Assembly: GCA_042568205.1 (NCBI GenBank)
Contig: JBHPJE010000005.1
Location: 3,267 to 67,266, forward strand
DNA: 64,000 nt
DNA from: Patescibacteria group bacterium
Lineage (GTDB): Bacteria; Patescibacteriota; Gracilibacteria; UBA1369; PNNO01
Direction: 5' to 3'
Shown: one piece after another, positions 1-64,000 of the stretch
How the letters are laid out: each line of letters opens with the position of its first letter
How positions within the stretch are numbered: the stretch's first letter is position 1
Made by a program: the position numbers and the translations under genes
Notes under the pieces: generated by a model
Databases searched by the model: none
What the model was told of the DNA's origin: nothing
Seen by the model: the letters and a program-made list of their open reading frames with translations, nothing else

Positions 1-2
1 AT

Positions 3-596
3 GCAACTTCGAATCCGCAGGGAGCTCAGGAATTTATTGACTTAATTGATGCTGCAATGTTGCAGGCTTATGATGGAATGATGATGGACGCTCCAAAAGG
101 AGTTGATGCTGAAAAAGTAATTGTAAAAGATAAAGCTGTTATTGGTAAAAGTGAAATTAATAGAATGAGCTTCAACTTTAGCGAAATGTCTGAAGAAGAA
201 TTACTTGCAGCTGGCTTACCATCTGGCATTTTCTCAGAACCAATTGAATTTTATTATGGATTAACAATTAATAACTATTTAATTTTATCAACTTATTCTG
301 GTCTTGAAGATAGCTACGGTGATGTAATGACAGTTGGTGACACTAATGCAGTTGAAGATGGCCGTGAGTTGTTAAAGGATTATCCATATAATCTTAGTTA
401 TGTTTCATTTGAAGAAGGATTTAAATATGTTGATCAGATTTTTGAGGATATGGAAAAAGTTCAGGGCCCAATGGATGATGAAGCAAAAGAGGCATACGAG
501 GCAGTTCGTGAATTTTTTGCACCAGTAAAATACATGGTTGGTGCAGATCAAAAAGAAGAAAGTGTAGCGTACGTGCGAATTGAGGAGGTGCGGTAG
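3..596 (+). CDS. Hypothetical protein, C-terminal part (5'-truncated by window edge)
   Basis: Frame is open from position 3 through the 57..596 ORF; backbone-like codon usage; no recognisable motif. Confidence 0.75.
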   Translation, partial: ATSNPQGAQEFIDLIDAAMLQAYDGMMMDAPKGVDAEKVIVKDKAVIGKSEINRMSFNFSEMSEEELLAAGLPSGIFSEPIEFYYGLTINNYLILSTYSGLEDSYGDVMTVGDTNAVEDGRELLKDYPYNLSYVSFEEGFKYVDQIFEDMEKVQGPMDDEAKEAYEAVREFFAPVKYMVGADQKEESVAYVRIEEVR

Positions 597-646
597 AGGT
601 TGCGAAAAATCATGGTCGTAGATATACTAAACTTTGCAAAAATCAT

Positions 647-721
647 AGGGCCATAGTGTCAATGGTAGCACGTCGGTCTCCAAAACCGAAAGATCGGGTT
701 CAAGTCCTGATGGCCCTGCCA
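647..721 (+). tRNA. tRNA-Trp(CCA)
   Basis: Acceptor AGGGCCA/TGGCCCT, D arm GTGTCAATGGTAGCAC, anticodon arm TCGGT-CTCCAAA-ACCGA, T loop GGTTCAAGTCC, encoded CCA. Confidence 0.97.
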
Positions 722-797
722 AATTAAAGTTTTTGGCTTACATATTGCATTTTCACGAAATATAATATAGGTTAAGATCTATTTTATACTTTTGAAT

Positions 798-1421
798 ATG
801 CCACTAAAAGGACGCCCGAAAAAAGCAGATAATGAAAGAAAAGATTCCACTATGAGAGTTGTTGTCACTGCGGAAGAAAAAGCTCAAATAAAGCAAAAAG
901 CTAAAAATTTAGGTTTATCTGTTTCAGGCTACATTCGTAAGGTTTTAGATATCCCCCCAAGTGAGTATGGATCAAGAGGTATTAATAAATTTAAACAAGC
1001 TATCCGATACAATGCGGAGCGCTACCGTGAACAAACACATATTTTGTGGGAAGCTGGAGATACAATACGTCCCAAGGAGTATGCAGAATTGAGAGTACTA
1101 TTAGAAAAAGAAGATTCTTTATATTTACTCCCAGAAGTAATTTCTGGGATAATTGATAATGCTATTTATGGAAATATTCTTAGATCATCCACTATACATG
1201 GATTAAATCCACCAAGGCTTTATAGTCCTTCAGATTTTGTAGAATTATTAAGACTAATTGGATTAGAAAAAGAAATCAATTTAACTGAAGTATTAAAAAA
1301 ATTCACAAGAGGTCAGGTTTTAGGGGTAATTGAAGATGAAACTAATGAACACTATACACCACGTTATTATAAAAAGTATCTATTGCTAAAATATTTTGAG
1401 AGACCAGCATTTCTCGCTTAA
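798..1421 (+). CDS. Putative DNA-binding protein with N-terminal ribbon-helix-helix (MobC/CopG-like) domain
   Basis: N-terminus GRPKK...MRVVVTAEEKAQIKQKAKNLGLSVSGYIR fits the RHH pattern; ATG at 798 preferred over TTG at 792. Confidence 0.6.
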   Translation: MPLKGRPKKADNERKDSTMRVVVTAEEKAQIKQKAKNLGLSVSGYIRKVLDIPPSEYGSRGINKFKQAIRYNAERYREQTHILWEAGDTIRPKEYAELRVLLEKEDSLYLLPEVISGIIDNAIYGNILRSSTIHGLNPPRLYSPSDFVELLRLIGLEKEINLTEVLKKFTRGQVLGVIEDETNEHYTPRYYKKYLLLKYFERPAFLA

Positions 1422-1643
1422 CATGGAATTATAAAAACCTAGTTTAAGTAATACTAGCAGCTATGAATTTCATTAATCTGCACAAAATGCAAACCGCTTT
1501 ATCTTTTCCGCAAACAAATCAAGATTTTCGATAAACTCAAATATCCTAAAAGTTCTAAATTCTTTAGCTACGCCCTGCCAAACCCTAGACATAATAACTT
1601 TTTTGTGGTATAATTTATAATAGTAATATTTAACAAAAACAAA

Positions 1644-2105
1644 ATGAAACAAAAAGTTGTAAAACTTGAATTGAGCAAATTGGTTGCAATTGTAATCGCA
1701 GTTATTGTGCTTGCTTTTGCTGCTGGTTTCTTTGTTCAAAGTAGTTACTTCCAGGGAATGGTTAATAAGGGTGGAGTTGAAAAGGTAATGGAGACACAGA
1801 AAAAACAGGTATTAAAAGAAAGTGTAGAAAAAATTAAAAAAGTAGTTAGTCGTGCTGATGTTGACGCTAAAAGTCTTGATGAAGCTGTAATGTTATTTGA
1901 TACAGAACTGACAAAAGCAGGTACAACAGCTGATGTTTCACGTCGAATTACAGACAATGTGAAATTATTGCATTCTAAAGGCAAAACAAAAGAATTGTCA
2001 AAAAGCCTTGATGAAGCAGTAAAGTCAATGACATTGGTAAGCCCTGAGTTAGCAATTGTTAAATTAGATGCAGAATTGGCTACTGAAGCTGCTAAATCTT
2101 TATAA
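1644..2105 (+). CDS. Hypothetical protein with N-terminal membrane anchor
   Basis: Hydrophobic LVAIVIAVIVLAFAAGFFV followed by helical domain; TGGTATAAT upstream; terminator downstream. Confidence 0.75.
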   Translation: MKQKVVKLELSKLVAIVIAVIVLAFAAGFFVQSSYFQGMVNKGGVEKVMETQKKQVLKESVEKIKKVVSRADVDAKSLDEAVMLFDTELTKAGTTADVSRRITDNVKLLHSKGKTKELSKSLDEAVKSMTLVSPELAIVKLDAELATEAAKSL

Positions 2106-2123
2106 TCTATAGAGAAATTAAAT

Positions 2124-2152
2124 AAAAGAGCTAGTTAATTCTAGCTCTTTTT
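2124..2152. terminator. Bidirectional intrinsic terminator
   Basis: AAAAGAGCTAG-ttaatt-CTAGCTCTTTT between convergent genes. Confidence 0.85.
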
Positions 2153-2273
2153 GTAATATTTTAATAAGTTATTATCAACGTCATTCATTAAGGAACTCCT
2201 TAAATATAGTGAGCCAAAGGGTGGGGTAGATTCAACGGCTCAGTTCTAACGTAATCCACCAAACCCTGCCAGA

Positions 2274-2681
2274 TTAATCTAATTTTGGCGTATTTCTAGG
2301 AGGACAACCAAGGACTAATTCACCATTAGATATTTTTTCTCTTTTGTTTTTATTACGATATAAAATTGCGTCTATTTTTTTAACTGTATTAAGTATTACA
2401 GAATTAGCTTCATGAATCGCAATTGTAGCTTCACCAATAGCTTTTTGAATTGCTTCTCTTTCTTGATGAGATAAATCTGGATCATTATCATCAGAAATTC
2501 CACTTACACTTAAATAATCAAAAAAATTACCTAATAAAAGTCGTGACGACCTTCGTAAAAAATCTGTGCCGCGATCTGTAAAATTGCGGATATCATCATT
2601 AACTCCATATGTTGACAGCTTTCTTTTCATATGTACTTTGAAAAAGGATATTATAGTAAGGGAAAGCTTAAAACATGTCAA
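2274..2681 (-). CDS. Hypothetical protein (start uncertain, possibly MKRKLS)
   Basis: 135-aa ORF co-oriented with the two upstream ORFs; no motif. Confidence 0.5.
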   Translation of the reverse strand: MTCFKLSLTIISFFKVHMKRKLSTYGVNDDIRNFTDRGTDFLRRSSRLLLGNFFDYLSVSGISDDNDPDLSHQEREAIQKAIGEATIAIHEANSVILNTVKKIDAILYRNKNKREKISNGELVLGCPPRNTPKLD

Positions 2682-2682
2682 A

Positions 2683-2889
2683 TCACCCTTTTGCTAATCC
2701 TTTTCTAATAAGCCAAACAGCCAATACTACGATTGCGATAGAGGCCATATTGTATCCCATGGATTCTGGCCCTGCATTCCAATGAATTAATGATCTTATT
2801 ACCTCGACTCTAAAGCTGCTAATTATTAGCAACATACCTATTGCTATAAAAATAAAATCTAATGCACTCATCTTTTCTTTTTCCCCCAT
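2683..2889 (-). CDS. Small membrane protein (2 TM)
   Basis: Two hydrophobic segments; tightly packed behind 2895..3671. Confidence 0.65.
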   Translation of the reverse strand: MGEKEKMSALDFIFIAIGMLLIISSFRVEVIRSLIHWNAGPESMGYNMASIAIVVLAVWLIRKGLAKG

Positions 2890-2894
2890 ATCAA

Positions 2895-3671
2895 CTAAGT
2901 TAATAATTCTTTAAATGCTTCCTGAGTCTTTTGCTGGCTTTCAAATAACTCATCAACCAGAAAATTATATTCATCAACAGCCGTATTATATTCATCAATT
3001 AATTCATCATATCCCTCAATAAATCCATCATCTGCAGAGTCTATATCATCCGTCTCTGCATCATATGTATAAAGACCCTGATTTTTTAATAAGAATTCAA
3101 CACGTTCAATATCCAAAGTTAATAATCGCAGCCCTTTCTTTAATAAATCAAATTGTTGTTGTTTCTTCTTCTTCAAAGAGCTCGCCATTCCTTTAATCAT
3201 TTCTTTTTCCTCTTTATTTTTTGGAGAATAATTAGCAAGTTCTTTCTCGAATCCTTTATAGAGATCAAATGCCTCCAGCATGAGTTCTTTCCACTGGGTT
3301 TCAAAAGTTGTAAGCATTTTTTTTGATTGCTCAAGATCAACAAAAATCATATCCGCAAGCAAATAATAACTTTCAAGTATTTCATTTGATTGTTCTACCA
3401 AAGGTTGTAATTCCTGGGCAAATTCTGACATCAGTTGAATCGATCCAAAATTATAACTGGTTGTAGCATTATTTGGATTAACACCTAGTTCTTCATTAAG
3501 TTCAAGATCCTGAATCATTTTTGTAGCATCATTTTTAAAATCTTTTTGATCTTGTCGAAAATCTCTACTTAAATTAGCCAGTCCCAACACAACACTAACA
3601 ACTAAAATAATTACAAAAGTAGAAGTTTTTACTTTCTTCTTCTTTTCATCAGGATGTTTTTGATCCGCCAT
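2895..3671 (-). CDS. Hypothetical membrane-anchored helical protein
   Basis: Basic N-terminus, one TM (FVIILVVSVVLGLA), acidic coiled region. Confidence 0.8.
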   Translation of the reverse strand: MADQKHPDEKKKKVKTSTFVIILVVSVVLGLANLSRDFRQDQKDFKNDATKMIQDLELNEELGVNPNNATTSYNFGSIQLMSEFAQELQPLVEQSNEILESYYLLADMIFVDLEQSKKMLTTFETQWKELMLEAFDLYKGFEKELANYSPKNKEEKEMIKGMASSLKKKKQQQFDLLKKGLRLLTLDIERVEFLLKNQGLYTYDAETDDIDSADDGFIEGYDELIDEYNTAVDEYNFLVDELFESQQKTQEAFKELLT

Positions 3672-3749
3672 ATTTTAAAGTTGTTAATAATATTTTAACA
3701 ACCAAGCCATCCTTAGTATAAAAGGTAGATCAACAATTTGTCAATTTCC

Positions 3750-3798
3750 TTGACTCCAAGTCTTTTCTTTGATAATATTTAGACAGTCATCTAAATAT
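3750..3798 (+). promoter_or_regulatory. Promoter with overlapping palindromic operator for the ArsR/SdpR repressor
   Basis: TTGACT at 3750; inverted repeat ATATTTAGA-cagtca-TCTAAATAT (3775-3798) over the -10/TSS region just before the repressor ATG. Confidence 0.7.
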
Positions 3799-3806
3799 CT
3801 AATAAT

Positions 3807-4070
3807 ATGATCGACGCAGTATTCAAGGCATTATCGGATCCGAATCGCCGCAAAATCCTTCAAATTCTAAAAAAGGAGGATATGCCGGTAGGTGAAATTT
3901 TGAAGCATTTTAAAATAACAATGGCTTCCCTTTCGCACCATCTAGACATTCTCAAACGTGCAAATCTTGTTGTGAGTGAGCGAAAAGGACAGCAAATGAT
4001 ATATTCTCTGAACCTCTCGGTTTTTGAAGAGGTGATGTCAACTTTTATGAAATTCTTTAAATCTAAATAA
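3807..4070 (+). CDS. sdpR: ArsR/SmtB-family autorepressor, SdpR-like
   Basis: FKALSDPNRRKIL...SLSHHLDILKRANLV..ERKGQ..IYSLN ArsR signature; adjacent to sdpI. Confidence 0.88.
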   Translation: MIDAVFKALSDPNRRKILQILKKEDMPVGEILKHFKITMASLSHHLDILKRANLVVSERKGQQMIYSLNLSVFEEVMSTFMKFFKSK

Positions 4071-4071
4071 T

Positions 4072-4731
4072 ATGAATAAAAAAGTAGTTAAAATTTCATG
4101 GCCAATCTTTATTCTTCAGCTTTGCATTGTAGCTTCGATGCTGATTGTTGGCTTTCTTCTGTGGGATCAGCTTCCTGAGATGATGCCATCTCATTGGAAT
4201 ATCAATGGCGAAATTGATTCATATATGGATAAAACTACTTGGATTTGGATATTCCCTGGCATAACCATGTTGATGGTATTGATGTTTCCATTTTTAAGTA
4301 GAATCGATCCTAAAAAAGAAAAATATGAATTATTTAGACGCCCTTGGCTAATTTTGCAAATGGTTTTTGTTGGATTTTTCGCATACATATACTTTGTTTC
4401 ATTATATTTAACATTAAATCCAAGTGTTCCAATTACAGGATTTATTTTTGGAGGAATGGGAGTGATGTTCGTTTTAATTGGAAATTATTTAGGCAAAGTG
4501 CGCCAAAACTGGTTCATGGGTATTCGAACCCCATGGACTTTAGACAACGAAGAAGTCTGGAATAAAACACAACGATTAGCAGGATGGCTGTTTTTAACAG
4601 CAGGATTAGTGGTCTTCGCAGAAGCCTTTATTCAATGGCAAGTGGCTTGGGTGATGGGTGTGGTAATTGGTATTGCAGTGGTTGTTCCGGTTGTTTATTC
4701 GTATTTTTTGCATAGGAAACTCACGAAATAA
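4072..4731 (+). CDS. sdpI: SdpI-family membrane immunity protein (DUF1648 + SdpI)
   Basis: LPEMMPSHWNINGEID and NWFMGIRTPWTLDNEEVWNKTQRLAG motifs; about 6 TM. Confidence 0.9.
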   Translation: MNKKVVKISWPIFILQLCIVASMLIVGFLLWDQLPEMMPSHWNINGEIDSYMDKTTWIWIFPGITMLMVLMFPFLSRIDPKKEKYELFRRPWLILQMVFVGFFAYIYFVSLYLTLNPSVPITGFIFGGMGVMFVLIGNYLGKVRQNWFMGIRTPWTLDNEEVWNKTQRLAGWLFLTAGLVVFAEAFIQWQVAWVMGVVIGIAVVVPVVYSYFLHRKLTK

Positions 4732-4790
4732 GTCCCCACCTTTTATGCATGATACCTGTTATTGTGATGAAAACAGGTATCACGAAATAG

Positions 4791-4824
4791 AAAAGAACCC
4801 CCGGCACGTCAGACGTGCCGGGGG
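4791..4824 (-). terminator. GC hairpin terminator (CCCCCGGC family)
   Basis: CCCCCGGCACGTC-a-GACGTGCCGGGGG with TTCTTTT tail on the minus strand. Confidence 0.85.
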
Positions 4825-4848
4825 CTTTGGGGTGAAGCGGAGGAGAGA

Positions 4849-5262
4849 TCAGACGAGGAGGCTCAGGAGCCCCTCGCCCTTGTTGCTGGCGTAGAGATAC
4901 GCCACGCGACAGAGGATGTAGAGGAAGGAGATGGCCGCGGCAGATCCGAAGATGAGCTCTTCGCTCTCCCGAACGCGAGGGCGGGTGCGGTAGTAGATCA
5001 TGAGGCTGAGACCCGCAACGAGACCGACGATGAACACAATGTCATAGTCGAGCCAGGTGAAGAAGTCGTAGACCCAGACCAGGTTGCCCGGGAAGAACCC
5101 GAGAACGAACCACGCGCCGAGAACGATCAGGGAGGACTTGAGAATCTCCCAACCCTCGAGGTCGCGCCACGCTCGCACCAGGGTGACCCTGAATACGAAG
5201 ATGGGAACGAGGAGAGTGAGGAAGATACCCCAGCCATTGTTGAACAGGTAGAAGTCTCTCAT
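4849..5262 (-). CDS. GC-rich membrane protein (about 4 TM), SD-led class
   Basis: Hydrophobic ORF with C-ending codons; SD GAAGGAGAAAGGA; own promoter and terminator. Confidence 0.75.
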   Translation of the reverse strand: MRDFYLFNNGWGIFLTLLVPIFVFRVTLVRAWRDLEGWEILKSSLIVLGAWFVLGFFPGNLVWVYDFFTWLDYDIVFIVGLVAGLSLMIYYRTRPRVRESEELIFGSAAAISFLYILCRVAYLYASNKGEGLLSLLV

Positions 5263-5341
5263 ATCTCTGTGTCCTTTCTCCTTCGTCCGCTTCGGACGAA
5301 AGAAACCGAGTTGTCAAAACCGATGTCTTTACTGGAGAATA

Positions 5342-5370
5342 AATTTAACATATTTTATATGTTTTGTCAA
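5342..5370 (-). promoter_or_regulatory. Sigma70-type promoter for 4849..5262
   Basis: TTGACA-17-TAAATT with extended TG. Confidence 0.7.
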
Positions 5371-5451
5371 GTATATTAAGAACTTGTTTTACCTTTACTT
5401 TAAGCCGTTTTTTCATGTAAAATTTGCAGGCGTACAAACCTCTCCTTCAAA

Positions 5452-6039
5452 ATGACAAAAAAACCAAGAAATAAAGGTTTTCTGCTGGTAGAAGCAATGA
5501 TTTCTATCACGATTTTATTGATGGTTTCTGCAACTGCAATCACTCTTTTAATATATGCGAATCATGCAATCCGATTTAATGCTCACAGTTTAGAAGCGAG
5601 TTGGATCGCACAGGAAGGCATCAACGGAGTCCGTGGCCTTCGAGACACAAATTGGATTAGATATAGTTATGATAAAGAAGCATGCTGGGATGCAATTTCA
5701 GATGCCTGCGATGGAACAAGAATGCTCCCAGGAGTTTATCGTCTTGAAACTTCGCTTACTGATCCCCCGCAACTCATTTTAGCATCAGCCCAAATTGATC
5801 TTGAAAATCAAACCCTTGCCAGCAATGACGACTATCGAATCTATAAAGATGAAACTGATGGCAGTCTTTCACATGACTCAACAGATGAAGAAACAATCTA
5901 TTATCGCTCTGTTGAAATTATACAAAATACAGGCGATAGAATTGACGCAACAGTGACTGTTGCATGGCTTGAATCAAATAACAAACAAAAGACAATTCAA
6001 TTACCAATAATTTTAACAAACTACCAACTTGAAGAGTAA
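5452..6039 (+). CDS. Type IV minor pilin (PilV-like) with prepilin cleavage/methylation motif
   Basis: KG|FLLVEAMISITILL class III signal; AQEGINGVR..RD.NW. Confidence 0.85.
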   Translation: MTKKPRNKGFLLVEAMISITILLMVSATAITLLIYANHAIRFNAHSLEASWIAQEGINGVRGLRDTNWIRYSYDKEACWDAISDACDGTRMLPGVYRLETSLTDPPQLILASAQIDLENQTLASNDDYRIYKDETDGSLSHDSTDEETIYYRSVEIIQNTGDRIDATVTVAWLESNNKQKTIQLPIILTNYQLEE

Positions 6040-6511
6040 AATCCGAAATATTGCAATGATCATTATTGCGCTTGCCCTAGCGATATTTTTTATTGTGATT
6101 ATGATTTTTCGAAATTCTTTGAGTGAGCTGGGCAAAGATCCTTCTGTAAATTTTCTAAATCTAGATGCTAGCTATCGAACCGCGCAAATCATCAATCTGA
6201 ATAAAAATAGAAATGGTGAGGATTGTTGGAATCAGATGAATCCTCATATAGATTGCGTTGAAAATGGCGCGATTGTTGAAGGTTCATATATCCTTAGAGG
6301 AATCGACCAAAAATGGCTGGAGAAAGCTGAAAACTTTGAGCTCGATTCAGATTATGTAAGAGCGGTTTTACATGGATTTAAGGAAATCGATCGAACTTAT
6401 AATCAAAAAATTCACATTACATATCCGGACGAAAACGAGATGCACGTGAGTTTAGAAACTTGGAATGACAGAGGCGAAAAAGAGCAGCTAGAAATCACTT
6501 TAACCAAATAG
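6029..6511 (+). CDS. Pilin-like membrane-anchored protein lacking a clear prepilin motif
   Basis: N-terminal TM; CW...C and Y..KI.I..V...W pattern resembles the upstream pilin. Confidence 0.6.
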   Translation: MKSKIRNIAMIIIALALAIFFIVIMIFRNSLSELGKDPSVNFLNLDASYRTAQIINLNKNRNGEDCWNQMNPHIDCVENGAIVEGSYILRGIDQKWLEKAENFELDSDYVRAVLHGFKEIDRTYNQKIHITYPDENEMHVSLETWNDRGEKEQLEITLTK

Positions 6512-6520
6512 TAAAGTCGA

Positions 6521-7513
6521 ATGAGAAATTTAAAACAACAAAAGGGATTTACCTTAGTAGAGCTGATCATAACAGTGACGATATTTAGTGTATTTATGCT
6601 TAGCCTTGTTACTTTGACAATCGATTTGTATCGTAATTCACGCAGAATCCAGCTGCAGGAGCAGCTTTATCAGGATATGCGTGCAATGATGCGCCAGGTT
6701 ACTATTTTGATTGAAGACAATGCGATTGATTATGAAGAGTATTATAGAGCTTCAGTTGAAGATGAAGAGTTGGCAAATTTATATGGAAGTGGAGCATATG
6801 TTTATGGTGATTATGGATCTCAATTTTATAATTTTGGATCTGATGGTGCGCCAGGAGTTTTATGTAATGATGGGACGCCAGCTAATTCCGATTGTGTAAT
6901 TGATAGAACAACTCTTGATAGAAATACAGGTCAAAATCCTGCTGATGCGGACCCTATTAATGCCAATGCTTTTTGTGGAGGTATTGATCAAACAGCATGT
7001 TTGACTTCAGACCAGGACCAGCTTTATTTAATAAATGATCGAGGTGATCGTAAGCAGATTTTGGCTTTGGAAGAAGTTGAAAGAGTGATAGATGGTGTAG
7101 TTGAGACTGAAACTGTGCTGTCCACCTTATGGCTTACCGGAAGGGATTCTGATGGTGATGACTTAACTGATATTTGGGATTATGCTGATGAATTTCTTAT
7201 ATTTGGAAATCCTTTGGATGAACTTAATACAGCAAAAGACGAAAGTTCAGTATATGATGGATTTATTCCAATCAGTCCATTAAGGACGAATATTACAAAC
7301 TTGAAGTTCCACATCGCACCTCTTGAGGATCCGTATAAAGCTTTTGGAGAAGCTGATCCTGCAACTGGAACCCTTGTGCAACCGCACGTAACAGTTGTGA
7401 TGACTGCCCAGCCTTCAAAGGCTGAGCTTACAAATTATCTCGGACCAATCCCAACAAAAACCTTACAAACTACTATATATTCTGACATAAAAAATGATGT
7501 TCGAAGCTATTAG
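6521..7513 (+). CDS. Type IV minor pilin (PilW-like)
   Basis: KG|FTLVELIITVTIF; C-terminal QPHVTVVM...LQTTI. Confidence 0.88.
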   Translation: MRNLKQQKGFTLVELIITVTIFSVFMLSLVTLTIDLYRNSRRIQLQEQLYQDMRAMMRQVTILIEDNAIDYEEYYRASVEDEELANLYGSGAYVYGDYGSQFYNFGSDGAPGVLCNDGTPANSDCVIDRTTLDRNTGQNPADADPINANAFCGGIDQTACLTSDQDQLYLINDRGDRKQILALEEVERVIDGVVETETVLSTLWLTGRDSDGDDLTDIWDYADEFLIFGNPLDELNTAKDESSVYDGFIPISPLRTNITNLKFHIAPLEDPYKAFGEADPATGTLVQPHVTVVMTAQPSKAELTNYLGPIPTKTLQTTIYSDIKNDVRSY

Positions 7514-7535
7514 GTCGCGATTGCGGCTTCCTAAA

Positions 7536-8807
7536 ATGCAAAAACGCAAAGGCATGACAATGATCATGATGCTTATCTTTGTGCCAATAATCCTGATTGT
7601 TGCTGCTTCATATGTTGAACCAATCATCCGATCATTCCGCGCTGCTGTTAACGATCAAAAAACACTATTAGCAAAATCAGTTGCTGACTCAATGTTCGAA
7701 ATAGCATTATGGGAAAGCCGTGGAGGCGGAACCGGAAGTGTGACAAGCGGATGCATCTGCGATTCACCACCCTGCGATGAACCAGATAGTACTGCTAGTA
7801 ATTGCAATAGCTTAGGCATCGATTTTGGCTTCGGGCAGGCAACAGGCGCTTGGTATGTTTTTGGGACACCGGAGGTGGACTCAGATCATTTAATAGTTGA
7901 AGGAAGCAATGAGTGGTATACAGTGCCATCGCTGGGAAGCGGTGATGCAGGTGGAGATTATTGCTCGACTGCGGAGCCAGTGATTGATGAGGATATGTTG
8001 AGGAACGCTTTGAATGGATTGGTTGGGGAAGCAAACGAAGATGTAATTGATGATGTTTTTGACTGGCCCTGCCACTGGAATAAAATCCGCGAAGGTGAAA
8101 GCGTTGTGATTCCGCTATTTATAGAAGATAGTGCAGGTGTGGTTTCGAATCCTGCGGATCTTGGAATGGATAGATTTGAATTAAGGTTTAGGGCTGCGTG
8201 TGATCCTGATGATCTAGATGCAATGCCTGATTATGCAAACTCAATATGTCATGAAGGGCAGAGATATGTGGTTGAGGGGGATGATGGGCAAACTGATACA
8301 GTGATAGTGTTGTGGGAGATAGTTGGGGATGAGGTTGATGCTAGTGATGTACCGACTGGGAATAAGATAATATTGGGGCCGTATACGGGAACTAATATAT
8401 TCCTTCAATCACAAATATTTAATGGGATTATAAATAACTATAGAGGACCCCCAAATTTAAATATTAAAGATAGTTCGCCTACAACGGACAATGATAAGAA
8501 ACACACAGAAACAATAATTCAGCATTTAAATTTTATTCAACCGCATTTATATTCACATCTTCAAATGAATCGCCCATACCTAAATCTTTTAGTAGTTCAC
8601 ACTCTTCGTGAAGATGGTAATCCAGACAGAGTAATTCCATATCTCGAATATCAGTTTAAAGCAACTTTAGACTCTTCAGACTCCCCTATTTCAAGCACTT
8701 CTAAGGTGGTTAGAGTGGATGTTATGGTCAATGGAGGTTACAGTGAAACATTAGAGAAAACTATCGCCTTACCTAAGCCAATTTCGGGGTTTGTAATATC
8801 TCAATAA
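7536..8807 (+). CDS. PilX-like minor pilin
   Basis: RKG|MTMIMMLIFV lacking Glu5, then A..VADS..E.A; last gene of the pilin cluster; start moved from 7494 to 7536. Confidence 0.7.
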   Translation: MQKRKGMTMIMMLIFVPIILIVAASYVEPIIRSFRAAVNDQKTLLAKSVADSMFEIALWESRGGGTGSVTSGCICDSPPCDEPDSTASNCNSLGIDFGFGQATGAWYVFGTPEVDSDHLIVEGSNEWYTVPSLGSGDAGGDYCSTAEPVIDEDMLRNALNGLVGEANEDVIDDVFDWPCHWNKIREGESVVIPLFIEDSAGVVSNPADLGMDRFELRFRAACDPDDLDAMPDYANSICHEGQRYVVEGDDGQTDTVIVLWEIVGDEVDASDVPTGNKIILGPYTGTNIFLQSQIFNGIINNYRGPPNLNIKDSSPTTDNDKKHTETIIQHLNFIQPHLYSHLQMNRPYLNLLVVHTLREDGNPDRVIPYLEYQFKATLDSSDSPISSTSKVVRVDVMVNGGYSETLEKTIALPKPISGFVISQ

Positions 8808-8812
8808 TCTAC

Positions 8813-9033
8813 TTGACAATTTGGCTAATTATGATACAATAATCCTCTTTATCAATTCAGGCTTTTTTTGTCGACAAACTCTATTTTTGTAGATAACAAT
8901 GGCTTGAATTGTCAACTGTTCATTGACAATTCAATTAACGAAAACATCAGTCTTCCGTCAAAGGCTGATTAATGATATCTGAAAGAAAAACCCAAAGCTT
9001 CATCCCGCAGGGATGGGGAAAGGATTTTGAATC
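8813..9033 (+). promoter_or_regulatory. Promoter plus about 190-nt structured leader with boxA-like motif and SD
   Basis: TTGACA 8813 / TG-TACAAT 8835; TGTTCATTGACAAT 8917-8930; hairpins ATCAGTCTT/AAGGCTGAT and CATCCC/GGGATG; SD GAAAGGA 9018-9024. Confidence 0.7.
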
Positions 9034-11610
9034 ATGCGTAAAATCACGATTACCCTCATGGCCATCCTGATGATGGCAGTAACTTCCACTCCTGCTCTCG
9101 CCTCGATCGATGAGTGCGAGACTGAAGACTGCGTGCCGGCTATGTCCGACACAGCACTCGAATTCCTGGCCTCCGACGGAACCCTCAAGGGTTCTGTGAC
9201 CTATGGCAGTGGTGCAGGAACTGTCTCCTCTAAAGATGGTTACTCTGTCATCGCGCGTACCAGCAACACAGATGTTGCTGTCGTGAACGTTGCTGGCAAT
9301 GGCACGTATTGCACCCTCAACGTCGGCTCCCCCAAGTACTCCACCGTGCTCAATGGCCATGTCTATGTGGTTAACTCTGGTGGCGACGAGGTGATTGAAG
9401 CAGACATGAACTGCAACAATCGTATCACGATCGCGGTGGGCAACAGTCCGCTTGGCATCACCACGGACGGTGTGTACCTCTACGTGGTGAACCAGCTCGA
9501 TGGAAATCTCACTCGAATCGACCCCGTCACTCACGCAGCTACTCCCCTCGACATCGGCGTAACTCAGCCTTTCGTTGACCAGCTTGCTGCTGTATGCTAC
9601 AACCCTGTAGTAGACGCGCTCTACGTGTCAACGGCCTGGGGCTTCAAGGAAATTCTACTTCCCGGCCTCAGTACCAACGACTGGGTACAGGGAACCTCCA
9701 TGACCGACATCAAGTGCAACGACACGCACGTACTGATCGGAACCAGCATGGCCGGTAACGCTTACCTGGTTCCCGTGGCCAACTTCAGCAACGCCGCTCC
9801 CTTGGGAACCCTCGGCCCCCGATCGGTGGCCCTCGGCCCCAACGACGCCTTTGTTTCACGTGGAACAGTCGACGGCATCGAGAAGTTCAACATGTCCGGC
9901 ACCTCGCAGGGCATGATCGCCTCGACCCTCTACTGGTCCATCAGCTACCTCGCCCCCACGGCTTCCCCTCCGGTCTGCCCCAACGGCACCATGGAAGGCA
10001 CCGAGGAGTGCGACGGCAGCGACTTCGGCATCGAGACCTGCCTGACGCAGAATTTCGACGGCGGCAGCCTCAGCTGTACCGGCACCTGTACGATCGACAC
10101 CTCCGGGTGCACGTATACGTGCGGCAACAACGTGGCTGCTCCGACCGAGGAGTGCGATGGCACGGACCACAAGGGTCAGGACTGTACGACTCTGGGTCTG
10201 GGTTTCACGGGTGGCACGCTTGCGTGCTCCGGCTGTTCGTTCGACACGAGCGGCTGCACCGTGGCTCCTACCTGCAACGACGGCAATGTCGACGCTGGTG
10301 AAGACTGCGACGGAGCGAATCTCGACGGCGCTACTTGTCAGTCCGAGGGCTACTTCGGTGGCACTCTGGCCTGCACCGGCGCCTGCGCGTTCGACTTTTC
10401 CGGCTGCACGAACTGCGGCAACGGCACTGCCGACGCCAGTGAGGACTGCGATGGCGCAGACCTCAACAACAACGAGTGCACGGATCTCGGCTTTGACAGC
10501 GGCACGCTCGCGTGCAACGTATCCTGCACTTTTGACACTGGCAGCTGCGTTCTCAACAGCTGCGGCAACAGTTTGATCGATAACGGCGAGACGTGCGACG
10601 ATGGCAACAACATGAGCAGTGACGGCTGCTCGAACGTTTGCCAAACTGAGCCTGGGTATGAGTGCTCCGGCACCCCCAGCGTCTGCACGCTCATCTGCGG
10701 CAACAACACCGTCGACACTGGTGAAGAGTGTGACGGTGACAATCTCAACGGCGCCACATGCGCTGACTTCGGTGGCGAGGGCAACCTGACCTGTAAGTCG
10801 GACTGTACTCTCGACACCAGCAGCTGCCTGGCGTGCAACGACCCGCAGATCGTGTACGACATCACGATCAACGACATCGATCAGGAACAGCTCAATGGGC
10901 ACAACGCCACGCTGTTCGCCAACAACCTCGGTGATCTCACTGAAGCTGACGGCGACCGCATCACCTGTGGCGACTTCGAAGTCGCAGGCGAGACGGTTCC
11001 GAGCGTGGTCGTGAGCCTGAATCCCGGTGAGTACAAGCTTGTGCGCATCTCGGGCAACGGCTCCACTGCCAACTGCATGGTCTTCACGAAGGCCTCCGAC
11101 GCCAAGTTGTATGTCAACATCTCGGATCCCAAAAAGACCCGACTGGAAGGCAGCGACGACGGATACGGCCTCATCTGCGTTCACGCGGGCGAGGACATGC
11201 AGTTCGAGATCGACGGGCTCCTCCTCGGAACCCTGGGTACGGCCCTGTCGTACCAGTACCTCACGTACAATCCGGAAGCCAAGGTGAATGGCAACTGGGC
11301 CGAAATCTACGTGAGCACTGATGGCGTCAAGCTCATCGAGCTCGAAGATCCCACCAATCGCTCCGGCGATCTCTTCGTGGCCTCCTTCACCAACGGCCCG
11401 AAGTATGTCAACCTCGACGCGAAAGGCGACCTGTCGGAAATCGGCCGCCTGCCCGTCGACCCGCCCGAAGGATGTTGCTCAACCGGCAAAACCGGCGCAA
11501 CTCCCCCCTACATTCCCCTCGGTCTTGTATTCCTCTTCCTTCTGTACGGCCTGTGGCGTTCGCGCCGCCGGTCCCTGCAGATGCAGAGGATCAAGAAGCG
11601 TGATCGCTAG
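9034..11610 (+). CDS. GC-rich surface protein: signal peptide, YVTN-like beta-propeller, myxobacterial-type Cys-rich repeats, MYXO-CTERM-like anchor
   Basis: VGNSPLGITTDG..LYVVN propeller blades; repeated CGNG..E.CDG.DL...TC...GF.GG.L.C...C..DTS.C; CDDGN..S.DGCS; C-terminal GCCST-TM-RSRRR. Confidence 0.88.
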   Translation: MRKITITLMAILMMAVTSTPALASIDECETEDCVPAMSDTALEFLASDGTLKGSVTYGSGAGTVSSKDGYSVIARTSNTDVAVVNVAGNGTYCTLNVGSPKYSTVLNGHVYVVNSGGDEVIEADMNCNNRITIAVGNSPLGITTDGVYLYVVNQLDGNLTRIDPVTHAATPLDIGVTQPFVDQLAAVCYNPVVDALYVSTAWGFKEILLPGLSTNDWVQGTSMTDIKCNDTHVLIGTSMAGNAYLVPVANFSNAAPLGTLGPRSVALGPNDAFVSRGTVDGIEKFNMSGTSQGMIASTLYWSISYLAPTASPPVCPNGTMEGTEECDGSDFGIETCLTQNFDGGSLSCTGTCTIDTSGCTYTCGNNVAAPTEECDGTDHKGQDCTTLGLGFTGGTLACSGCSFDTSGCTVAPTCNDGNVDAGEDCDGANLDGATCQSEGYFGGTLACTGACAFDFSGCTNCGNGTADASEDCDGADLNNNECTDLGFDSGTLACNVSCTFDTGSCVLNSCGNSLIDNGETCDDGNNMSSDGCSNVCQTEPGYECSGTPSVCTLICGNNTVDTGEECDGDNLNGATCADFGGEGNLTCKSDCTLDTSSCLACNDPQIVYDITINDIDQEQLNGHNATLFANNLGDLTEADGDRITCGDFEVAGETVPSVVVSLNPGEYKLVRISGNGSTANCMVFTKASDAKLYVNISDPKKTRLEGSDDGYGLICVHAGEDMQFEIDGLLLGTLGTALSYQYLTYNPEAKVNGNWAEIYVSTDGVKLIELEDPTNRSGDLFVASFTNGPKYVNLDAKGDLSEIGRLPVDPPEGCCSTGKTGATPPYIPLGLVFLFLLYGLWRSRRRSLQMQRIKKRDR

Positions 11611-11651
11611 TCCCCTCCAAGGGTGACTGACGATCCAATCCCACCTTTTAA

Positions 11652-11686
11652 CCCCCGGCCTGCAACATGCAAGCCGGGGGTTTTTT
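11652..11686 (+). terminator. GC hairpin terminator (CCCCCGGC family)
   Basis: CCCCCGGCCTGCAACATGCAAGCCGGGGG-TTTTTT. Confidence 0.9.
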
Positions 11687-11802
11687 CGTATATAAAATTA
11701 CTTAGATTGAATTTTATTCAATTGTTGTTTAAAATAAAACAACACTAAATGCTTTACAAAAACCAACTTAATTATTATTTTAACTTCCTAACCAGAAAAA
11801 TT

Positions 11803-12084
11803 ATGAATATTGCAGACTTCTTAAAAGCTATGAAAAATAGCCAAATCACGGGTGAATTTGACCTAAGTGATCATAAAGATGAATTGATGGACCGCGATTT
11901 TGAGGGAACTACTTTCAAAGATTGCGTAATCACTGGTGGAGACTTTGCTTCATCAGGATTCAATAACTGTACTTTTGAAAACGTGACATTCGATGGGAGT
12001 GCTCTGGTTGGAGTTACTTTCCAAGGATGCACAATGAACAATCTCGCATTTACGCAAACACAAACTGACTTTTCAATAAGTTAG
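11803..12084 (+). CDS. Small pentapeptide-repeat protein
   Basis: RDFEG TTFKD CVITG GDFAS SGFNN CTFEN VTFDG five-residue periodicity; ATG at 11803. Confidence 0.8.
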   Translation: MNIADFLKAMKNSQITGEFDLSDHKDELMDRDFEGTTFKDCVITGGDFASSGFNNCTFENVTFDGSALVGVTFQGCTMNNLAFTQTQTDFSIS

Positions 12085-12102
12085 TTGAAAGGAGAAAACC
12101 GA

Positions 12103-12372
12103 ATGAGTACTTGGACTGGATGGCGCAGTAAGCATGGCTTTCAAGAAAATGTCAAAGATGAGGGGATGTGGATGCATCTCTTGATCGCCCCACCGGACGA
12201 ACCCAATCCACGAGCCAACCATGTTCACGTCAAGATCCTGAAGGTGGTCATGCGTGCCAAGCGCTGGAACTACACCCTCTGCAGTGTGAAAGTGGAAGGG
12301 AACCGCATTCACAGCCGTCGTGACTTCATCCAGCGCATCAACGCCTGCACTGACCTCAATCTCTCCTACTAA
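12103..12372 (+). CDS. GC-rich small basic hypothetical protein, SD-led class
   Basis: SD GAAAGGAG 12087-12094 places the start at ATG 12103; C-ending codons; terminator follows. Confidence 0.7.
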   Translation: MSTWTGWRSKHGFQENVKDEGMWMHLLIAPPDEPNPRANHVHVKILKVVMRAKRWNYTLCSVKVEGNRIHSRRDFIQRINACTDLNLSY

Positions 12373-12414
12373 TTAGCACATACCCTCCTCGGAGCAGTTC
12401 TCGCTTAAAACCAG

Positions 12415-12449
12415 CCCCCGGCTTGCAACATGCAGGTCGGGGGTTTTTT
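12415..12449 (+). terminator. GC hairpin terminator (CCCCCGGC family)
   Basis: CCCCCGGCTTGCAACATGCAGGTCGGGGG-TTTTTT, near-identical to 11652-11686. Confidence 0.9.
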
Positions 12450-12460
12450 CATATCCCGAC

Positions 12461-12489
12461 GAAAGGACTTTCCTGAGGAAAGTCCTTTC
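12461..12489. repeat. Perfect 14-bp inverted repeat
   Basis: GAAAGGACTTTCCT-g-AGGAAAGTCCTTTC. Confidence 0.8.
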
Positions 12490-12533
12490 CCCACCCTCTT
12501 CCCAAACCCCAAAAATCATGGTATAATAATACA

Positions 12534-14477
12534 ATGCAAAAAATATACAAAAAAATCGCTATAAGCCTCGCAATTGGCGCCCTAGCAGCAATCATAGCTA
12601 TCGCGCTATCTATTGTAAATCCTTTAAATAATTGGCATTTAAAACTCGCTGACTCACTTTATACTCAACAAAATCCTTCTGATCAAATTGTAATAATTGC
12701 TATTGATGAAAAGTCTATTTCAAGCGAAGAACTCGGACGCTTTTATGATTGGCCGCGAACAAATCATGTTCAAGTTCTCGATAATCTTCAAAATACAAAG
12801 GCTATTGGAATCGATCTTTTTTTCACTGAGGAACAAGAGACCATAACGCGCCAAGAACTTTTAAAAACACAAAATCTTGAAATTTATGATCCTTTTCTTT
12901 CTCATCCAAATGATCTAAAACTCGCAGAAGCTCTAAATGATAAAACTACAATTGCGCGAATTGAACAGGATCCAAACTTGAAAATATTTGAAGAGAAAGC
13001 CAATATCGGCACCGTGAATATAGCTGCTGATGCAGATGGAATTGTAAGACGCATGAATCCAAAAGACTCATTCGCCTCGGTTATCAGCGGTGTGAATCCA
13101 CCTCAAGAAGAAATGCTTATCAATTATTTTGGGGATCCGAATTCATATAAAAGGATCTCTTATTCTGATGTTTATAATGGAAATCACGACCCGCAAGAGC
13201 TCCAGGACAAAATCGCTTTAATCGGCATAACAACGCCAAAAGTAGCACAAGACCACAAGCCAACTCCAAAAAATACAGCTCAACCAATGCCAGGAATTGA
13301 AATTCATGCGAATGCAATTCAAACGATGATGGACGGAGAATACATTGAAAATCAGTCAACAACTTCACAAATTGCAATCATAGTCGCTATCTCATTAATA
13401 CTCGCTTTAGCCCTGTCCTTCTTAAATATCTGGATCGGAATCGGAGTAACGGTTGCAGTCTCGACAATTTATTATGGATCCGCTCACCTCGCATATAATA
13501 ATGGATTAATCCTTAATTTGATCTACCCATTTATAGCAATCGCACTTACTTATTTTGGAGTAATTTTGTACAGATATTTTGCAGAATTACGCGAGAAAAA
13601 GTACGTAAAAGGCGCATTTGGACGGTATTTAAGTCCATCAGTAATGTCGTCAGTTTTGGACAATCCAGAACATTTACATTTAGGAGGGACCAAGCGAGAA
13701 GTCACTGTTTTCTTCACAGATATTAAAGGCTTCACAACAATCTCAGAACAATTTGAACCAGAAATTTTGATAGGAATAGTGAACGAATATCTAACTGCAA
13801 TGACCGACATAGTTATGCAAAACGAAGGCACTTTGGACAAATATGTAGGAGACGCGATTGTGGCTTATTTCGGCGCTCCAATCGACCAACCAGACCATGC
13901 AAAACGCGCTTGCGAAACAGCCCTACAAATGAGAGAAAAACTAGCAGAATTAAATACAAAATGGAAAACAGAAGGAAAGCCTGAACTCGACTTCAGAGTC
14001 GGAATCAATACAGGACAAGTAATCGTCGGTAACGTTGGATCAGAAAAAAGATTCGACTATACAATAATGGGCGACGAAGTAAATTTAGGATCAAGATTAG
14101 AAGGCGCAAATAAAAAATACTCGACCAACATTATGATTTCAGAATCAACTCGCATGGTTGTCGGAAATGGCTACGACATGCGGGAATTAGACATTTTGAA
14201 AGTTAAAGGAAAACAAAAACCAGTGCGAGTTTTTGAATTAATGGCAAGGCCAGGAATGCTTAGCGAAATCGGCCGAAATCTAATGGCTCCATATAATAAA
14301 GGTCTGGAGCTATACCGCGCGCGAAAATTTGACCTTGCAGTCGGCGAATTCGATAAAGCTCTACGAATTTACGCAGAAGACGGCCCTTCTAAAATATACA
14401 AACAACGCTGCGAAGTACTGCGAGATTACCCTCCGCACGATGATTGGGATGGCGTGTTTGAGATGCATACGAAATAG
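12534..14477 (+). CDS. CHASE2-domain class III adenylate cyclase with C-terminal TPR-like region
   Basis: IVIIAIDE, WPR, DADGIVRR, MPGIEIHANAI (CHASE2); 3 TM; FFTDIKGFT, DKYVGD, GDEVNLGSRLE. TATAAT lies 6 nt before the ATG, so probably leaderless. Confidence 0.93.
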   Translation: MQKIYKKIAISLAIGALAAIIAIALSIVNPLNNWHLKLADSLYTQQNPSDQIVIIAIDEKSISSEELGRFYDWPRTNHVQVLDNLQNTKAIGIDLFFTEEQETITRQELLKTQNLEIYDPFLSHPNDLKLAEALNDKTTIARIEQDPNLKIFEEKANIGTVNIAADADGIVRRMNPKDSFASVISGVNPPQEEMLINYFGDPNSYKRISYSDVYNGNHDPQELQDKIALIGITTPKVAQDHKPTPKNTAQPMPGIEIHANAIQTMMDGEYIENQSTTSQIAIIVAISLILALALSFLNIWIGIGVTVAVSTIYYGSAHLAYNNGLILNLIYPFIAIALTYFGVILYRYFAELREKKYVKGAFGRYLSPSVMSSVLDNPEHLHLGGTKREVTVFFTDIKGFTTISEQFEPEILIGIVNEYLTAMTDIVMQNEGTLDKYVGDAIVAYFGAPIDQPDHAKRACETALQMREKLAELNTKWKTEGKPELDFRVGINTGQVIVGNVGSEKRFDYTIMGDEVNLGSRLEGANKKYSTNIMISESTRMVVGNGYDMRELDILKVKGKQKPVRVFELMARPGMLSEIGRNLMAPYNKGLELYRARKFDLAVGEFDKALRIYAEDGPSKIYKQRCEVLRDYPPHDDWDGVFEMHTK

Positions 14478-14478
14478 C

Positions 14479-14608
14479 TTGACTTTTTATCTAAAATATG
14501 TCACAATTCACCTCTTGATAGGCTCTTTGGCAAATCAGGGTTATATTACCCTGGAACGGAAACACACACCCTTATTAGCGCATTAGGACGCGCCAAAACG
14601 AGGATACG
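14479..14608 (+). promoter_or_regulatory. Promoter plus leader with boxA-like motif
   Basis: TTGACT-17-CACAAT (extended TG); GGCTCTTTGGCAAAT 14521-14535; CAGGGT/ACCCTG hairpin; GAGGA 14600-14604. Confidence 0.65.
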
Positions 14609-15634
14609 ATGAAAACCATGAAGATGATCGCAGTGCTGTTCTTGCTTGTTTCTGTCGGCTGCGGATCGCGCAGCGTCGGTCACAACAACAACGTGAACGA
14701 CAATAACACCAACGAGAACACGAACGTCAACGACAACACTAACGTCAACACCAACACCGGCCCCGAGTGCCTCACCTTCCGCATCATGGTCAATGACACA
14801 GTGGAGGAAGAGCTCGAGTATGAGCAAGACTTCACTCGTCCCTGTCTGCTCGACTACCTGGACGTCGAAATCAGCCCCGAATGGCACCGTCTGTGTCACA
14901 ACATGATGATCCTGGCTGACATCAGAGCCCCGCAAGAAGGCTACCCCGACGGCACGCTCAAGCCGGACGAATGCATGCTTAAGGCTGAGGTCTGGCACAT
15001 GCAACTCCGTACCCTCGGCCTCATCATGTTCCCACAAGGTGCACCTGGTGACGACGTGGACCAGAGCGACTGGTACGCCGGCGCCATCGGCAACTTCGCC
15101 CGCAAAGGCTTCATCACGCCCGATGATGACAACATGGTCTACCCCGCCGACATCATGACCCTGGAGGAATGGAACGTCTGGAAATCGCATATGATCGCCT
15201 GGCTCAACATGGGCCTCATCCGCATCGACTTTCTGGAAGTCCTGCTGACCTCCCTGCTGAGCGGACCCACCTACGACGTGCTCGACTGCGTCAGTGAGGA
15301 ATTCGACGACATCGAAACGAACTCATTCGAGTGCGTGCTCACCAACACCGCTATTGACTACGGTCTAATTGACGGCTACCAGATGAGCTTCCGACCCCTC
15401 GACTCACTCAACTGGGCTGAGATGGTGAAGATGTCGATGCAAGCGAAGAACATCCCCGACTCCGAAAACTTCACCTGCTGGAATCACTGCGACGAAGGCG
15501 AATGGTACTGCGGATCGATTAACGCAGCCTGCGAACTAGGCCTGCTTCCTCCCGGCCTCACCAACGCTGGCGACATCCCCACCCGCCTCGAAGCGTTCAG
15601 GTTCCTCCAGCTGATGGAGATGCTGAACCTCTAG
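14609..15634 (+). CDS. GC-rich lipoprotein with Asn-rich linker and degenerate SLH-like repeats
   Basis: Lipobox VSVG|C; NNNVNDNNTNENTN linker; WY..AI....KGFI, GLIDGY..SFRP...LN.AE..KM and WY...INAA.ELGL....TRLEA motifs. Confidence 0.78.
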   Translation: MKTMKMIAVLFLLVSVGCGSRSVGHNNNVNDNNTNENTNVNDNTNVNTNTGPECLTFRIMVNDTVEEELEYEQDFTRPCLLDYLDVEISPEWHRLCHNMMILADIRAPQEGYPDGTLKPDECMLKAEVWHMQLRTLGLIMFPQGAPGDDVDQSDWYAGAIGNFARKGFITPDDDNMVYPADIMTLEEWNVWKSHMIAWLNMGLIRIDFLEVLLTSLLSGPTYDVLDCVSEEFDDIETNSFECVLTNTAIDYGLIDGYQMSFRPLDSLNWAEMVKMSMQAKNIPDSENFTCWNHCDEGEWYCGSINAACELGLLPPGLTNAGDIPTRLEAFRFLQLMEMLNL

Positions 15635-15690
15635 CGCGAAGCGCCCCCCTGTGTTTCCCTCCTATAACACCTGTCTGCCTCCCTACCAAA

Positions 15691-15726
15691 AAAGACCCGC
15701 CATCAGAAATGATCGGCGGGCTCTTC
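15691..15726. terminator. Hairpin terminator between convergent genes
   Basis: AGACCCGCCATCA-gaaa-TGATCGGCGGGCTCT. Confidence 0.7.
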
Positions 15727-15739
15727 AATATATATTAAT

Positions 15740-16297
15740 CTAAGCTCTTTCCACGTAATCCCCAGTATCTGTATTCACTCGCACTTTTTCACCTTCAGCT
15801 ATAAATAAGGGTACTTGAATCACTTTTCCAGAATCCAAAGTTGCAGCCTTTTTTCCACCACTAACTGTATCCCCTTTAACTCCAGGTGTTGTTTCAACAA
15901 CTTCAAACACCATTTTTGGAGGTAATTCGATTGAAATCATAGTTCCTTCAAAAAACACACCATCAACTGTTGATCCATCTAACAAATACTCAACCGAGCC
16001 CTCAATAACGTCTAAAGCAACCTCGAATTGCTCGTATGTTGATTCATCCATAAAAAAGGCTGCAGAGTCGTCTTTGTATAAATATTGAACCTTGCCGCGA
16101 TTAACCTGCGCTATTTCAAAATTTTCACCAGATAAGAAAGTTTTATCTAAAGTTGCACCTGTTTTAACGTTCTTTAATTTCGACTTCATAACCGGCTTTT
16201 GGGCTTCTTTTCGCTTAAATTCGCTCCAGGTAATAATATAAGGATCACCATTTAATTTAACAATTCGGCCTTTTGTAAGATCAGTAAGATTTCCCAT
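15740..16297 (-). CDS. efp: Elongation factor P
   Basis: G.IVKLNGDPY, KLKNVKTG, QYLYKD, FMD..TYEQ, PGVKGDT, VPLFI..GE..RVNT..G.YVERA; true start MGNLTDL at 16297. Confidence 0.95.
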   Translation of the reverse strand: MGNLTDLTKGRIVKLNGDPYIITWSEFKRKEAQKPVMKSKLKNVKTGATLDKTFLSGENFEIAQVNRGKVQYLYKDDSAAFFMDESTYEQFEVALDVIEGSVEYLLDGSTVDGVFFEGTMISIELPPKMVFEVVETTPGVKGDTVSGGKKAATLDSGKVIQVPLFIAEGEKVRVNTDTGDYVERA

Positions 16298-16567
16298 GAT
16301 TTGATAGTTAATTGCATGGGAAATATATAGAAATAAGCGGAAAAATGCAAATTTGCCCCAGGTATGGCAGGCATAACTGTTTACCACGCAATAACAGTTA
16401 CGATAAATATTACAACACAAACCGCACAACGCTGCAACATATAGAGGTAATGGAAATTAAGCATTTGCCTTGTAAGAGATGAATAGACAGAATGACCCTT
16501 GACAAGTTGGTAGAAATTTGTTATAAATAGTACCTTTTTGTATAAACGCAAACTAAGGCCAGTATTT

Positions 16568-17146
16568 ATGACAAATGCACAAGACCTAGAACAAGAAAAA
16601 CGTCTTATTGAGGCGGCACAGCAGGATCCCGATGGGTTCCTGGATCTGTATGACAAATATTTCGACCAAATATATAGATATATCTATAGAAGAGTTGGTG
16701 GAGATAAAGACGTCGCACATGATATTGGCAGCCAAACTTTCCTTGATGCACTTGAAAACATCAAATCTTTTACGTTTCAAGGCTATCCTTTCTCTTCATG
16801 GCTATATAAAATCGCACATAATAATGTAATTAAGTGGTATCGAAAGACTAATAAACGTCAACATGTACCTTTAGACGAAGCATATAATCTAAGTGACAAA
16901 ACTCAAGATACAAAAGGCGAAATGGAAGGTGTACTAGCACAGGAACAAATTAATGAAATGATGCAGAAACTGGACATGGAAGAACAAGAAATTTTGAGAC
17001 TAAAATTCTTTGAAGGACTATCTAACATAGAGATCGCGGATATTATGGGATTATCCGTTTCAAATATTGGTGTGAAAGTATTTAGAACTCTCAAGAAAGC
17101 AAAAGGTCTTCTCCCAACTAAACATGATTTAAAACAATTTAATTAA
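16568..17146 (+). CDS. ECF (sigma70 group 4) RNA polymerase sigma factor
   Basis: LYDKY..IYRY, FSSWLYKIAHN, EGLSNIEIADIMG. Confidence 0.92.
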   Translation: MTNAQDLEQEKRLIEAAQQDPDGFLDLYDKYFDQIYRYIYRRVGGDKDVAHDIGSQTFLDALENIKSFTFQGYPFSSWLYKIAHNNVIKWYRKTNKRQHVPLDEAYNLSDKTQDTKGEMEGVLAQEQINEMMQKLDMEEQEILRLKFFEGLSNIEIADIMGLSVSNIGVKVFRTLKKAKGLLPTKHDLKQFN

Positions 17147-17147
17147 T

Positions 17148-18287
17148 ATGGATAAAAACTACTTTAGCGACATAACGGAACTGTTCATTAAAGCGAAAAA
17201 GGCTGAAAATATTGATGTGAATCCTCACAGCAAAGCAGCAATTCGTGAAATGCTCGCGTACAAAGTTGATGAAATAAAATCTGCTGAAGAAGCACCTGAA
17301 AAAGGATTCTTCTCTAAGTGGAAATTCCAACTTGTAGGTGTTCCTGCATCAGTATTTGCTGTATTTATGGTAGTTTTTGCTTTCCAAAATCTTCAAATCA
17401 CAATGCCAAAAGAAGATTTTGCTCCAACAACAGCTTCTGAGGTTGCTACTTCAGAATCTATTTTTGGTGAAACAGAATTAACTGAAGATGTGGATACTCC
17501 TGTAATTGAAGATCTCCCAACTGAAGTTAAAGAATCTAAACCAAAACCTGAACTTTTAGTTATTAATTATGGAGAAACAACTAAAACTGGAGGCGGATAT
17601 GTACCTCCTTCATATACTCAACCTGTTGTTCAACCAGTTGAAACAACAGTTGAATCAGCGGTTGAGCCAGTGCCTACTCATAAACCTTATGTAGCTCCAG
17701 TTTCAACTCCAACATATATTGCACCTGATAAACAAACGGAGGAAAAGGAAACAACAACTAAACCTGGAGTATCAACAGGTGGCGCATTCTCTGTATACAC
17801 TCCAACTGAATCAAATGATACATACACTCCACCTGCAACAGAATATACAGCTCCACAAACTGCACCTACTTTTGATATTTACACACCAACAACTGAAAAT
17901 GGATATACAATGATAAGCGATGACTCATTAGACTTAGGCGAAATTCCTAGAATCCCGCTTCCTGAAGTTGATATTCCACAATACGATTTTAATCCAAATG
18001 ATGTAAATAGTATGATGGATGGAAATATTCCTTTACCTAAAACAAATGCTCCAGAAGAAGGAGGCACTGTTAATGAATTTAGAAATCCTTTTAATCCTCT
18101 TGTTCATACATTTGATGCAGAGGCTTTGAATACAATTGAAAAACCTGATACTCTGGACAACGTAAATGTTCACTATTTAAATAGAGATCAAGCAGCAGTT
18201 GAAGTTAATGATGATGATGGGTCAACGAGATGGTATATGTTTGAAGATAGAGGTGGAAGCTGGACAGTTACGCAGAAATTCGATTAA
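17148..18287 (+). CDS. Single-TM protein with Pro/Thr-rich extracellular region, putative anti-sigma factor
   Basis: Starts 1 nt after the ECF stop; short cytoplasmic N-terminus, one TM, P/T/E-rich stalk. Confidence 0.65.
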   Translation: MDKNYFSDITELFIKAKKAENIDVNPHSKAAIREMLAYKVDEIKSAEEAPEKGFFSKWKFQLVGVPASVFAVFMVVFAFQNLQITMPKEDFAPTTASEVATSESIFGETELTEDVDTPVIEDLPTEVKESKPKPELLVINYGETTKTGGGYVPPSYTQPVVQPVETTVESAVEPVPTHKPYVAPVSTPTYIAPDKQTEEKETTTKPGVSTGGAFSVYTPTESNDTYTPPATEYTAPQTAPTFDIYTPTTENGYTMISDDSLDLGEIPRIPLPEVDIPQYDFNPNDVNSMMDGNIPLPKTNAPEEGGTVNEFRNPFNPLVHTFDAEALNTIEKPDTLDNVNVHYLNRDQAAVEVNDDDGSTRWYMFEDRGGSWTVTQKFD

Positions 18288-18296
18288 ACTCAGGTG

Positions 18297-18905
18297 ATGC
18301 AAAAACTGTTAATTGCAACTACAAACATAGGCAAATTTGGTGAGATCAAGGAAGTTATAGGCGACCTTGATTTTGAGTTATATCATCTACATTTTGAGGA
18401 TTTTGCTAAGGAGATGGAAGCAGATGATTTTGACGAAACCGGCGATACTTTTGAAGAAAACGCTGAACAAAAAGCAGTGCATTATCATGAGCTTTTTGGT
18501 ATACCAACTATTGGTGAGGATTCAGGAATTATTGTGGATGCTTTAAAGGGCGAACTTGGAGTTAAAACACGAAGATGGGGCGCAGGAGCTGAAGCAAGCG
18601 ATGAAGAATGGATCGAGCATTTTATGAAAGTTATGGAAGGGAAAGAAGTGCGAACTGCACGGTTTGTTTGCTGCGCAGCATTTATTGATGGACCAGCTGA
18701 AGTTGTGATGTTTAGAGGAGAGACCGAAGGAGAAATCACACACAAATTAGAAGCACCTTTGATGCCAGGGATCCCTTTAAGTTCATGTTTTAGGCCAAAA
18801 GGATGCGACAAAGTATATTCAGCCTTAAGTGAAGCTGAAAAAAATCAACTAAGTCATAGAGGAAAAGCTTTTCATGAATTAAAAAACCTCCTCATAAACC
18901 TTTAA
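18297..18905 (+). CDS. rdgB: Non-canonical purine NTP pyrophosphatase (Ham1/RdgB)
   Basis: ATTNIGKFGE, ETGDTFEENA..KA, EDSG..VDAL.G..GV, EKNQLSHRGKA. Confidence 0.93.
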   Translation: MQKLLIATTNIGKFGEIKEVIGDLDFELYHLHFEDFAKEMEADDFDETGDTFEENAEQKAVHYHELFGIPTIGEDSGIIVDALKGELGVKTRRWGAGAEASDEEWIEHFMKVMEGKEVRTARFVCCAAFIDGPAEVVMFRGETEGEITHKLEAPLMPGIPLSSCFRPKGCDKVYSALSEAEKNQLSHRGKAFHELKNLLINL

Positions 18906-20054
18906 AGTATCGTCAGCGTATTTTTGCCATGAATATTTTTCTGCCTGTTTCAAACCACGAGCAACTAATTTGTCATAAAGCGCTTCATCTGAATGCAACT
19001 GTTCAATCGCATCAGCGATACTCGTTGGACTAGTCGGATTTGCATAAACCGCAGCGTCGCCGAGAGCTTCTGGCAAACTTGCACGATCTGAAGACACAAC
19101 TGGAGTTCCGCATGCCATAGCCTCTAAAGGCGGCAATCCAAACCCTTCGTAGAGTGATGGGAACACAAAAATATGAGCCATGTTATAAAATGCCACTAGC
19201 TCCTCATCTGGCACATTTCGAATAATATGAACACTCCCTCCAAGTCCCATTTTGGTGATTTTTCGCGACAGAGAGTCAATTCCACCCTTTAAAGTTGTGT
19301 AACCAACTAGCAGCAAATGAGTATCCATGTGCTTACCCCTAAACAGTTTAAAGGCTTGTAGAAGCTTACTTACGTTCTTGCGTTTTAAGTCTAAGGCTCC
19401 CACATATAATAAATATTTGCGGTCAGCAGACAATCCTCGATTATGATAAAACGAATCCGGAGCTTCTTCTTCAATCTTAAACTGAGCCTGAATCGGAGGA
19501 TATGCAACTGCAATTTTTTTCTCATCAATTTTTAGATATTTCATTATGTCTTTTTTTGTATATTCAGAATTCGCAATGATCTTTTCTGCCTTATTCATGC
19601 CCTTATAAGCCCATTTTGCAAACCACCTGAACTTTGCTGAAGTCTCACCCTTCATTGCCAGCGGAATAACATCAAGACAACTGACAACAGTTTTTTTGCC
19701 AGGCAAATAATTTAACATGAAAGCTTCTTCTCCAAACATAATATGCTTCACGCGATCTTTTTTAAAATCCTCTTTAAAATAAAAAGGATGATAAAAATGA
19801 TTCAACAAATGTCGCCAAATTGAATATTTACGACCTTTCAAAGGATACAAATAACGAATTTCAAAATTCACTTTATCCTCAAGTCGCTTAAAGAAAGGCC
19901 CTTCGTAGTGCCTTTTATAACCCGTTTTCGTCTTGTCGTCGCCGGTTTCAACGAAATTTTTCTCTCCAATAAAAAGAGTAACCGGAATTCTGCTTAAACA
20001 TGCGCCTGAGCGAAGCGAAGCGGATGGTTTAGTACGCATAGCGTTGTCAGTCAT
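18879..20054 (-). CDS. Glycosyltransferase family 4
   Basis: FVFPSLYEGFGLPPLEAMACGTPVVSS; LYVG....RKN. Confidence 0.93.
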   Translation of the reverse strand: MTDNAMRTKPSASLRSGACLSRIPVTLFIGEKNFVETGDDKTKTGYKRHYEGPFFKRLEDKVNFEIRYLYPLKGRKYSIWRHLLNHFYHPFYFKEDFKKDRVKHIMFGEEAFMLNYLPGKKTVVSCLDVIPLAMKGETSAKFRWFAKWAYKGMNKAEKIIANSEYTKKDIMKYLKIDEKKIAVAYPPIQAQFKIEEEAPDSFYHNRGLSADRKYLLYVGALDLKRKNVSKLLQAFKLFRGKHMDTHLLLVGYTTLKGGIDSLSRKITKMGLGGSVHIIRNVPDEELVAFYNMAHIFVFPSLYEGFGLPPLEAMACGTPVVSSDRASLPEALGDAAVYANPTSPTSIADAIEQLHSDEALYDKLVARGLKQAEKYSWQKYADDTLKVYEEVF

Positions 20055-20120
20055 TTTTTTTAAAACAATTGCACTTCAGAGTATAACATATTAAAATATC
20101 GTGGAACTAACTTGATCGAT

Positions 20121-20468
20121 ATGCCTCCAAGAATTGGAATGAAAGACTTAAGAGAGTGCAAAACTTTCCTTAAAAATCCAGATACTGAAACGCCTAAAAT
20201 TCTACAAACTTTAGAAATAAGAGAAATTAGGCTACTATTGCAGGCAGCTGCAGAATCAATAATTTTAGATGATAATCCTGATGAAATGCGAGCTTTACAA
20301 GGAATGCTTGTACTAATCAATGATAAATATCCACTTAATAAACATGAAGAATCCCCTACAAGATGTAAAGAAACGTTTAGAAAAGGAGCGCCAGAACAAT
20401 GGCAACAAGTACTGGACAATCGATCACGAAACCGGACAGTTTTTATACAACCTGATAGTAAAAAATGA
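20121..20468 (+). CDS. Hypothetical protein (overlaps the next gene)
   Basis: ORF follows a TATAAC -10-like site; last about 125 nt overlap the methyltransferase in another frame. Confidence 0.45.
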   Translation: MPPRIGMKDLRECKTFLKNPDTETPKILQTLEIREIRLLLQAAAESIILDDNPDEMRALQGMLVLINDKYPLNKHEESPTRCKETFRKGAPEQWQQVLDNRSRNRTVFIQPDSKK

Positions 20469-20898
20469 TTATAAAAAAATCCTTGAAATAGGAACTTCTA
20501 TTGGATATAGCGGTCTTTGGTTTGCAAAAGCCCTTCGGGAAACAGGCGGCAAACTTTACACAGTTGAATCAAATAACGAGCGCTATGAAATAGCCCGTGA
20601 AAATTTTAGCGAAGCTGAAGTTTTAGATATTGTGAAGCAATTAAAAGGCCATGCTCCTGATGTTCCGATCCCGGACATGGTTGATTTTCTCTTTCTGGAT
20701 GCCACAAAATTCGAATATAAATATTATTTGTCGACTTATTTATTTCACATGAAAAAAGGTGGCATGATTGTTGCAGACAATGCAATAAGCCATGCTGAAG
20801 ATATGAAAGTTTACATCGACATGGTTAATAATTCAGACCAACTCGAAACCAAATTAGTAGAACTTGGCACGGGTCTTCTTGTTTCCAAGATTAAGTGA
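20344..20898 (+). CDS. Class I SAM-dependent O-methyltransferase (YrrM/CCoAOMT-like)
   Basis: ILEIGTSIGYSG, DFLFLDATK, GGMIVADN. Confidence 0.9.
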   Translation: MKNPLQDVKKRLEKERQNNGNKYWTIDHETGQFLYNLIVKNDYKKILEIGTSIGYSGLWFAKALRETGGKLYTVESNNERYEIARENFSEAEVLDIVKQLKGHAPDVPIPDMVDFLFLDATKFEYKYYLSTYLFHMKKGGMIVADNAISHAEDMKVYIDMVNNSDQLETKLVELGTGLLVSKIK

Positions 20899-20926
20899 AA
20901 GGCCCTGCATCTTGCGATACAGGGCC
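20897..20926 (-). terminator. Hairpin terminator downstream of the tRNA-like RNA
   Basis: Minus strand GGCCCTGTATC-GCAA-GATGCAGGGCC-TTTC. Confidence 0.75.
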
Positions 20927-20975
20927 GGTGAATTCATGGATCGTTGGAACCAAATAGGCCCATTGATCTCGTTTT

Positions 20976-21154
20976 TGGAGGCGGGAGGACTCGAACCCCC
21001 ATACTAAGAGCCGAAATTTTGATGTGCTTACTAAAGTGAGACGGAGGTCCCGATGCCCAAGAAACACATCAACCAGGCACAACAGAAAGGAGGTTGGGAT
21101 GAACAATCCCGTTCGGCTCTATAATAGCGTCCTACCGTGTTAGACGACGCCCCC
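20976..21154 (-). ncRNA. 179-nt tRNA/tmRNA-like RNA with an anti-SD-bearing insert in place of the anticodon loop
   Basis: Acceptor GGGGGCG/CGCCTCC+A (G3:U70); D arm GTCT-AACACGGTA-GGAC; T arm GGGGG-TTCGAGT-CCTCC; insert closed by AGAGCCGAA/TTCGGCTCT; no encoded CCA; no anticodon loop; no Ala-Ala tag frame. Confidence 0.85.
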
Positions 21155-21175
21155 ATATGTAAAAACATAGAGCTT

Positions 21176-21203
21176 ATTATACCTCTATATAGCGGGTTGT
21201 CAA
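21176..21203 (-). promoter_or_regulatory. Consensus sigma70 promoter for the tRNA-like RNA
   Basis: TTGACA (21203-21198)-16-TATAAT (21181-21176), about 20 nt upstream of the mature 5' end. Confidence 0.85.
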
Positions 21204-21204
21204 C

Positions 21205-22035
21205 CTATTTCTTTAAAATCAAATAAAAGGCTGAAGCAAGCCTGTGGGCTTCTTTTCGCTTGCGGAAAAAAGCATCGAAATACTTAATTGGCGCAGTGAA
21301 GTAACTAAAAATTGCACGCCAAAATTTGTATGCTTTTTTTGAATTAAATGAAAATAATATTGCTAAATATTCACGTAAAAACCATGCCAATGCACTTGAT
21401 GGACCAACTGAAATTCCTTCATCCACAATTTCAAAATCTTTAAAAAATTCATGTAGGCCATTAATTGAATATCTTTGATAATCATCAGGAACTGCATGAA
21501 ATGGCTGCATAAAAGGTACTTTCGCATAAATCTTCCCGCCTGGCTTAACTACACGTTTTAATTCTTCACGAACCTTTAGAGGATTTTTTAAATGCTCAAA
21601 TACATTTTTAATAATTACTCCATCGAGGCTGCCATCTTTAAAAGGCATTTCGTGCGCGTCAGCCACAATATCAATATTTGGATAATATGCAATATCGAGA
21701 TTATAAACGCCTTTAATTTTCTTTGATAAAGATCCAACATTTACTACAACATCATCGTCATTGAATTGCTTGAGAAATTCCTTAAGCTCTGGGCCTTCTT
21801 CGTATGAACTGTGGAGATTTTTAAAATAAACAGAGTGGTGTGGTGGCTTAAGAAAGCGTAAAGCGCGTTTTAAAGCATTAGGTTTTTTCTGATGTTGCGA
21901 AACCGCCCCTACTTCCATATCATCAATAAAAACCGGCACACCTTCGTGCTTTATATATTGTTTGCCACATTCAGAACATTTGAGCTCGTTGAGCTCTTTT
22001 CGACATTTCGGACATGCTAAAATATTATGTTTCAT
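21205..22035 (-). CDS. Class I SAM-dependent methyltransferase with N-terminal Trm112-like Zn finger
   Basis: LACPKC...C..C...Y...GVP; VADAHEMPFKDGSLD; VFEHL..P; RVVKPGG; PFH..PDDY.R. Confidence 0.88.
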   Translation of the reverse strand: MKHNILACPKCRKELNELKCSECGKQYIKHEGVPVFIDDMEVGAVSQHQKKPNALKRALRFLKPPHHSVYFKNLHSSYEEGPELKEFLKQFNDDDVVVNVGSLSKKIKGVYNLDIAYYPNIDIVADAHEMPFKDGSLDGVIIKNVFEHLKNPLKVREELKRVVKPGGKIYAKVPFMQPFHAVPDDYQRYSINGLHEFFKDFEIVDEGISVGPSSALAWFLREYLAILFSFNSKKAYKFWRAIFSYFTAPIKYFDAFFRKRKEAHRLASAFYLILKK

Positions 22036-24886
22036 CTTCTTCTGGAATTACAGTTGGTTCTTCAACTGGTTCAACTGGTGTTGGTTCTTCAACCGGAGTT
22101 GGCTCCTCATCATCTTCAGGAATCACATCAGGCCCTTCTTTTGGCTTATCATCTTCTTTTTCTTTACCCTTAATTTTCACTTCAACAGATGACTCTGCAG
22201 TATAGCCATGAATATCAGTTAAAACAGCTCTTATGGTATGGACTGATCCAGGCTCAAGAAATCTATTAACTCTTAATGATCCTGAGTAAGGTGCGATTCG
22301 TGAAGTATCCTGGAGAGATCCATCAAAATAATATTGAACTGATTCAATTTCAAAGTCTGATTTTGCATTTACCATAACTCCTAGCACTCCTGTGTCGATT
22401 TTTTCGTAACTACTTGGCTCTTTAATTTTAAGTGATCGTTTCGCATTTAAATGCTCTTTTGAACAAAGAGGACTAAATTCAGTTGGCGGTGTACCTGCAA
22501 CATTAACTGGCGCTCCTTCTTCTTGAGCTTTTATAGCAATTCCTGCTGCCCAAGCTTGTACTGCAGCTTCCCATACACTATTTGTAGGATCAATCGAATG
22601 ATGCTCCTGGAAAGCTCTTTCTTCAACTTCTTCGCGCGGACACCACTCATTTGCTAACAAACCATTTCGTTTATCAACTTTAACTGTTGCAAAAGAATTA
22701 TCAACTTCTGTTGGCACTCCAAAACTCGCGAAAATATCACTGCGCACCCCTCCTTCGGCTGTATTTCCACCTGGCAATTTACCAGTTGCAGCGCTTACTG
22801 TAACTGTTTGAATTCCAGGAGGCTTTGGGAATTCTTCACGAGAGAATCCTTTTAAATTATGAGCTTGTGTCATGAAGTCTTTCCAAATCGGAGCAGCTCC
22901 TTCATACCCATTTGCATAAACTGAAAGATTTCCACTTTTTCTATCATCACTATTTCCTGCCCAAACACCTGCTACTAAATGAGTTGTATAACCCATTGTC
23001 CAAAGATTACTCGGATAATTTACATTCGCAATTTTCTTATTTGAAGTTCCTGTTTTTGCTGCATTTACTTGTCCTGGAATTGTCATTGCAGGTCCAAGGC
23101 GAACACTTGTATCAGAAAGTATACTATTTATTAAATATGCAATTTGTGGATCCAACACTTCTTCATAAGTCTGCTTATCTTCTTCCCATTCCTCTAAAAT
23201 ATCTCCCTGTGAATTTGTAACTTTCATAATACTAACCGGCTCAACACGCTTTCCTCCGTTTGCAAAAGTCGCAAAAGCTGAAGTGTGATCCAAAAGCTTA
23301 ACTTCGGCTGTACCAAGCGCTAAAGGCCATCCGAAATCTCTATCTTTTGTAATAAAATTGATACCCATTTTTTCAGCAAGATTCAAAATCGGTTCCTGCT
23401 CACCTGCTAAAAAATAAGCTTTAATCGCTGGAATATTTCGCGACTGAGCAAGTGCTCTTCTGATATTCATAGGTCCCTGATATGTTCCATCGTAGTTCTC
23501 CGGAGGCGCTCCTCCACCAAATTGAGTTCGCACATCATACATAACTGAAGCCGGAGCATATCGATTATAAAAAGCCTGCGCATAAACATAAGGTTTAAAC
23601 GATGAACCAGGTTGTTTATAAGAAGTTGCAATATTCACATTCCCATCAATCTCCTCGTCATAATAATCTTTCGAACCAACCATAACTAAAATCTGCCCAT
23701 TGTCGGGATCAATTGCTACCAAAGAAGCATTTGTTGCATTAAATCGACCATTGTTTGCTGCTCCATCTTCAACTGCTTTTTCAGCAATTTCCTGAAGTTC
23801 TCCATCAATAGTTGTATAAACCTGAAGTCCACCCTGCTCAACCACTTCTTTACCATATTTTTCTTCTAATTCTGCAATTATATGAAACACAAAATGCGGA
23901 GCAGTAATTCGCGAAACATGTTTTTCCAATTCCAAATTCTGCAATTTGCTCCAAGCTTCATCCTTTTCATCCTGAGTAATCAATCCCTCTCCAAACATCT
24001 TTCTTAAAATTATATCTGCACGCCCAGGAATATAAACTCCATCACCATTTTCATATTGATATCCTTTTCCAATAAGTCCCATTTTATAATCTTCTCCACT
24101 TATTAATGATGAAGAATCAGTGACGTTTCTAGTTTCTAAATCCTCTAAAGCAACCAAAAGCTCAGATCGTTTATTTGTACCATAAGGATTATAATAAGAA
24201 GGTGCATTTGGAAGACCTGCAAGCATTGCACTTTCAGCTACGTCGAGGTCCTTGGCATCTTTATTAAAATAGATTTCTGCTGCCTTTTGGATACCATATG
24301 CGTTATTTCCGTATGGAATTTTATTTAAATAAAGTTCTAAAATTTTCTGTTTATCATAAGCCTGCTCTAACCGAACAGCGAGTATCAATTCTTTAATTTT
24401 ACGTGTATAACTCCGCTCATTTGAAAGGAAGGCATTTTTAACATATTGTTGAGTAATCGTTGAACCTCCACGCTTCGCTCCAATACCAAACACATCATTC
24501 AAGCCGGCTTTAATCAAGCCAGGAATATCAAATCCTTTATGTGTCCAAAATTCATCATCCTCAATTGCAACAGTCGCATTAACCAAGTCCTCAGAAATTT
24601 CATTGTATGGAACATATTTTCGATTTTCTTCACCATGTTTTACATAAAGCACTTCGCCATTACGATCAAATATCGTTGTAGATTGAGCAACACTAAGCTT
24701 ATCAATATCTCGAACATCAGGCAGGCCAATGCTGAGGATAGCAATAAAAATTGTCAAAGTAATAATCCCTAAAAGGATGAGTGCAATACCCCCTGAAACA
24801 ATAAGAATCGCTAATTTTTTAATTGAAATCTTACCTTCTTGTTTAATTTTAAGAAGAGATTTAAATTTTTGATGGATGTTTTTCAT
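22025..24886 (-). CDS. Class A penicillin-binding protein (PBP1A family)
   Basis: Transglycosylase EDDEFWTH.G, GGSTITQQ, RKIKE, LYLN; transpeptidase GSSFKP, SRN, KTGT; C-terminal Ig-like domain. Confidence 0.95.
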   Translation of the reverse strand: MKNIHQKFKSLLKIKQEGKISIKKLAILIVSGGIALILLGIITLTIFIAILSIGLPDVRDIDKLSVAQSTTIFDRNGEVLYVKHGEENRKYVPYNEISEDLVNATVAIEDDEFWTHKGFDIPGLIKAGLNDVFGIGAKRGGSTITQQYVKNAFLSNERSYTRKIKELILAVRLEQAYDKQKILELYLNKIPYGNNAYGIQKAAEIYFNKDAKDLDVAESAMLAGLPNAPSYYNPYGTNKRSELLVALEDLETRNVTDSSSLISGEDYKMGLIGKGYQYENGDGVYIPGRADIILRKMFGEGLITQDEKDEAWSKLQNLELEKHVSRITAPHFVFHIIAELEEKYGKEVVEQGGLQVYTTIDGELQEIAEKAVEDGAANNGRFNATNASLVAIDPDNGQILVMVGSKDYYDEEIDGNVNIATSYKQPGSSFKPYVYAQAFYNRYAPASVMYDVRTQFGGGAPPENYDGTYQGPMNIRRALAQSRNIPAIKAYFLAGEQEPILNLAEKMGINFITKDRDFGWPLALGTAEVKLLDHTSAFATFANGGKRVEPVSIMKVTNSQGDILEEWEEDKQTYEEVLDPQIAYLINSILSDTSVRLGPAMTIPGQVNAAKTGTSNKKIANVNYPSNLWTMGYTTHLVAGVWAGNSDDRKSGNLSVYANGYEGAAPIWKDFMTQAHNLKGFSREEFPKPPGIQTVTVSAATGKLPGGNTAEGGVRSDIFASFGVPTEVDNSFATVKVDKRNGLLANEWCPREEVEERAFQEHHSIDPTNSVWEAAVQAWAAGIAIKAQEEGAPVNVAGTPPTEFSPLCSKEHLNAKRSLKIKEPSSYEKIDTGVLGVMVNAKSDFEIESVQYYFDGSLQDTSRIAPYSGSLRVNRFLEPGSVHTIRAVLTDIHGYTAESSVEVKIKGKEKEDDKPKEGPDVIPEDDEEPTPVEEPTPVEPVEEPTVIPEEDET

Positions 24887-24951
24887 ATAAATAGGTGAGA
24901 CTATAAAAAACGGCCTTAAAATTCTATAGGAATAGGCCTAAAGTAGCAATA

Positions 24952-25476
24952 TTATTCGAATAATCTTGGCGGCACTATGCTAGTAGATGAATGTTCTTGA
25001 TTTTCAGCATCTTGCCAAGTAATTGTGATAGTTCGTGCTTCGACTGGATCTTGAAATTGCATATCTACGCCAATACCATTTTCAGACGGGAGTTGGCCAA
25101 CCGAAGAATTCTGACTATGTATAAGACTTCCATGTGCATCATGAACTTCAACAAAAGCATTATCAATTGTATAATCGATATCATAAGCAACACGAAGCCC
25201 AACATATTGTTCATAGTCAGGGCTCATCAAATAGGACATATACTGAACAGGAATTGTCTCTTGTTTTTGAACTTCTTGTGGTTTTGGCTTATCTTGAGCA
25301 CATGCAGCTAATGCAGGTGAAGCGATTCCTACTGCAAATACTAGTTGAACTACTTTATTTTGAGCAAAACTCCTTAATTTTTCTAAGGTTGTTTTATCTG
25401 GAGTATCTTCTCGTTGCTGGCTTATCTCTGCGGGATCCTGTATGTCTCTTGTTTCATATAAAGCCATATTTAACAT
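24952..25476 (-). CDS. Hypothetical protein with charged leader and internal lipobox-like signal
   Basis: About 40-aa acidic leader, then VVQLVFAVGIASPALAA|C; start may be 25467. Confidence 0.65.
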   Translation of the reverse strand: MLNMALYETRDIQDPAEISQQREDTPDKTTLEKLRSFAQNKVVQLVFAVGIASPALAACAQDKPKPQEVQKQETIPVQYMSYLMSPDYEQYVGLRVAYDIDYTIDNAFVEVHDAHGSLIHSQNSSVGQLPSENGIGVDMQFQDPVEARTITITWQDAENQEHSSTSIVPPRLFE

Positions 25477-25615
25477 ATTAGCTCTAAGTATTGATATTGT
25501 CTCTGATTAGCGAAAAATGTCAATAGAAAGTTGCTTGTGCAGTTCGCCCAATCGCCGTTGGTGACCTTTCGCGATTAGATGACCACCTCCTTGACTTTTC
25601 GAATAAAATATTGCC

Positions 25616-25799
25616 TTGTATTTTATTTTGAAATCATTATAATTGATAGCCTGAAACAAATCGCGCTCTTTTAAATGAAGATTTTTTCTTCAGCGTTAGT
25701 ATACGTCTCGTAATACCCCTTATCACATTACGGTTCGTAGCTGACGCTGAAGCGGGCTCCCAGGAGCCGCGTACTTACAACGAAAGTGGAGGTAGTCGA
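25616..25799 (+). promoter_or_regulatory. Promoter plus highly structured leader with boxA-like motif and SD
   Basis: TTGTAT-16-TATAAT; CGCTCTTTTAAAT 25664-25676; stem CTTCAGCGTTAG/CTGACGCTGAAG; GCGGGCTCC/GGAGCCGC; SD GGAGGT 25788-25793. Confidence 0.68.
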
Positions 25800-26444
25800 A
25801 TGCGACTAATCGAAGCAGTAGCTGTAAGCGGGCTCTTCACCCTGTTCTCCGCCAATGCGTTTGGCAACCCGCGGCCCAAAAACGGAGACGATCCCGTCTC
25901 ATGCGTTCAGGTGGTGGGCGACGGCGAGTATCTCCTTAGCATGCCCGAGGGGGCTGCACTTCCTTGCCGCTTTGTGGCAAACGAAGCAGGGACATTCGTA
26001 CGGTTGGATTGGGGCGAGATGATCGTCACACGTGAGAATAGCATCCTAAAGCGCGGTGCCGCCCGCGTGTATACAGCCGGGATACCTTTCTCAATCATGG
26101 GGGACCAAGTTCACCTTATAGAAACTGATAACACTGTAGACGTGGTAGTCGACAGCGACCTCACGTATATCCTCTCGAAAGAGGGGTGCGCAGAAGTAGT
26201 CAGTTGCTATGAGGCAGGTACAGAGCAAGGCGAATCCTACTTCCTCGAAGAGGGAGATCTTCTCGTACTACGTCGGAGTGGCGCGGTTTACGCGTGGGAA
26301 GATGTAGAAGGGAAAAGCCGCGTTCCACGCGGAGGATGTTCGACTGCTCATGATACGAACGTTGGGACTGTTCCAGAAGGTTTCACATGGTTTCTCTTTT
26401 TGGCTGTTTGGCTCTGGTTTAGGCGACGAAGCTCTTCGGAGTAA
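25800..26444 (+). CDS. GC-rich exported protein with MYXO-CTERM-like anchor (possibly FecR-like beta domain)
   Basis: Signal peptide ending ANA; beta-rich body; C-terminal GGCST...FTWFLFLAVWLWF-RRR. Confidence 0.78.
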   Translation: MRLIEAVAVSGLFTLFSANAFGNPRPKNGDDPVSCVQVVGDGEYLLSMPEGAALPCRFVANEAGTFVRLDWGEMIVTRENSILKRGAARVYTAGIPFSIMGDQVHLIETDNTVDVVVDSDLTYILSKEGCAEVVSCYEAGTEQGESYFLEEGDLLVLRRSGAVYAWEDVEGKSRVPRGGCSTAHDTNVGTVPEGFTWFLFLAVWLWFRRRSSSE

Positions 26445-26528
26445 GTCAGCTGAAAGCCGGGCACCTACTAGTTAGTAATATTTGCTCTTCGGATTGGGGT
26501 TTTAAGTGAAATCCGGAGAGCATTATTT

Positions 26529-28931
26529 TTATACGCCTCGAATTACACCACCAAGTTTTTCTAAATTAGCAAAAATCTTCTTTTGAACTTTTGACATTTC
26601 TTCATCAGTCAAAGTTCTGTCTTTAGCTTGTAGAAGCACTCTAAACGCAAGCGCTTTTTTGTTATCTTCAATATTTTCACCTTCATATATATCAAATAAT
26701 TTAACTCGTTCGATAAGTTTTGAATCTGCTTCATTGATAGCCTTTTGAATATCAGCGACTTTTCTATCCCTACCAATTACTACCGAGATATCTAAATCTA
26801 AGCCTGGGAATTTTGGCAGAGCTTTATATTTTACAAAGTCACGACCAATTGCTGCAAGCTTTGTGAAATTGATTTCAAATCCAGCAACTTTCGCATCAAT
26901 ATCCCAATTTTTCAAAACCTGAGGATGAATTTCTCCAACTCCACCAACTGCCTCTCCATTAATTAGAATCTTCGCAGTCCTTGAAGGGTGAACAAATGGC
27001 GGAGGCTCAATAGCTAGTAAAAATTCTGCATCCTGACCAGTGAAATCTTTTAAAAATCCTTCAATAATTGCTTTTGCTTCATAAAAAATTTCATTTTTTG
27101 CTTTCTTTGGCAAAACTGTCATTCCTGCAATCCATTTTTCTTCAACTGGGAAATAATCTCCTTCTTCAACATAAGTTCGTCCAACTTCAAACAATCTAAA
27201 TCCTTCAAAATATCTCAAATTATCAGCTACATTTTTTAGAAGATTTGGCATAAGAGCAATCCGTAAATGTGTTTGATCCGAAGATAAAAAATTGTCTAAC
27301 AATACGTGCTTTTCCTCAGGCATAAGGCATTTACTTAATTCGTCTTTTCCATAAAAAGAATAATTGTAAACTTCACTCATTCCATAAGTTTGAGCAAGGA
27401 TTTTTCGAGCTTTATGTTTTAAAGTTCTTTCAATATTTGGCATCGGAGAAGTGATCGGAAGCTCAGGCATTGTCTCAGGCACATTTTCATATCCATACAT
27501 TCTAACGATTTCCTCAACTAAATCATCTTCAATATCAACATCTTTTGTAGCGCGCCAGGTTGGTACAGTTACCTCAAGAGTTTTTCCTTTTCCGCTTACT
27601 TTAAATTGAAGGGATTCTAAGATTTTTTTACATTCATCAGAAGAAATTTCAACTCCGATTTTAGAAGATACCATTTCAGTATCTAGTTTCACTTTTTGCT
27701 CTTCTGGAAGCCCGTTATTGACATCGTTAATTGGACCTGCGATCTCTGCATCAGGGCAAAGTTGTAAAATTAATTCACAAGTTCGTTTAATTGCAGTTTC
27801 AGCAAGAACCGGATCTAAAGCTTTTTCAAATCTCTGAACTGCTTCTGTTCGAAGTCCGAGTTTTGTTGAAGTTGTTCTAATAGATTGAGCATTAAAATTC
27901 GCTGATTCTATTATAATCTCAGTTGTTCCTTCCTGGATTTCGCTGTTTTCACCACCCATAACACCAGCTATTGCAATTGGCTTTTTATGATCAGCGATTA
28001 CCAACATTGAGTCATCGAGTTTTCTTTCTTCACCATCTAAAGTTGTAATTTTTTCACCTTTATTTGCTCTTCGGACAACAATCCCACCCTGAATAAACGA
28101 CTCATCAAACGCATGCAAAGGCTGACCAAGTTCTGCCATCACATAATTAGTAATATCAACAATATTTGAAATTGGACGATATCCAACTGCGATTAGCCTA
28201 TCCTGAAGCCATTTTGGAGACTCCTCAACTTTTACATTTTTTACAATCACTCCACAATATCTTGGACATAAATCATAATCCTCAATTTTGATATCAACCT
28301 GATCTCCTTTTGAAGGGAAGCCAAGGCTTAGGTCAAATTCTTGCAAATCTTTTCCATAAATTGCTGCAAATTCACGGGCAATTCCATAATGCCCCCAAAG
28401 GTCAGGACGATGAGTAAGGGATTTATTATCAACTTCAATAACAATATCGTTTGTTCCATATATTTCCGCCAACGATTGACCTGGCTGAACATCCATTTTA
28501 GTCATATCAACAATTTCATCGCCGGTTGGAGCGAGACCAATCTCTTCACCAACACAAAGCATTCCGTTACTTTCAACTCCTCGTAATTTAACTGTTGAAA
28601 GTTGAACAGGATCCCCTTCTCCATGCCATTTAACCCAAGATCCAGGCATAGCAACAGGACCCATCATTCCTTCATATAAATTAGTTCCTCCGCAAACAAT
28701 CTGAGTTTTTTCTTTACCAATATCAACTGTGCAAACTTTTAATTTATCCGCGTTAGGATGATCTTCGATTTTTTCAATTTTTCCAACAACCATTCCATCA
28801 TAAGCTTTCGACAAATCTTCAAATCCTTCAATTTCAGCAGTTCTAACCGTGAAAAGATCACCAATTTCCTGGGGATCTAATTTGGGATCCAAATCAACAA
28901 AGTCTTTTATCCAATTGAGTGAAATATACAT
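26529..28931 (-). CDS. pheT: Phenylalanine-tRNA ligase beta subunit
   Basis: MYISLNW, HPNADKL, S.GMLC, RPDL..H.G.ARE, GQPLHAFD, DLVEEI.R.YGY, FDX-ACB C-terminus. Confidence 0.97.
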   Translation of the reverse strand: MYISLNWIKDFVDLDPKLDPQEIGDLFTVRTAEIEGFEDLSKAYDGMVVGKIEKIEDHPNADKLKVCTVDIGKEKTQIVCGGTNLYEGMMGPVAMPGSWVKWHGEGDPVQLSTVKLRGVESNGMLCVGEEIGLAPTGDEIVDMTKMDVQPGQSLAEIYGTNDIVIEVDNKSLTHRPDLWGHYGIAREFAAIYGKDLQEFDLSLGFPSKGDQVDIKIEDYDLCPRYCGVIVKNVKVEESPKWLQDRLIAVGYRPISNIVDITNYVMAELGQPLHAFDESFIQGGIVVRRANKGEKITTLDGEERKLDDSMLVIADHKKPIAIAGVMGGENSEIQEGTTEIIIESANFNAQSIRTTSTKLGLRTEAVQRFEKALDPVLAETAIKRTCELILQLCPDAEIAGPINDVNNGLPEEQKVKLDTEMVSSKIGVEISSDECKKILESLQFKVSGKGKTLEVTVPTWRATKDVDIEDDLVEEIVRMYGYENVPETMPELPITSPMPNIERTLKHKARKILAQTYGMSEVYNYSFYGKDELSKCLMPEEKHVLLDNFLSSDQTHLRIALMPNLLKNVADNLRYFEGFRLFEVGRTYVEEGDYFPVEEKWIAGMTVLPKKAKNEIFYEAKAIIEGFLKDFTGQDAEFLLAIEPPPFVHPSRTAKILINGEAVGGVGEIHPQVLKNWDIDAKVAGFEINFTKLAAIGRDFVKYKALPKFPGLDLDISVVIGRDRKVADIQKAINEADSKLIERVKLFDIYEGENIEDNKKALAFRVLLQAKDRTLTDEEMSKVQKKIFANLEKLGGVIRGV

Positions 28932-28944
28932 TTTTTAATTGAGA

Positions 28945-29415
28945 TTAATATTCGCAACCTGCTAAACCAGCAAGTTTAGCTAAAGCCGTGTTTCCTTCTT
29001 GCACAGTACCATCTGCAAATATCCAAGTTGGAACAGATGTTACGTCAGCGTCTTTACAAGCCTGTGCCCATCCATCACCATCTGCACATTCTGTGTGATC
29101 TAAATATTCTAACCCATCAGCAAATGCTGCTTTTTGATTTTTACAATGCCCACACCAACTTGCTGTATAAAGTTTTGCTCCATTTTCTGTAAGACATTTT
29201 GCAAGTACTACTTCTTTTGATTCTGAATCTGCTGCTGCATCTTCAGGAGTGTCTTCAACCTCAGGTACATCAACATCAATGATTGGATCTTCTACAACTG
29301 GATCTTCTGTAACTACTGAATCTTCTCCTGACGGAAGTTCTGCAGGTGCTTGAAACCAGTTACATCCTACTAATAAAAATACTGAAATTATTGAAATTAT
29401 AGCTAATTTTTTCAT
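28945..29415 (-). CDS. Thioredoxin-fold lipoprotein (WCGHC)
   Basis: MKKLAII...LLVG|C lipobox; LAKCL...GAKLY.ASWCGHC..QK..F; VPTW. Lies between pheS and pheT. Confidence 0.85.
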   Translation of the reverse strand: MKKLAIISIISVFLLVGCNWFQAPAELPSGEDSVVTEDPVVEDPIIDVDVPEVEDTPEDAAADSESKEVVLAKCLTENGAKLYTASWCGHCKNQKAAFADGLEYLDHTECADGDGWAQACKDADVTSVPTWIFADGTVQEGNTALAKLAGLAGCEY

Positions 29416-29416
29416 A

Positions 29417-30457
29417 TTAAAATTGGTTAACAAATCTAAGGTCGCCACTTAAATTGTGACGTATATCATCGATGCCGTGACGCATCATTACTAAGCGGGT
29501 CAAACCAAAACCAAACGCCCAACCTTGCCATTTTTTAGGATCAATTCCACCAGATTTAAGTACATTTTCATGAACCATTCCTGCTCCCATAAATTCTACC
29601 CATCCGGTTTTCTTACAAACTCTGCAGCCTTTGCCTTCGCAAATTAAACAAGAGAAATCCACTTCTAATCCTGGCTCCACAAACGGGAAATATCCAGGTC
29701 TAATTCTTACTTTCACCTCTCTGCCAAATAATGTTGATAGGAATTGTTTAAGTACACCTTTAAGGTGTGAAATTGAAATATGTTTATCGATCATAAGGCC
29801 TTCTACCTGATAAAACGTTGTGTCGTGCGATGCATCTGTTGCTTCGTAACGGAAAGTTCTTCCAGGAACAATAACGCGAAGAGGAGCACCATACTTTTCC
29901 ATTGTTCTAACCTGAACCGGAGATGTGTGAGTGCGGAGAACCATTCTTCCGTGCTTTTTATCCTCTTTATCCTTGATGAAAAATGTATCTTGCATGTCTC
30001 TCGCTGGATGCCACGCAGGAATATTAAGGCCTTCAAAATTATAATATTCTGATTCTGCTTCCGGACCATCCATTATCATAAATCCCATGCTTGTGAAAAT
30101 GTCTTCAACTTCTTTTTGAACCTGAGAAAGCGGATGGATATGCCCTTTTTGACGATCAGGGCCCGGGGCAGTCACATCAAACGTTGGATCTTCTAATTGC
30201 GCATTCAGACTTTTTGATTCGATCTGATTTTTTTTATCTGCGATCGCCTGTTCAAGTTCGTTTTTGATTTCATTTGAAAGTTTTCCTATAACTGGTTTTT
30301 CAGAATTGCTAAGATCTTTAACTCCTCTAAGGATATTTGTTAATTCTCCTTTTCTTCCAATAAATTTAACTTCAACTTCCTGAAGCTGGGCTGTGTCAGT
30401 AGCTTTTGAGATTGCATCAAGGCATTCTCTCTTTAATTTTTCGAGTTGTGGGATCAT
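29417..30457 (-). CDS. pheS: Phenylalanine-tRNA ligase alpha subunit
   Basis: HPARDMQDTF, LRTHTSPVQ, YFPFVEP, GWAFGFGL.RL; start MIPQLE at 30457. Confidence 0.97.
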   Translation of the reverse strand: MIPQLEKLKRECLDAISKATDTAQLQEVEVKFIGRKGELTNILRGVKDLSNSEKPVIGKLSNEIKNELEQAIADKKNQIESKSLNAQLEDPTFDVTAPGPDRQKGHIHPLSQVQKEVEDIFTSMGFMIMDGPEAESEYYNFEGLNIPAWHPARDMQDTFFIKDKEDKKHGRMVLRTHTSPVQVRTMEKYGAPLRVIVPGRTFRYEATDASHDTTFYQVEGLMIDKHISISHLKGVLKQFLSTLFGREVKVRIRPGYFPFVEPGLEVDFSCLICEGKGCRVCKKTGWVEFMGAGMVHENVLKSGGIDPKKWQGWAFGFGLTRLVMMRHGIDDIRHNLSGDLRFVNQF

Positions 30458-30520
30458 GTTTATGGAATTTAGATTCGCTTCATAATTTAGAGGTTTTTTG
30501 TAGGATTTGCAACTGAATTC

Positions 30521-30570
30521 GGATGACCGAGTCATGTGGGATGACCGAGTCATGTGGGATGACCGAGTGA
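30521..30570. repeat. 18-bp tandem repeat (about 2.7 copies)
   Basis: (GGATGACCGAGTCATGTG)x2 plus GGATGACCGAGTGA. Confidence 0.9.
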
Positions 30571-30623
30571 TTGTTTGACAAATTAGCGATTGGTTTATAA
30601 AGATCCCGGTGAAGGTCTTTTTC

Positions 30624-30744
30624 TTGACTTCAAATATCTTAATATATATATTCTTCGACTGGTGCTTCTATAGTAATCAAGGCAACAACCACGTTGGCGC
30701 TTGATTACACAAGCGCTGACAATTGACACATGGGAGATAGAACA
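30624..30744 (+). promoter_or_regulatory. Promoter plus structured leader
   Basis: TTGACT-17-TATATT; GTAATCAAG/CTTGATTAC and GCGCTTG/CAAGCGC stems; GCGCTGACAATT; SD GGGAGA 30732-30737. Confidence 0.62.
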
Positions 30745-31083
30745 GTGAGTGACATTGCATACAAACACCTTGTTGGAGGCGTTCATGGGCAATCAGCCGT
30801 GGACGCCATAATAAGCAGAGCTAATTTGGCGATCATCCCAGGGCGAGAAGCTCTGGAAGCCAGTAAGCTTATGGTTCGGATCGGCGCCAATGAGTGGCGA
30901 CTGAGCCTGGTGAGCGCCCCTAATGCCAAGCAGGCCATTCAAGCCGCAAGACGTAAATGCGGCAAAAATGTGGTCACTCCGGAATTTCTGCTCAAACAAG
31001 ACGAAGGTCTGTTCTGGAGTATGAAGTTCCACTACACGGACGAGTTCCGGCGATTCCTTGCCGGCGACATCGGCGCGCTTTAA
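30745..31083 (+). CDS. GC-rich small hypothetical protein, SD-led class
   Basis: GTG at 30745 is 7 nt after GGGAGA (ORF track starts at ATG 30730); C-rich 3' UTR and hairpin follow. Confidence 0.65.
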   Translation: MSDIAYKHLVGGVHGQSAVDAIISRANLAIIPGREALEASKLMVRIGANEWRLSLVSAPNAKQAIQAARRKCGKNVVTPEFLLKQDEGLFWSMKFHYTDEFRRFLAGDIGAL

Positions 31084-31232
31084 TCCTCCCTCCCGACCCC
31101 TCCCCCCACACTTAGCTTGAAGTCGCACAAGTTAAGGGGGGAGGGATCGTTTTCATATCCGAACTCCAACCCAGGTTGCAAAGCATGTCAATTTGAGGTA
31201 TAATAATATGATCAAATTTTAACATTTTCAAA

Positions 31233-31664
31233 ATGGCACACACAGGTGGTACTCCAGATCCACGAGGCAATGTAAGACAGCCTGAATACACTGGGGATAT
31301 CGAAAATAAAAAACTAAATACAGGTAAAGCACTTGACGAAGTAGGAAAAACTGTAGACGTAGAAGGACAAACTCCAAGAGAATCTAAAAATAAAATTGCA
31401 GAATTTTTAGTAGAAGCTAAAGACAAAAAATTAAAATCAGAAGCAGCACTTAAAAAGAAAGGGTTCGAACCTTTAGAGCTTGCTGCTTTTTCTAACTTCG
31501 ACGATTTAGTTACTGAAGATGGCAATCTTCAGGGTGGAGCTGCTAGCAGCTTTACTGCACAATATGTTAAAAACTTTGGAATTGACGATCCAAATTATGA
31601 AGTTGAAGTTGGAGAATATGGTGATGGCGATTACACGGTTTACTTAAAAAAGAAAAATTCATAG
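31233..31664 (+). CDS. Hypothetical protein
   Basis: TTGCAA...TATAAT promoter upstream; backbone codon usage; terminator downstream. Confidence 0.75.
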   Translation: MAHTGGTPDPRGNVRQPEYTGDIENKKLNTGKALDEVGKTVDVEGQTPRESKNKIAEFLVEAKDKKLKSEAALKKKGFEPLELAAFSNFDDLVTEDGNLQGGAASSFTAQYVKNFGIDDPNYEVEVGEYGDGDYTVYLKKKNS

Positions 31665-31684
31665 TGCCCCCTTTTGATAAATAG

Positions 31685-31720
31685 AAAAAGCCGATCACTA
31701 TGGATCGGCTTTTATTTTTT
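31685..31720. terminator. Bidirectional terminator
   Basis: AAAAAGCCGATC-actatg-GATCGGCTTTT. Confidence 0.88.
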
Positions 31721-31737
31721 CTATAAGTCAGTCAAAA

Positions 31738-32013
31738 TTATCTAACTGCATCTTTTAGAGATTTACCAGCTTTGAAAGCAGGTAATTTCATTGCAGGGAT
31801 TTTGATTTTTTGACTTGGGTTTCGTGGATTTACACCAGTTCGAGCTGCTCTGTGTGAAACACGGAAAGTTCCGAATCCAGTGATAGTAACGTTTTTACCA
31901 CCTTTAAGACTTTTAGTGATCGCACCTAGAACTGCTTCTAGTACTTCACCAGCTGCCTTTTTTGTAACACCAGCTGTAGAAGCTGCGTGGTTTACAAGGT
32001 CTTGCTTTGTCAT
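31738..32013 (-). CDS. hup: DNA-binding protein HU
   Basis: MTKQDLV, GFGTF, RAARTGVNP, PAFKAGKSLKDAV. Confidence 0.97.
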   Translation of the reverse strand: MTKQDLVNHAASTAGVTKKAAGEVLEAVLGAITKSLKGGKNVTITGFGTFRVSHRAARTGVNPRNPSQKIKIPAMKLPAFKAGKSLKDAVR

Positions 32014-32330
32014 AGCAAAGAGAGGTTAAGGATAATAATAAAATTGGTTTGAAATAGGAAAAAGCCCTAAGACGACAGCATTATAGCCACCCCACCCAAA
32101 AGTGCAAGATGATTTTGTCAAATATGCCCCTTTTTAAAGCCGTAAATCATTGAAAATGTCCAATAAATGGCTCAAGAAAGCCAAAAAACTTTGACTTGCA
32201 CAATAATCCCTTTTATTTCCTTTTTATAAGCCAAAAATCAGTTTTTATGGCATTAATATTAAAACCTCGCCCTTGACACATCCTGTAATTGGCGATAGGA
32301 TTCAAATCCTATTATTAACTTTATAATCAT

Positions 32331-32888
32331 ATGTCTCCGAAATTAAATGAATTATTTGGTGCCGAATTATCAGATGAAGAACTTCAAAGAGTCAACAAAG
32401 CTTTACCTGAATTAATTAGTGAGCAATTAATGCAAGTTTATAGAATGGTACAAGCTTTATTAAGCGATGGATCAGATTTTAGTGAATATTTTACAAGAAG
32501 ACTTGCGCTTTCAGAATTATTAGGTAAGCAACTTGAAAAAGGGAACATGACCTCAAATGCTTTATCACCAGAGCTAATTCAAGACGCTATAAGAAAAGGA
32601 CATACACTTTTACTCTCGCCTGTTGCACACGATCCTAATTTTATGTCAGTTGAAGCTAGGGAAACATTCGGACCAGAAAATGGCAGAGATGCTGCCTGGC
32701 TTGAAGCACATAAATCTGACTTGCTTAAACAATATGAAGGTCAATTTATAGCAATTCTTGATTGTGAAGTTATTGGTACTGGAGATGATTTTGAAAAACT
32801 TCATAATAGTTTAGATCCAAAATATCATGAAAAAAATGTATTTATTATTAAAGTTACAAAAGAAGCATTATCTGAAGCTGGATTTTAA
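32331..32888 (+). CDS. Hypothetical protein with C-terminal DUF5678-like domain
   Basis: WL..H...LLKQYEGQFIAI....VIG.G.DF..L; TTGACA...TAGGAT promoter upstream. Confidence 0.65.
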   Translation: MSPKLNELFGAELSDEELQRVNKALPELISEQLMQVYRMVQALLSDGSDFSEYFTRRLALSELLGKQLEKGNMTSNALSPELIQDAIRKGHTLLLSPVAHDPNFMSVEARETFGPENGRDAAWLEAHKSDLLKQYEGQFIAILDCEVIGTGDDFEKLHNSLDPKYHEKNVFIIKVTKEALSEAGF

Positions 32889-32966
32889 AGTTTTTTTGAC
32901 AACTATATGATTAAAGTGTTAACTAAAGAGATGTGACACCAATTCACAATTAACACTTTATTATAT

Positions 32967-35279
32967 ATGAGCAAAAATCTAGTAATAGTCGAATCACCTG
33001 CAAAGGCGAAAACAATTGAACAATATTTAGGAAAAGATTTTACTGTGACTGCATCAATGGGTCATGTGCGTGATCTTCCAAAATCTAAAATGGGAATTGA
33101 TACTGAAAAAAACTTTGAACCATCATATACAGTCCCCCAGGATAAAAAGAAAACAATTGCTGAGCTGAAGAAAAAGATAAAGGCAGACACTAAGATTTGG
33201 ATCGCTACCGATGAGGACCGCGAAGGAGAAGCTATTGGTTGGCACTTATTAAAAGCTTTAAAGGTTGATCCAAAAAAACACGAGGTTAAAAGAATTGTTT
33301 TTCATGAAATTACGAAAAGCGCGATATTAAAATCAATTGAAGAGCCGCGTGAGATTAATAATGACCTTGTTGATGCGCAGCAAGCACGTCGTGTACTTGA
33401 TCGTTTAGTTGGTTATGAACTTTCGCCACTCCTTTGGAAGAAAATTAGATATGGATTATCTGCTGGCCGTGTTCAATCAGTTGCGGTTCGTTTAATTGTT
33501 GAAAGAGAAAGAGAAATTGAAGCATTTAAGCCAGAAGAATTTTGGAAAATGATTGGAAATTTCTATGGAGATGCAAAAAAAGATTTCGAAGCCCAATTAG
33601 CTAAAATTGATGGAGATAAAGCTGAAGTTGGGGATAAAAAAACAGCTGACAAAATCCTGAAAGACTTAGAAGGTGCTGATTATAAAGTAACGAAAGTTGT
33701 AGAAAAGAAAGCAAAGCGAAATCCTGCTCCTCCTTTTATAACATCAACCTTGCAACAGGAAGCTTCAAGAAAACTTGGATTTTCTGTGAAAAAAACAATG
33801 GTGATTGCACAGCAACTTTATGAAGGAGTTGAAACATCAGAAGGACAAGAAGGTCTTATTACATACATGAGAACTGATTCATTTAATCTTTCTAATGATG
33901 CTATTGCACAAGCGCATAAAATGATTGAAAAAGAATATGGAAAAGAATATGTAGCTGAAAAAGCCCGTGTTTATAAAAAATCAAAAGGTGCGCAGGAAGC
34001 TCATGAAGCAATCCGTCCTGCAAATATTGAAAGAACACCTGAGTCTTTGAAAAAACAACTTAATAAAGATCAATTCAGATTATATGAACTTATTTGGAAA
34101 AGAATGATTGCATGCCAAATGAAAACTGCTCTTTTAAATCAAATTAAAGCTTCAATCGAGGCTGAACAATACACTTTTGAAGCAACTGGGCAGACTGTAG
34201 AATTCGCAGGATTCATGAAAGTTTACATTGAAGATGAAGACGAAGAAGACGATCCAAATGCAGAAAAAGATGAAGAGAAAACAAAGAAGCACGAGAAATT
34301 CCTTCCACCTTTAAAAGAAAACGAGTCACTGGATTGTAAGAAACTAGATGCAACTCAGCATTTTACTCAACCTCCTCATAGATTTACTGAGGCAGCACTT
34401 GTTAAGAAATTAGAATCTGAAGGGATTGGACGTCCATCAACTTATGCTCCGACAATTTCAACAGTTCAAACTCGTGGATATATTGAAAAATTAGGGAAAG
34501 CTTTAAGGCCTACAGATACAGGAAATGTCGTAACTGATTTTTTAGTTAAATATTTCCCAGATATTGTTGATTACAAATTTACAGCTGAAATGGAAGAAGA
34601 TCTCGACTTAATTGCACATGGGAAAAAAGAGTGGGAGCCTATTATTAAAGAGTTCTATGGTCCATTCCACGACAATATAGTGGATAAAGAAAAAACTGTA
34701 AGCAAAGCAGATGTTGTAAATGAAGAAACTGACGAAGTTTGCGAGATGTGCAAATCACCAATGGTTATAAAACTTGGACGATTTGGGAAATTTTTATCGT
34801 GCTCTAACTACCCGGAATGCAAAAATGCAAAACCTTTGCCTAAAAAAGAAGGAGAAGAAGAACTTGAACGAGAGAAACCAAAAATCGATCCTGAATTAGA
34901 GAAAAAATTAAAAGGTAAAAAATGCGACAAATGCGGAAACTTAATGGAAATTAAAGTTGGTAAATACGGACATTTCTTAGGATGCTCAAATTATCCAGAT
35001 TGTAAGAACATTCAACCTATTGTTAAATTTAGCGGAGTAAAATGTCCTCGATGTAAAAAAGGTCAATTAGTTGAAAGACATGCACGCCGCACAGGAAAGG
35101 CATTTTATGGATGCAACCAGTTTCCTAGATGCAAATTTGCAACCTGGGATAAACCTCTCGTAGACAAATGCAAAAAGTGCAAAGGTATGATGGTTGAGAA
35201 AAAAGACGGCGAAGTAGTTTGCAATGATTGTACAAAAAATGACAAGCCGAAGAAAAAAGCTGCTAAGAAGAAAAAATAG
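32967..35279 (+). CDS. topA: DNA topoisomerase I
   Basis: LVIVESPAKAKTI, ATDEDREGEAI, SAGRVQS, LITYMRTDS, GIGRPSTY, C4 Zn ribbons. Confidence 0.98.
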   Translation: MSKNLVIVESPAKAKTIEQYLGKDFTVTASMGHVRDLPKSKMGIDTEKNFEPSYTVPQDKKKTIAELKKKIKADTKIWIATDEDREGEAIGWHLLKALKVDPKKHEVKRIVFHEITKSAILKSIEEPREINNDLVDAQQARRVLDRLVGYELSPLLWKKIRYGLSAGRVQSVAVRLIVEREREIEAFKPEEFWKMIGNFYGDAKKDFEAQLAKIDGDKAEVGDKKTADKILKDLEGADYKVTKVVEKKAKRNPAPPFITSTLQQEASRKLGFSVKKTMVIAQQLYEGVETSEGQEGLITYMRTDSFNLSNDAIAQAHKMIEKEYGKEYVAEKARVYKKSKGAQEAHEAIRPANIERTPESLKKQLNKDQFRLYELIWKRMIACQMKTALLNQIKASIEAEQYTFEATGQTVEFAGFMKVYIEDEDEEDDPNAEKDEEKTKKHEKFLPPLKENESLDCKKLDATQHFTQPPHRFTEAALVKKLESEGIGRPSTYAPTISTVQTRGYIEKLGKALRPTDTGNVVTDFLVKYFPDIVDYKFTAEMEEDLDLIAHGKKEWEPIIKEFYGPFHDNIVDKEKTVSKADVVNEETDEVCEMCKSPMVIKLGRFGKFLSCSNYPECKNAKPLPKKEGEEELEREKPKIDPELEKKLKGKKCDKCGNLMEIKVGKYGHFLGCSNYPDCKNIQPIVKFSGVKCPRCKKGQLVERHARRTGKAFYGCNQFPRCKFATWDKPLVDKCKKCKGMMVEKKDGEVVCNDCTKNDKPKKKAAKKKK

Positions 35280-35382
35280 GAGTACTCGGTATACTTCGAG
35301 GTACTCGGTACTAAAAGAGGCTGACACTCCTTGATTTTTCGCTGAATAAATGGTATTATAGTATGAAAAATAAAAACAAAAC

Positions 35383-37983
35383 ATGCGCATTTTCACTAGA
35401 TATTGTTATAAAACATACGTTAAAGACAGAGCTTGGAAACAAGTAGTTCAATGGTTTGTTATTGGAGCTACTTCAATTTTATTCCTTGGAACTTTTGCTG
35501 TTGCAGACGCTTATGCGGCAGCTGTTACAAGAGATATCGAAGGCGAAACTACAGCAGTTGGAGATCCGGATGAAGGAGAATTAGATTTTGAAGCTGATCC
35601 AGGTACTGGAAGCTTTGAAGATTATAGTGCGCGACTTTATTTCAGTGGAAATTATACTGGTGACGAGCCTGATGATTTTGAACTTAGAGGTTGGGTATGG
35701 AATCCACAATTTGGATGGATTAGTTTATATTGCGGACCTACTCAGACAAATCAAGGCGTTCCCTGTGGAGATATTGAGTATGGAGTAAAGGTTAATTTAC
35801 AGGATGATGGACGAATGTATGGATGGGCATGGGGAGATAATGTTGGATGGATAAGTTTTAACTGCGAAGGAACAATAAATGAAACCTTGGAATGTGGAAG
35901 CTCAGAATACGGGTCGTATCTTGCTATTGAGGTTAATACAGATTTAGGAACAGTTGAAGCACAAGATTCAACTCGTGAACCAATGGCCTGGGCTGATACT
36001 GTTGGAAAATTTAGTTTAAATGGGATCGGTTCATCTATTCTCGATTTAATGATAAATCCGGGAACTAGTGAATCTCAGGCAGGAGTTTGGACAAAAGTTG
36101 AAAATTTTGGAAGTGGAAATCCGGATGAAATCCCAACAAAAAATGTTATGCCTGCTGCTGATAGTAAAGAAGCATACGTTTTGTTTATTCATATAGCTGA
36201 TATATTAGGCAATCCAATTACAGATCCTTCTGTAACTGTTGATATAAGTACAAATTGGATTGATACAATTCAAAGAGATCAAACAATTGATGATCAAAGC
36301 GGATTAAATTTAGCTACTTCAACTTATCCACGGAATACTAACGGATTTACTGTTAATACAGGACCAGCAACAACAACTGGTGGAGTTATAGGATCATATT
36401 ATGCACCTATAACTTCAAATGCCCCAACAGATGAAGGCAATTGTTACGATCCAGATAATGATGGTTGCGATTTTTATTATAGAGAATTCGCAGATGTAGA
36501 TATCCCAGAACAAAAGCTTGAATACCTGGGAGGTAGCGTAACTATAACTGTTCCAAGTCTTGGATCAGTTACTGTTGATCCTATTCCTTTTGTAACTTCA
36601 GATATAAGAAATATGGATTTCGTAGCACCGATAGAAATTGATAATTTAAGCTTCATGCTCCCAGGAAATACGCCTGAACCAATTGGTGTGATCCAGGCAA
36701 CACGAAATAAAATTGATACATTTAATATTACTGCAAAAAAGAATGGTGATGCATCAAATGAATCAATTACACTTGAGCTTACTAGCTTAGAAGATGATGT
36801 TAAATATAATTTTATTGATACTATAAATGATAATCCTTTCTTTGGTTCCAATATAAAAACTCTTACTTATAATACAATTAATGCGCTAACAGACAATGAA
36901 ATCTATGCAATTCCTTTTACTCCTAATTTAGAATCAGCTGAAGATTTATTAAATCTTGTTGCTGGTGCAGAACTTAGATCAACGATAGAGTATGGATCAA
37001 TAAAATATTACAACAATGGTCTTCCTCGAACAGATGATTCGGAAATTATCAACCAGACAGTAGCAATTTTAAGTGGAAGTGTGTTCTCGCCAGGTGCAAT
37101 TCAGGCTTCTTCTGAAGCTGAAGTTACTATATATGGAGACGTAGCTGTTTATGAAATGCGAACCCGGGTATTAGAAGATGTTAGTAGCCTAATAAGAGGA
37201 ATAACTATTCCAAGTGTTGGAACATTTACAATCGATGATACAACAACTGAAACTGAACTTGCTAATCATTCGCTAAAAAAAGGACGCATATATTTCTTTG
37301 AAGATACTGATGTCCATTTAGAAAGCATGGCTCTTTTACCAGACTATGCTCCTTCAACGGACTCTCCTATTTCAATCATTCTTCGTGGTGGAGATTTATA
37401 TGTTGATGGAAATATAAACGAATTTGGCGATCCTACTCCAATCGGACTAATCGTTCTTGAATCAAACACAGATACAAATGAAGCAACAAAAGGTGGACAT
37501 ATTTATGTTAAAAATAATGTAACTGATATGGTTGAAGTTAGTATTTTTGCAGATGGCCCAATGTATAGATATGTGGATGGCATTTGCTTTAATTCTACTG
37601 ATGGCTTACGAGAACCAAACTTTGTTGATGGATCATACGGATGCGATACACCGGGTGATTACAAAGAACCAATTTCTTCAATTCCGAATACATTCTACTT
37701 AAAAGGAAACATTGCAACTTCAAACTGTCTTGGATGTTCAGTTAGCGCTGCACCAACTCGAGGCGATGGAACAATAATTCCAGGCGGAACAACTGCAAAA
37801 AACTTTGCAATTGCCCGACTATACGATTTTAATTACTTCAGTTACTTTAGACTTCATCCAGAAACAAGCGCACCAATGGGTGCATTTGCAACAAACGTTC
37901 CTGCTTCAGCTCCAGCGAACCGACCTGTGTACATTGAATATTCCCCTGCTCCAAGCGACATGTTTGGATTAAGAAGCTTTTAA
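35383..37983 (+). CDS. Large exported protein with GW(A/V)W...GWIS(F/L) repeats
   Basis: TM/signal; GWVWNPQFGWISLYC and GWAWGDNVGWISFNC repeats; C-terminal GGDLYVDGNI...GLIV beta-helix-like region. Confidence 0.8.
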   Translation: MRIFTRYCYKTYVKDRAWKQVVQWFVIGATSILFLGTFAVADAYAAAVTRDIEGETTAVGDPDEGELDFEADPGTGSFEDYSARLYFSGNYTGDEPDDFELRGWVWNPQFGWISLYCGPTQTNQGVPCGDIEYGVKVNLQDDGRMYGWAWGDNVGWISFNCEGTINETLECGSSEYGSYLAIEVNTDLGTVEAQDSTREPMAWADTVGKFSLNGIGSSILDLMINPGTSESQAGVWTKVENFGSGNPDEIPTKNVMPAADSKEAYVLFIHIADILGNPITDPSVTVDISTNWIDTIQRDQTIDDQSGLNLATSTYPRNTNGFTVNTGPATTTGGVIGSYYAPITSNAPTDEGNCYDPDNDGCDFYYREFADVDIPEQKLEYLGGSVTITVPSLGSVTVDPIPFVTSDIRNMDFVAPIEIDNLSFMLPGNTPEPIGVIQATRNKIDTFNITAKKNGDASNESITLELTSLEDDVKYNFIDTINDNPFFGSNIKTLTYNTINALTDNEIYAIPFTPNLESAEDLLNLVAGAELRSTIEYGSIKYYNNGLPRTDDSEIINQTVAILSGSVFSPGAIQASSEAEVTIYGDVAVYEMRTRVLEDVSSLIRGITIPSVGTFTIDDTTTETELANHSLKKGRIYFFEDTDVHLESMALLPDYAPSTDSPISIILRGGDLYVDGNINEFGDPTPIGLIVLESNTDTNEATKGGHIYVKNNVTDMVEVSIFADGPMYRYVDGICFNSTDGLREPNFVDGSYGCDTPGDYKEPISSIPNTFYLKGNIATSNCLGCSVSAAPTRGDGTIIPGGTTAKNFAIARLYDFNYFSYFRLHPETSAPMGAFATNVPASAPANRPVYIEYSPAPSDMFGLRSF

Positions 37984-38010
37984 AGTACTCAGTCATCGCG
38001 AATGACTCGG

Positions 38011-39633
38011 TCATTTCTTTCTGGCTTTTTCAGTAACCTTGTATTCGAGGTGCTTGCCGAACATAAGCCTTGTTTGTGCATCAAGTGCTGGGATTGCACT
38101 AAGGAAAATTGAAGTGACTGGCACAAGAAGCCATTGAATGAGAAGCAAAAATCTACCCCATAGAGATTTTTTTTCGCGCTTCGGTACAACAATCACACTT
38201 ATGATTCCGCACATTATTATTCCGACAGCTGCGATTGTTAAAATCTGCGAAGTGATCTGCGGCAGATTGTAGGCAAGAACTGATCCTCTGAATTCTGCAT
38301 TCATTAAAGATGGCCAAAATCCCGCTGTCATTATAATTATTGGACCAGTTGCCCAAAAAAATGCATTTTCTAAAAATATAAATATCCGCTTAACTTTTTC
38401 ACCAAATTTAATTTTTGGATGTCTTGAAATGTTCAATGCCATGAATGGAAAATCCACAACTCCCCATGCCCATCGACGCAATTGAATATACTGACTTTTA
38501 AAAGTTTCAACATAAGTATCTGACAAAACCGCATCCATATAAACCGGAGTATAAATCCAACTAACAGTATGCTTTCCATTATATTTCATAAAAGCTGTCC
38601 AAAACTGACGTGAGTCTTCAGGGATAATTGAAGGATCCCAATAGTTGGTATCAAGCACAGTTCTGAATCCCATTGAACGAGATGAAAAACTCTTATATTT
38701 ATTTTTATCAAGAGCTTCAGCCATTCGCCAAAAAGTACAAGAAAGCGCAACCATTCGAATCATTATCGGAACATCCCAGATATTATTATGAAACATGTGG
38801 GTTGGTTGATATACCTTTTGCGTTCGATTTTTTGTCATCAAATATTTGAAAGTCAGCTCAGAAAAATATGCCGGATGAACTACGGTATCAGCGTCAAAAT
38901 TACTTAAAATCACATTATTATAATCAATGTCTTGAGAGTCCACATACTTCTTAAGCTCTTTTGCAGCAAAAGTTGCATTCGCGCTTTTCCCAGGGATTTC
39001 TCCAGGTATTCCCTTTGGATGAACCGTTGTAATAACTTTAAAAAACTTATGTCCAAATTCTTCTATGAGCTTGTTAGAGATTTTTTTGAAATTTTCCTGA
39101 TCCCCTTCTTCACCTCCAAGCACAAGTATTAGCTTTTCATGAGGATAAAAACTTTCAGTATAAGATTTCACTGATTCGCGAACTAATTCGAAAGACTCTT
39201 TAAAAGTAACAACCAAAATTGCATGATAAATTTCACTCGGCTTCAAATATTGCTCATGTTTTTTCATCCAAATATATCTATTTTTGAGATTTTTTAGTTC
39301 AAGATTGAGAATTCGCATTGGTTGCAAAAGTGGTTTCTTAAAATCAACCTCACTTACTGCTTGGTCGATCTTTTCTGGGTGCTCAACAAGGTCCAAAAGA
39401 TAATTCCAATTCACTTTCATAGCATTTTGAGTACGTCGATATCCTCTATATAAATTGATACTCAAACGGATAGATCTAAAAAGCCAAATCAAAGCATACA
39501 CAATAGCCAAAAGCGCAATCGCAATCGGGTAATAAATTGCAATAACTATCGGCAATAAAAGTGCTGACCAGGCAATCAAACCTGGCACCATTTCAAGCAA
39601 GCGCCAATATTTATGTTTTGTGATTAATTCCAT
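38011..39633 (-). CDS. Membrane glycosyltransferase family 2
   Basis: GKSAN, FDAD, IPED, Q..RWAWG processive GT2 motifs; multiple TM. Confidence 0.88.
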   Translation of the reverse strand: MELITKHKYWRLLEMVPGLIAWSALLLPIVIAIYYPIAIALLAIVYALIWLFRSIRLSINLYRGYRRTQNAMKVNWNYLLDLVEHPEKIDQAVSEVDFKKPLLQPMRILNLELKNLKNRYIWMKKHEQYLKPSEIYHAILVVTFKESFELVRESVKSYTESFYPHEKLILVLGGEEGDQENFKKISNKLIEEFGHKFFKVITTVHPKGIPGEIPGKSANATFAAKELKKYVDSQDIDYNNVILSNFDADTVVHPAYFSELTFKYLMTKNRTQKVYQPTHMFHNNIWDVPIMIRMVALSCTFWRMAEALDKNKYKSFSSRSMGFRTVLDTNYWDPSIIPEDSRQFWTAFMKYNGKHTVSWIYTPVYMDAVLSDTYVETFKSQYIQLRRWAWGVVDFPFMALNISRHPKIKFGEKVKRIFIFLENAFFWATGPIIIMTAGFWPSLMNAEFRGSVLAYNLPQITSQILTIAAVGIIMCGIISVIVVPKREKKSLWGRFLLLIQWLLVPVTSIFLSAIPALDAQTRLMFGKHLEYKVTEKARKK

Positions 39634-39715
39634 CGGACACGAACGTTAGTGAGTGTCTCGCGAGCGAAAACTTATCGCGAGCCAAGCGTGAGTCCGCCTT
39701 GGCGGACGAACTCCT
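39634..39715 (-). repeat. About 82-bp palindromic interspersed element, copy 1 (intergenic)
   Basis: AGGAGTTCGTCCGCCAAGGCGGACTCACGCTTGGCTCGCGATAAGTTTTCGCTCGC...; homologous to 60616-60698. Confidence 0.88.
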
Positions 39716-41119
39716 TTAAATTTTATACCAATCCAAGTTAACTTCTGGATATTTCTTAAGTTGATCAACCATAATTTCCTGAATCTCAGCTAACTTTTCT
39801 TCAGACTCGGCTTCAAATCTTAATGTAAGATTAGGAGATGTATTCGAACATCGAACAGCTCCCCACGCTGTGTCTGAAAAATTGATTCGGACACCATCTA
39901 AAGTTGAACAATCATAATTTTCAGTAAAATAATCTGTTAATTCCCGAACAATACCAAACTTTCTATCGTCTGGTGTGTGAGCTTTGAATTCGGGAGTCAT
40001 AAAAGTATGCATAACATCATCAAATAAATGACTAAAGCTCACGTCTGACTTTGATAAAATTTCTAAAAGCTTTGCAGCCCCTAAAAATGCATCATCAAAT
40101 CCATAATAATCTTCTCCAAAAAATAAATGCCCACTAACTTCACCAGCTAATGGCGCACCAATTTCTTTCATTTTTGCTTCAATGAACGAATGACCAGTCT
40201 TACACATAACTGGCTCACCGCCGTGCTTCTTAATATCATCAATAAGAGCAAGAGAAACCTTAACATCGAATACAACTTTTGCTCCAGGTTGCCGTGTTAA
40301 TAAGTCACGCGCCAAAAGCATTAGTAAAAAATCTGCTGAATAATGATGTCCTGTTTCATCAACCACACCAACTCGATCACCATCTCCATCAAATCCAAGA
40401 CCAATGTCTGCGCCGACCTCTTTAACTTTTGCAATTAGGTCGACCATGTTTTCATACTCTTCTGGATTCGCCTCATGATTTGGAAAATTACCATCAAGTT
40501 CACAATAAAGTTCAGTGACTTCGCAGCCAATTGCTCTTAAAACTTCTGGTGCGAAAGCTCCGGCAGTTCCATTTCCTGCATCGACTACGACTTTTAAAGG
40601 CTTTTGCAGGTCAACTTTCGAAGCAAGTTCTGTTTTGTAATCTTCAAAAATATCACGTTCGGTTAGCGTGCCTTCTCCTTCTGCAAATTCTCCACTTTCG
40701 ATTATTTTAACAACCTCTTGCAAGTCATCTCCACAAACTGAATGAGCATCCTTGCTTACGATTTTTATTCCATTATATTCTTTTGGATTGTGGGAAGCTG
40801 TGATATTTGCTCCGCCATCGAATCCATATTTGCATACTGCATAATAAAGCATTGGTGAAGGAGATATGCCAATATCTGTCACATCACATCCGGTTTCTAA
40901 AAGGCCTTCGATATATGCTTTTTGAAGATCCGGCGAATGAAGACGATTGTCTCGTCCAACAACTAAATTCTTGCCACTGATTTTTTGAAGATATGTTCCT
41001 GCTCCTTTTCCAATTAATTTACAAGTTTCTGGTGTTAGGTCTACTTCCGGAAATTGTTCAGTTGCCTGTGCGATTCCGCGAATATCATACGCACGAAAAA
41101 TATGAGAATTGACTTTCAT
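39716..41119 (-). CDS. Phosphomannomutase/phosphoglucomutase
   Basis: IFRAYDIRG, TASHNP, FDGDGDR, GEVSGH, VRCSNTSP. Confidence 0.95.
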   Translation of the reverse strand: MKVNSHIFRAYDIRGIAQATEQFPEVDLTPETCKLIGKGAGTYLQKISGKNLVVGRDNRLHSPDLQKAYIEGLLETGCDVTDIGISPSPMLYYAVCKYGFDGGANITASHNPKEYNGIKIVSKDAHSVCGDDLQEVVKIIESGEFAEGEGTLTERDIFEDYKTELASKVDLQKPLKVVVDAGNGTAGAFAPEVLRAIGCEVTELYCELDGNFPNHEANPEEYENMVDLIAKVKEVGADIGLGFDGDGDRVGVVDETGHHYSADFLLMLLARDLLTRQPGAKVVFDVKVSLALIDDIKKHGGEPVMCKTGHSFIEAKMKEIGAPLAGEVSGHLFFGEDYYGFDDAFLGAAKLLEILSKSDVSFSHLFDDVMHTFMTPEFKAHTPDDRKFGIVRELTDYFTENYDCSTLDGVRINFSDTAWGAVRCSNTSPNLTLRFEAESEEKLAEIQEIMVDQLKKYPEVNLDWYKI

Positions 41120-41166
41120 GTGTGTCTGTTAAATTTTGGAGTTGTACTATAGCAGCATTCTCCGCT

Positions 41167-41673
41167 TTAGGCAATCATTTTCAAGCGCTCAACGCCTTTC
41201 CATTTTTTAATCAATTCTGCGACCTTTGGATGGACGTCGTCGACCCAGGTCTTATCGCCTTTGAGCATTTTTTCACGGACCAAAGTTCCATGAACTTCGA
41301 AGTTGAAATCGAGTGATGCGATTTCGTATTTTCCATAAGATTGATAAAGTTCGCGGACAATTTGAGAACCTGTGTAAACCTTATAAACTGGAGGGATATA
41401 TTGATCAACATGCGCAGTCCAAAGCATGAAATTTTTAACATTTCGCACAGGAATAATTACGTATTTATCTCTATCTATCCCAGAAGCGCCAAGTGCAACT
41501 TCAATCATTTGAAATCGTTCGCCGGCAGTGAATGGATTTGCAGGCTCATTGTTTTCTTCGGCAGATCCAATTACAAGCACCACGCGGTCTTCATTTTCAA
41601 GCATCGACTTAATAGCATCAAGATGCCCATTATGGAATGGCTGAAATCGTCCTACAAATAAAGCTTGTTTCAT
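41167..41673 (-). CDS. nadM: Nicotinamide-nucleotide adenylyltransferase (NadM type)
   Basis: VGRFQPFHNGH, IGSA, NPFTAGER, GTLVR. Confidence 0.9.
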   Translation of the reverse strand: MKQALFVGRFQPFHNGHLDAIKSMLENEDRVVLVIGSAEENNEPANPFTAGERFQMIEVALGASGIDRDKYVIIPVRNVKNFMLWTAHVDQYIPPVYKVYTGSQIVRELYQSYGKYEIASLDFNFEVHGTLVREKMLKGDKTWVDDVHPKVAELIKKWKGVERLKMIA

Positions 41674-42416
41674 TATCTAGGGATTATGAATGGTACTTCT
41701 AATTTATGTGCATTGTCGCGAATTCGTTTAAACACCGATCGAACTGTCATCGGATTCATTCCCTTTTCAATCAAAACTTCTTCTCCTTCTTCAAGTTTAC
41801 CAAGAATCATATCGAGATCTTTATATGATGCTCCTAGTTCTGCTTCGTCAGTTTGGCCAGGCCATAATTCAGCTGATGGTGGCTTTTGAACAATCTCTTG
41901 AGGAAGTTGCAAAAATTCAGCTAGTTCAACAACTTCAGTTTTATATAAAGAACCAATTGGTAAAAGGTCAGCAGCGAGATCTCCGTGTTTTGTTCCGTAT
42001 CCAAGCATGAGTTCGCTTTTGTTTGAAGTACCGAGTACTAACGCACGATTTGAATTTGCATAATTATAAAGAAGGTTTGCTCGCACTCGGGCCTTAGTGT
42101 TTGCGAGTGCGATGTCTTGTTGTTTCCAAGGCACAGTTAGATAGTCGACTAAATAATTACTGATCTGAACTTTATAATTTTCTGTTCCTAAAAATTCAGC
42201 TAATCCAACTGCGTGCTTTGTATTTTCTGAACTCGTAACTCCACTTTCCGGCATTACTAAAGCACAAACATTGTCTCCTCCCAATGCATCAACAGCGAGT
42301 TTTAGTACTACTGCAGAATCCAATCCACCTGAAACTCCTAGAACTCCTCGCTTAAATCCAGCTCCACTAAAGTATGCTTTTGTTCCTTCAACCAGTGTTG
42401 TGTATAGTTTTTCCAT
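41673..42416 (-). CDS. nadE: NH3-dependent NAD+ synthetase
   Basis: GVSGGLDS, N.KARVR, GTSNKSE..LGY.TK.GD, KPPSAELW.GQTDE; start MEKLY at 42416. Confidence 0.93.
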   Translation of the reverse strand: MEKLYTTLVEGTKAYFSGAGFKRGVLGVSGGLDSAVVLKLAVDALGGDNVCALVMPESGVTSSENTKHAVGLAEFLGTENYKVQISNYLVDYLTVPWKQQDIALANTKARVRANLLYNYANSNRALVLGTSNKSELMLGYGTKHGDLAADLLPIGSLYKTEVVELAEFLQLPQEIVQKPPSAELWPGQTDEAELGASYKDLDMILGKLEEGEEVLIEKGMNPMTVRSVFKRIRDNAHKLEVPFIIPR

Positions 42417-42420
42417 GTTG

Positions 42421-42867
42421 TTATTTTCGTTTAAGGGCGCGTGCAATGTCAAGATTTTGATCGCGTTTTTTTAGATCCGCTCGTTTATCATAGAGTTTTT
42501 TTCCTCTTACCAATCCGATTTTTAGTTTGATGAGGCCTGCTTTTGTGTACATTTCTAATGGTACGCAAGTTGTTCCGGTTTCATTTAGTTGTTTTAAAAT
42601 TTTGAGGATTTCTTTTTCGTGAAGAAGAAGTTTTCGTTTTCTTGTTGGATTTGGATTGCTTTTATTGGCGAATTTATATGGAGAAATATGCGCATCGTTA
42701 AGCCAAACTTCATGTTTTGAATCAATATCAACATAACTCCCTTTAAGATTGCAATTTGATGCTTTGCAGGATTTTACCTCAGGTCCAAGCAGCGCAATTC
42801 CAGCCTCGAAAGTGTCGAGAATTTCATAATCGTGGAAAGCCTTTTTATTTTTTGAGAGAGAGGGCAT
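42421..42867 (-). CDS. smpB: SsrA-binding protein
   Basis: NKKAFHDY, EAGIAL.G.EVKS, RKLLLH, GKKLYDKR. Confidence 0.97.
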   Translation of the reverse strand: MPSLSKNKKAFHDYEILDTFEAGIALLGPEVKSCKASNCNLKGSYVDIDSKHEVWLNDAHISPYKFANKSNPNPTRKRKLLLHEKEILKILKQLNETGTTCVPLEMYTKAGLIKLKIGLVRGKKLYDKRADLKKRDQNLDIARALKRK

Positions 42868-42933
42868 ATGGAAATTTATAAGTTGCGTTTTAGTTTAGTC
42901 ATTTTTTGGCTTTCAAATCAAGAGGATTATGCA

Positions 42934-43047
42934 TATAATAGCTTCCCAAGCTTCGCTTGACTAAAACAATGAGCGAAGTATTGCTCATTGAAAAAATACG
43001 GCCAAAAACACAAATGAAAACTGATCGAAAGAAGGAGGACTGTTATT
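42934..43047 (+). promoter_or_regulatory. Promoter (-10) plus leader with boxA-like motif and SD
   Basis: TATAAT 42934; TGCTCATTGAAAA 42982-42994; SD AAGGAGG 43032-43038. Confidence 0.68.
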
Positions 43048-45735
43048 ATGAGATGTTTTGTTATGGCATTTCTGGTTGGCATCATGATGCTGGCTGGAGC
43101 AACCACGGCGAGAGCGGACCTTCCGCCTGCGCCTGAACAGTGTGCGTCGCAGGGATGCTTCGCAATCCAGGGTCAGACCCATCTCTACCTCGACCGGAAA
43201 GGAGTCGAGAAAGGACCGATCGCCCTGCCCGTCACTGGTGAAAACACCCTCAGGTATTCAAACGGATACCTCGTGGGGACTTGGAATGTCTCCAATGTCA
43301 TGTGGCTATATCACGTCGAAACTGGTACACAGTGCACTCGTGACGTTGGGATAAGCTGCAAAGAGGGAGTGGTGTTTGGAGGGTATGCATTCGCTGCCTG
43401 CCCAAGCAATTCCTCCACCGTGAGGATGGCGCTCGACTGCACCTCGCACGACACGTTCCCTGGTGGAGCCTTCCAGAATCCTGAGACCTTGAGCTTATCT
43501 AGCACCGAAGTGATCTTCGGATCCAACGGGAATAACCGCGTCGGACACTTCGATCCGGTTAACCCGAGCCTGGCCAACGCCTACGGCACCGGCCTGACAA
43601 ACCTCATGTACGTCAGGTACCATGCCGGAACTTCGAAGGTGTACTTCAACGGTAACGATGGTCTCCCCGGGATCTTCTTCAAGGACTATCCCCTGACCGG
43701 AGTGTTCACTTCGCAGAACCTGCTCTACCTACCAGTCAACACACGGTTCCTGTCCATCAACGATACACACCTCTTCGCCTCCTCGTATATCTCGGAAGCC
43801 TACCTGGTGGACATCGTGAACCAGACCTACATCACGCTCGCCATGAGCGAGTCGCGTGCGAACGCACTGTCTTCTGACACCGCGTATGTCGTGGATGTGG
43901 GCATCGATATCGTGACCCGTGCCTACGACCTGCAAGGTAACGAGAAAAGTTACTCACCCTTGCCGGTGGCTGGCTACTCCATCGCTTACATTGAGCCCCA
44001 TGTGGCACCGGTGTGCAACAACGGGCTCATCGAGCCTGGCGAGATCTGCGATGGTAGTGACTTTGACGGCGCAACTTGCGCCGACCATGGTTTCGATGGC
44101 GGCGAGCTCGGGTGCAACCTGAGCTGCGACGCGATCAGCACCATCAACTGCTACGGCTGTGGCGACGGCGTGTTGAATGCCAGCGAAGCCTGCGATGGTA
44201 GCGACCTCGGACCCGAAACCTGCGTGGACTACGGTTACGCAAGCGGCGACCTGAGCTGCAACTCAAGCTGCGAGCACGACACCTCCGACTGCTACACCTG
44301 TGGCGACGGATTCATCGAAGGCGCCGAACAGTGCGAGTCCAACGATCTCAACGGCGGCTCATGCACTTCCGAGGGATTCGTCGCTGGCACAATTGCCTGC
44401 GGCACCGACTGCATGTACGACACGTCCAACTGCACTTCCTGCGGTGATGACGTGATCAATGGCAGTGACATCTGCGACGGCAACGCCATCAACGACGTCT
44501 GCCAGACTCTGGGCATGGGCTTCACCGACGGCACACTCGCGTGCAACAGCACTTGCGACGACTACAACACTTCCGGCTGCACCACGTGCGGTGACGGAAA
44601 TGTAGATCCCGGCGAAGAGTGCGACGGCAACGACCTCGACCAGGAGAACTGCCCGGGCCTCGGATTCACCGGCGGCAACCTCAACTGCTACGCCAACTGC
44701 ACGTACGACACGTCTCAGTGCAACGGCGCACCGATCGAGATCTGTGGCAACAACGTCATCGATCCCGGCGAAGAGTGCGACGACGGCGACCGCCTGAACG
44801 GCGACGGGTGCGACGAAAACTGCATGAACGAACCCGATCCCGTCCTCTGTGGCAACAACATCATCGAAGGCATCGAGGAGTGTGACGGTACCGAACTGGG
44901 TGGCGTCAGCTGCGAAAGCCTGGGCTACAACACTGGCGTGGTGTACTGCGAGAACAACTGCAGACTCAACGTCAACTGCAGCTTCAACAACTTCCAGCCC
45001 GCCAGTCTCAACGTCGAACCTGGTGCGCAACCGCCCCCCGGAGCCTTCACTCCGGAGCAGACGGAAACCTTCGAAGAGATCACCGATGGTCTCACCGAGT
45101 CCTGCATCCCGTCCATGGATGGCAGCGACCTGATCATGACCACGCCCGAAGACGGCTACTGCCCGATCGAGCTGAACTTCGGAGGCATTGAGCCTTCCCT
45201 GAAGTCCAAGCAGGGCAAGGTCTTCATCATGATCTACAAACCTACCAACTCGCTCAACAACGAGAACGCTGTCGTTCGCATCAAGCCGAGCGGCGAGTTC
45301 AACATCGAGAGCGGTGGACATATGAGAGCTCAGCTCTGGGTGACGCCGACCATCACGTTCGACAACAACGCCCTGACTGAGACCACCGAAGCAAGCATGA
45401 GCCTTCGCATGGAACTCCTGTCGGTCCACCCGGATCCGCCGGAGGACACCGATCCGAATGGCCGCTTCCTTCTCGTCGAGATTGCCACGGGCCTGGGCAC
45501 ATACTGCTCCAGTTCCGGCACCTGCGCTATCGTCCCGAGTGGCGGTGTGCATGTGCTCGATCTCGACAACCTCGACGACTCCCTGGGGGACATCGGCCGT
45601 ACCCCCAAGAAGTCCAGTGGCTGCTCCATCGCGGGAAGCAGCTCCAACAACTCAGAAATTCCCGCGTTCATCATGGTGATCATGCTGATCCTGGCCATTC
45701 GCATTCGACGGCAGAAGAAAGCCGCGAATCGATAG
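43048..45735 (+). CDS. GC-rich surface protein, paralog of 9034..11610 (propeller-like head, Cys-rich repeats, MYXO-CTERM-like anchor)
   Basis: Signal peptide ending ARA; CG(D/N)G...E.CDG.DL repeats; CDDGD..NGDGC; C-terminal SSGCS-TM-RIRRQKK. Confidence 0.88.
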   Translation: MRCFVMAFLVGIMMLAGATTARADLPPAPEQCASQGCFAIQGQTHLYLDRKGVEKGPIALPVTGENTLRYSNGYLVGTWNVSNVMWLYHVETGTQCTRDVGISCKEGVVFGGYAFAACPSNSSTVRMALDCTSHDTFPGGAFQNPETLSLSSTEVIFGSNGNNRVGHFDPVNPSLANAYGTGLTNLMYVRYHAGTSKVYFNGNDGLPGIFFKDYPLTGVFTSQNLLYLPVNTRFLSINDTHLFASSYISEAYLVDIVNQTYITLAMSESRANALSSDTAYVVDVGIDIVTRAYDLQGNEKSYSPLPVAGYSIAYIEPHVAPVCNNGLIEPGEICDGSDFDGATCADHGFDGGELGCNLSCDAISTINCYGCGDGVLNASEACDGSDLGPETCVDYGYASGDLSCNSSCEHDTSDCYTCGDGFIEGAEQCESNDLNGGSCTSEGFVAGTIACGTDCMYDTSNCTSCGDDVINGSDICDGNAINDVCQTLGMGFTDGTLACNSTCDDYNTSGCTTCGDGNVDPGEECDGNDLDQENCPGLGFTGGNLNCYANCTYDTSQCNGAPIEICGNNVIDPGEECDDGDRLNGDGCDENCMNEPDPVLCGNNIIEGIEECDGTELGGVSCESLGYNTGVVYCENNCRLNVNCSFNNFQPASLNVEPGAQPPPGAFTPEQTETFEEITDGLTESCIPSMDGSDLIMTTPEDGYCPIELNFGGIEPSLKSKQGKVFIMIYKPTNSLNNENAVVRIKPSGEFNIESGGHMRAQLWVTPTITFDNNALTETTEASMSLRMELLSVHPDPPEDTDPNGRFLLVEIATGLGTYCSSSGTCAIVPSGGVHVLDLDNLDDSLGDIGRTPKKSSGCSIAGSSSNNSEIPAFIMVIMLILAIRIRRQKKAANR

Positions 45736-45766
45736 GCTCAGCACCAGCTGAAAACCTATAGATCAC

Positions 45767-45815
45767 GCCTGGTCTCAATGCAGTATTTTATTGCAGCGAG
45801 ACCAGGCTTTTTTTT
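45767..45815 (+). terminator. Intrinsic terminator
   Basis: GCCTGGTCTC...GAGACCAGGC-T8. Confidence 0.88.
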
Positions 45816-45896
45816 ACATATTTACCTTTGTGTTTTTTGGCTTTTTCTGGTATAATAAACATAGAAAAAAAATAAAAATAAAACGCGTTTATATAT

Positions 45897-48800
45897 ATGG
45901 GGAATTCAAAAAACTGGCTCGTAGCTCGAGCTAGGAATAAACAGCTTATCGAAAAGGCCAAAAAAGTTGCTGCAGGAGGGCTTATCTCTGCAGTTATTAT
46001 TGGGCCTCTTATTTATTTTGGAGCAGTTGCTGTTCCTGTTGAACTTCGAAATGCTAAAAAAACGAGTGACGAGCTTGTTCAAGATATGGCTGCTACCCCA
46101 GAAATCGCTATTGATATACCTGCTACCCCAGAGGTAAAAACCAGCGAAAAACCAATCGAATTCCCTGAAAAAAAGGAGAAAAAAGAAATAAAAGATCCGA
46201 AAGTTGAATTCTTATTAGCTGATCTTCCTGTAGTAAAACAACAAAAAGAAGATGTTGCTACAGGTTATTCAGAAACGGTTGAAGATCGATTTATTAATAC
46301 ATTAAAAACAGAATTTAGAGACGAAGAAAAAGAAGTTGAAATCAGGACTACAAAAAAAGAAATAGAAGGACAAGTAGAAACGTTGGTAGTAATGCAAAAT
46401 CTTGATATTGAAGATGGGCCAAGGAAAGTGCAAAAGAAAGAAGATGCCGATATTGTAGCAAGAGCTACACTTAGAAGATATCTACAAACAAATCCAAAAG
46501 AAGCTGATTTTGACATTTACAAAGATACAAGCAAATTAAAAAATTCTAAAAAACAATATCAACTTGTTGTTGACAGTATAAAAACTAACAATGACAAATG
46601 GTATATAAATTTCCAACAATACAAAGAAGCACTTCCTGTATTTGATGGAAATGTAAAAATGATATTTACAGAAAGAAAACAATTAATAGCTTTAACTGAC
46701 AATCTAAGAACTGAATTACCGGAAACAACAGAATTCCAAATTTCAAACATTTCTGCAACAGAATCAACTAAAGAAATTTTTGATTGGGATGAACAAGAAG
46801 ACAAAATTGATTTTGTAAACAAAGGTTACTACAAAAATAAACCAGCTTTTAAAGTAGATGTTGAAAGCCATAATCCATTAGGGGATTATGAAGTTTTTGT
46901 TAATGCTATTGATGGAGAGATTGAAAATATTGGAGGAGATATAAGGCTCGCAGATGAAACAGGCTTTACAAGAGAAGAACTTCAACCAAATGGTGTTCTT
47001 CCTTATAATCCTGTCACTGATATAGTTGACCCTATTCAGTATGCAGTTGGGGAACGGCGTCCAGAGGATGAAACACAGGTTTTCCCAACTCCTGAAGAAC
47101 TTGAATTAATACAACAGGCTAATGATGTAGAAGCTGCGAGAGCAGAAGCAGAGATGAATGGCAATATTGAAATTCAGAGAAGTGAAATTTTTGAAAAAAT
47201 AATAGCTCCTGTTTATGCAGAAGAAGTAATTGAAATTCCTACTCAGGAAGTAACTGGCCCATCAATCGAAGTGTTGGAAGAATTCGCAGCTACGAGTGAT
47301 GTCTCAGCTACTCCAGATGCCTCAGCAACTCCTGAGCCTAGCATTGTGGTTCTTGATACTATATTTAGCAGAGTGCTTGGTAAAGTTTATCCTCAAAATC
47401 CAAATCAAGAACCAATAATTACACCTCTTGCTGATGCTTATGTTTATTATAATTCGCAACAATTCACAACCGATGAAGATGGATATTTTGAAAATAAAGA
47501 TGGAGACTGGTATAGCGTTTTCTTGGATGGTCCATATGTAACTGTCTACGATGACGACGCAAGTTCAAATGCAAACATCAAAGACCGGACACCTGAAGAT
47601 CCTTTTATATGGGATGAAAACAGTGCGAGCCTTGCTGCTACAAATGCTTTCTATCACGCAAATGAACTTCATGATTATTTTGTTGAACTTCACGATTATG
47701 ATGTAAATAAAAAAATCCCAATAACTGTTAATTCTGAATTAGTTGATCAATATCTAAATGGATGTGGTGCATGGTTTGACAATTCAGACAAATCAGTTGA
47801 GATGGGTAGAGGTGGTACAGATGCCTGTCCTGAAGATTTAAATTATGCACTTTCAAGTGACTTCATATATCACGAATATACTCACTTTATTGTTGAAGAA
47901 ATCACCCACCTTCCAAATATTGCAGGTTCAGAAGCTGCAGCAATGGGTGAAGGTCTGGCAGATTATTTTGCAGCTTCAAAAAATAACGACTCTATTTGGG
48001 GAGATGTTGTTGCACCTAATAGTACTAGAAATTTAAAAAACACTTTACAATATGGAGTTGATATGACTGGGGAGTCTCATCAAGATGGCCAAATTTTTGC
48101 TGGTGCTTTATGGGATTTAAGAACTCTGATCGGACCAATTAATACAGATAAATTAGTCTTCAATACTTTATATCAAGACAGACTACATTTCGAAACATTT
48201 ATGTATGGACTGCTAATTGAAGATGATGATAATAATGATTTTTCAGATGGAACTCCTCATATGTTGGAAATTATTGCAGCATTTGAAAACCATGGCATTG
48301 GACCAGGAATTTTAAACTTCGAAGGGCTTCCAGTTGATCCTGAAGCATGGACAGATTTAGTTGGAGAAGAAGCCCCAGTTGGAGAAGAAGCAGGTGTATT
48401 AAATGCTTTATATAATACTAGTGGTACTACGTGTGGCAGTTATGATAATGGAACGACTATCTGGATTGATGCGAATGTTAAGTGTTATTGGGTTGGATCA
48501 GGAACGCGATCATTAATTTATTTATCAAATGGTGCTGATTTATATATAGGGGGAAATCCTGCTGAAACTGAGGCTGTGCTAAAAGCAAGTGGAACTCTTA
48601 CAACTACCGGAGATGTTAGTGTTTATGGTACTAGTGCTTATTCAACTATACAGATTGGTTGGTATGGTACTTATTATGGTCGACTAACAGTAGGAGATGA
48701 ATTACAGCTAATAAATGGTGGTGAAGTAGATGTTGGATACGATGGAGGATCTGCCGCAAATGTAAATACTTATCTTCACGTTACTGGTAGTACACAGATA

Positions 48801-51800
48801 TATAAAACTGCTGCAACGTATACTTCAAACTGTCACGTTGACATTTGGAATGATGCATCAAGCGATAATAACTTTGGAGATTTATTTGTAGGGAGATCAG
48901 ATACATCAAGTTCACAATATGGTAACCAATCTTATGTATATGTAAATGGTAGTAATCCTGGAAGAGTGAATATGGACTCTTTTAGATTAGACAATGGTGG
49001 TTATGTAAATACTTATGGATATTTTACTTCAAACGGGGCTTCAGACATCCTAAATGGGGCGTGGATGAGGGTCCATGATTCGGCCGGTTACTTTTACAAT
49101 AATGGATACGCTCTTTATGTTTGGGACGATTCTTATTTTTACAATGATGATTATGTCCATTCTGGTATAATTTGGGATTTAAGAGATACTGCAAGGATAA
49201 TAACAAGTAGCACTGGCTCAACTAATGGACAATCCGCTACCTTCGGGAATAGTTCATGGCTAGATTTAAATGGTGGATCTTTTAATTTGGTCGGAACAGC
49301 AACATTTAATACTTCAGCATATGCTGATCTCGACGGGGGAACATTTAATCCTGGAACTGCAACCTTTAATAATTCAACCTATGTTGATGTAAATGGATCA
49401 GCATACTTTAGTCCAGGAACAGCCAATTTTAATACAAGTGCGGAAATGCGACATAGAGCAGTTGGAACTGCTTCAGATGGTAATGTGACAATGAATAATA
49501 ATTCCCTTTGGTACCATTATGGCGGGACATCAAGCATTGGGAATTTCAACATGAATGATACTTCAATAATGTATGCGCATGGTGGCACTATTACAGCAAC
49601 CTCTTTCTATCTTAGTGATAGTTCGCGACTTGATAAAACGTACTATGATGCTACCCATACAGGTAATGGCGCAATAACTGCAACTAACATTACTCTTACA
49701 GAGACATCCCGTGTTACTCATGCAAGAACAACAGGTGCAGTTACTGTAAGTGGCAAGCTCATGATTACTAATGATGCATATTATACTCAAAGTGCAGGTA
49801 CAGTGAATGTCACTGGAGCCGCAGGGACTGAAGTTTTAGGAACAACTTATACATCGCAAAGTGGAATGTTGCAAGTAGGTGGAGGGAATTTCAATTCAAC
49901 GGATATTACGTGTTATGAAAACGGATGGATAGACCAAAACGGCGGAACAATAACTACTTCTGGCACACTAGATATACAAAGTAATGCTTGTTTATATGAT
50001 AATGATATTGGAACTGGGACTTTCAATTCTATCAATATGACAAATAATAGTGAGATTCAAAACGATGGAACAATAAATGTGAAAGCTGGTGGAGTTTATA
50101 TGGAAGACACTTCATTACTAACTAATAATTATAATACAAGTGGATCTGCATACATTTATATGAATGAACCCACTGTAGGACATAATAGTTTTTGGACTGT
50201 TAGAGAAAGTGCGGATGTTGAAAATAGAACTGGAGGATATATAACAGCCCAAACCGGTGCAACATCTGGAGATCATTTAGCTGTCTACGATACTGCGACT
50301 TTTACAAATAGAGGTGACGTTATTTTCCATGATGGATTTATTGGTTTGGATGGTGGTGGAGACGCTGATCAACTGGGAGGTACTTTTGTTAATGAATATA
50401 TAAATGGTCCTGGATATGTAGATTTCTATGGAGACTTACAAATTACTCAGGGCGCTTTTGTAAATAAATCTGATAGACCTGCTTCGTATGGAGCATATAT
50501 TCGAGGAAATGTTGATATTACAGGATATTATTCATCTTTTTGCGATATCTCTGTATTGCAAAATCAGGGACATATGCGAGTATTAGGAGATGTGACAATG
50601 GGAACACATACTGATAGTCCAAGTTATAGTTGTTCAAGGGTACATACTTTAGACACTGCATCATTAACAGATAATGAGCTTTATGTAGATGGAAGCTTAA
50701 CAGCTACAGAAGATTATTCAGAGATTTATGGGACTGGTGGTCTGAATGTTAGAGAAACACTTAGTATGACTGCCCTAAATTCATATATTGACATTCAATC
50801 AGCAACTCAATTTGAAACAACAGTAATTGATTATTATTTCAAAACTGCAAATTTTTATGTGGGAGATACGCTAAACATCGGTGGTTATCTTGTAAAACTT
50901 GTTGCGCAAACCGACTTAGGTGGTGGTACTGGAACAATAACTATTGAGCATTATCCTACTTATACTTTTGCACACAACGCTACAATTACAGGTAATTATG
51001 CAGGCTCTGCAAATATAAATGAACCAACTGGAGTTACTTATGGTGGTTTTTCTTTTAATAGTGGCCACCTTTATGTAGGAGATGATTTAATTATAAATGG
51101 AACTGGTGGTAGTGCTCCATACATGGAAAATGAAGGGACTGTAGCTATTGGAGGCGCCGGCTCAATTACTACCAGTTTACAATTAAATGGAAATTCAACA
51201 ATATTAAACAAAGAAGATCAATTACTCACGGCTGCTTATAGTAGTCAGTCAGGTAATTTTACCCTTGGAGAAACGGTCACAGGTGTAACAAGTGGCATTA
51301 CTGCTGCTGTTGCCTGGGATTATGATAATGGTTCTGATGGACTACTGCTATTAGATGATCCTACAGGCGATTTCCTTGCAGGAGAATTTATAAGCGGTTC
51401 AGTTAGTGGCTATGCAAAGCTTTCTCTTGCTCCTGTTCAGTCATACTCTGATGCAGTTATTACTGTTGACACTGCTTGGCCAACTGTTGCTACTCATGGC
51501 CAATTTCAAATTTATAACAACGCTGCAGTAACAAATAACGGAACAATCAATGCAAATCGCATTCTTGTAGGAAATGGATCAACAGTTGGAGGAGCATGGA
51601 CAAATGCTACCAAAGGGGATACTAATGTTACATACTCAGGTACTGGTACAGCGATGTATTGTTATAGAGCTGCTTGTGCACATAATAGCGATGCAACAGA
51701 TTTAACTATTGCCGGAAATTTATCTATTCAGGGTGTTTCACTTGATCCTATGAATTTTTACAGTGATCAAACTGCAAGCGCTGTAGGTGTAACTATATAT

Positions 51801-54800
51801 AATTATGGAAATTTACATGTTGATAATGAATCAACTTTTACCTCTACTGGAACTAACTATATATATGATGACTTTACAGCTACCCCTGCAAATGATGGCT
51901 TTTTGACAATTTATGTAGACTCAACATTCGATGCAGCTACAGCAAATATGAATTTAGGTCAAAGTGGTCTTTTAACTGGTGGAAAAATTTCCAATAGTGG
52001 ATTATTTAAAATAAATAATTTATATATGAATGAATCTTCTGAGTTAAATAATTATATTAATGGAGCAGTGTATTCATATAACTTAATAGAATTAACCCAG
52101 GATTACAGTACAAACGACTACATTCGCCAATTTAATAATTACGGCTATGTTGACGCAGTGGATGTTCATGTTTATGGAGACAATGCTTGGATAGATAATG
52201 AAAACGCTGCAAATGCAGCCTTTATAGCAAGCGGTGATTTAGTAATCGATGGTGGGGAATTTACAAATATAGATGGGAATCTGGGAGTGGATATTAGTGG
52301 TGATACCTATGTATTTCATGAGGGTTCAGCTACCTACACTGATGGAGAATTGTTAAATTATGATGATTTTACTACAGGGAAACTTTATGTTGGATGTTCA
52401 ACCATAGCTGCTACATGTGCTTATACTGGCGCTGGAGGGTATGTTAAAAATGGTCTTTTTAATACAGACGAAGGAACGATTACGGTTACCAGTACCTCTG
52501 GAATAGAAGACATGTACATATATAGAGGAGGTGATTCTCCGGCAACTACAGGTCTGGTTTATAATGACTGGGGAACGCTTTCTGTTGGGGACGCCACAGG
52601 AGGACAAATGGTGTTACAAGGTGATAATACCTTTGCTGCGCCTGGTGTTTATGATGAGGCAATCTTGCAAAATTCAAGCATCACTCCAACTCCTCAGGTC
52701 AATGCAAATGAAATTTATTTGTTGAGCGCTGCGGAAGTTCATAATGCCGGTGATTTAAATATAAGTGATAAATTGTGGACTGAAAACACTCTAATATTTA
52801 AAAACATTTATAATTATGGGCCGGGTGATATTGATATAACGGGTGATGGTAATTTATGGCTTTATCAAAATAGTTATCTGGAAAATTATAGTGGTGGAGA
52901 TATTGATACAACTGGAACCTTGAAAATATTTGCAGATACATTAACATCAACAGTTGATAATCATGGTCATATGGAGGTAGCTGAAATTTGGAATGGAGAT
53001 GAAGCAGAATATTATGGTGGAACGTTTAATAATGAAAGTGGTGCAGATTTTTCTGCAACAAGTACTGTCAATGATGCAGGAAATATTTTTGGTGGAGATA
53101 TTTATCAAAAAAATGGTTCAAATACATTTGATATTGCAGGAAGATTAACAACTTATAGTGACAGCTCTACTAATAAAGGTAATGTATTTCAGGCTGCAGG
53201 CAGTGGGAAAATTTCTCTTGGGGAATTATATATTGATGAAGATGGATATTATGAAGTTAATGGTTTAACAACTGATCCTGGAACACATATAGTCGACACT
53301 ACAACCACAGGGAATTTAAAATTAAGTGGATTTTTTGGTGATCCGGCAACTCTACAAATTAATGGATCTCAGGTAGAGGTTGATGGTACAACTGGAGTAC
53401 ATCAAGTTTCTAATATCGACAATGATGCCATAATGGCAAGTGGCGATGGTGGATTTATTGCTCATGGACTTGCCACTGTTTATGATCTTGGATCGATTAC
53501 TTCTGATGAAACCTCAACCTTTATGTTTAATGATGGTTTAACTGTCGATGATGGCTTGGCCTCAATTTGGGACAATATGCAAGTTACAGGAGATTTCAAT
53601 ATTATTAATGATGGTCAGGCCCAATTAGGATATGACGGTGTTATTTTAGACAACGTAGGTGTTGTAGTAGTTACAGGCAACATTGCTTTAGACAATACCG
53701 GAATAACAAACAATCTTTTAACAAATTATAGTCAAGTATTAGTTGGTCTCTCTGTTCATATTGGTGGTGCATCCGGCAATACTGCAACTTTAGATCATAT
53801 AGGTTTCAGTGATGGTGTGCTTGCTTCAAATTTATTAGTTTCAGACAACATGGATGTGTACACAACAGGAACGCTTACAAGTGATGGCTATATAGCAATT
53901 CTCGATAATATGCTTGTTGATCCTGGTGGTACTGCTGATCTTAATGATGATGCTTCAGATACATTCTGCGAAACATATGTAGGATTTGATGGCACAGGCG
54001 ATTTGACTATAAACCAGGATGCAACCAATATTGGAAAATTAACAGTAAATTGTACTCGAACCTCTGGAGCTATTACAGAATTATTAGTTTTTGGAACATC
54101 TAGGGTATATGGTGAATTAGAATTAAATTCAGCAATGGGAACAATAGATATGGTAGTAGGTGAATCTGGTACTTCTTACCCAACATTGGGTCTTGTAACG
54201 CATAGATTCTTGACGTATATAACTGGAGACAACGCTCCAACAATCGTCTTTTTATTAGGAATAGTTAATGATCTGACGGTAAATATTGAAGGTGAAATTA
54301 ATGTAAGTGAATTAGTAAATGAAGAAAGCAGCGGAAGTGGTAGGCCTCGAGGTGGTACATTTGGCGGGAAAGGAACTTATAGTTCAGGTGTTACCGGCGT
54401 AGTTGAACATGGTCTTGTCGAAGTTAATTCACAAAACTATGGACGTGCCGGCGTTGATCCTGAACGTGACTTAGCTTATGGTGGTGGAAAAATTGAAATT
54501 GATATATTCGGTAGAGCAACTGTAAATGGAAACATTCTAGCTAATGGAATGGATGGTGATGCAAACACAACTCCTCCAGGAAGTCCAGGAACTCCAGGTG
54601 ATGCAGCAGGTAGTGGAGGAAGCATTATTTTAAATATTGCAGAAAGTTTAAGTGGTAGCGGTGACATCAGTGCGAATGGAGGAGACTCTCCTGATACAAG
54701 TGCAGCAGGAACTCCATTGGCTGAATCTGGTGGTGGTGGACGAGTTTACATCGAATACTATGATAATTCTGGTTACTCAGGCACAGCGAGTGCTTATGGT

Positions 54801-56393
54801 GGTGCAGCGGACAGAGATACTAGTGGAAGTACAAATTTATACTATGCCGCACCTGGAACAGTGTTCTTAAAATGGCTAAATCCTTGGGCAAATCAAAATG
54901 ATGGAACGTTGGTTATAGATAATAACAACCAATACCAGGATGTTAATATGGACGGAAGTACAAATTTAACTGATGCAACGACTCTAAATAATATTTCTGA
55001 TAAATATCTTGGTGTTGAAAGTGTTCAAATTGATGGAAAGGCAACTTTACACTTACCAGGTAACAACTGTGCCGGCGGCACCTGTTCAGAAGTACAGCAA
55101 TGTTTACTAAGTGCTGGATCAACTTTATATTTAGACACTCCAGGTGAAATTTTATATAACAGAGATCATGGTAGTGGAACAGTAATAACTAATTTATCTC
55201 CAAATCAATGTATCGCAACTCCTGATCCTCCGGATACCTTATATATAAACAATCCAACAGGCGCACAATCAGCAATCAATGCTGAAGAAGGCGACCCTCT
55301 TGCAACTCTTGTAACGCTTGTTCCAAAATTCTCAGCGATTCATTACGACGGAAGGTTTGATAGTGATGGTACTGTAGCTGATACTGGATCAGAAGATCCT
55401 GCGGAGTACTATCAATTACAAATCTATAAAACTGATGGATCATATCCTACTAGTCCGCAATATTTATTTGATGAAAATGCAACTTACGAAATATGTGATA
55501 TAGATGTACAAGCTTTAAGTAATTCGCCAAGTGGTGAAGTAGCACATAGTGCAAGAATGGCAGATGAACAAGTGGATTATACAGCTTGCGGTCAATTCTT
55601 AAATACTACAGAAGGTGTATATTACTACAGAATGAGATTCCGAGAAGAAGATCCGGCAAATAGTCCGTATTGGGGGTTATGGAGTCAGACAAACCAATTT
55701 GAAATTGATGAAGGTGGAACAATAACTATTACTGACTGTCCAAGTGGAACTGACACAATTGATATTGGACCATTTGATACAATAACTGGATCTAATTTCT
55801 TTAAAGGTTATTGTGAATTAGAGGCTGATTCAACTGCTGCTATCGATATAAGTTTAGCTAAAAATCAATTACTCGAAAATACTGATACAGCTGGTGTATT
55901 CTTAAGAGACATGAACTCAGGTGATTTTGATGCAACACATGCAACTCCTTCACTCAGTGTGATGGATGGATATGATGATAATACAAATATTAGAAATGAG
56001 GTTGGATTCTTTATTTCAGATCTTCTAACACCTGCTTATTGGGATATACAACCAGAAGATGCTGGTGCTCCTCCTGATACAAACCATACATATGATGATT
56101 GGTGGACATATATTCCAACAACAACTCCTGAAGTTATAATGGATTCAGAACCGCAAGGCGGTATTGTACAAGAAACATTCAACTTCTGGATTGGAGCATT
56201 CTTACATGGCTTGGTGCCTAGTGATGCAGTTTTACCTGCAGATGTAGGAAAAATTCCACCTACAGGAACATGTAATGGTGCAACATTAGAAGATGGATGT
56301 GTAACATTAGGTGATGATGGAACTGGTGCTCCAGATGAAAATGCTTTCTATAATGCAATTGTTACTTTAACAGCGTCTCTTTCAAGTCCTTAA
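45897..56393 (+). CDS. Giant (3498 aa) surface protein with FTP/PepSY-like propeptide, M4/M36-like zinc metalloprotease and long beta-helix-like stalk
   Basis: N-terminal TM; FQQYKEALPVF and YEVFVNAIDGEI propeptide motifs; HEYTH (47871-47885) with MGEGLADYFA and HQDGQIFAGALW; G/N/T-rich repeats; GSGG..ANGG..GGGGR motifs. Confidence 0.88.
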   Translation: MGNSKNWLVARARNKQLIEKAKKVAAGGLISAVIIGPLIYFGAVAVPVELRNAKKTSDELVQDMAATPEIAIDIPATPEVKTSEKPIEFPEKKEKKEIKDPKVEFLLADLPVVKQQKEDVATGYSETVEDRFINTLKTEFRDEEKEVEIRTTKKEIEGQVETLVVMQNLDIEDGPRKVQKKEDADIVARATLRRYLQTNPKEADFDIYKDTSKLKNSKKQYQLVVDSIKTNNDKWYINFQQYKEALPVFDGNVKMIFTERKQLIALTDNLRTELPETTEFQISNISATESTKEIFDWDEQEDKIDFVNKGYYKNKPAFKVDVESHNPLGDYEVFVNAIDGEIENIGGDIRLADETGFTREELQPNGVLPYNPVTDIVDPIQYAVGERRPEDETQVFPTPEELELIQQANDVEAARAEAEMNGNIEIQRSEIFEKIIAPVYAEEVIEIPTQEVTGPSIEVLEEFAATSDVSATPDASATPEPSIVVLDTIFSRVLGKVYPQNPNQEPIITPLADAYVYYNSQQFTTDEDGYFENKDGDWYSVFLDGPYVTVYDDDASSNANIKDRTPEDPFIWDENSASLAATNAFYHANELHDYFVELHDYDVNKKIPITVNSELVDQYLNGCGAWFDNSDKSVEMGRGGTDACPEDLNYALSSDFIYHEYTHFIVEEITHLPNIAGSEAAAMGEGLADYFAASKNNDSIWGDVVAPNSTRNLKNTLQYGVDMTGESHQDGQIFAGALWDLRTLIGPINTDKLVFNTLYQDRLHFETFMYGLLIEDDDNNDFSDGTPHMLEIIAAFENHGIGPGILNFEGLPVDPEAWTDLVGEEAPVGEEAGVLNALYNTSGTTCGSYDNGTTIWIDANVKCYWVGSGTRSLIYLSNGADLYIGGNPAETEAVLKASGTLTTTGDVSVYGTSAYSTIQIGWYGTYYGRLTVGDELQLINGGEVDVGYDGGSAANVNTYLHVTGSTQIYKTAATYTSNCHVDIWNDASSDNNFGDLFVGRSDTSSSQYGNQSYVYVNGSNPGRVNMDSFRLDNGGYVNTYGYFTSNGASDILNGAWMRVHDSAGYFYNNGYALYVWDDSYFYNDDYVHSGIIWDLRDTARIITSSTGSTNGQSATFGNSSWLDLNGGSFNLVGTATFNTSAYADLDGGTFNPGTATFNNSTYVDVNGSAYFSPGTANFNTSAEMRHRAVGTASDGNVTMNNNSLWYHYGGTSSIGNFNMNDTSIMYAHGGTITATSFYLSDSSRLDKTYYDATHTGNGAITATNITLTETSRVTHARTTGAVTVSGKLMITNDAYYTQSAGTVNVTGAAGTEVLGTTYTSQSGMLQVGGGNFNSTDITCYENGWIDQNGGTITTSGTLDIQSNACLYDNDIGTGTFNSINMTNNSEIQNDGTINVKAGGVYMEDTSLLTNNYNTSGSAYIYMNEPTVGHNSFWTVRESADVENRTGGYITAQTGATSGDHLAVYDTATFTNRGDVIFHDGFIGLDGGGDADQLGGTFVNEYINGPGYVDFYGDLQITQGAFVNKSDRPASYGAYIRGNVDITGYYSSFCDISVLQNQGHMRVLGDVTMGTHTDSPSYSCSRVHTLDTASLTDNELYVDGSLTATEDYSEIYGTGGLNVRETLSMTALNSYIDIQSATQFETTVIDYYFKTANFYVGDTLNIGGYLVKLVAQTDLGGGTGTITIEHYPTYTFAHNATITGNYAGSANINEPTGVTYGGFSFNSGHLYVGDDLIINGTGGSAPYMENEGTVAIGGAGSITTSLQLNGNSTILNKEDQLLTAAYSSQSGNFTLGETVTGVTSGITAAVAWDYDNGSDGLLLLDDPTGDFLAGEFISGSVSGYAKLSLAPVQSYSDAVITVDTAWPTVATHGQFQIYNNAAVTNNGTINANRILVGNGSTVGGAWTNATKGDTNVTYSGTGTAMYCYRAACAHNSDATDLTIAGNLSIQGVSLDPMNFYSDQTASAVGVTIYNYGNLHVDNESTFTSTGTNYIYDDFTATPANDGFLTIYVDSTFDAATANMNLGQSGLLTGGKISNSGLFKINNLYMNESSELNNYINGAVYSYNLIELTQDYSTNDYIRQFNNYGYVDAVDVHVYGDNAWIDNENAANAAFIASGDLVIDGGEFTNIDGNLGVDISGDTYVFHEGSATYTDGELLNYDDFTTGKLYVGCSTIAATCAYTGAGGYVKNGLFNTDEGTITVTSTSGIEDMYIYRGGDSPATTGLVYNDWGTLSVGDATGGQMVLQGDNTFAAPGVYDEAILQNSSITPTPQVNANEIYLLSAAEVHNAGDLNISDKLWTENTLIFKNIYNYGPGDIDITGDGNLWLYQNSYLENYSGGDIDTTGTLKIFADTLTSTVDNHGHMEVAEIWNGDEAEYYGGTFNNESGADFSATSTVNDAGNIFGGDIYQKNGSNTFDIAGRLTTYSDSSTNKGNVFQAAGSGKISLGELYIDEDGYYEVNGLTTDPGTHIVDTTTTGNLKLSGFFGDPATLQINGSQVEVDGTTGVHQVSNIDNDAIMASGDGGFIAHGLATVYDLGSITSDETSTFMFNDGLTVDDGLASIWDNMQVTGDFNIINDGQAQLGYDGVILDNVGVVVVTGNIALDNTGITNNLLTNYSQVLVGLSVHIGGASGNTATLDHIGFSDGVLASNLLVSDNMDVYTTGTLTSDGYIAILDNMLVDPGGTADLNDDASDTFCETYVGFDGTGDLTINQDATNIGKLTVNCTRTSGAITELLVFGTSRVYGELELNSAMGTIDMVVGESGTSYPTLGLVTHRFLTYITGDNAPTIVFLLGIVNDLTVNIEGEINVSELVNEESSGSGRPRGGTFGGKGTYSSGVTGVVEHGLVEVNSQNYGRAGVDPERDLAYGGGKIEIDIFGRATVNGNILANGMDGDANTTPPGSPGTPGDAAGSGGSIILNIAESLSGSGDISANGGDSPDTSAAGTPLAESGGGGRVYIEYYDNSGYSGTASAYGGAADRDTSGSTNLYYAAPGTVFLKWLNPWANQNDGTLVIDNNNQYQDVNMDGSTNLTDATTLNNISDKYLGVESVQIDGKATLHLPGNNCAGGTCSEVQQCLLSAGSTLYLDTPGEILYNRDHGSGTVITNLSPNQCIATPDPPDTLYINNPTGAQSAINAEEGDPLATLVTLVPKFSAIHYDGRFDSDGTVADTGSEDPAEYYQLQIYKTDGSYPTSPQYLFDENATYEICDIDVQALSNSPSGEVAHSARMADEQVDYTACGQFLNTTEGVYYYRMRFREEDPANSPYWGLWSQTNQFEIDEGGTITITDCPSGTDTIDIGPFDTITGSNFFKGYCELEADSTAAIDISLAKNQLLENTDTAGVFLRDMNSGDFDATHATPSLSVMDGYDDNTNIRNEVGFFISDLLTPAYWDIQPEDAGAPPDTNHTYDDWWTYIPTTTPEVIMDSEPQGGIVQETFNFWIGAFLHGLVPSDAVLPADVGKIPPTGTCNGATLEDGCVTLGDDGTGAPDENAFYNAIVTLTASLSSP

Positions 56394-56400
56394 AATAAAT

Positions 56401-59400
56401 ATGAAAAAAACAAAAACAAAAAAATTCAGATTAAATAAAAATATACTATCACTAGTAGTAATCTTAGCTTCGTTAATAATTGGAACGCTTACTGTTAATG
56501 CCGTAGCTGATATTACTACTGAGGTTGAATTTGAAGAAAAAGAATGTGTTTGGTCGGATGGCGAAGGAACTGAGCTTTATGTTACAGCTGGTAAAACTTG
56601 TGTGATTTCTGGTACTGGTGCAACTGCTGCTGATGATACGGGCTGGACTGATTACGCAATAATTGTTTACCCAGGTGGAACTCTGCAAATAGGAGACGGT
56701 ACTGCGGCAGCTGACCTTGCAGCTGATGGAAAGGTCTTAGTAATGGGAACTCTTCAAATTGGTTTTGGAGATGTTTATGATTCTACTTTTGCAACAATAA
56801 ATAGTGGAAATTTAGAAATTACAGGAGACTCAGATGCAACCGTTACTGTACCGAATAATTCAGGCGCAGCAAATAAAATAAGCATTTCCGGAACTGTTGA
56901 TATTGGTGATACAACTTATTATTCAACTCCTGCAACATCAACTCCACTTTTAGATATTCATGATAATGCGGGTAGTGCTCTTGGATTTACAACAAATTAC
57001 GGACATTTGATAGTTGAAGACAATACCACGGTTGATATTGCAAGTCTTGAGCTTATGGATGTTTCAGGTGGAAAATCAAACACCATGATTCAAAATGGAT
57101 CTACAATAAATATCTCTTCTTATGCTGGTACACCTGCGACTTCTTTAGCTATTGGTCGCCAGGCTTCTGGCGGACAAGCTTTAGTGGAAGTATTTGGAAT
57201 ATTAAATGTAGCTAATTACGGAATTATAAACGATGTTAGTGTAATAGTAGGAGATCAAAATTCAAATAGTAGTTTATTGATACGGGATGGTGGTCTTGTT
57301 AATATTGATAGCACAACAAACGGTTATATTGGCGATATGCCTGATAATTCAATAGACGTGCGAAGTCCTGATCCTTATGGATTAATTGTTGAAGGAACAT
57401 TAAATACGGACATGGCTTTATATAATAATGGTGGATTTGTAACAGTTGATAGTGGTCTTGGTACTGCTATTTTAAATGTTGGTAGTGGAACAGTTGATGA
57501 AAATTATATACAATCTTCAGCTTTATATATTGCCAATGGAGATACAATGACAATTTGGGGTACTGCTGATATTGATGGTATTGCATATATTGCAGGAAAC
57601 TTAGAAGTTAAAGAATGTACAAAAATCCGAAACGCTTCCGGTGAATCCTTTGAAGTTGCATCAACTGGTGTATTTCAGACAAATACTGACAGTGTTGGTT
57701 GTGATCTTACAAACACAGAGGCAAATGATGGATTAAATGTTCAGGGTACTGATACTGCAGTCAGCATTTTTAACAATGCAGATGTTGATGTTGAAGATGA
57801 TTTTAGAGTAACAGACGAAGGAAATGTTGATTCTAACGGATTTATGACAATAAACGGTAACATTTATATATTAAATGATGGTGTTGTTTCGTTCTCAGAC
57901 GCTGGCGATGCATATACTGCAATTGATTTAGTTGTTGAACCTGAATCTAGTGGTGCTGGAGACGCAACACTAACCATTGAAGGCGGTGGTGAACTGCAAT
58001 TGTCAGGGGCTGTTAAAATCGGAACAACTGCCACATCTACAGGTGATGCGACTGTAATTGTAAATGGAACTCTTACAACCGCAGGATCGCCTAATGCTAG
58101 TGATTTCAAAGTAGGTAGATATGGAACTTTAGATATTAATGGAGATGCTGGTCAAGAAGGTGTTGTAAGTCACAATGCAATTGGTCCAGGTATATTCCAT
58201 ATCGATGGTGGAGTAGTAATAATTTCTGGAACCAGTGCATTAAATGATGGAGATTTAAATATTACAGACCAAGAATTACAAATGGATAACGATACTTCAA
58301 CTGCCGCTCTAACTGTTCAACAATATGGTGCAGTAAATAGTACTGCAACCCCTTCTTCAGGACTCGGCTTTGATTATGATGACGGAATACTTCAAATCGA
58401 TTATCTGGGTGAAGCAACTTTTGATGACACAGTAGATATTGATACTACTGGTAATATGTATATTAATGGTCTCCTTAAAGGAACTGACTATGTATACATA
58501 GGTTGTACTGGTACAACATGTAAAGTTGGGCCTTCAGGTGAAGTTGAAGTTGTCGACAGTGCTACTGATGGCTCTTTAATAACTGTTGAAAGATCATTTG
58601 ATTTATTAGGAATGTTAAATGGAGATGGTGGTGCTGGAGATATTTTAATTGATGATACCAATACTCCAACAGTTAGTAGTCAGGGTGGTGCCACTGAAAA
58701 TTCTTATGCTTATATGCTTGCACAAAATCTCGATCTTGAGGCAGGTGCAACAATAGATGTTTCAAATTTCCAAAATTGTTACGTCGAAACTGGGGCGACT
58801 TATGGTGGTAGTTATGGTGGTCAAGGACAAGGTCCTGCTGGTCCAACTACTTCAACTTTTGGTGAAATATTTGCGATATTCAATCCAGTCTACTCTGGGA
58901 CCCCATTACCTGTAGGAATGTGCGGATTTACAAGTGCTTCTGAGGATGTCAATAAAAACGGTGGTGGTTCTATATTTATAGAAGTAGAAAAAGATATAAC
59001 AATTAATGGAGATATCCTTGCAAATGGTGTAAATGCTGTAGATGGAGATACAGGTGCTGGTTCTGGTGGTTTAATTGTAATTTGGCATCAAGCTGGTCAT
59101 GTTGATACAGATGCAAATTTTGCAGGAAGCGGAACAATTCAGGCTAATGGTGGTGATGGTGCTGTCGCGAGTAGTTATGCTGGTGGTGGCGGAAGAATAG
59201 TAATAGGATCAATCTTATTTGAAGATCCGGATGATGAAAATCCAGGCCCAGGCTTCCCACATTATGAATTTGATGGAGTAGTAGAGGCCTTTGGTGGTTC
59301 GAATTTTGGTGCTGCTACATATGCGGCCTCAGGAACTATTGTTTATTTTGGTGATTTGAATCATGATTCCCCTACATTAATAGTTGATCAGGCAAATAGA

Positions 59401-60579
59401 ACTATTGGTGGAGGCGCAGAAACTGAATTACCATTAGGTTCTTATAAAGAATTTTCAAGAGTTGAAGCAAGAAAAGATGCACAAATTACATTCAATACTC
59501 CTCTGACACTTGCTCCTGTTAGTTGTTTTCAAGTAGGGGGAGGCAATGTTGATGAAAATGGACTCTTTACTTGTAGTGCAAATCCAGATAAACCTGACAC
59601 TCTATATATAAACAATTCTGTGGCACAAGCTCAAACAGGTGATGAGCCATGGACACGAACTGGAACAGGCGGACCAGGAACGTCTGTAGATGTTGCTGAT
59701 ATCGATCCTGTATTTAGTTTAATTGTTAGAAATCCTGAAGATGTATCTCAAGAATATACAAAGGTTGAATTCGAAGTTAATTCTGCTAATGATTTTGCCC
59801 CAGGAACAATGGTTTGGGAATTTGGAGACACAAACAATCCTTATACTTTAGATACACCTGTTAATAATGGTGATCGAACAGAAGATATTGAATACGCAGG
59901 TGATCCTTTAAGTACAGGAACTACATATTATGTTCGTGCACGATTCCTTAATCCAAACCTAGGAGATGCTCCTGGTTTATGGACTCACATGGATATGGGG
60001 AACGAATACAAATTTACAATCCTTTCAGCCTACTATGATATTGAAAACGCTTGTAGCGATGTGCTTACAATTACACAGGATGGACTTGGTGTAGATAATG
60101 TAAATATTGCGGATGGACAAAGATACGGATTTGGCGATTGTGAATTTACAATAAATTCAACAACTAATGGTAATTGGCAAGTTCAATACGGAATGGCACC
60201 TGGCGAAACTGATCTATCCGGAACTGCATATCCATTACAAACAATAACTCCAATTGATAATGCAGGTGGTGACTATACTATAAGTTCTGCAGGAATAGAT
60301 GATTTAGAAGAATATGGATTTAATATTGATTTAACTACGAGTGGACTAACTGGCTCAAATGTACCGGCAGACCTTGAAGACGCTGGTGAATTCTTTAACA
60401 CAAGTTCAATCTTTGATATAGAAGCAAACGGTTCAGAAGATCCGATTTTAGTAGATGTTTCTACGGCTCCTGTTAGTGACGACTTTGTCTTACAAGTTTT
60501 CTTACATGTCGCTGAGCAAACTTATGCTGACGACTATTTATTAGATACATGGATGATATTAACCCAAGGCGCACCATAA
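56401..60579 (+). CDS. Large (1392 aa) surface protein related to the C-terminal part of the 3498-aa protein
   Basis: Signal peptide; shared GAGSGG..ANGG..GGGGRI, PD.PDTLYINN, P.FS, Y..R.RF....GLW motifs. Confidence 0.88.
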   Translation: MKKTKTKKFRLNKNILSLVVILASLIIGTLTVNAVADITTEVEFEEKECVWSDGEGTELYVTAGKTCVISGTGATAADDTGWTDYAIIVYPGGTLQIGDGTAAADLAADGKVLVMGTLQIGFGDVYDSTFATINSGNLEITGDSDATVTVPNNSGAANKISISGTVDIGDTTYYSTPATSTPLLDIHDNAGSALGFTTNYGHLIVEDNTTVDIASLELMDVSGGKSNTMIQNGSTINISSYAGTPATSLAIGRQASGGQALVEVFGILNVANYGIINDVSVIVGDQNSNSSLLIRDGGLVNIDSTTNGYIGDMPDNSIDVRSPDPYGLIVEGTLNTDMALYNNGGFVTVDSGLGTAILNVGSGTVDENYIQSSALYIANGDTMTIWGTADIDGIAYIAGNLEVKECTKIRNASGESFEVASTGVFQTNTDSVGCDLTNTEANDGLNVQGTDTAVSIFNNADVDVEDDFRVTDEGNVDSNGFMTINGNIYILNDGVVSFSDAGDAYTAIDLVVEPESSGAGDATLTIEGGGELQLSGAVKIGTTATSTGDATVIVNGTLTTAGSPNASDFKVGRYGTLDINGDAGQEGVVSHNAIGPGIFHIDGGVVIISGTSALNDGDLNITDQELQMDNDTSTAALTVQQYGAVNSTATPSSGLGFDYDDGILQIDYLGEATFDDTVDIDTTGNMYINGLLKGTDYVYIGCTGTTCKVGPSGEVEVVDSATDGSLITVERSFDLLGMLNGDGGAGDILIDDTNTPTVSSQGGATENSYAYMLAQNLDLEAGATIDVSNFQNCYVETGATYGGSYGGQGQGPAGPTTSTFGEIFAIFNPVYSGTPLPVGMCGFTSASEDVNKNGGGSIFIEVEKDITINGDILANGVNAVDGDTGAGSGGLIVIWHQAGHVDTDANFAGSGTIQANGGDGAVASSYAGGGGRIVIGSILFEDPDDENPGPGFPHYEFDGVVEAFGGSNFGAATYAASGTIVYFGDLNHDSPTLIVDQANRTIGGGAETELPLGSYKEFSRVEARKDAQITFNTPLTLAPVSCFQVGGGNVDENGLFTCSANPDKPDTLYINNSVAQAQTGDEPWTRTGTGGPGTSVDVADIDPVFSLIVRNPEDVSQEYTKVEFEVNSANDFAPGTMVWEFGDTNNPYTLDTPVNNGDRTEDIEYAGDPLSTGTTYYVRARFLNPNLGDAPGLWTHMDMGNEYKFTILSAYYDIENACSDVLTITQDGLGVDNVNIADGQRYGFGDCEFTINSTTNGNWQVQYGMAPGETDLSGTAYPLQTITPIDNAGGDYTISSAGIDDLEEYGFNIDLTTSGLTGSNVPADLEDAGEFFNTSSIFDIEANGSEDPILVDVSTAPVSDDFVLQVFLHVAEQTYADDYLLDTWMILTQGAP

Positions 60580-60580
60580 T

Positions 60581-63500
60581 ATGAAAAACCAAATGACTAA
60601 AATTTGGGTAAACAGAGAAGTTCGTCCGCCTAAAGCGGACTCACGCTTAGCTCGCGATAAGTTTTCGCTCGCTGGAGTCTCGCTTATGCTCGTCTCTGCT
60701 GGAATTTTGCTCCTAAGCATTAGCACTCTGGCTATGTTTATTCCTAGTGCTGTGGCGCAAGATGCTAGTAATGTTCAAATTGATGCAACTGTTGAAGATG
60801 GTTGTAGCTGGTCTGCAAGTGGGCAAGTCTTCCCTCTTCCAGAATTTAATTTGGATGTTTGGGATGATGAAATTTGTGTAATTAGAGGACTTGGACGAGA
60901 AGTATATGAAGTTAATGTGCATGAAGATGGTGTGATTGAACTTGGTGGCGGATCAGTTGGTGGACAGGCTGGTGGTAGATTAATCATTGGTTCTCAAACC
61001 TTAAATGAAGATACTGTCTTCACAATGTACGGACCTATGTACTTCGATGGAATTGTTGAAGTTGGGAATGGTACGGGTCATGATAATTATGCAACATTAG
61101 CAACTGATGCTGTTAATTTTAATAATGTAAATATTTCCTCGACTTCTTTAAGAAGCGACGGAACTCTCACTGTTATTGAAAACACTACAGCAGGTGCTCA
61201 CAATACTATAAATTTTGATAATTCGCAGGTATTTGTGGGCAATACAATAGGCGGAACAACCGGAATCTTTACTCACGATGACGACTCTACAACAAGCTCT
61301 ATTTATAGAAGCAGGGTAGAAGGTGGCGCTTTTAATAACTTGCAGGGAACATTAACTTCTAACCAGGAAATTGATATTAATGGAAGTTCTACTTTTAATA
61401 ATGATGGTATTTTGACAATTACTAATGGTAACTTTCGACTCAGCGATACTTCAAGTGGTACTAATGGCGATCCTGGAGTAATTAATCTAACAAATGGTAA
61501 CTTCCGAAATGGTGATTCTACTACAAACCCTACCTTCAACAATTCTGGAGATATTTATCAGCCAAATGGAGATTGGTTTGAAATTCAGGGTGACTTCACA
61601 AACACAAGTACTGGAACAGTAACTGCTCAAAACATTGTACAAATGGCAAATTCAGACGTTGTTAACTATGGAGCTTTTACAGCAACTACAGGCGGAACAA
61701 CTGGGATATATGCTTTATATGACGATGATGGCGATGGAAATATTTCGACATTTGAAAATAATAATGGTGCTACATTTACAGCTGATAATTTCTGGGTAGT
61801 TGCTGGAAATTATAACAGCACAACTAAGCCAGTCTTTAATAATAATGTCGGCGGGACTATAACTGCTGACAATATCAACTTAGGATTTTTCGATGCAGGT
61901 GTAACTGAACTTGGTGCTCCGGGATTCTGGGGTGGAATCTTAAATAATTACGATGCAATAACAGTTTCTGGTTCAACAGGAATGGAAGTTTATAGAGGAG
62001 GTAAGTTTAATAATGAATCAACCGGAACAATTGATATACAGGCAGGGCCTTTAACAATGGGAACGGATTTTGACAACTCAACGCCAGGAGATGTTACAGA
62101 TGATGGCATGTGTTTATCTTCAGGTGATGCAGATAATTGTACAGTGACTAATGATAATACAACTGACCCTGGAAGCCCACCTCCACCAGAATCTCCATTT
62201 AAAGTTTATCAGGATGTAAATATGTATGGATATTCATATCTTGATAATGATGGTGAAATGCGAATTAGTACAGATGCAGCATCAGACAATTTTGATATCC
62301 ATGCAAATAATGCAAATATCTCAAATGGATTGGTTAATGGATTAAACAGTACAATTCACTTGGAAGGTGGAGATGAAACTTTTGATTTTGATGTAGCTGT
62401 GGATAATGATGGTGAGATTATTGGTTCAGGTCCAATTTACTTTAACGACACTGCTTCACTTGATAATGCAAGTGGTGCAGTATTAACAAATAATACAGGT
62501 GGTGGTGGGAGCATAATTATTGATGGTAGTGATGCTCATGTTACCAATGCTGGAACCGTTACACTTTCAAATTTATTACAAATTTTAGATGATGGATATT
62601 ATGAACAATCAGGTGCAGGTAGTAGCGTTTCAGGTACACTTTTATACTTAGACGATGTAACTGCCCCTGTTTCTCCATACTTCACAATGACTGATGGTAC
62701 AGCGACGTTTACTGGCGAGGTTAGAGTATACGAAGGCAGTACGATTAATGTGACAGGCGCAACCGACGCAACTTTCACAGGTGCAACTTTATATCTTGGT
62801 GTAGTCTCTTCAACAAATGGTGGTGTTTTCAATATTGACCAAACAGGTTCAGCCTCATTTACAGGAGCTGCTGCCAATAATGTATATCAAGGAACATTAG
62901 ACATTAAATCATCAAACACAGCTACTACACCTTTATCAATTACATACGATTTATTTATAGATGGTGATGTTAGTGAACAAGGTGTTGTTAATCATTATGG
63001 TTCAGGAACAGTATCAGCGCTGAGACTAACCCGAGTTTACGGATATGGAGAATTAAATATCGACAACGGGACATGGAATCAAAATAACCAAAACTTTTAT
63101 GTATATGCTGACGTTGATCCATATGAGGGGTCTGAGGATCCAAACGATCCTTTAGAAGCTCATTACGATAATGACAGTTACGGAAAAATAAATATTGGAT
63201 CTAATGGAACTCTTTATAATTTGAATACAATTTTAATAGGTGAGTCCGGTACCAGAGGTGGAAGTATAACAAATGCTGGGACTATTAGCACACCAGCTTC
63301 TGATATTATATATTTGTATAATGGAGGAAAACTCGACAATTCAGGAACAATTAATATAGGAATTTCAGGTGGTAACCTTAGGCTTCGTGTTAATGAAGGC
63401 TTTAATAGAAAAAGTTATGTAATAAACAGACCTAGCGGTTCTATTACTACTCAATATTTATATTCTGATCACAACTCTCACATTATAGATAACTTAGGAT

Positions 63501-64000
63501 ATATACGTGTCACAAACTACATGATTTTAGGATATGCAGGACAAGGAGGAACATTCAACAACGGTGATGCTGCCGGTACAAACCCAGGAGAATTAAATGG
63601 AACAGCTAGGCTTTATATCCAAAATGGAGGAGTGGTTAACAATAATGCTGATTCCCTTATTTCTGGATATAATAGAGGAGAGTTATGTTATTACAATAAT
63701 TATCCTGCTATAGCGTTTGATAACCAAACATACAATTACAATATAGGACACACTATTGAAGGTGCTGATTCAGGTGCAACAGCGGACATTTTAGTTGTTG
63801 ATGATGATGGTACTCGTGGAACCCTTTTCTTAACAAATATTTCAGGAACATTCCAGGATGATGAAATAATCTTTGAACAAACTCCTTATTTAGGTTCTGC
63901 CCAGGCAAATGGAGTAGTAATATCCCCTGCTGCGTTCTCAGTTGGTGATACAATCACAGGTCAATATTATGGGTCAACAGCTCTCATTGATTCAATTGAT
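60581..64000 (+). CDS. Third large surface protein (>1140 aa, runs off the window; absent from the ORF track)
   Basis: ATG 1 nt after the previous stop; MKNQMTKIW...signal...C.W....C.I pattern as in 56401; start and end checked to be in the same open frame. Confidence 0.85.
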   Translation, partial: MKNQMTKIWVNREVRPPKADSRLARDKFSLAGVSLMLVSAGILLLSISTLAMFIPSAVAQDASNVQIDATVEDGCSWSASGQVFPLPEFNLDVWDDEICVIRGLGREVYEVNVHEDGVIELGGGSVGGQAGGRLIIGSQTLNEDTVFTMYGPMYFDGIVEVGNGTGHDNYATLATDAVNFNNVNISSTSLRSDGTLTVIENTTAGAHNTINFDNSQVFVGNTIGGTTGIFTHDDDSTTSSIYRSRVEGGAFNNLQGTLTSNQEIDINGSSTFNNDGILTITNGNFRLSDTSSGTNGDPGVINLTNGNFRNGDSTTNPTFNNSGDIYQPNGDWFEIQGDFTNTSTGTVTAQNIVQMANSDVVNYGAFTATTGGTTGIYALYDDDGDGNISTFENNNGATFTADNFWVVAGNYNSTTKPVFNNNVGGTITADNINLGFFDAGVTELGAPGFWGGILNNYDAITVSGSTGMEVYRGGKFNNESTGTIDIQAGPLTMGTDFDNSTPGDVTDDGMCLSSGDADNCTVTNDNTTDPGSPPPPESPFKVYQDVNMYGYSYLDNDGEMRISTDAASDNFDIHANNANISNGLVNGLNSTIHLEGGDETFDFDVAVDNDGEIIGSGPIYFNDTASLDNASGAVLTNNTGGGGSIIIDGSDAHVTNAGTVTLSNLLQILDDGYYEQSGAGSSVSGTLLYLDDVTAPVSPYFTMTDGTATFTGEVRVYEGSTINVTGATDATFTGATLYLGVVSSTNGGVFNIDQTGSASFTGAAANNVYQGTLDIKSSNTATTPLSITYDLFIDGDVSEQGVVNHYGSGTVSALRLTRVYGYGELNIDNGTWNQNNQNFYVYADVDPYEGSEDPNDPLEAHYDNDSYGKINIGSNGTLYNLNTILIGESGTRGGSITNAGTISTPASDIIYLYNGGKLDNSGTINIGISGGNLRLRVNEGFNRKSYVINRPSGSITTQYLYSDHNSHIIDNLGYIRVTNYMILGYAGQGGTFNNGDAAGTNPGELNGTARLYIQNGGVVNNNADSLISGYNRGELCYYNNYPAIAFDNQTYNYNIGHTIEGADSGATADILVVDDDGTRGTLFLTNISGTFQDDEIIFEQTPYLGSAQANGVVISPAAFSVGDTITGQYYGSTALIDSID
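60616..60698 (+). repeat. About 83-bp palindromic interspersed element, copy 2 (inside CDS, frame kept open)
   Basis: AGAAGTTCGTCCGCCTAAAGCGGACTCACGCTTAGCTCGCGATAAGTTTTCGCTCGC...; translates as EVRPPKADSRLARDKFSLAGVSLMLVS. Confidence 0.88.

Follow-up and report, generated by a model that had tools for sequence, protein, structure and literature searches.

Genomic islets and the "morons" of phages are horizontally acquired, autonomous units of promoter, open reading frame (ORF), and terminator with a deviant GC content. Genes that are still unameliorated at genus-level divergence are not predicted by the amelioration model. For the Bacteroidia, the portions of the reports drawn on here describe an anti-Shine-Dalgarno (anti-SD) sequence that is normally sequestered, bS21-lacking ribosomes that read SD-led mRNA, and an autoregulated rpsU gene for bS21 (PMC7797042, PMC9976891, PMC13000453). 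In the same limited excerpt for F. johnsoniae, a response to bS21 loss is confined to an extended SD, and rpsU is stated to be the sole gene with an obvious SD (PMC9976891). The MYXO-CTERM surface proteins of the Myxococcota, as far as the excerpts used here go, include the receptor TraA (PMC3325183, 10.1101/2023.06.07.544157).

The window, the whole stretch of 64,000 nucleotides analyzed, belongs to a 42-contig draft genome (G000) of about 1.2 Mb with 35% GC and a completeness of 88%. uL30 is absent from this genome, its 16S rRNA is 80 to 81% identical to those of Peribacteria and Peregrinibacteria metagenome-assembled genomes (MAGs), and judged by these sequences it is apparently a member of the CPR close to the Peregrinibacteria. 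It was compared mainly with G002, a closed genome of the same genus (single contig, 1,374,545 bp), and with G007 from another genus of the same family. ORFs and starts were called simply, as the longest ORF. The leaders of the backbone genes in the window are A/T-rich and without SD, and the start regions of 614 backbone genes contain only 4 to 9% G at positions −17 to −1, with A peaking at −11, −10, and −3. Seven SD-led genes in the window have a GC3 of 0.54 to 0.83 and a C3 of 0.31 to 0.59, and the GC islands of the window coincide with them, while the GC3 of the 40 other listed ORFs is 0.14 to 0.40. The contrast between GC-rich SD-led genes and an AT-rich SD-less backbone, drawn in the earlier note, was thus borne out by GC3 and leaders. 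The units, and a small RNA to which their SDs had been related, are as follows.

4796..5370, − strand: GC-rich cassette, multi-TM product; ORF 4849-5262 (137 aa), GC3 0.83, SD GGAGAAAGGA, leader of ~80 nt, promoter-like TTGACA-17-TAAATT at 5342-5370, hairpin terminator at 4796-4826.
8813..11691, + strand: old GC-rich gene "a"; ORF 9034-11610 (858 aa), GC3 0.75, SD GGGGAAAGGA, promoter-like TTGACA-16-TACAAT at 8813-8840, hairpin at ~11649-11691.
11695..12452, + strand: two-gene insert; AT-rich ORF 11749-12084 and GC-rich ORF 12103-12372 (89 aa, GC3 0.67, or 0.65 over 12085/12103-12372, SD GAAAGGAG), hairpin at 12409-12452.
14479..15740, + strand: GC-rich cassette; ORF 14609-15634 (341 aa), GC3 0.79, weak SD GAGG, promoter-like site at 14479-14507, hairpin at ~15692-15725.
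20973-21154, − strand: tRNA-like small RNA of 182 nt; tmRNA-like acceptor and T-arm ends, internal ACCTCCTTTCT.
25800..26522, + strand: old GC-rich gene; ORF 25800-26444 (214 aa), GC3 0.54, SD GTGGAGGT, hairpin at ~26483-26522.
30624..31149, + strand: GC-rich cassette; ORF 30730 (or 30745)-31083 (117 aa), GC3 0.56, weak SD GGGAGA at 30745, promoter-like TTGACT-17-TATATT, hairpin at ~31094-31149.
42912..45807, + strand: old GC-rich gene "b"; ORF 43048-45735 (895 aa), GC3 0.76, SD GAAGGAGG, promoter-like TTCAAA-16-TATAAT, hairpin at ~45767-45807.

A 3' hairpin is present at all seven genes, as had been claimed, and the annotated ORFs, which are a subset of all ORFs, include neither a transposase nor an integrase. 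The claim that six of the genes possess their own sigma70 promoter was only partly correct: a consensus-like site, defined as a match at 9 or more of 12 positions within 260 nt, precedes five of the seven. None was found within 260 nt of 25800, and the 12103 gene sits behind the AT-rich ORF of its insert, with promoter-like sites at 11707-11781. This insert is flanked on both sides by direct repeats of about 40 nt of the terminator hairpin. The 9034 protein begins with a signal peptide and a propeller-like N-domain, continues with Cys-rich DUF4215/TIGR02232 repeats and a C-terminal domain, and ends in a MYXO-CTERM tail. Its paralog 43048 has the same architecture with a GCS-TM-RRR tail, 25800 encodes a signal peptide and a GCS-TM-RRR tail, and the 14609 product is a lipoprotein with an SLH domain.

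The split extends beyond the window. With an SD core defined as GGAG, GAGG, or AGGA at −20 to −3 of the start, 8 of the 10 ORFs of the genome with a GC3 of at least 0.65 carry a core (1/10 and 2/10 in their own control windows), compared to 25 of 829 ORFs with a GC3 below 0.3 (Fisher P = 1e-10). In this low-GC3 class, the core is depleted below the background of its own control windows (78/829 and 74/829; P = 7e-8). The closed genome G002 displays the same split, with 29/967 at a GC3 below 0.3 and 6/13 at 0.65 or above, so that the two correlated modes, a check set beforehand, were found in both genomes. The GC-rich SD-led pattern recurs in six further relatives. In a control of 15 loci from Peri- and Peregrinibacteria and one Patescibacteria MAG, 14 of them with 50 to 63% GC, an SD was present in 12 of 131 ORFs, which indicates that GC-richness alone does not create SDs. 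Two grammars exist in this genome and recur in its closed relative, and the seven genes of the window are part of a genome-wide minority of roughly 20 to 30 genes. The predicted products of this class are mostly exported, comprising lipoproteins, small membrane proteins, and the two large paralogs; N-terminal signal peptides or TM segments occur in 12/19 minority-class versus 206/925 other ORFs, and a lipobox in 5/19 versus 20/925.

For the genes 9034, 25800, and 43048, both G002 and G007 contain GC-rich orthologs in synteny. Those of 25800 are 43% (G002, GC3 0.58) and 36% (G007, GC3 0.57) identical, and those of 43048 in G002 (53% identity), G007, G012, and G010 are all GC-rich and SD-led. 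The SD is kept in 5/5 "b" orthologs while the remaining leader has diverged. Most orthologs of the trio retain the SD, the signal peptide, and the Cys-TM-Arg tail, with an ambiguous SD in the G002 "a" and G007 25800 orthologs. The same codon is used at identical residues with a frequency of 0.29 to 0.54, compared to 0.32 to 0.46 expected for independence (backbone, 0.40 to 0.55 versus 0.37 to 0.49). By this crude codon-identity measure and an ad hoc two-state model, the synonymous sites of the trio appear to be near saturation, yet high GC3 and SD were retained. In the syntenic G005 ortholog of 9034, GC3 (0.25) and SD were lost together, the leader being AT-rich and SD-less and the sorting tail unchanged; this concerns one lineage only. 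The assertion that the seven genes form a maintained class rather than random transfers therefore holds for these three, with their synteny, near-random synonymous sites, and kept SD and tail, but not for the other four, whose syntenic sites in G002 and G007 hold no counterpart.

Ordinary recent horizontal transfer, with all seven genes new and unameliorated and their SDs relics of a donor without a present role, agrees with the turnover of the class, because these four lack syntenic counterparts and 28 of the 40 ORFs of the genome with a GC3 of at least 0.45 have no match in G002. Most of the GC-rich units are species-specific and located in intergenic slots that turn over. The 4849-5262 gene is lineage-specific, with no ortholog in the G002 and G007 region or the G002 ORF set, and so is the two-gene insert, which is absent from both genomes. 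The 14609 cassette occupies an entire intergenic slot that is empty in G002, and its orphan product had one homolog (29% identity) in a search of 5.8 billion proteins. The lineage-specific 30730-31083 protein matches no family, and the equivalent G002 slot contains an unrelated GC-rich SD-led 69-aa ORF. A GC-rich MBL-fold gene is nearest to proteins of Gemmatimonadetes, Nitrospirae, and Magnetococcales (54 to 59% identity; Patescibacteria protein, 40%). For the trio, synteny in two genera and near-random synonymous sites refute recent transfer, the "b" gene tree groups by genus, and the SD was conserved. For none of the seven genes did a donor turn up, and the search for near-identical homologs yielded at best 59% (MBL-fold gene) and 29% (14609). 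As an explanation for the whole set, recent transfer is unlikely. An older acquisition of the trio is a separate matter: every homologous locus with readable DNA has AT-rich flanks, and the full-length families are narrow (25800, a mere 9 representative clusters among 1.84 billion proteins; 43048, 16 proteins with at least 96% coverage), so that with no donor it is the format and the modules of the trio that point to a foreign origin. These Myxococcota-type modules are the TIGR02232 and TIGR03901 matches, the cutoff of the latter being reached by only one of the three tails, and repeat regions that match Myxococcota proteins.

GC-biased gene conversion might instead keep surface genes at recombination hot spots GC-rich, with the SD merely inherited. 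The trio proteins are fast-evolving (36 to 54% amino acid identity versus 66 to 87% for their neighbors), all three codon positions show an elevated GC (0.57, 0.43, and 0.76 versus 0.49, 0.34, and 0.21), as expected from a regional bias, and GC3 of the old genes differs by lineage (0.50 to 0.76) and was lost in G005. In bacteria, however, gene conversion has a reported effect of a few percent, which a GC3 rise from 0.2 to 0.75 far exceeds. The trio leaders have only 36 to 41% GC, indicating that the enrichment ends near the ORF, and neither the position-specific SD nor the joint loss in G005 is given a cause, making this process a rather improbable one. Expression-linked optimization, in which optimal C-ending codons and a strong SD serve surface proteins of the highest abundance, would match the C-rich third positions (C3 0.51) and the enrichment of exported and SLH proteins. 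It has little probability, since the genes for EF-Tu and ribosomal proteins are AT-rich and SD-less with a GC3 of 0.13 to 0.28, many members are species-specific orphans, and the preference extends to G-ending codons for Lys, Glu, and Gln, which means a general GC3 shift and not NNC alone. The earlier note had proposed mRNAs or genes formatted for the ribosomes of a GC-rich host, acting there as "mRNA effectors." SD, GC-rich codons, and Myxococcota-type tail form a host-like format, and a CPBP protease, the candidate tail processor, was not found in the 88% complete genome. This protease is nevertheless encoded by a native AT-rich gene in 5/5 relatives searched, the promoters are of the native AT-rich type, the tRNA set of the bacterium can decode all codons, its 16S rRNA has its own anti-SD, and the G005 ortholog combines native format with the same tail. 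Moreover, we know of no bacterial mRNA-export route, and the proposal could not be upheld; its probability is close to nil. Equally far-fetched is an assembly or binning chimera, suggested by the draft state and by two GC-rich stretches (C6, C27) located at the ends of contigs or on one of 4 kb, because the pattern recurs in the single-contig G002 and the other relatives, and each unit, equipped with a promoter and a terminator, lies between intact genes.

The SDs had also been paired to the tRNA-like RNA at 20973-21154. This element is preceded by a TTGACA-17-TATAAT promoter, but only its two ends match the tmRNA model (17.6 bits versus a gathering score of 47), the canonical tmRNA is encoded elsewhere (C12:76587-77000), and the syntenic gap in G002 is just 72 nt. 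In the bacterium's own 16S rRNA, ACCUCCUUUCU makes up the 3' tail. With this canonical anti-SD, neither a host ribosome nor an "anti-SD RNA" is required. A separate translation mode, also proposed, does not need the small RNA, but the SD-independent default and the SD of rpsU make a minority SD-dependent mode in this lineage plausible. With the start giving the best SD picked, the AT-rich rpsU gene has a 10- to 11-nt SD in 9/9 genomes of the family (dG −16.5 to −19.9), and the dG was −11.6 or lower in 16 of the 22 genomes of the order in which rpsU could be detected. The SDs of the cassettes are ordinary 4- to 8-mers, in contrast to this extended SD, a point against the reading preferred below.

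The explanation preferred here, with a probability of about 0.55, is that the GC-rich units are self-contained cassettes, probably of acquired origin, which encode exported proteins and are translated via SD-anti-SD pairing, a few of them being actively kept in this format. By default, initiation would occur without SD on G-depleted, A/T-rich leaders despite the canonical anti-SD. Each unit would comprise an AT-rich sigma70-like promoter, a leader, an SD, a GC-rich ORF, and a GC-rich hairpin, and the class may have been acquired from GC-richer, SD-using bacteria. The cell's own ribosomes, probably a subpopulation poor in bS21, may read the mRNAs of this class via SD-anti-SD pairing, and selection may hold the foreign format of the trio. 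That a tiny AT-rich, SD-less bacterium has a small number of GC-rich, SD-led surface genes, some of them ancient, hints at a second reading mode for acquired genes.

Like islets and morons, the units are deviant single genes with their own promoter and hairpin between conserved genes and vary among close relatives. Unlike these, they are outside any prophage, no mobility genes were seen among the annotated ORFs, and three members are unameliorated across genus-level divergence. Compared with TraA, as portrayed in the excerpts cited, the large proteins share the signal peptide, an N-terminal head, Cys-rich tandem repeats, and the C-terminal Cys-TM-Arg-rich tail. The head is propeller-like instead of PA14, the repeats are TIGR02232/DUF4215 and not TIGR04201, an additional domain of about 250 aa precedes the tail, and the genome is CPR-like. 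With the Bacteroidia, to the extent covered by the cited portions, the lineage has in common SDs that are nearly absent and depleted before starts, A-rich leaders, a retained canonical anti-SD, and, on rpsU, an extended SD (about −17 to −20 kcal/mol). The phylum differs, being CPR-like, and the CPR is without mention in the portions of the literature searched on SD-blind ribosomes. The anti-SD of the Bacteroidia is normally sequestered, and the likeness of the present lineage is one of sequence signature. While rpsU stands by itself in F. johnsoniae according to the excerpt cited, about 20 to 30 further genes, all GC-rich, possess ordinary SDs here.

The GC profile of the window contained sharp islands of 50 to 62% GC. 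Among the 47 window ORFs tabulated, seven had a GC content at third codon positions (GC3) of 0.54 to 0.83 and a C content there (C3) of 0.31 to 0.59, and the other 40 had a GC3 of 0.14 to 0.40. The codon table of the GC-rich genes was inverted compared with that of the genome. The seven GC-rich ORFs, six of them on the plus strand, were as follows.

4849-5262, minus strand, small multi-TM protein
9034-11610, plus strand, gene a
12085/12103-12372, plus strand, no family matched
14609-15634, plus strand, lipoprotein with SLH domains
25800-26444, plus strand
30730-31083, plus strand, no family matched
43048-45735, plus strand, gene b, paralog of gene a

The 30730-31083 region was retained as a protein ORF, its GC3 of 0.56 hardly exceeding its GC content of 0.53; it may be non-coding, and the 30540-31260 slot gave no Rfam match above chance. 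A gene was regarded as Shine-Dalgarno (SD)-led when its start codon was preceded, at a distance of 4 to 12 nt, by a purine-rich stretch that can pair with the 3′ end of the cell's 16S rRNA. This 16S rRNA ended in ...GGATCACCTCCTTTCTAGG (...GGAUCACCUCCUUUCUAGG in another excerpt of the tail). All seven genes were SD-led for the cell's own ribosome, two of them weakly: the match to the 16S tail comprised 6 to 8 nt upstream of the 5262(−), 9034, 12103, 25800, and 43048 starts but only 4 to 6 nt at 14609 and 30745. A stable hairpin was located 3′ of each of the seven genes, and a sigma70-consensus-like site not more than 260 nt upstream of five.

In the genome of the window (G000), ORF calling with a minimum length of 80 aa yielded 992 ORFs, 48 of them with a GC3 of at least 0.40. 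An SD core (GGAG, GAGG, or AGGA at −20 to −3) preceded 8 of the 10 ORFs with a GC3 of at least 0.65 (control windows of the same genes, 1/10 and 2/10), 7 of the 20 with a GC3 of 0.5 to 0.65, and 25 of the 829 with a GC3 below 0.3 (control windows, 78/829 and 74/829). SDs were therefore over-represented among the high-GC3 ORFs (P = 1e-10 for the high versus the low class) and under-represented among the low-GC3 ORFs (P = 7e-8). The closed genome G002 of the same genus (one contig, 1,374,545 bp) had the SD core in 29 of 967 ORFs with a GC3 below 0.3 versus 6 of 13 with a GC3 of at least 0.65 (P = 2e-6), and six other relatives had 43048 homologs of 54 to 66% GC within flanks of 28 to 45% GC. The GC3/SD split is no artefact. 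The ORF caller took the longest ORF, which in GC-rich DNA was often in the wrong frame; when the scan was anchored on starts, more SD-led ORFs of high GC content emerged, and many of these had a lipoprotein signal peptide. A Pfam family was lacking in 7 of 10 further GC-rich ORFs.

A general rule that GC-rich mRNA needs an SD was rejected on the basis of 15 loci, 14 with 50 to 63% GC and one with 43%, from MAGs of Peribacteria, Peregrinibacteria, and Patescibacteria, in which only 12 of 131 ORFs carried an SD core. GC-richness alone does not explain the SDs. Codon optimization for high expression was rejected as well, since the genes for ribosomal proteins and EF-Tu obeyed the grammar of the backbone, being SD-less and AT-rich with a GC3 of 0.13 to 0.28. 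Backbone start regions were depleted of G (4 to 9% over −17 to −1), with A peaking at −11, −10, and −3 and T at −15 to −13 and −1 (n = 614). A weak T-T-A-A-C-like pattern at −15 to −9, visible genome-wide and in the window leaders, could be a non-SD start signal.

The G000 assembly comprised 1.156 Mb in 42 contigs at 88% completeness; most of its large contigs had 32 to 37% GC, and the window contig C38 (window at C38:3267-67266) had 39.5%. uL30 was found in none of five genomes of the order, two of them reported as 100% complete, with the control positive in 13 of 14 genomes. The 16S rRNA was 83% identical to that of a same-order genome, 81% to a Peribacteria MAG, and 80% to a Peregrinibacteria MAG, and TopA was 51 to 55% identical to those of these MAGs. 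The missing uL30 and these identities suggest a CPR bacterium near the Peregrinibacteria. The tRNA set called by ARAGORN in G000 included the odd Asn(att) and Pro(agg), in place of which G002 has Asn(gtt) and Pro(tgg).

The earlier note had attributed the anti-SD sequence to a tRNA-like RNA. That sequence is the ribosome's own anti-SD, because the organism's 16S rRNA ends in it. The RNA concerned was the following element.

20973-21154, minus strand, tmRNA-like RNA element of 182 nt, its ends matching the tmRNA acceptor and T-arm (17.6 bits)

It had a G3:U70 pair, its promoter was a perfect TTGACA-17-TATAAT, and the anti-SD tail of the 16S rRNA recurred inside it. A canonical tmRNA gene was present elsewhere (C12:76587-77000), and the syntenic gap in G002 measured only 72 nt. 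The element is a tmRNA-like remnant or variant. As an anti-SD partner it was rejected, since the 16S rRNA has the same sequence and G002 lacks the element at the corresponding position.

The whole window was syntenic with G002 and with G007, a genome of the same family. Positional orthologs in both were found for 9034, 25800, and 43048, the “old trio.” Amino acid identities to the G002 and G007 orthologs, respectively, were 36% and 36% for 9034, 43% and 36% for 25800, and 53% and 38% for 43048; the GC3 of these orthologs was 0.72 and 0.71, 0.58 and 0.57, and 0.72 and 0.62 in the same order. The housekeeping flanks were mostly 66 to 87% identical with a GC3 of 0.26 to 0.43. In the family tree, the two paralog clades were older than the genera, and the grouping within clade b followed the genera. 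At identical residues of the old trio, the same codon was used at a frequency of 0.29 to 0.54, compared with 0.32 to 0.46 expected under independent drawing, and backbone genes had an equally small excess. The residual codon identity was about 13% between G000 and G002 and about 5% between G000 and G007. A two-state model of our own, built on this residual identity, predicts that a neutral gene starting from a GC3 of 0.9 would now be at about 0.36 to 0.46 or lower, and the old trio was observed at 0.57 to 0.76. The signal peptide and C-terminal tail were conserved, as was the SD in most orthologs, with at least 6 nt in all five clade-b leaders. The synteny, the near-saturation, a GC3 above the model value, and the conserved SD indicate that the old trio are long-standing residents kept GC-rich and SD-led. 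A “maintained class,” as proposed in the earlier note for all seven genes, agrees with these three but not with the other four.

Our preferred guess is that the high GC3 of the old trio is held by selection tied to SD-dependent expression. The main rival is biased gene conversion, which may keep the GC3 of these genes high in its place. G005 belongs to another genus; its positional ortholog of 9034 lay downstream of a gene orthologous to window 7494-8807 (42% identity). It had a GC3 of 0.25, an AT-rich SD-less leader, and a C-terminus that still read CGCS...TM...RKRK. GC3 and SD had flipped together in this one such switch (n = 1). Since both features were flipped, it is evidently the small cell itself that uses the 9034-type protein. 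At least one further family member (L219) was among the matches listed in a metagenome scan, and in a scan of genome contigs the G007 record was, among the matches listed, the only full-length relative. The full-length relatives of 43048 and 25800 formed narrow families, and only the repeats matched Myxococcota. Directly after 43048, at 45897-64000, came a row of three AT-rich giant ORFs of 3498, 1392, and more than 1140 aa, which were syntenic in G002 and G007.

Concerning horizontal acquisition, an atypical base and codon composition (GC3 of 0.54 to 0.83 versus 0.14 to 0.40) characterized the seven genes; four of them had no counterpart at the syntenic sites of G002 and G007, and three were syntenic in both. 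Genome-wide, 28 of the 40 G000 ORFs with a GC3 of at least 0.45 had no match in G002. The 14609 protein was an orphan, for which a search of 5.8 billion proteins gave a single homolog (29% identity). A GC-rich MBL-fold gene outside the window was nearest to proteins named from Gemmatimonadetes, Nitrospirae, and Magnetococcales (54 to 59%), with a Patescibacteria protein at 40%. The homolog searches found no donor for any of the seven genes, and neither an integrase, a transposase, a tRNA target, nor a target duplication was present among the annotated window ORFs. The class was probably derived from GC-richer, SD-using bacteria.

Each of the young units, the four genes without such counterparts, was self-contained and consisted of an AT-rich TTGACA-type promoter, a 60- to 190-nt leader, the SD, the ORF, and a GC-rich hairpin. 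In the slot between pheS and the gene at 31233 (window 30554-31232 versus L013:15706-16304), G002 had an unrelated GC-rich ORF of 69 aa with the SD GAGAGGAGG; apart from the promoter that serves the downstream gene, the slot was not conserved. Hairpin stems of the GCCCCCGG type were confined to three loci in G000, each behind a GC-rich ORF. A terminator hairpin was present twice.

11649-11691 and 12409-12452, direct repeats of the terminator hairpin, about 40 nt, 90% identical

These repeats, the only ones seen as a possible mobility signature, bracket 11695-12452, a two-gene insert of 760 bp that was lacking in G002 and G007; they may be a trace of cassette entry. The gene at 12534-14477, flanked by two GC-rich cassettes and conserved in G002 and G007, encoded a fusion of a CHASE2 sensor with an adenylate/guanylate cyclase domain. 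Elsewhere in G000, GC-rich repeat-protein DNA was found on the small contig C27 (3,980 bp, 58.5% GC) and at a contig end (C6:1-2182), mutually 65 to 72% identical; both had homology to a GC-rich cluster in G002 that spans some 8 kb (599668-607990); on C6 it adjoined an AT-rich homolog with a GC3 of 0.14.

The 9034 and 43048 proteins were paralogs with 29% identity over 669 aa. Both had a signal peptide and an N-terminal domain of about 300 aa matching a designed eight-blade propeller (E = 3e-6), continued with some seven DUF4215/TIGR02232 repeats rich in Cys and with another domain of about 250 aa, and ended in a Cys-TM-Arg-rich tail. This tripartite tail, an invariant Cys motif followed by a TM helix and an Arg-rich end, was present in all three old-trio proteins and in their homologs of G002, G007, G012, G010, G008, G001, and G005. 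Against TIGR03901 (MYXO-CTERM, cut-off of 20 bits), the tails of 9034 and 25800 scored 20.5 and 11.2 bits, respectively, and 43048 gave no match. In place of such a tail, the native AT-rich surface proteins of G000 had LPxTG-like C-terminal signals. Exported proteins were enriched in the class: an N-terminal signal peptide or TM segment was found in 12 of 19 GC-rich SD-led ORFs versus 206 of 925 backbone ORFs of G000, and a lipobox, by crude patterns, in 5 of 19 versus 20 of 925. The Myxococcota-type tag and the repeats may hint at the donor or the host group.

A CPBP protease or cognate myxosortase was not found in G000, which is 88% complete. The protein of C1:122462-123694 was rejected as a myxosortase, having a weak PF02517 match only; a different membrane family fits, below its cut-off. 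Native AT-rich PF02517 (CPBP family) proteins were present in five of five relatives, all of them under every Mrt cut-off (MrtS, 49 to 55 versus 130; Mrt_core, 24 to 27 versus 100). Together with the cell's own anti-SD and tRNAs, the native-type promoters, and the native format of the G005 ortholog, these proteases speak against the proposal that the GC-rich genes are mRNA effectors formatted for a host. In the part of PMC3325183 consulted, the Myxococcus receptor TraA has a PA14 head, a Cys-rich stalk, and MYXO-CTERM, a layout of head, stalk, and tail that parallels the 9034 and 43048 proteins. These proteins, however, matched neither PA14 nor TIGR04201, and their head is beta-propeller-like; because the domain families differ, the parallel is one of analogy and not of membership.

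The gene for bS21, rpsU, had a leader of its own kind.

C23:57474-57680 of G000, minus strand, rpsU (bS21), AT-rich (GC3 of 0.19), with a 10- to 11-nt SD of the GAAAGGAGGTG type

The leader sequence was GGAAGGAGGU in G000 and GAAAGGAGGUG in G002. With the best-SD start taken among the in-frame starts, which yielded mutually alignable N-termini, the extended SD was found in nine of nine family genomes (ΔG of −16.5 to −19.9 kcal/mol) and in 16 of the 22 genomes of the order with a detectable rpsU; loci with this leader include L185, L187, L191, and L199. The ORF matched PDB bS21 chains (E = 0.001), with the F. johnsoniae chains not among the matches. Since the gene scored below the Pfam cut-off in four of five genomes, divergence of the bS21 sequence may be behind reports of its absence, such as the statement in PMC9297842, as far as its text was available, that Peregrinibacteria-related clades “frequently lacked bS21.”

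The mRNAs of the GC-rich class would be translated by the cell's own ribosomes via SD-anti-SD pairing and, should these ribosomes be blind to SDs like those of Bacteroidia, by a bS21-poor minority of them. By analogy, the ribosome of this CPR order may be Bacteroidia-like, SD-blind unless bS21 is missing, and the cassettes may form a regulon of bS21-poor ribosomes, a second translation channel for acquired surface or host-interaction genes, some of which would be held by selection over family-level time without amelioration. To this reading as a whole we assign a probability of about one in five. If confirmed, the presence of the rpsU signature across this order would suggest that the specialized-ribosome circuit is older or convergent; genes with a GC3 of about 0.7 in a genome of about 0.2 after synonymous saturation would contradict simple amelioration, and the old trio would be a clean natural system for what fixes gene-specific composition. 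The exported proteins of the class, among them receptor-like ones with a Myxococcota-type anchor, would be candidates for the machinery with which an uncultured episymbiont lineage contacts its host, and they might point to that host.

Compositional islets and SD-independent lineages are already known. New, as far as the main texts of the literature searched are concerned, are an rpsU signature of the Bacteroidia type within a CPR order, a minority of genes in which SD and GC-rich composition strictly go together, and the survival of this format through synonymous saturation; neither the rpsU signature, the GC3 persistence, nor the receptor-like class was described in CPR in these main texts. 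The consulted parts of PMC13000453, PMC9976891, PMC7797042, and PMC13000457 made no mention of CPR or Patescibacteria.

According to the parts of PMC13000453, PMC9976891, and PMC7797042 consulted, the anti-SD of Bacteroidia is sequestered by bS21, bS18, and bS6, and their rpsU carries an extended SD and is translated better by ribosomes without bS21. The sequestering pocket has signature residues such as Tyr54 of bS21. The extended-SD signature of rpsU, described in the same parts for Bacteroidota, appears here across an order of CPR-like bacteria. Three results weigh against the overall reading of acquired cassettes translated through SD pairing: no donor was found, the full-length families of the old genes are narrow, and the cassette SDs do not attain the length of the extended one required in F. 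johnsoniae, as described in the consulted part of PMC9976891. The likeness to the SD-independent system of Bacteroidia consists in a genome-wide scarcity and depletion of SDs with the canonical anti-SD kept, and the likeness to the autoregulation of bS21 in the extended SD that precedes rpsU here too. An SD-independent default together with an extended SD on rpsU is the combination described for Bacteroidia.

Follow-up and report, generated by a model that had tools for sequence, protein, structure and literature searches.

Three ORFs in the window analysed here (64,000 nucleotides of a patescibacterial contig) encode proteins, designated P0001, P0002, and P0003, that we interpret, with a probability of about 60%, as resident surface proteins of the Peregrinibacteria-like cell that carries them. 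As such they would be Sec-exported, anchored through a Cys-containing signal of the MYXO-CTERM class, inherited within the order, and in need of neither an outer membrane nor a T2SS. Sec would export each protein via its N-terminal signal peptide. Its C-terminal signal, in which a Gly-Cys motif is followed by a single transmembrane helix and an Arg cluster on the cytoplasmic side, would keep it on the outer face of the cell’s own cytoplasmic membrane. The conserved Cys may be lipidated, consistent with the presence of Lgt in the genome, and a membrane protease may then remove the helix. A CPBP-type enzyme would be the leading candidate for this protease where one is present, but would not be needed everywhere. 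P0001 and P0003 are probably adhesin- or receptor-like, with a predicted beta-propeller head carried by a stalk whose six to seven repeats are rich in disulfides, and P0002 is predicted to bear a FecR/PupR-like sensor fold.

CPR bacteria spend their lives attached to other cells, and little is known about how their attachment proteins are built and anchored. The assembly under study (G000) comprises 1.16 Mb and is 88% complete. Named relatives of its PheS belong to the Patescibacteria group (80% and 77% identity), Candidatus Peregrinibacteria (71% and 70%), and Candidatus Gracilibacteria (71%), in agreement with a preliminary description of this DNA as part of a CPR-like genome.

Architecture of the three proteins

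All three genes lie on the + strand. P0001 (858 aa; 9034..11610) consists of a signal peptide, a head, a Cys-rich stalk, a C-terminal domain, and a Cys tail. P0003 (895 aa; 43048..45735) has a signal peptide, a beta-propeller head, a Cys-rich stalk, a beta-sandwich domain, and a Cys tail, and the smaller P0002 (214 aa; 25800..26444) has a signal peptide, an all-beta domain, and a Cys tail. The signal-peptide-like N-termini were recognized by eye in each case. A promoter-like site (8813..8840, + strand) is located 5’ of P0001; it comprises TTGACA, a 16-nt spacer, and TACAAT, with TG, and matches 11 of 12 consensus positions in a consensus scan. Folding predicts a terminator hairpin with a U run 3’ of P0001 (11650..11682, + strand; -31.9 kcal/mol over an 80-nt stretch, z=-4.2) and another with a U8 run 3’ of P0003 (45767..45807, + strand; -35 kcal/mol, z=-6.9, equalled by 0 of 200 shuffles).

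The tail of P0001 (aa 809-858; 11458..11607) carries the motif PPEGCCST and reads PPEGCCSTGKTG, a hydrophobic stretch, and RSRRR. That of P0002 (aa 173-214; 26316..26441) carries RGGCST within RGGCSTAH, followed by a hydrophobic stretch and RRR. In P0003 (aa 851-895; 45598..45732) the SSGCS motif, within KKSSGCSIAG, sits in a low-confidence linker (pLDDT <50 at 851-873) ahead of a modelled helix at 871-894 and the terminal RIRRQKK. The pattern common to the three is G-C-[CS]-[ST], then a hydrophobic helix, then an Arg cluster. The preliminary description had reported three ORFs with Cys-helix-Arg tails, and these are present at their reported positions with the sequences it gave. Among 19 aligned members of the protein family, the Gly-Cys of the tail (C859 in P0003 numbering) and a Pro six residues before the Cys (P853) are invariant (19/19), and G179, C180, R209, and R210 of the P0002 tail are invariant in 8/8 relatives. 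When the genome’s 5686 stop-to-stop ORFs were searched with an HMM of the family’s tails, its sole matches were P0001, P0002, and P0003, at E-values of 1e-19, 3e-10, and 1e-9 from a training set that included these three proteins themselves; the next ORF scored 0.01.

The tails were compared with models of known sorting signals. Against TIGR03901, the MYXO-CTERM model (cut-off 20), P0001 scored 21.1 bits as the tail alone, 20.3 in a six-frame search, and 14.5 as the whole protein; P0002 scored 12.4 bits, below the cut-off, and the P0003 tail gave no match. Orthologs of all three proteins do pass (29.1, 27.5, 23.3, and 20.8 bits), and the cut-off is exceeded in 6/13 family genomes. Over the 19 family members at E<=1, TIGR03901 was the best sorting model (11/19), and JDVT-CTERM matched 3/19, weakly. 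These scores support, at the level of sequence, placing the three tails among the tripartite, Cys-containing signals of MYXO-CTERM class, a placement that is borderline within the window. The claim that all three are MYXO-CTERM-like stands as to class, with P0001 marginal, P0002 below the cut-off, and P0003 unmatched in the window itself. PEP, PGF, and PEF motifs before the helix are absent from the three tails, as are LPXTG-like motifs. The genome also encodes one sortase, and LPXTG-like tails occur on other of its proteins, separate from the three Cys tails.

P0001 and P0003 had been described as paralogs with a head and a Cys-rich stalk, and the domain analyses bear this out. The heads of P0001 (aa 24-314; 9103..9975) and P0003 (aa 24-322; 43117..44013) are homologous (E=7e-10, 23% identity across 326 columns). 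The stalks (P0001, aa 315-601, 9976..10836; P0003, aa 323-644, 44014..44979) contain about six and about seven Cys-rich repeats, respectively, as counted from Cys spacing. Searches with Cys-rich repeat models, which had been proposed as a check, were positive in both stalks for TIGR02232, the "myxo" Cys-rich repeat (45.4 bits in P0001 and 30.6 in P0003; cut-off 20.8), a model that matches 19/19 family members, whereas DUF4215 (cut-off 27) passed in P0001 (31.9 bits) but not in P0003 (19.1 bits). A shared D..IGR.P...GC junction had also been noted. Alignment of the post-stalk regions is confined to this junction and the tail (E=0.028), so the junction is real but the domains of about 200 aa that precede it are not detectably alike.

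The whole P0003 model has a mean pLDDT of 77.8, with values of about 85-95 in the head and about 80-90 in the mostly beta C-terminal domain (aa 645-850; 44980..45597). In Foldseek searches the P0003 head matched the archaeal S-layer YVTN propeller 1l0q_A (E=1.1e-11, TMt 0.60), the surface-layer protein 3dsm (TMt 0.68), and propellers of the LDL-receptor family. A sequence search of the PDB with the head and with the C-terminal domain returned no match under E=0.19, and the P0001 head gave a weak YVTN repeat match below the cut-off (18.1 bits). In the P0002 model (pLDDT 74.2) the fold is similar to the C-terminal domains of FecR/PupR-type anti-sigma proteins (E 5.5e-5 to 6.7e-4, TM 0.44-0.50).

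Inheritance of the genes and the tail

The three genes are syntenic in G059, a single-contig genome of the same genus, and in G009, which belongs to another genus of the same family. A second metagenome scan yielded 16 loci, five of which were examined (L137, L138, L139, L143, and L147). The arrangement of the P0003 locus recurs on L137 and L138, and L143 (GC 0.69) and L147 showed stalk-like matches alone. A metagenome scan with the head alone gave 89 pattern matches, none of them confirmed, and a tblastn comparison of 20 window proteins with 79 named loci found no synteny. The head domain is nearly confined to the family: among 1.84 billion representatives it occurs in 11, of which 10 share the architecture.

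TIGR03901 matched at E<=0.01 in 33/101 genomes of the patescibacterial order, from 12/19 families, with 24 over the cut-off; in 14 control genomes there was no match (0/14). Within the order the tail is often carried by genes of native composition (GC3 0.19-0.41), and at 9/13 matched loci Cys, helix, and RRR tails were seen by eye on unrelated proteins. Neither Omp85 nor a secretin was found in the five genomes searched (0/5 each; G000, G059, G009, G064, and G001, three of them near-complete). The Cys tail looks like an old, inherited trait of the bacterium’s own order and not a sign of a myxobacterial host.

The GC3 of P0001, P0002, and P0003 (0.75, 0.54, and 0.76) is well above the genome median of 0.22, and the genes flanking P0001 have values of 0.15-0.35. 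High GC content sets in at the start codon, downstream of an AT-rich promoter region. The orthologs at the same loci in G059 and G009 are also GC-rich (GC3 0.57-0.72), and both the GC-rich coding and an excess of self-complementarity in these client genes are kept across genera. Synonymous sites are near saturation between these genomes, much as in housekeeping genes. At sites with identical residues, the two large genes use the same codon at a frequency of 0.47-0.54 compared to a randomized expectation of 0.41-0.47, and for P0002 the values are 0.29-0.36 and 0.31-0.32. Folding exceeds expectation on the sense and antisense strands of both P0003 (z -7.2 and -5.1) and P0001 (z -3.7 and -3.8); since the excess is on both strands, RNA-level and DNA-level causes are not separable. 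Translational selection is an unlikely basis for the codon usage, because the GC3 of EF-P and HU is only 0.30 and 0.20. Other GC3-rich single genes of this genome resemble imports and are missing from G059.

Two explanations look for the origin or the destination of these proteins outside the order. According to the preliminary description, the tails may point to a myxobacterium-like cell as host or prey, on whose surface the proteins may be displayed or which they may mimic. Outside the family the stalk repeats do match mainly Myxococcota (35-45% identity across some 36% of the query), the assembly encodes no myxosortase-grade enzyme, and the GC-rich codon usage is compatible with Polyangia loci. 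The GC-rich loci of Peribacteria and Peregrinibacteria fit that codon usage equally well, however, so that no donor is discernible. The vertical inheritance of the genes in the three family genomes compared (two genera), the spread of the tail across the order, and the near restriction of the head to one family speak against a myxobacterial destination, and the proteins have Sec signal peptides, predicted promoters, and predicted terminators of their own. Moreover, no route by which they might be delivered to a host periplasm is known. In the collection of papers searched, none links Peregrinibacteria with such signals, and among the matches listed no title or abstract opening gives Myxococcota as the host for Peregrinibacteria. 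The idea that tails of this kind require an outer membrane also fails, because the sister signal CGP-CTERM is described, in the part of the Haft preprint available, in the archaea Thermococcus and Pyrococcus. A role on a myxobacterial surface is therefore extremely unlikely. The genes might also have been acquired recently by horizontal transfer from a donor rich in GC, either Myxococcota or a GC-rich Peregrinibacteria lineage, with the tail as a non-functional relic. This would account for the contrast in GC3 with the rest of the genome and has a parallel in the single genes that do appear imported. It is nonetheless very unlikely: the GC-rich orthologs occupy the same loci in G059 and G009, synonymous sites are close to saturated, the rise in GC coincides with the start codon behind an AT-rich promoter region, and the tail Cys is invariant.

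Candidate processing enzymes

The preliminary description had proposed a search for a resident myxosortase. No CPBP protease (PF02517), rhomboid, or exosortase was found in the assembly under study, whose contig C6 ends just short of the usual syntenic site of the family’s CPBP gene. Of the family genomes, 11/13 encode CPBP proteases, but none of these enzymes is myxosortase-grade: the relatives’ enzymes reached 14-26 bits against Mrt_core (NF040914; cut-off 100), 39-54 against MrtS (cut-off 130), and 35-41 against MrtJ (cut-off 75), and thus fell below every Mrt cut-off. A resident processing enzyme, which would have spoken against a host-directed role, is in this sense only partly in evidence, in the family and not in the assembly. 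The presence of CPBP also does not track the tail, as it was found in 22/33 tail-positive and 42/68 tail-negative genomes. Among the 11 tail-positive genomes that lack CPBP, the tail was not confirmed in 4; Cys tails were recognized by eye in CPBP-negative genomes that include G064 and G001, each a single contig, and G082, which is 100% complete. Five genomes with a confirmed tail (G000, G064, G082, G001, and G005) have neither CPBP nor exosortase, and rhomboid is absent from the four tested (G000, G001, G064, and G082). PrsW-family membrane proteases occur in all 101 genomes of the order sample. A protease is thus never missing, although for the same reason co-occurrence is uninformative on PrsW as a specific partner.

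The tails could be plain C-terminal membrane anchors that are never cleaved, with the Cys engaged in a disulfide with a partner or lipidated without cleavage. We regard this as a possible but rather doubtful account. In its favor are the confirmed tails in those five genomes, the absence of rhomboid from the four, and the finding, in the portion of PMC11980579 available, that uncleaved MYXO-CTERM protein partly reaches the surface. However, an invariant Gly-Cys and an invariant upstream Pro exceed what a stop-transfer sequence needs, the tail fits a model built from processed signals, and a PrsW-family protease is available in every genome of the sample. It is very unlikely that the exosortase/archaeosortase-family enzyme of some relatives processes the tails. 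In G077 such a gene, whose product passes TIGR04178, is separated by about 450 bp from the gene of a family member with a GCGC-type tail. Yet the enzyme is present in only 4/13 family genomes, 12/101 order genomes, and 5/33 tail-positive genomes, and the 100%-complete G009 has three tails without it. In G040 the gene adjoins a protein that ends in PVPEF, a helix, and KK, a tail that is PEF-type by eye but gave no match to the PEF-CTERM model; this neighbor suggests that the enzyme has a substrate of its own.

A more far-reaching version of the resident-protein interpretation can be offered only tentatively. The Patescibacteria of this order may run a Cys-anchoring pathway of their own, with a MYXO-CTERM-class signal and without an outer membrane or T2SS. 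In five or more genomes, of which three are complete or almost complete, it would operate with neither CPBP nor exosortase, and in the four examined for rhomboid it would do without that protease too. The enzyme that lipidates or cleaves the tail would then be of a type new to protein sorting, for example the universal PrsW-type protease or Lgt alone. Selection would keep the family’s client genes GC-rich and strongly self-complementary across genera.

Relation to known sorting systems

Like MYXO-CTERM, the tails form a three-part signal at the C-terminus, in which an invariant Cys, often within GC or C-x-C, precedes a helix and then an Arg cluster. In both cases the proteins are Sec-exported and often contain Cys-rich repeats. 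In the portion of PMC11980579 available, MYXO-CTERM proteins are modelled as lipidated and then cleaved by a CPBP protease, and some uncleaved protein still arrives at the surface. MYXO-CTERM of Myxococcota and Bradymonadales is paired with the myxosortases MrtX, MrtC, and MrtP, whereas here no enzyme reaches the Mrt models and CPBP does not follow the tail. Given that neither Omp85 nor a secretin was found, T2SS transport across an outer membrane, which marks MYXO-CTERM, has no counterpart in the five genomes searched. Clients are also fewer, at one to three per genome, with three in the genome under study and 1-4 TIGR03901 matches per relative genome, compared to 6-43 per genome in Myxococcales according to the available part of the Haft preprint.

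Cys tails outside myxobacteria are described in that part of the preprint for CGP-CTERM with MrtA (Thermococcus and Pyrococcus), JDVT-CTERM with MrtJ, and Synerg-CTERM with MrtS, and the carriers of CGP-CTERM include archaea without a bacterial outer membrane; Patescibacteria has 0 occurrences in the same available text. Among named sorting proteases, the relatives’ CPBP-A scores best with MrtS and MrtJ. The sequence models of these three signals differ from that of the present tails, however, and the strict co-occurrence of enzyme and signal reported for them in the available part of the preprint was not seen here.

The preliminary description had likened the large proteins to TraA, the kin-recognition receptor of Myxococcus xanthus. 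The likeness holds for the layout, a head, a Cys-rich repeat stalk, and a Cys tail in that order (see also the available portion of PMC11980579). It does not extend to the head, which is a YVTN-type beta-propeller with no PA14 domain by Pfam, to the extra domain of about 200 aa before the tail, or to the neighboring genes, among which no TraB-like OmpA partner is present. The head fold resembles that of YVTN surface-layer proteins (PDB 1l0q and 3dsm; E 1e-11, TMt 0.60-0.68), and the combination of a propeller with small disulfide-rich modules recalls LDL-receptor-family ectodomains, but the anchor differs from theirs and no sequence relation is detectable.

If these are resident surface proteins, the range of a sorting signal known from Myxococcota and Bradymonadales would widen to include one-membrane cells. 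The Cys tail, present in about one third of the sampled genomes of the order, would provide a sequence handle for cataloguing anchored surface proteins, and an island of high GC in an AT-rich CPR genome does not have to reflect recent transfer. The question of which enzyme handles Cys tails without a myxosortase-grade CPBP also becomes testable.

Build of the three proteins and their C-terminal tails

Three exported proteins encoded in the window, C38:3267-67266 of the G000 assembly (1.16 Mb in 42 contigs, 88% complete), end in a cysteine motif, a hydrophobic stretch and an arginine cluster: EGCCST and RSRRR in P0001 (9034..11610, 858 aa), GGCST and RRR in P0002 (25800..26444, 214 aa), and SSGCS and RIRRQKK in P0003 (43048..45735, 895 aa). 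These ORFs and tails were confirmed as given in the preliminary description, and all three N-termini resemble signal peptides by eye. P0001 and P0003 had also been called paralogs. Their heads are homologous (E=7e-10) and they share a junction and tail, but the alignment downstream of the stalk is limited to these two elements (E=0.028), the rest of that region not aligning. Both Cys-rich stalks passed the cut-off of the repeat model TIGR02232, as anticipated, and this model matched 19/19 family members.

The AlphaFold model of P0003 (mean pLDDT 77.8, from a 19-row alignment) displays, in order, a confidently modelled all-beta head, a stalk of moderate confidence and a beta domain that is again confident, then a linker of low confidence, which holds the Cys, and a terminal helix. 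Foldseek matches to the head were the S-layer YVTN propeller of an archaeon (1l0q_A; E=1.1e-11, TMt 0.60), a surface-layer protein from Bacteroides (3dsm; TMt 0.68) and propellers of the LDL-receptor family. A binding head spaced off the membrane by a disulfide-rich stalk, as modelled, would fit an adhesin or receptor. The P0002 model (pLDDT 74.2) is similar to C-terminal domains found in anti-sigma regulators of the FecR/PupR type (E 5.5e-5 to 6.7e-4, TM 0.44–0.50).

The tails had been likened to MYXO-CTERM, and searches with its model, TIGR03901, upheld this in part. With whole proteins, P0001 scored 14.5 bits and neither P0002 nor P0003 was matched; with isolated tails, P0001 rose just above the cut-off of 20 (21.1 bits), but P0002 stayed below it (12.4 bits) and P0003 was again unmatched. 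Orthologs did pass: in a six-frame search the cut-off was exceeded in 6/13 family genomes, including by orthologs of P0003 (29.1 and 23.3 bits), P0001 (27.5) and P0002 (20.8). Among the 19 family members, 11 matched TIGR03901 (E<=1) and three matched JDVT-CTERM. The tail is kept in all 17 full-length P0003 homologs, with P853 and C859 invariant and G858 almost invariant in the 19-row alignment. P0002 has four database homologs as well as syntenic orthologs adjoining pheT in three relatives (G059, of the same genus, G009, of another genus in the family, and G027), and G-C and R-R are invariant across all those compared. A tail HMM trained on the family, and circular for the three proteins themselves, matched no other ORF among the 5686 of G000, which indicates that there are three such tails only.

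Genomic residence and the proposed myxobacterial host

The genes neighbouring these three are ordinary housekeeping ones (pheST, topA, efp, smpB, nadE and one for a class A PBP), accompanied by two giant ORFs, genes resembling those of type IV pilins and one for a DUF5678 protein. Named relatives of PheS belong to the Patescibacteria group (80%, 77%), Candidatus Peregrinibacteria (71%, 70%) and Candidatus Gracilibacteria (71%); genomes of relatives measure 0.7–1.9 Mb, and Omp85 and secretin were found in 0/5 genomes tested, of which three are complete or near-complete. The description of the organism as CPR-like and lacking an outer membrane thus stands, as far as gene content shows.

The order and neighbours of all three genes are the same in G059, on one contig, and in G009. 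P0001 follows the pilin-like operon, P0002 lies between the PBP gene and pheT, and P0003 lies between smpB and a giant ORF, a placement repeated in L137 and L138, two contigs from metagenomes. All three genes have an AT-rich upstream region of their own and are followed by a strong terminator hairpin. Contamination or fresh import of the three genes was rejected on the strength of this conserved synteny and these upstream regions and terminators. They are vertically inherited, working genes.

Several features of these regions deserve mention. The four-gene pilin-like operon immediately 5' of P0001 (5452-8807, +) encodes two products with prepilin-type N-termini (KGFLLVE, KGFTLVE); its arrangement with P0001, kept in G059 and G009, is reminiscent of minor-pilin operons with a large tip adhesin encoded after them. 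The giant ORFs 3' of the P0003 terminator (45897-56393 and 56401-60579, both +; 3498 and 1392 aa) have no Pfam match, show native AT-rich codon usage and keep their arrangement in G059, G009 and L137. A thioredoxin-fold protein with a hydrophobic N-terminus (28945-29448, -), between pheT and pheS in G000, G059 and G009, is a possible extracytoplasmic disulfide oxidoreductase, which would matter for proteins with ~50 cysteines. Near-identical terminator hairpins lie 3' of P0001 (11650-11682, +) and ~760 bp downstream (12413-12445, +), flanking two ORFs that are missing from the same place in G059, one with pentapeptide repeats and the other GC-rich and 95 aa long; the stretch has the look of a small insertion with a terminator copy at either end. 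Toward the window's left end is a NikA-like mobilisation protein domain (792-1421, +; E=7e-11).

A myxobacterium-like host or prey had been proposed from the tails and stalks. Stalk matches outside the family are indeed mostly Myxococcota proteins, covering about one third of the query, and they extend to Peribacteria, Omnitrophota, Spirochaetia and archaeal MAGs. Most of the Myxococcota-type stalk matches listed lack the Cys tail, and no tie to Myxococcota was found for the head or the whole protein. The proposal of a myxobacterial host is not supported. The available text of the Haft preprint places MYXO-CTERM in Myxococcota and Bradymonadales and, in its set of 5846 genomes, takes matches outside those groups as singletons and false; Patescibacteria, Peregrinibacteria and candidate phyla each have 0 mentions in that text. 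Our searches found no literature joining Peregrinibacteria with sorting signals, nor any on myxosortase, CPBP, archaeosortase or C-terminal sorting in Patescibacteria.

GC-rich and self-complementary coding

GC3 is 0.75, 0.54 and 0.76 in P0001, P0002 and P0003 (C3 ~0.53 in the two large genes), as compared to a G000 median of 0.22 (961 ORFs) and 0.15–0.35 in flanking genes. Orthologs in G059 and G009 have a GC3 of 0.57–0.72 vs 0.17–0.55 for other genes of the regions, and the values in L137, L138 and L139 are 0.77, 0.77 and 0.51. A relic of transfer should have decayed by now, because synonymous sites are near saturation between the compared genomes, for these genes just as for housekeeping genes. 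Identical-residue sites share their codon at a frequency of 0.47–0.55 (0.41–0.49 expected), and of 0.29–0.36 for P0002 (0.31–0.32 expected).

Folding was compared with synonymous-codon shuffles preserving protein and codon usage. P0001 and P0003 gave z of -4.9 and -5.2 (0/25 shuffles folded as well), P0002 -1.8, and orthologs in G059 and G009 -6.9 and -8.0; control genes ranged from -0.7 to +1.8, with -0.06 for a GC3-rich SLH gene. The excess occurs on both strands and is absent from the P0001 head (z=-0.1). Some cause maintains the GC-richness and self-complementarity of these genes. No relevant literature was found on codon usage or GC3 in the Candidate Phyla Radiation.

The SLH-domain lipoprotein-like gene (14609-15634, +; 341 aa, GC3 0.79) has foreign-looking codon usage and is missing from the same place in G059 and G009. 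Other foreign-looking single genes lie at 4849-5262 (-; GC3 0.83), 12085-12372 (+; 0.65) and 30730-31083 (+; 0.56), and 37/961 ORFs of G000, part of them spurious, have GC3 >= 0.48. Aragorn reported 27 tRNAs, including Leu-CAG, Lys-CTT and Gln-CTG; the matching G-ending codons are rare in most genes (in housekeeping genes, CTG is 3% of Leu and AAG 15% of Lys). Contig C27 (3980 bp, GC 0.585) encodes a 392-aa protein with an outer-membrane beta-barrel-like end and may therefore be a binning contaminant. The start of contig C6 (4-2069) carries two ORFs of Asp/Cys calcium-type repeats, GC3 0.88 and 0.72.

Distribution of the tail and candidate sorting enzymes

P0003 relatives are confined to the window's family (5/9 other members; 0/91 genomes from 18 other families). 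A search of 1.84 billion representatives gave 11 matches to the head domain, of which ten share the layout, two of those without the C-terminal domain. The tail is much wider: TIGR03901 (E<=0.01) matched 33/101 genomes of the order, 24 above cut-off, in 12/19 families, and 0/14 control genomes. Of 13 matched loci inspected, nine have clear Cys, helix and RRR ends on unrelated proteins and four failed the filter.

MYXO-CTERM had been noted to need a dedicated myxosortase, a CPBP-family protease. CPBP genes occur in 11/13 family genomes, but none reaches a curated myxosortase cut-off and none was found in the G000 assembly, where rhomboid and exosortase were likewise not found and tblastn of the G059 enzymes gave nothing. 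The family CPBP gene of G059 lies four genes past a clpB-like gene whose G000 ortholog reaches the edge of contig C6, so the CPBP absence may be an assembly gap. Across the order sample, CPBP is present in 64/101 genomes; by our tally, 22/33 tail-positive vs 42/68 tail-negative genomes carry it, so that the tail-positive ones are not clearly enriched. Seven of the 11 tail-positive, CPBP-negative genomes (G000, G064, G082, G001, G070, G078, G005) had their tail confirmed by eye; in the other four (G051, G055, G011, G096) it could not be confirmed.

Exosortase-family genes were found in 12/101 order genomes and 5/33 tail-positive genomes, in one case (G077) beside a family member. Rhomboid was found in 0/11 genomes tested. 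PrsW-family membrane proteases occur in 101/101 order genomes, the matches numbering one to five per genome (three in G000); they are never lacking and thus uninformative. In genome G040 (C1, locus L116), an exosortase/archaeosortase-family gene (1477-2418, -) adjoins the gene for a 216-aa protein ending in PVPEF, a helix and KK (2513-3163, +); by eye, with a tail that has no HMM match, the two look like a CPR instance of a PEF-CTERM-like pair. G000 itself has one sortase gene (C1:215130-215561) and LPXTG-like tails (PQTG, LPETG, AKSG, then helix and RRK) at C34:45444-48158 (-), C37:1294-2100 (-) and C42:13107-13562 (-), so this cell uses two or more C-terminal signals for anchoring.

The tails are a MYXO-CTERM-class signal in a new setting, a single-membrane cell with few clients and no enzyme of myxosortase grade. 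In the published model, as described in the available text of PMC11980579, an Lgt-like enzyme lipidates the Cys before a CPBP cuts, and some protein that stays uncleaved still gets to the surface. Lgt is present in G000. The published model and the surface-reaching uncleaved protein leave room here for a CPBP route as well as for an anchor that is either uncleaved or cleaved in another way.

What the first reader, a model, noticed from the sequence alone, without database searches (positions are those of the whole stretch)
20976..21154. tRNA-like RNA whose anticodon arm is replaced by an anti-Shine-Dalgarno / anti-RBS domain
Seen: a consensus promoter drives a 179-nt RNA with acceptor, D and T arms, a G3:U70 pair and an A discriminator. 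In place of the anticodon loop is a roughly 95-nt insert closed by a 9-bp stem. The insert folds as hairpin GGGAU/AUCCC, then an apparently unpaired ACCUCCUUUCU (21094->21084), then a pseudoknot (GUGCCU/GGGCAU and UUGAUGUGUUU/AAGCACAUCAA) holding a small hairpin with loop CUCC. CAU-N4-ACCUCC occurs twice (21101->21089 and 21055->21043), each the complement of an SD plus AUG. Established: ACCUCCUUUCU is the typical 16S rRNA 3' tail, G3:U70 is the AlaRS determinant of tRNA-Ala and tmRNA, and canonical tmRNA is about twice this length with a tag frame. No Ala-Ala-ending tag is visible, although one frame ends in tandem UAG-UAA. Inference: an adaptor RNA that recognises SD-led mRNAs, either to supply the anti-SD in trans, to silence them, or to select them for export. 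I do not recognise this RNA family.
Basis: partly seen in the sequence, partly recalled or inferred. Interest (0 to 1): 0.95.

Follow-up and report, generated by a model that had tools for sequence, protein, structure and literature searches.

The report
Orphan tRNA-shaped RNA carrying anti-SD
A one-of-a-kind small RNA gene in a small-genome bacterium folds like the top half of a tRNA, but where the anticodon should be it carries a 96-base module showing the same 11 bases as the tail of the cell's own 16S ribosomal RNA; its function is unproven and no relative was found.

Summary
The described sequence is real. On the minus strand, 21154->20976, a perfect TTGACA-16-TATAAT promoter and a hairpin terminator frame a 179-nt RNA. 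It has a 7-bp acceptor stem (G3:U70, A73), a D arm and a canonical T arm. A 14-bp arm carries a 96-nt insert.

It fits no known family:
- Rfam gives only a sub-threshold tmRNA match to the tRNA-like part (17.6 bits; cut-off 47).
- ARAGORN finds nothing by default.
- The genome has a canonical 414-nt tmRNA, SmpB, and a 16S rRNA that keeps its own anti-SD tail.

ACCUCCUUUCU occurs twice in the 1.16-Mb assembly: at the 16S tail and here. CAU-N4-ACCUCC occurs 15 times, two of them in this RNA.

No homologue was found in any search: 205 order, 150 class and 400 phylum genomes, phage records, or viral, genome and metagenome contigs. Same-genus genomes keep both flanking genes but not the RNA. Conservation, covariation and expression are therefore untested.

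Best reading (about 0.35): a tRNA-scaffolded small RNA that pairs with SD-plus-AUG initiation regions, as streptococcal csRNAs do. This genome itself almost never uses SD. Supplying the anti-SD in trans is not supported.

Side finding: a conserved ~70-nt family of G3:U70 tRNA-like RNAs in this order.

The parts
21176..21203 (-). sigma-70-type promoter: TTGACA (21203->21198), 16-nt spacer, TATAAT (21181->21176). It lies 21 nt upstream of the RNA's first G and starts 1 nt after the stop codon of the upstream methyltransferase gene.
   Evidence: 12 of 12 matches. There are 24 such perfect promoters in the assembly against 2.7 expected, and most precede gene starts.
20976..21154 (-). the 179-nt tRNA-shaped RNA, defined as the acceptor stem plus discriminator A; the true ends are not measured
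21148..21154 (-). acceptor stem, 5' strand GGGGGCG (G3 of the G3:U70 pair)
   Evidence: aligned to the tmRNA model's acceptor
21130..21145 (-). D arm: 4-bp stem GUCU/GGAC and 9-nt loop with G18 G19; preceded by U8 C9
21112..21126 (-). 5' strand of the long arm that replaces the anticodon stem (UAUUA, bulged U, AGAGCCGAA)
21096..21110 (-). hairpin GGGAU-UGUUC-AUCCC; its 3' strand holds the first CAU
21084..21094 (-). ACCUCCUUUCU, identical to the last 11 nt before the 3' end of this genome's 16S rRNA; mostly single-stranded in the predicted ensemble
21043..21055 (-). second CAU-N4-ACCUCC module (CAUCGGGACCUCC); CUCC is the loop of a 5-bp hairpin (21051->21038)
21019..21072 (-). 11-bp helix UUGAUGUGUUU/AAGCACAUCAA (21072->21062 with 21029->21019), enclosing the second module. 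The proposed pseudoknot partner GUGCCU lies at 21080->21075.
   Evidence: The pseudoknot itself is not supported by any search.
21002..21015 (-). 3' strand of the long arm (UUCGGCUCU, UAGUA)
20984..21000 (-). T arm GGGGG-UUCGAGU-CCUCC. It is preceded by a single U (21001) that could stand in for position 48.
20976..20983 (-). acceptor 3' strand CGCCUCC (U70) and discriminator A. It is followed by AAAAC, so no CCA is encoded.
20933..20968 (-). trailer element, 84% identical over 37 nt to the leader that precedes a tRNA-His gene at the syntenic site of a same-genus genome (G001)
20901..20926 (-). terminator-like hairpin (11 pairs, 7 G-C) followed by UUUCACUU. It abuts the stop codon of the convergent O-methyltransferase gene.

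Best explanation
This is a transcribed, strain-specific, non-decoding small RNA built on a tRNA scaffold.

The tRNA-like top half (acceptor, D and T arms, with the usual tertiary-pair positions intact) most likely gives the transcript a compact, nuclease-resistant fold and a defined 5' end through RNase P.

The 96-nt module grafted onto a 14-bp arm, where the anticodon stem-loop would be, is the working part. It exposes a pyrimidine strand identical to the 16S anti-Shine-Dalgarno tail. It also carries two copies of an anti-AUG plus anti-SD unit (CAU-N4-ACCUCC).

The RNA would act by base-pairing with purine-rich SD-plus-start-codon regions of mRNAs and keeping ribosomes off them. Streptococcal csRNAs are proposed to work this way.

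Shown: the gene anatomy, the expression signals, the motif statistics and the exclusion of known families.

Inferred: transcription, processing, any alanylation, the pairing and the targets.
For: Expression signals:
- Perfect promoter and terminator in the right places. Promoters of this exact form are real in this genome: 24 found against 2.7 expected, mostly in front of genes.

tRNA-like part:
- The Rfam tmRNA model recognises it at E = 3.4e-5 locally and 2.1e-5 genome-wide.
- The fold is better than 200 of 200 shuffles.
- RNase P RNA is present in the genome.

Motifs:
- The 11-mer is shared only with the 16S tail: 2 occurrences, 0.45 expected.
- 2 of the genome's 15 CAT-N4-ACCTCC motifs lie in these 179 nt.
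- U64-U74 is predicted unpaired.

Precedent:
- csRNAs carry anti-SD and anti-AUG (CAU in 53 of 61) in an unpaired region. I saw passages of PMC3091779.

Background:
- The genome also holds a conserved family of non-decoding G3:U70 tRNA-like RNAs, so tRNA scaffolds put to other uses are plausible here.
Against: - No homologue was found anywhere I searched, so there is no covariation and no test of motif invariance.
- Four same-genus genomes lack it. Three of them keep both flanking genes.
- This genome barely uses SD: GGAGG in -18..-4 of 5 of 769 long ORFs against 5 of 769 in a control window, and 4-mer SD cores in 34 against 68.
- A genome-wide duplex scan with positions 54-80 gave no outstanding target at a gene start. 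The best hits lay inside ORFs.
- In both modules the CAU and spacer are in predicted stems, and A61-C63 are partly paired.
- The two modules could be one old internal duplication, which would halve the statistical weight.
- The same letters read on the plus strand give two SD-plus-ATG mini-ORFs.
Confidence: 0.35

Rival explanations
1. Neutral or decaying element. A tRNA-like gene, perhaps with a long arm like the ~70-nt family found here, acquired an expansion or insertion in its loop. The anti-SD look is then a by-product with no selected function.
For: - It is a singleton, absent from all relatives searched.
- It sits in an intergenic spot that differs in every same-genus genome: about 60 nt, 0 nt, 380 nt with a small ORF, and 1.3 kb with a tRNA-His.
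- A second locus of this genus (G000:C40) holds tRNA-like genes whose anticodon arms and downstream hairpins carry inserts of varying size.
- No CCA is encoded, whereas 24 of 27 ARAGORN tRNA calls end in CCA.
Against: - The promoter is perfect, the acceptor, D, T and 14-bp arm helices have no mismatches, and the tertiary-pair positions are intact. That is not the look of decay.
- Two CAT-N4-ACCTCC motifs in 179 nt against about 0.001 expected.
- An 11-mer shared only with the 16S tail.
Confidence: 0.2
2. A decoy of the 16S rRNA 3' end (hairpin followed by the anti-SD tail). It would titrate a protein that normally acts on that tail, such as a maturation or toxin RNase or a ribosome-assembly or tail-binding factor.
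For: - The hairpin-then-CCUCCUUUCU layout resembles the 16S end.
- The only other non-rRNA copy of CCUCCUUUCU in the assembly also follows a GGGGAUG/CAUCCC hairpin. It lies between two CCA-less tRNA genes on C40, and no ATG lies at SD distance on its other strand.
- In an SD-poor genome the tail may have a role other than SD pairing.
Against: - Only the 10-11 nt are shared with 16S; the flanks differ.
- No candidate partner protein lies beside the gene. The neighbours are methyltransferases and a PBP that are syntenic without the RNA.
- The 10-mer count genome-wide (3, against about 1.4 expected by my arithmetic's composition) is not itself enriched.
- That RNases and assembly factors recognise this tail is recalled, not tested here.
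Confidence: 0.12
3. A second, minimal tmRNA-like rescue RNA. It would be charged with alanine, enter stalled ribosomes, and have the frame GCC...UAG UAA translated as a 15-residue tag.
For: - tRNA-like domain with G3:U70 and A73, then a long helix, a hairpin and a single strand, then an open frame AWLMCFLGIGTSVSL followed by two stops.
- SmpB is encoded in the same window, and a CCA-adding-enzyme family gene is present.
Against: - 17.6 bits against the cut-off of 47, and only the tRNA-like part aligns.
- ARAGORN tmRNA mode finds nothing even at a lowered threshold.
- The tag does not end like this genome's real tag...PALAVA.
- There is a full D stem, no pseudoknot before the resume codon, and no encoded CCA.
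- A canonical 414-nt tmRNA exists.
- One open frame of this length among three is unremarkable by my estimate.
Confidence: 0.08
4. The plus strand is the functional one: two small proteins of 23 and 14 residues, each with a strong SD and ATG. The tRNA-like RNA would then be their antisense partner or a coincidence.
For: AAGGAGGT-N4-ATG and GGAGGT-N4-ATG on the plus strand open frames of 14 and 23 codons. Such SD-led starts are very rare in this genome.
Against: - No plus-strand promoter lies upstream apart from 9-of-12 matches inside the neighbouring gene.
- No gene follows on that strand.
- The peptides are too short to search.
- The minus-strand tRNA-like fold, promoter and terminator would all have to be coincidental.
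Confidence: 0.05
5. An intron-containing tRNA that is spliced to a normal tRNA.
For: ARAGORN, only when forced to 80-90% of its threshold, proposes tRNA-Arg(UCG) with a 105-nt intron.
Against: - That model has 2 mismatches in a 5-bp anticodon stem and cuts through the 9-bp helix.
- A normal tRNA-Arg(UCG) already exists.
- No group I or II intron family matches.
- Removing the insert at the base of the long arm leaves no anticodon loop (sequence).
- The Rfam tRNA model does not report it at E <= 0.1.
Confidence: 0.03

Closest known systems
tmRNA (SsrA; Rfam RF00023)
   Same: Acceptor stem with G3:U70 and discriminator A, a canonical T arm, and a long helix leaving the tRNA-like domain where the anticodon arm would be. 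Its own promoter and terminator. It is the only Rfam family that responds.
   Different: It is less than half the length of this genome's tmRNA (179 against 414 nt) and has a true 4-bp D stem. There is no recognisable tag frame or pseudoknot series and no encoded CCA. The score is 17.6 bits against a cut-off of 47. The genome has its own canonical tmRNA.
csRNAs of streptococci (CiaR-dependent small RNAs)
   Same: An unpaired stretch complementary to both the SD and the AUG start codon, flanked by stem-loops, and proposed to block translation initiation (passages of PMC3091779).
   Different: csRNAs have no tRNA-like domain, are 87-151 nt by my recall, belong to a multi-copy conserved family under CiaR control, and live in SD-using Firmicutes. 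No Rfam csRNA-type match was found here.
Engineered 'tRNA scaffold' for recombinant RNA expression
   Same: The anticodon stem-loop of a tRNA is replaced by a cargo RNA closed by a helix. The tRNA body provides folding, processing and stability. Here a 14-bp arm closes a 96-nt cargo.
   Different: That is a laboratory design. I saw only the search listing and the start of the abstract of PMC3401473; the details are recalled. No natural bacterial small RNA of this build is known to me.
The ~70-nt G3:U70 tRNA-like family found here (model R2)
   Same: Alanine-type acceptor stem (G3:U70 in 32 of 32), discriminator A, canonical T arm, no variable loop, and a long arm in place of the 5-bp anticodon stem. 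It is present in the same genome.
   Different: That family is about 70 nt with a reduced D arm, an encoded CCA and a conserved UUGNCA loop, and it is conserved across the order. R2 does not match the 179-nt RNA at E <= 0.001 when the window is searched.
Intron-bearing bacterial tRNAs (group I introns in the anticodon loop)
   Same: A large insertion at the anticodon end of a tRNA body.
   Different: There is no intron-family match, the insert is only about 96-105 nt, and no anticodon stem-loop can be rebuilt.

Membership tests
tmRNA (RF00023) | Score at or above the curated Rfam gathering threshold over the whole model | tested here: not met
   17.6 bits against 47. Only the acceptor and T arm align, and 132 nt are skipped.
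tmRNA (RF00023) | tRNA-like domain with G3:U70, discriminator A and a T arm | tested here: met
tmRNA (RF00023) | Tag reading frame with a resume codon after pseudoknot 1, ending in a protease-recognition tail and a stop | tested here: not met
   ARAGORN tmRNA mode found nothing. The only candidate frame gives AWLMCFLGIGTSVSL**, against ...RPALAVA* for the genome's real tmRNA. A plain hairpin, not a pseudoknot, precedes it.
tmRNA (RF00023) | Alanylation by AlaRS and binding of SmpB | not testable with these tools
   SmpB is present in the window. AlaRS was not found in the 88%-complete assembly. CCA is not encoded. A CCA-adding enzyme family gene is present. No RNase Z was found above cut-off.
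tRNA (RF00005) | Cloverleaf with a 5-bp anticodon stem and 7-nt loop; detected by the tRNA model or ARAGORN | tested here: not met
   It is not among the 27 matches at E <= 0.1 in the genome and is not called by ARAGORN at default settings.
Intron-containing tRNA | Excision of the insert restores an anticodon stem-loop; the insert belongs to a self-splicing intron family | tested here: not met
   The forced ARAGORN model has a poor stem. No group I or II intron match at gathering or E <= 10.
csRNA-type anti-initiation-region small RNA (functional class) | Anti-SD and anti-AUG in an unpaired stretch between stem-loops | tested here: inconclusive
   The motifs are present twice. The anti-SD is mostly unpaired, but the CAU and spacer lie in predicted stems. 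Only thermodynamic prediction is available.
csRNA-type anti-initiation-region small RNA (functional class) | Identifiable mRNA targets whose initiation regions pair with it | tested here: not met
   The genome-wide duplex scan gave no outstanding target at a gene start. Only 5 of 769 long ORFs have GGAGG upstream.
~70-nt G3:U70 tRNA-like family of this order (model R2) | Match to the covariance model | tested here: not met
   No match in the window at E <= 0.001.

The most novel reading that the evidence does not exclude
In a bacterium whose own mRNAs have dispensed with Shine-Dalgarno sequences, a tRNA-shaped RNA mimics two initiation elements at once: the 16S anti-SD tail and the initiator anticodon (CAU). 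It would capture SD-led messages, which here would be mostly foreign (phage, mobile-element or host-cell mRNAs). It would then block them or, through its tRNA-like and possibly alanine-charged end, hand them to the ribosome or a nuclease. This would be an RNA-only discriminator of self from non-self mRNA at the level of translation initiation.
Probability: 0.06. Interest if true: 0.9.

Novelty: new variant of a known kind. Interest (0 to 1): 0.55.

Why it matters
If it is functional, this would be the first natural bacterial small RNA I know of that uses a complete tRNA body as the carrier for a regulatory or decoy module. It would combine a tmRNA-type alanine acceptor end with a csRNA-type anti-SD/anti-AUG element. 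It also sits in an organism that almost never uses SD, which raises the question of what the retained anti-SD tail, and a mimic of it, are for.

The conserved ~70-nt G3:U70 tRNA-like family and the insert-bearing tRNA-like genes on another contig point the same way. Small-genome bacteria of this order may use tRNA-like RNAs for non-decoding jobs more widely than annotation pipelines show.

Against that, it is a single gene in one metagenome-assembled genome with no expression data, so it may be an evolutionary accident.

Tried and rejected
**Known families**
- Rfam at gathering level on the whole window found only tRNA-Trp.
- Rfam at E <= 10 on 20850-21300 gave three hits. One was the sub-threshold tmRNA match. 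The other two were chance-level: CRISPR-DR57 inside the methyltransferase gene and CC0196 on the terminator.
- ARAGORN default and tmRNA modes found nothing. The forced intron mode gave an unconvincing tRNA-Arg.

**Homologue searches, all negative**
- BLAST in 60 relatives: only a 21-nt match.
- Model R1, built from the single sequence, in 150 order genomes: the three hits are ordinary 72-82-nt tRNAs (Ala, Gln, Leu).
- Model R1 in 150 class genomes: the four hits are tRNAs.
- BLAST in 400 phylum genomes: only T-arm matches of 20-36 nt.
- D-arm pattern with up to 3 mismatches in 40 relatives: one chance match, with no tRNA there.
- Phage records: no match.
- Four viral-contig pattern scans. The first gave 35 loci, which on my reading of the 35 printed sequences are reverse-strand ribosome-binding sites next to ordinary tRNAs. 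The other three gave 0.
- Order-wide pattern ACCTCCTT-N65-105-T-arm in all 205 genomes: G000 plus two unrelated places.

**A badly chosen pattern**
- My one scan each of genome contigs and metagenome contigs used an acceptor-plus-T-arm pattern. It returned 79 and 85 stretches, of which 159 loci were read.
- These are ordinary tmRNAs in which GGGGGCGU occurs inside the pseudoknot region, plus a few tandem tRNAs.
- 8 of the 10 loci checked with Rfam were full tmRNAs; 2 gave no gathering-level hit.
- R1 scored all 159 loci at no more than 43.8 bits, against 229.6 for self.
That is a real gap.

**Expression**
- The look-up of sequencing runs: none was listed and no RNA holder was listed.

**Targets**
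- The duplex scan of the whole assembly with positions 54-80 (36-nt windows, 12-nt steps) gave no convincing target.
- A 13-nt identity at window 46784-46796 lies inside a 3498-aa ORF.
- A 13-of-15 match of module 2 to the initiation region of a gene on C27 was set aside. C27 is a 3.98-kb, 58.5%-GC contig, probably not part of this 35%-GC genome.

**Origin**
- The RNA is single-copy in the assembly.
- Local alignment to the genome's own tmRNA shows only the T-arm and acceptor likeness.

**Literature**
- Searches were.
- I read passages only of PMC11915505 (tmRNA database), PMC3091779 (csRNAs) and PMC7609411 (non-canonical tRNAs).
- None of the passages describes a tRNA body with an anti-SD insert, or the ~70-nt family.
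- Supplements are closed. The tmRNA database's supplementary lists could hold odd short forms that I could not see.
- I claim only 'not found in these searches', not 'not in print'.

Full report
**What is there**

I wrote the structure out and checked it: 51 pairs, none non-standard. In RNA positions:
- A 7-bp acceptor stem (GGGGGCG/CGCCUCC) with G3:U70, followed by A.
- U8 and C9, then a 4-bp D stem with a 9-nt loop holding GG.
- A T arm GGGGG-UUCGAGU-CCUCC.
- Between the D and T arms, a continuous arm of 5 bp, one bulged U and 9 bp, which closes a 96-nt insert.

Only one nucleotide (U) separates this arm from the T stem. The positions that make the tRNA elbow and core (U8, A14, G18 G19, U54 U55 C56, A58, G53-C61, A15 with that single U) are all of the usual kind. 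That is my reading of the sequence.

The insert holds, in order:
- a GGGAU/AUCCC hairpin;
- the stretch AACCUCCUUUCUGUU;
- an 11-bp helix enclosing a small hairpin whose loop is CUCC.

The minimum-energy fold is -64.1 kcal/mol, z = -2.76, and none of 200 shuffles folds as well.

**Expression signals**

- A 12-of-12 TTGACA-16-TATAAT promoter ends 21 nt before the first G. A G+C-rich hairpin with a partial U tract follows 50 nt after the last base.
- Perfect promoters of this form occur 24 times in the assembly against 2.7 expected, and nearly all stand in front of genes. The signal is meaningful in this organism.
- No RNA data could be obtained: no sequencing run was listed.

**Not a known family**

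- Rfam at its curated thresholds finds only a tRNA-Trp in the window.
- With permissive thresholds, the only relevant match is tmRNA at 17.6 bits against a cut-off of 47. It aligns the acceptor and T arm only and skips 132 nt.
- ARAGORN finds neither a tRNA nor a tmRNA.
- Forced to 80-90% of its threshold, ARAGORN offers a tRNA-Arg(UCG) with a 105-nt intron. That model's anticodon stem has two mismatches, and it cuts through the 9-bp helix. A normal tRNA-Arg(UCG) exists elsewhere.
- The Rfam tRNA model does not report the locus at E <= 0.1.

The genome has a canonical tmRNA of 414 nt (110 bits; tag ANDVSEDEGYFAQYGLRPALAVA) on another contig, and SmpB in this very window at 42430-42855. The feature is therefore not the cell's ssrA.

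One frame, GCC...UAG UAA, reads AWLMCFLGIGTSVSL followed by two stops. Nothing else about it resembles a tag.

- The genome's own 16S rRNA ends in GGAUCACCUCCUUUCU. The anti-SD is retained, so 'supplying it in trans' has no basis.
- 24 of 27 ARAGORN tRNA calls, and the tmRNA, end in an encoded CCA. The feature is followed by AAAAC.
- RNase P RNA and a CCA-adding-enzyme family gene are present.
- No RNase Z reaches its cut-off, and AlaRS was not found in this 88%-complete assembly.
- Whether the RNA is trimmed, CCA-tailed and alanylated is therefore open.

**No relatives**

- I found no homologue by BLAST in 60 relatives or 400 genomes of the phylum.
- A covariance model of the single sequence found none in 150 genomes of the order or 150 of the class. 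All its hits are ordinary tRNAs.
- A motif-plus-T-arm pattern in all 205 genomes of the order found none.
- A D-arm pattern in 40 relatives found none.
- Phage records and four viral-contig scans found none.

My single scans of the genome and metagenome collections were wasted on a pattern that also matches the inside of ordinary tmRNAs. Those collections remain effectively unsearched.

Both flanking genes are kept in three same-genus genomes and one same-family genome. They are a Methyltransf_11 protein upstream and a family-3 O-methyltransferase convergent downstream. The spacer between them differs in each:
- 306 nt here;
- about 60 nt in G002;
- none in G005;
- 380 nt with a small ORF in G004;
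- 1.3 kb with a tRNA-His in G001.

A 37-nt piece of the trailer here (20933-20968) resembles the leader of that tRNA-His. The RNA is thus a strain-specific occupant of a variable spot, and no covariation test is possible.

**Are the motifs more than chance?**

- ACCTCCTTTCT occurs twice in 1.16 Mb (0.45 expected): at the 16S tail and here.
- CAT-N4-ACCTCC occurs 15 times in 2.3 Mb of strand sequence, and two of the 15 are in this RNA, 46 nt apart. About 0.001 would be expected in 179 nt.
- The two copies share CAUC...ACCUCC and little else. They could be one old duplication.
- In the predicted ensemble U64-U74 is unpaired (0.69-0.99). A61-C63 pair weakly, and the CAUs and spacers sit in stems.
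- The proposed pseudoknot is not used in the nested fold and cannot be tested without relatives.

**An unexpected context: the genome hardly uses SD**

- GGAGG lies in -18..-4 of the first ATG in 5 of 769 ORFs of 150 aa or more. The count is the same in a control window.
- Four-letter SD cores are rarer upstream of starts (34) than in the control window (68). Start assignment was crude (first ATG).
- The leaders after the 24 perfect promoters are A+T-rich and, on my reading, SD-less in 23 of 24.
- A duplex scan of the assembly with positions 54-80 found no convincing target.

**Interpretation**

The anatomy argues for a real, folded, transcribed RNA. It has clean helices, intact tRNA core positions, a consensus promoter and a terminator.

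The best-supported mechanism, at about 0.35, is a tRNA-scaffolded small RNA whose insert pairs with SD-plus-AUG initiation regions. The nearest functional precedent is the csRNAs of streptococci. Their unpaired centre carries anti-SD and anti-AUG, with CAU in 53 of 61 (passages of PMC3091779). The nearest structural precedents are tmRNA and the laboratory tRNA scaffold (recalled; listing only).

Rivals:
- a neutral expansion in a tRNA-like gene (0.20);
- a decoy of the 16S 3' end for a protein (0.12);
- a minimal second tmRNA (0.08);
- plus-strand mini-ORFs of 23 and 14 residues (0.05);
- a spliced tRNA (0.03).

**Side findings that colour the reading**

1. *A conserved ~70-nt tRNA-like family.*
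   - The tmRNA model also lit up two ~70-nt elements, G000:C12:2606-2675 and C39:2696-2766. ARAGORN ignores them, and the tRNA model scores one at 22.9 bits, below its cut-off.
   - A model built from the two (R2) matches 64 of 151 genomes of the order at E <= 0.001. By my count 53 matches have E < 1e-6, up to 5 per genome; the weak ones may be tRNAs.
   - In a phylum-wide sample, R2 matches only 1 of 150 genomes other than G000, at E <= 1e-6.
   - In 32 aligned members G3:U70 is invariant, 12 of 17 pairs show compensatory changes, CCA is encoded in most, the D arm is reduced, there is no variable loop, and a long arm ends in a UUGNCA loop.
   - The family is not in Rfam.
   - One copy lies between murA-like and murJ genes, and the genome has a FemAB-family gene. 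A role as a non-ribosomal alanine donor is a lead, nothing more. Context is not conserved in the other 29 loci.

2. *A third copy of the 10-mer.*
   - The only other non-rRNA copy of CCTCCTTTCT in the assembly (C40:32744) follows a CAUCCC/GGGGAUG hairpin, between two CCA-less tRNA genes with unusual anticodon arms.
   - The syntenic tRNA-like gene in three same-genus genomes has a different anticodon-arm insert in each, and the motif is not kept there.

Together these show that tRNA-like genes with remodelled anticodon arms recur in this lineage. That fits both a functional and an expansion-prone reading.

**Verdict**

The mechanistic interpretation is plausible but untested, and one version of it (anti-SD in trans) is contradicted. 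Because it is a singleton without expression data, I score it as interesting but not established.

Noticed in passing
G000:C12:2606-2675 (+) = L003:1501-1570, and G000:C39:2696-2766 (+) = L004:1501-1571; outside the window: A conserved family of ~70-nt tRNA-like RNAs. G3:U70 is invariant (32 of 32). Members have discriminator A with CCA encoded in most, a reduced D arm, no variable loop, and a roughly 10-bp arm ending in a UUGNCA loop. 12 of 17 pairs show compensatory changes. It matches 64 of 151 order genomes at E <= 0.001, and only 1 of 150 genomes other than G000 in a phylum-wide sample at E <= 1e-6. It is not in Rfam and not called by ARAGORN. One copy lies between murA-like and murJ genes, and a FemAB-family gene is in the genome.
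   Followed up: partly
whole assembly G000: The genome barely uses Shine-Dalgarno sequences although its 16S keeps the anti-SD. GGAGG lies in -18..-4 of 5 of 769 long ORFs, the same as a control window, and 4-mer SD cores number 34 against 68 in the control.
   Followed up: partly
24 sites across G000, including window 21176-21203: Perfect TTGACA-N16-18-TATAAT promoters are about 9-fold over expectation. Many are followed 3-6 nt after the -10 hexamer by a pyrimidine motif (such as ATCC, CTCCTT or TTCCT) and then by A+T-rich, SD-less leaders of about 20-35 nt (the motif is my reading of the 24 printed sequences).
   Followed up: no
G000:C40:32300-33060 (-) = L273:1000-1760: A promoter and a conserved hairpin leader are followed by an 86-nt tRNA with a 16-nt insertion in the anticodon loop. 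Then comes a spacer with a CAUCCC/GGGGAUG hairpin followed by CCUCCUUUCU, the third copy of that 10-mer in the genome. A tRNA with anticodon AGG follows. Neither tRNA has an encoded CCA. Last is a roughly 300-nt G+C-rich stretch closed by GCCAGGUCAG/CUGACCUGGC, with no Rfam match. In same-genus genomes the tRNA-like gene has a different insert, and the closing helix encloses a short hairpin (G002) or another long insert (G001).
   Followed up: partly
window 20899-21204 and syntenic loci L013-L016: The spacer between the two conserved methyltransferase genes is a variable spot: 306 nt here, about 60 nt in G002, none in G005, 380 nt with a small ORF in G004, and 1.3 kb with an opposite-strand ORF and a tRNA-His in G001. 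Window 20933-20968 is 84% identical over 37 nt to the leader before that tRNA-His.
   Followed up: partly
window 21053-21124 (+) and 21099-21143 (+): The reverse complement of the RNA carries two overlapping mini-ORFs, of 23 and 14 residues, each behind a strong SD at 4-nt spacing. This is very unusual for this genome.
   Followed up: partly
G000:C27 (3,980 bp): This contig has 58.5% G+C in a 35% G+C assembly and is probably mis-binned. Its SD-led gene for a 392-aa protein has an initiation region matching 13 of 15 letters of the complement of the RNA's second module. I treated this as chance.
   Followed up: partly
window 43048-45735 (+) and 45897-56393 (+): An 895-aa ORF with no Pfam match is one of the few SD-led genes of the genome. 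It directly precedes a 3498-aa ORF. SmpB lies just upstream on the other strand at 42421-42867.
   Followed up: no
G000, whole assembly: Only 26 tRNAs pass the Rfam threshold, with none for Val or Glu, and AlaRS was not found. This is probably incompleteness (88%, 42 contigs) rather than biology.
   Followed up: no
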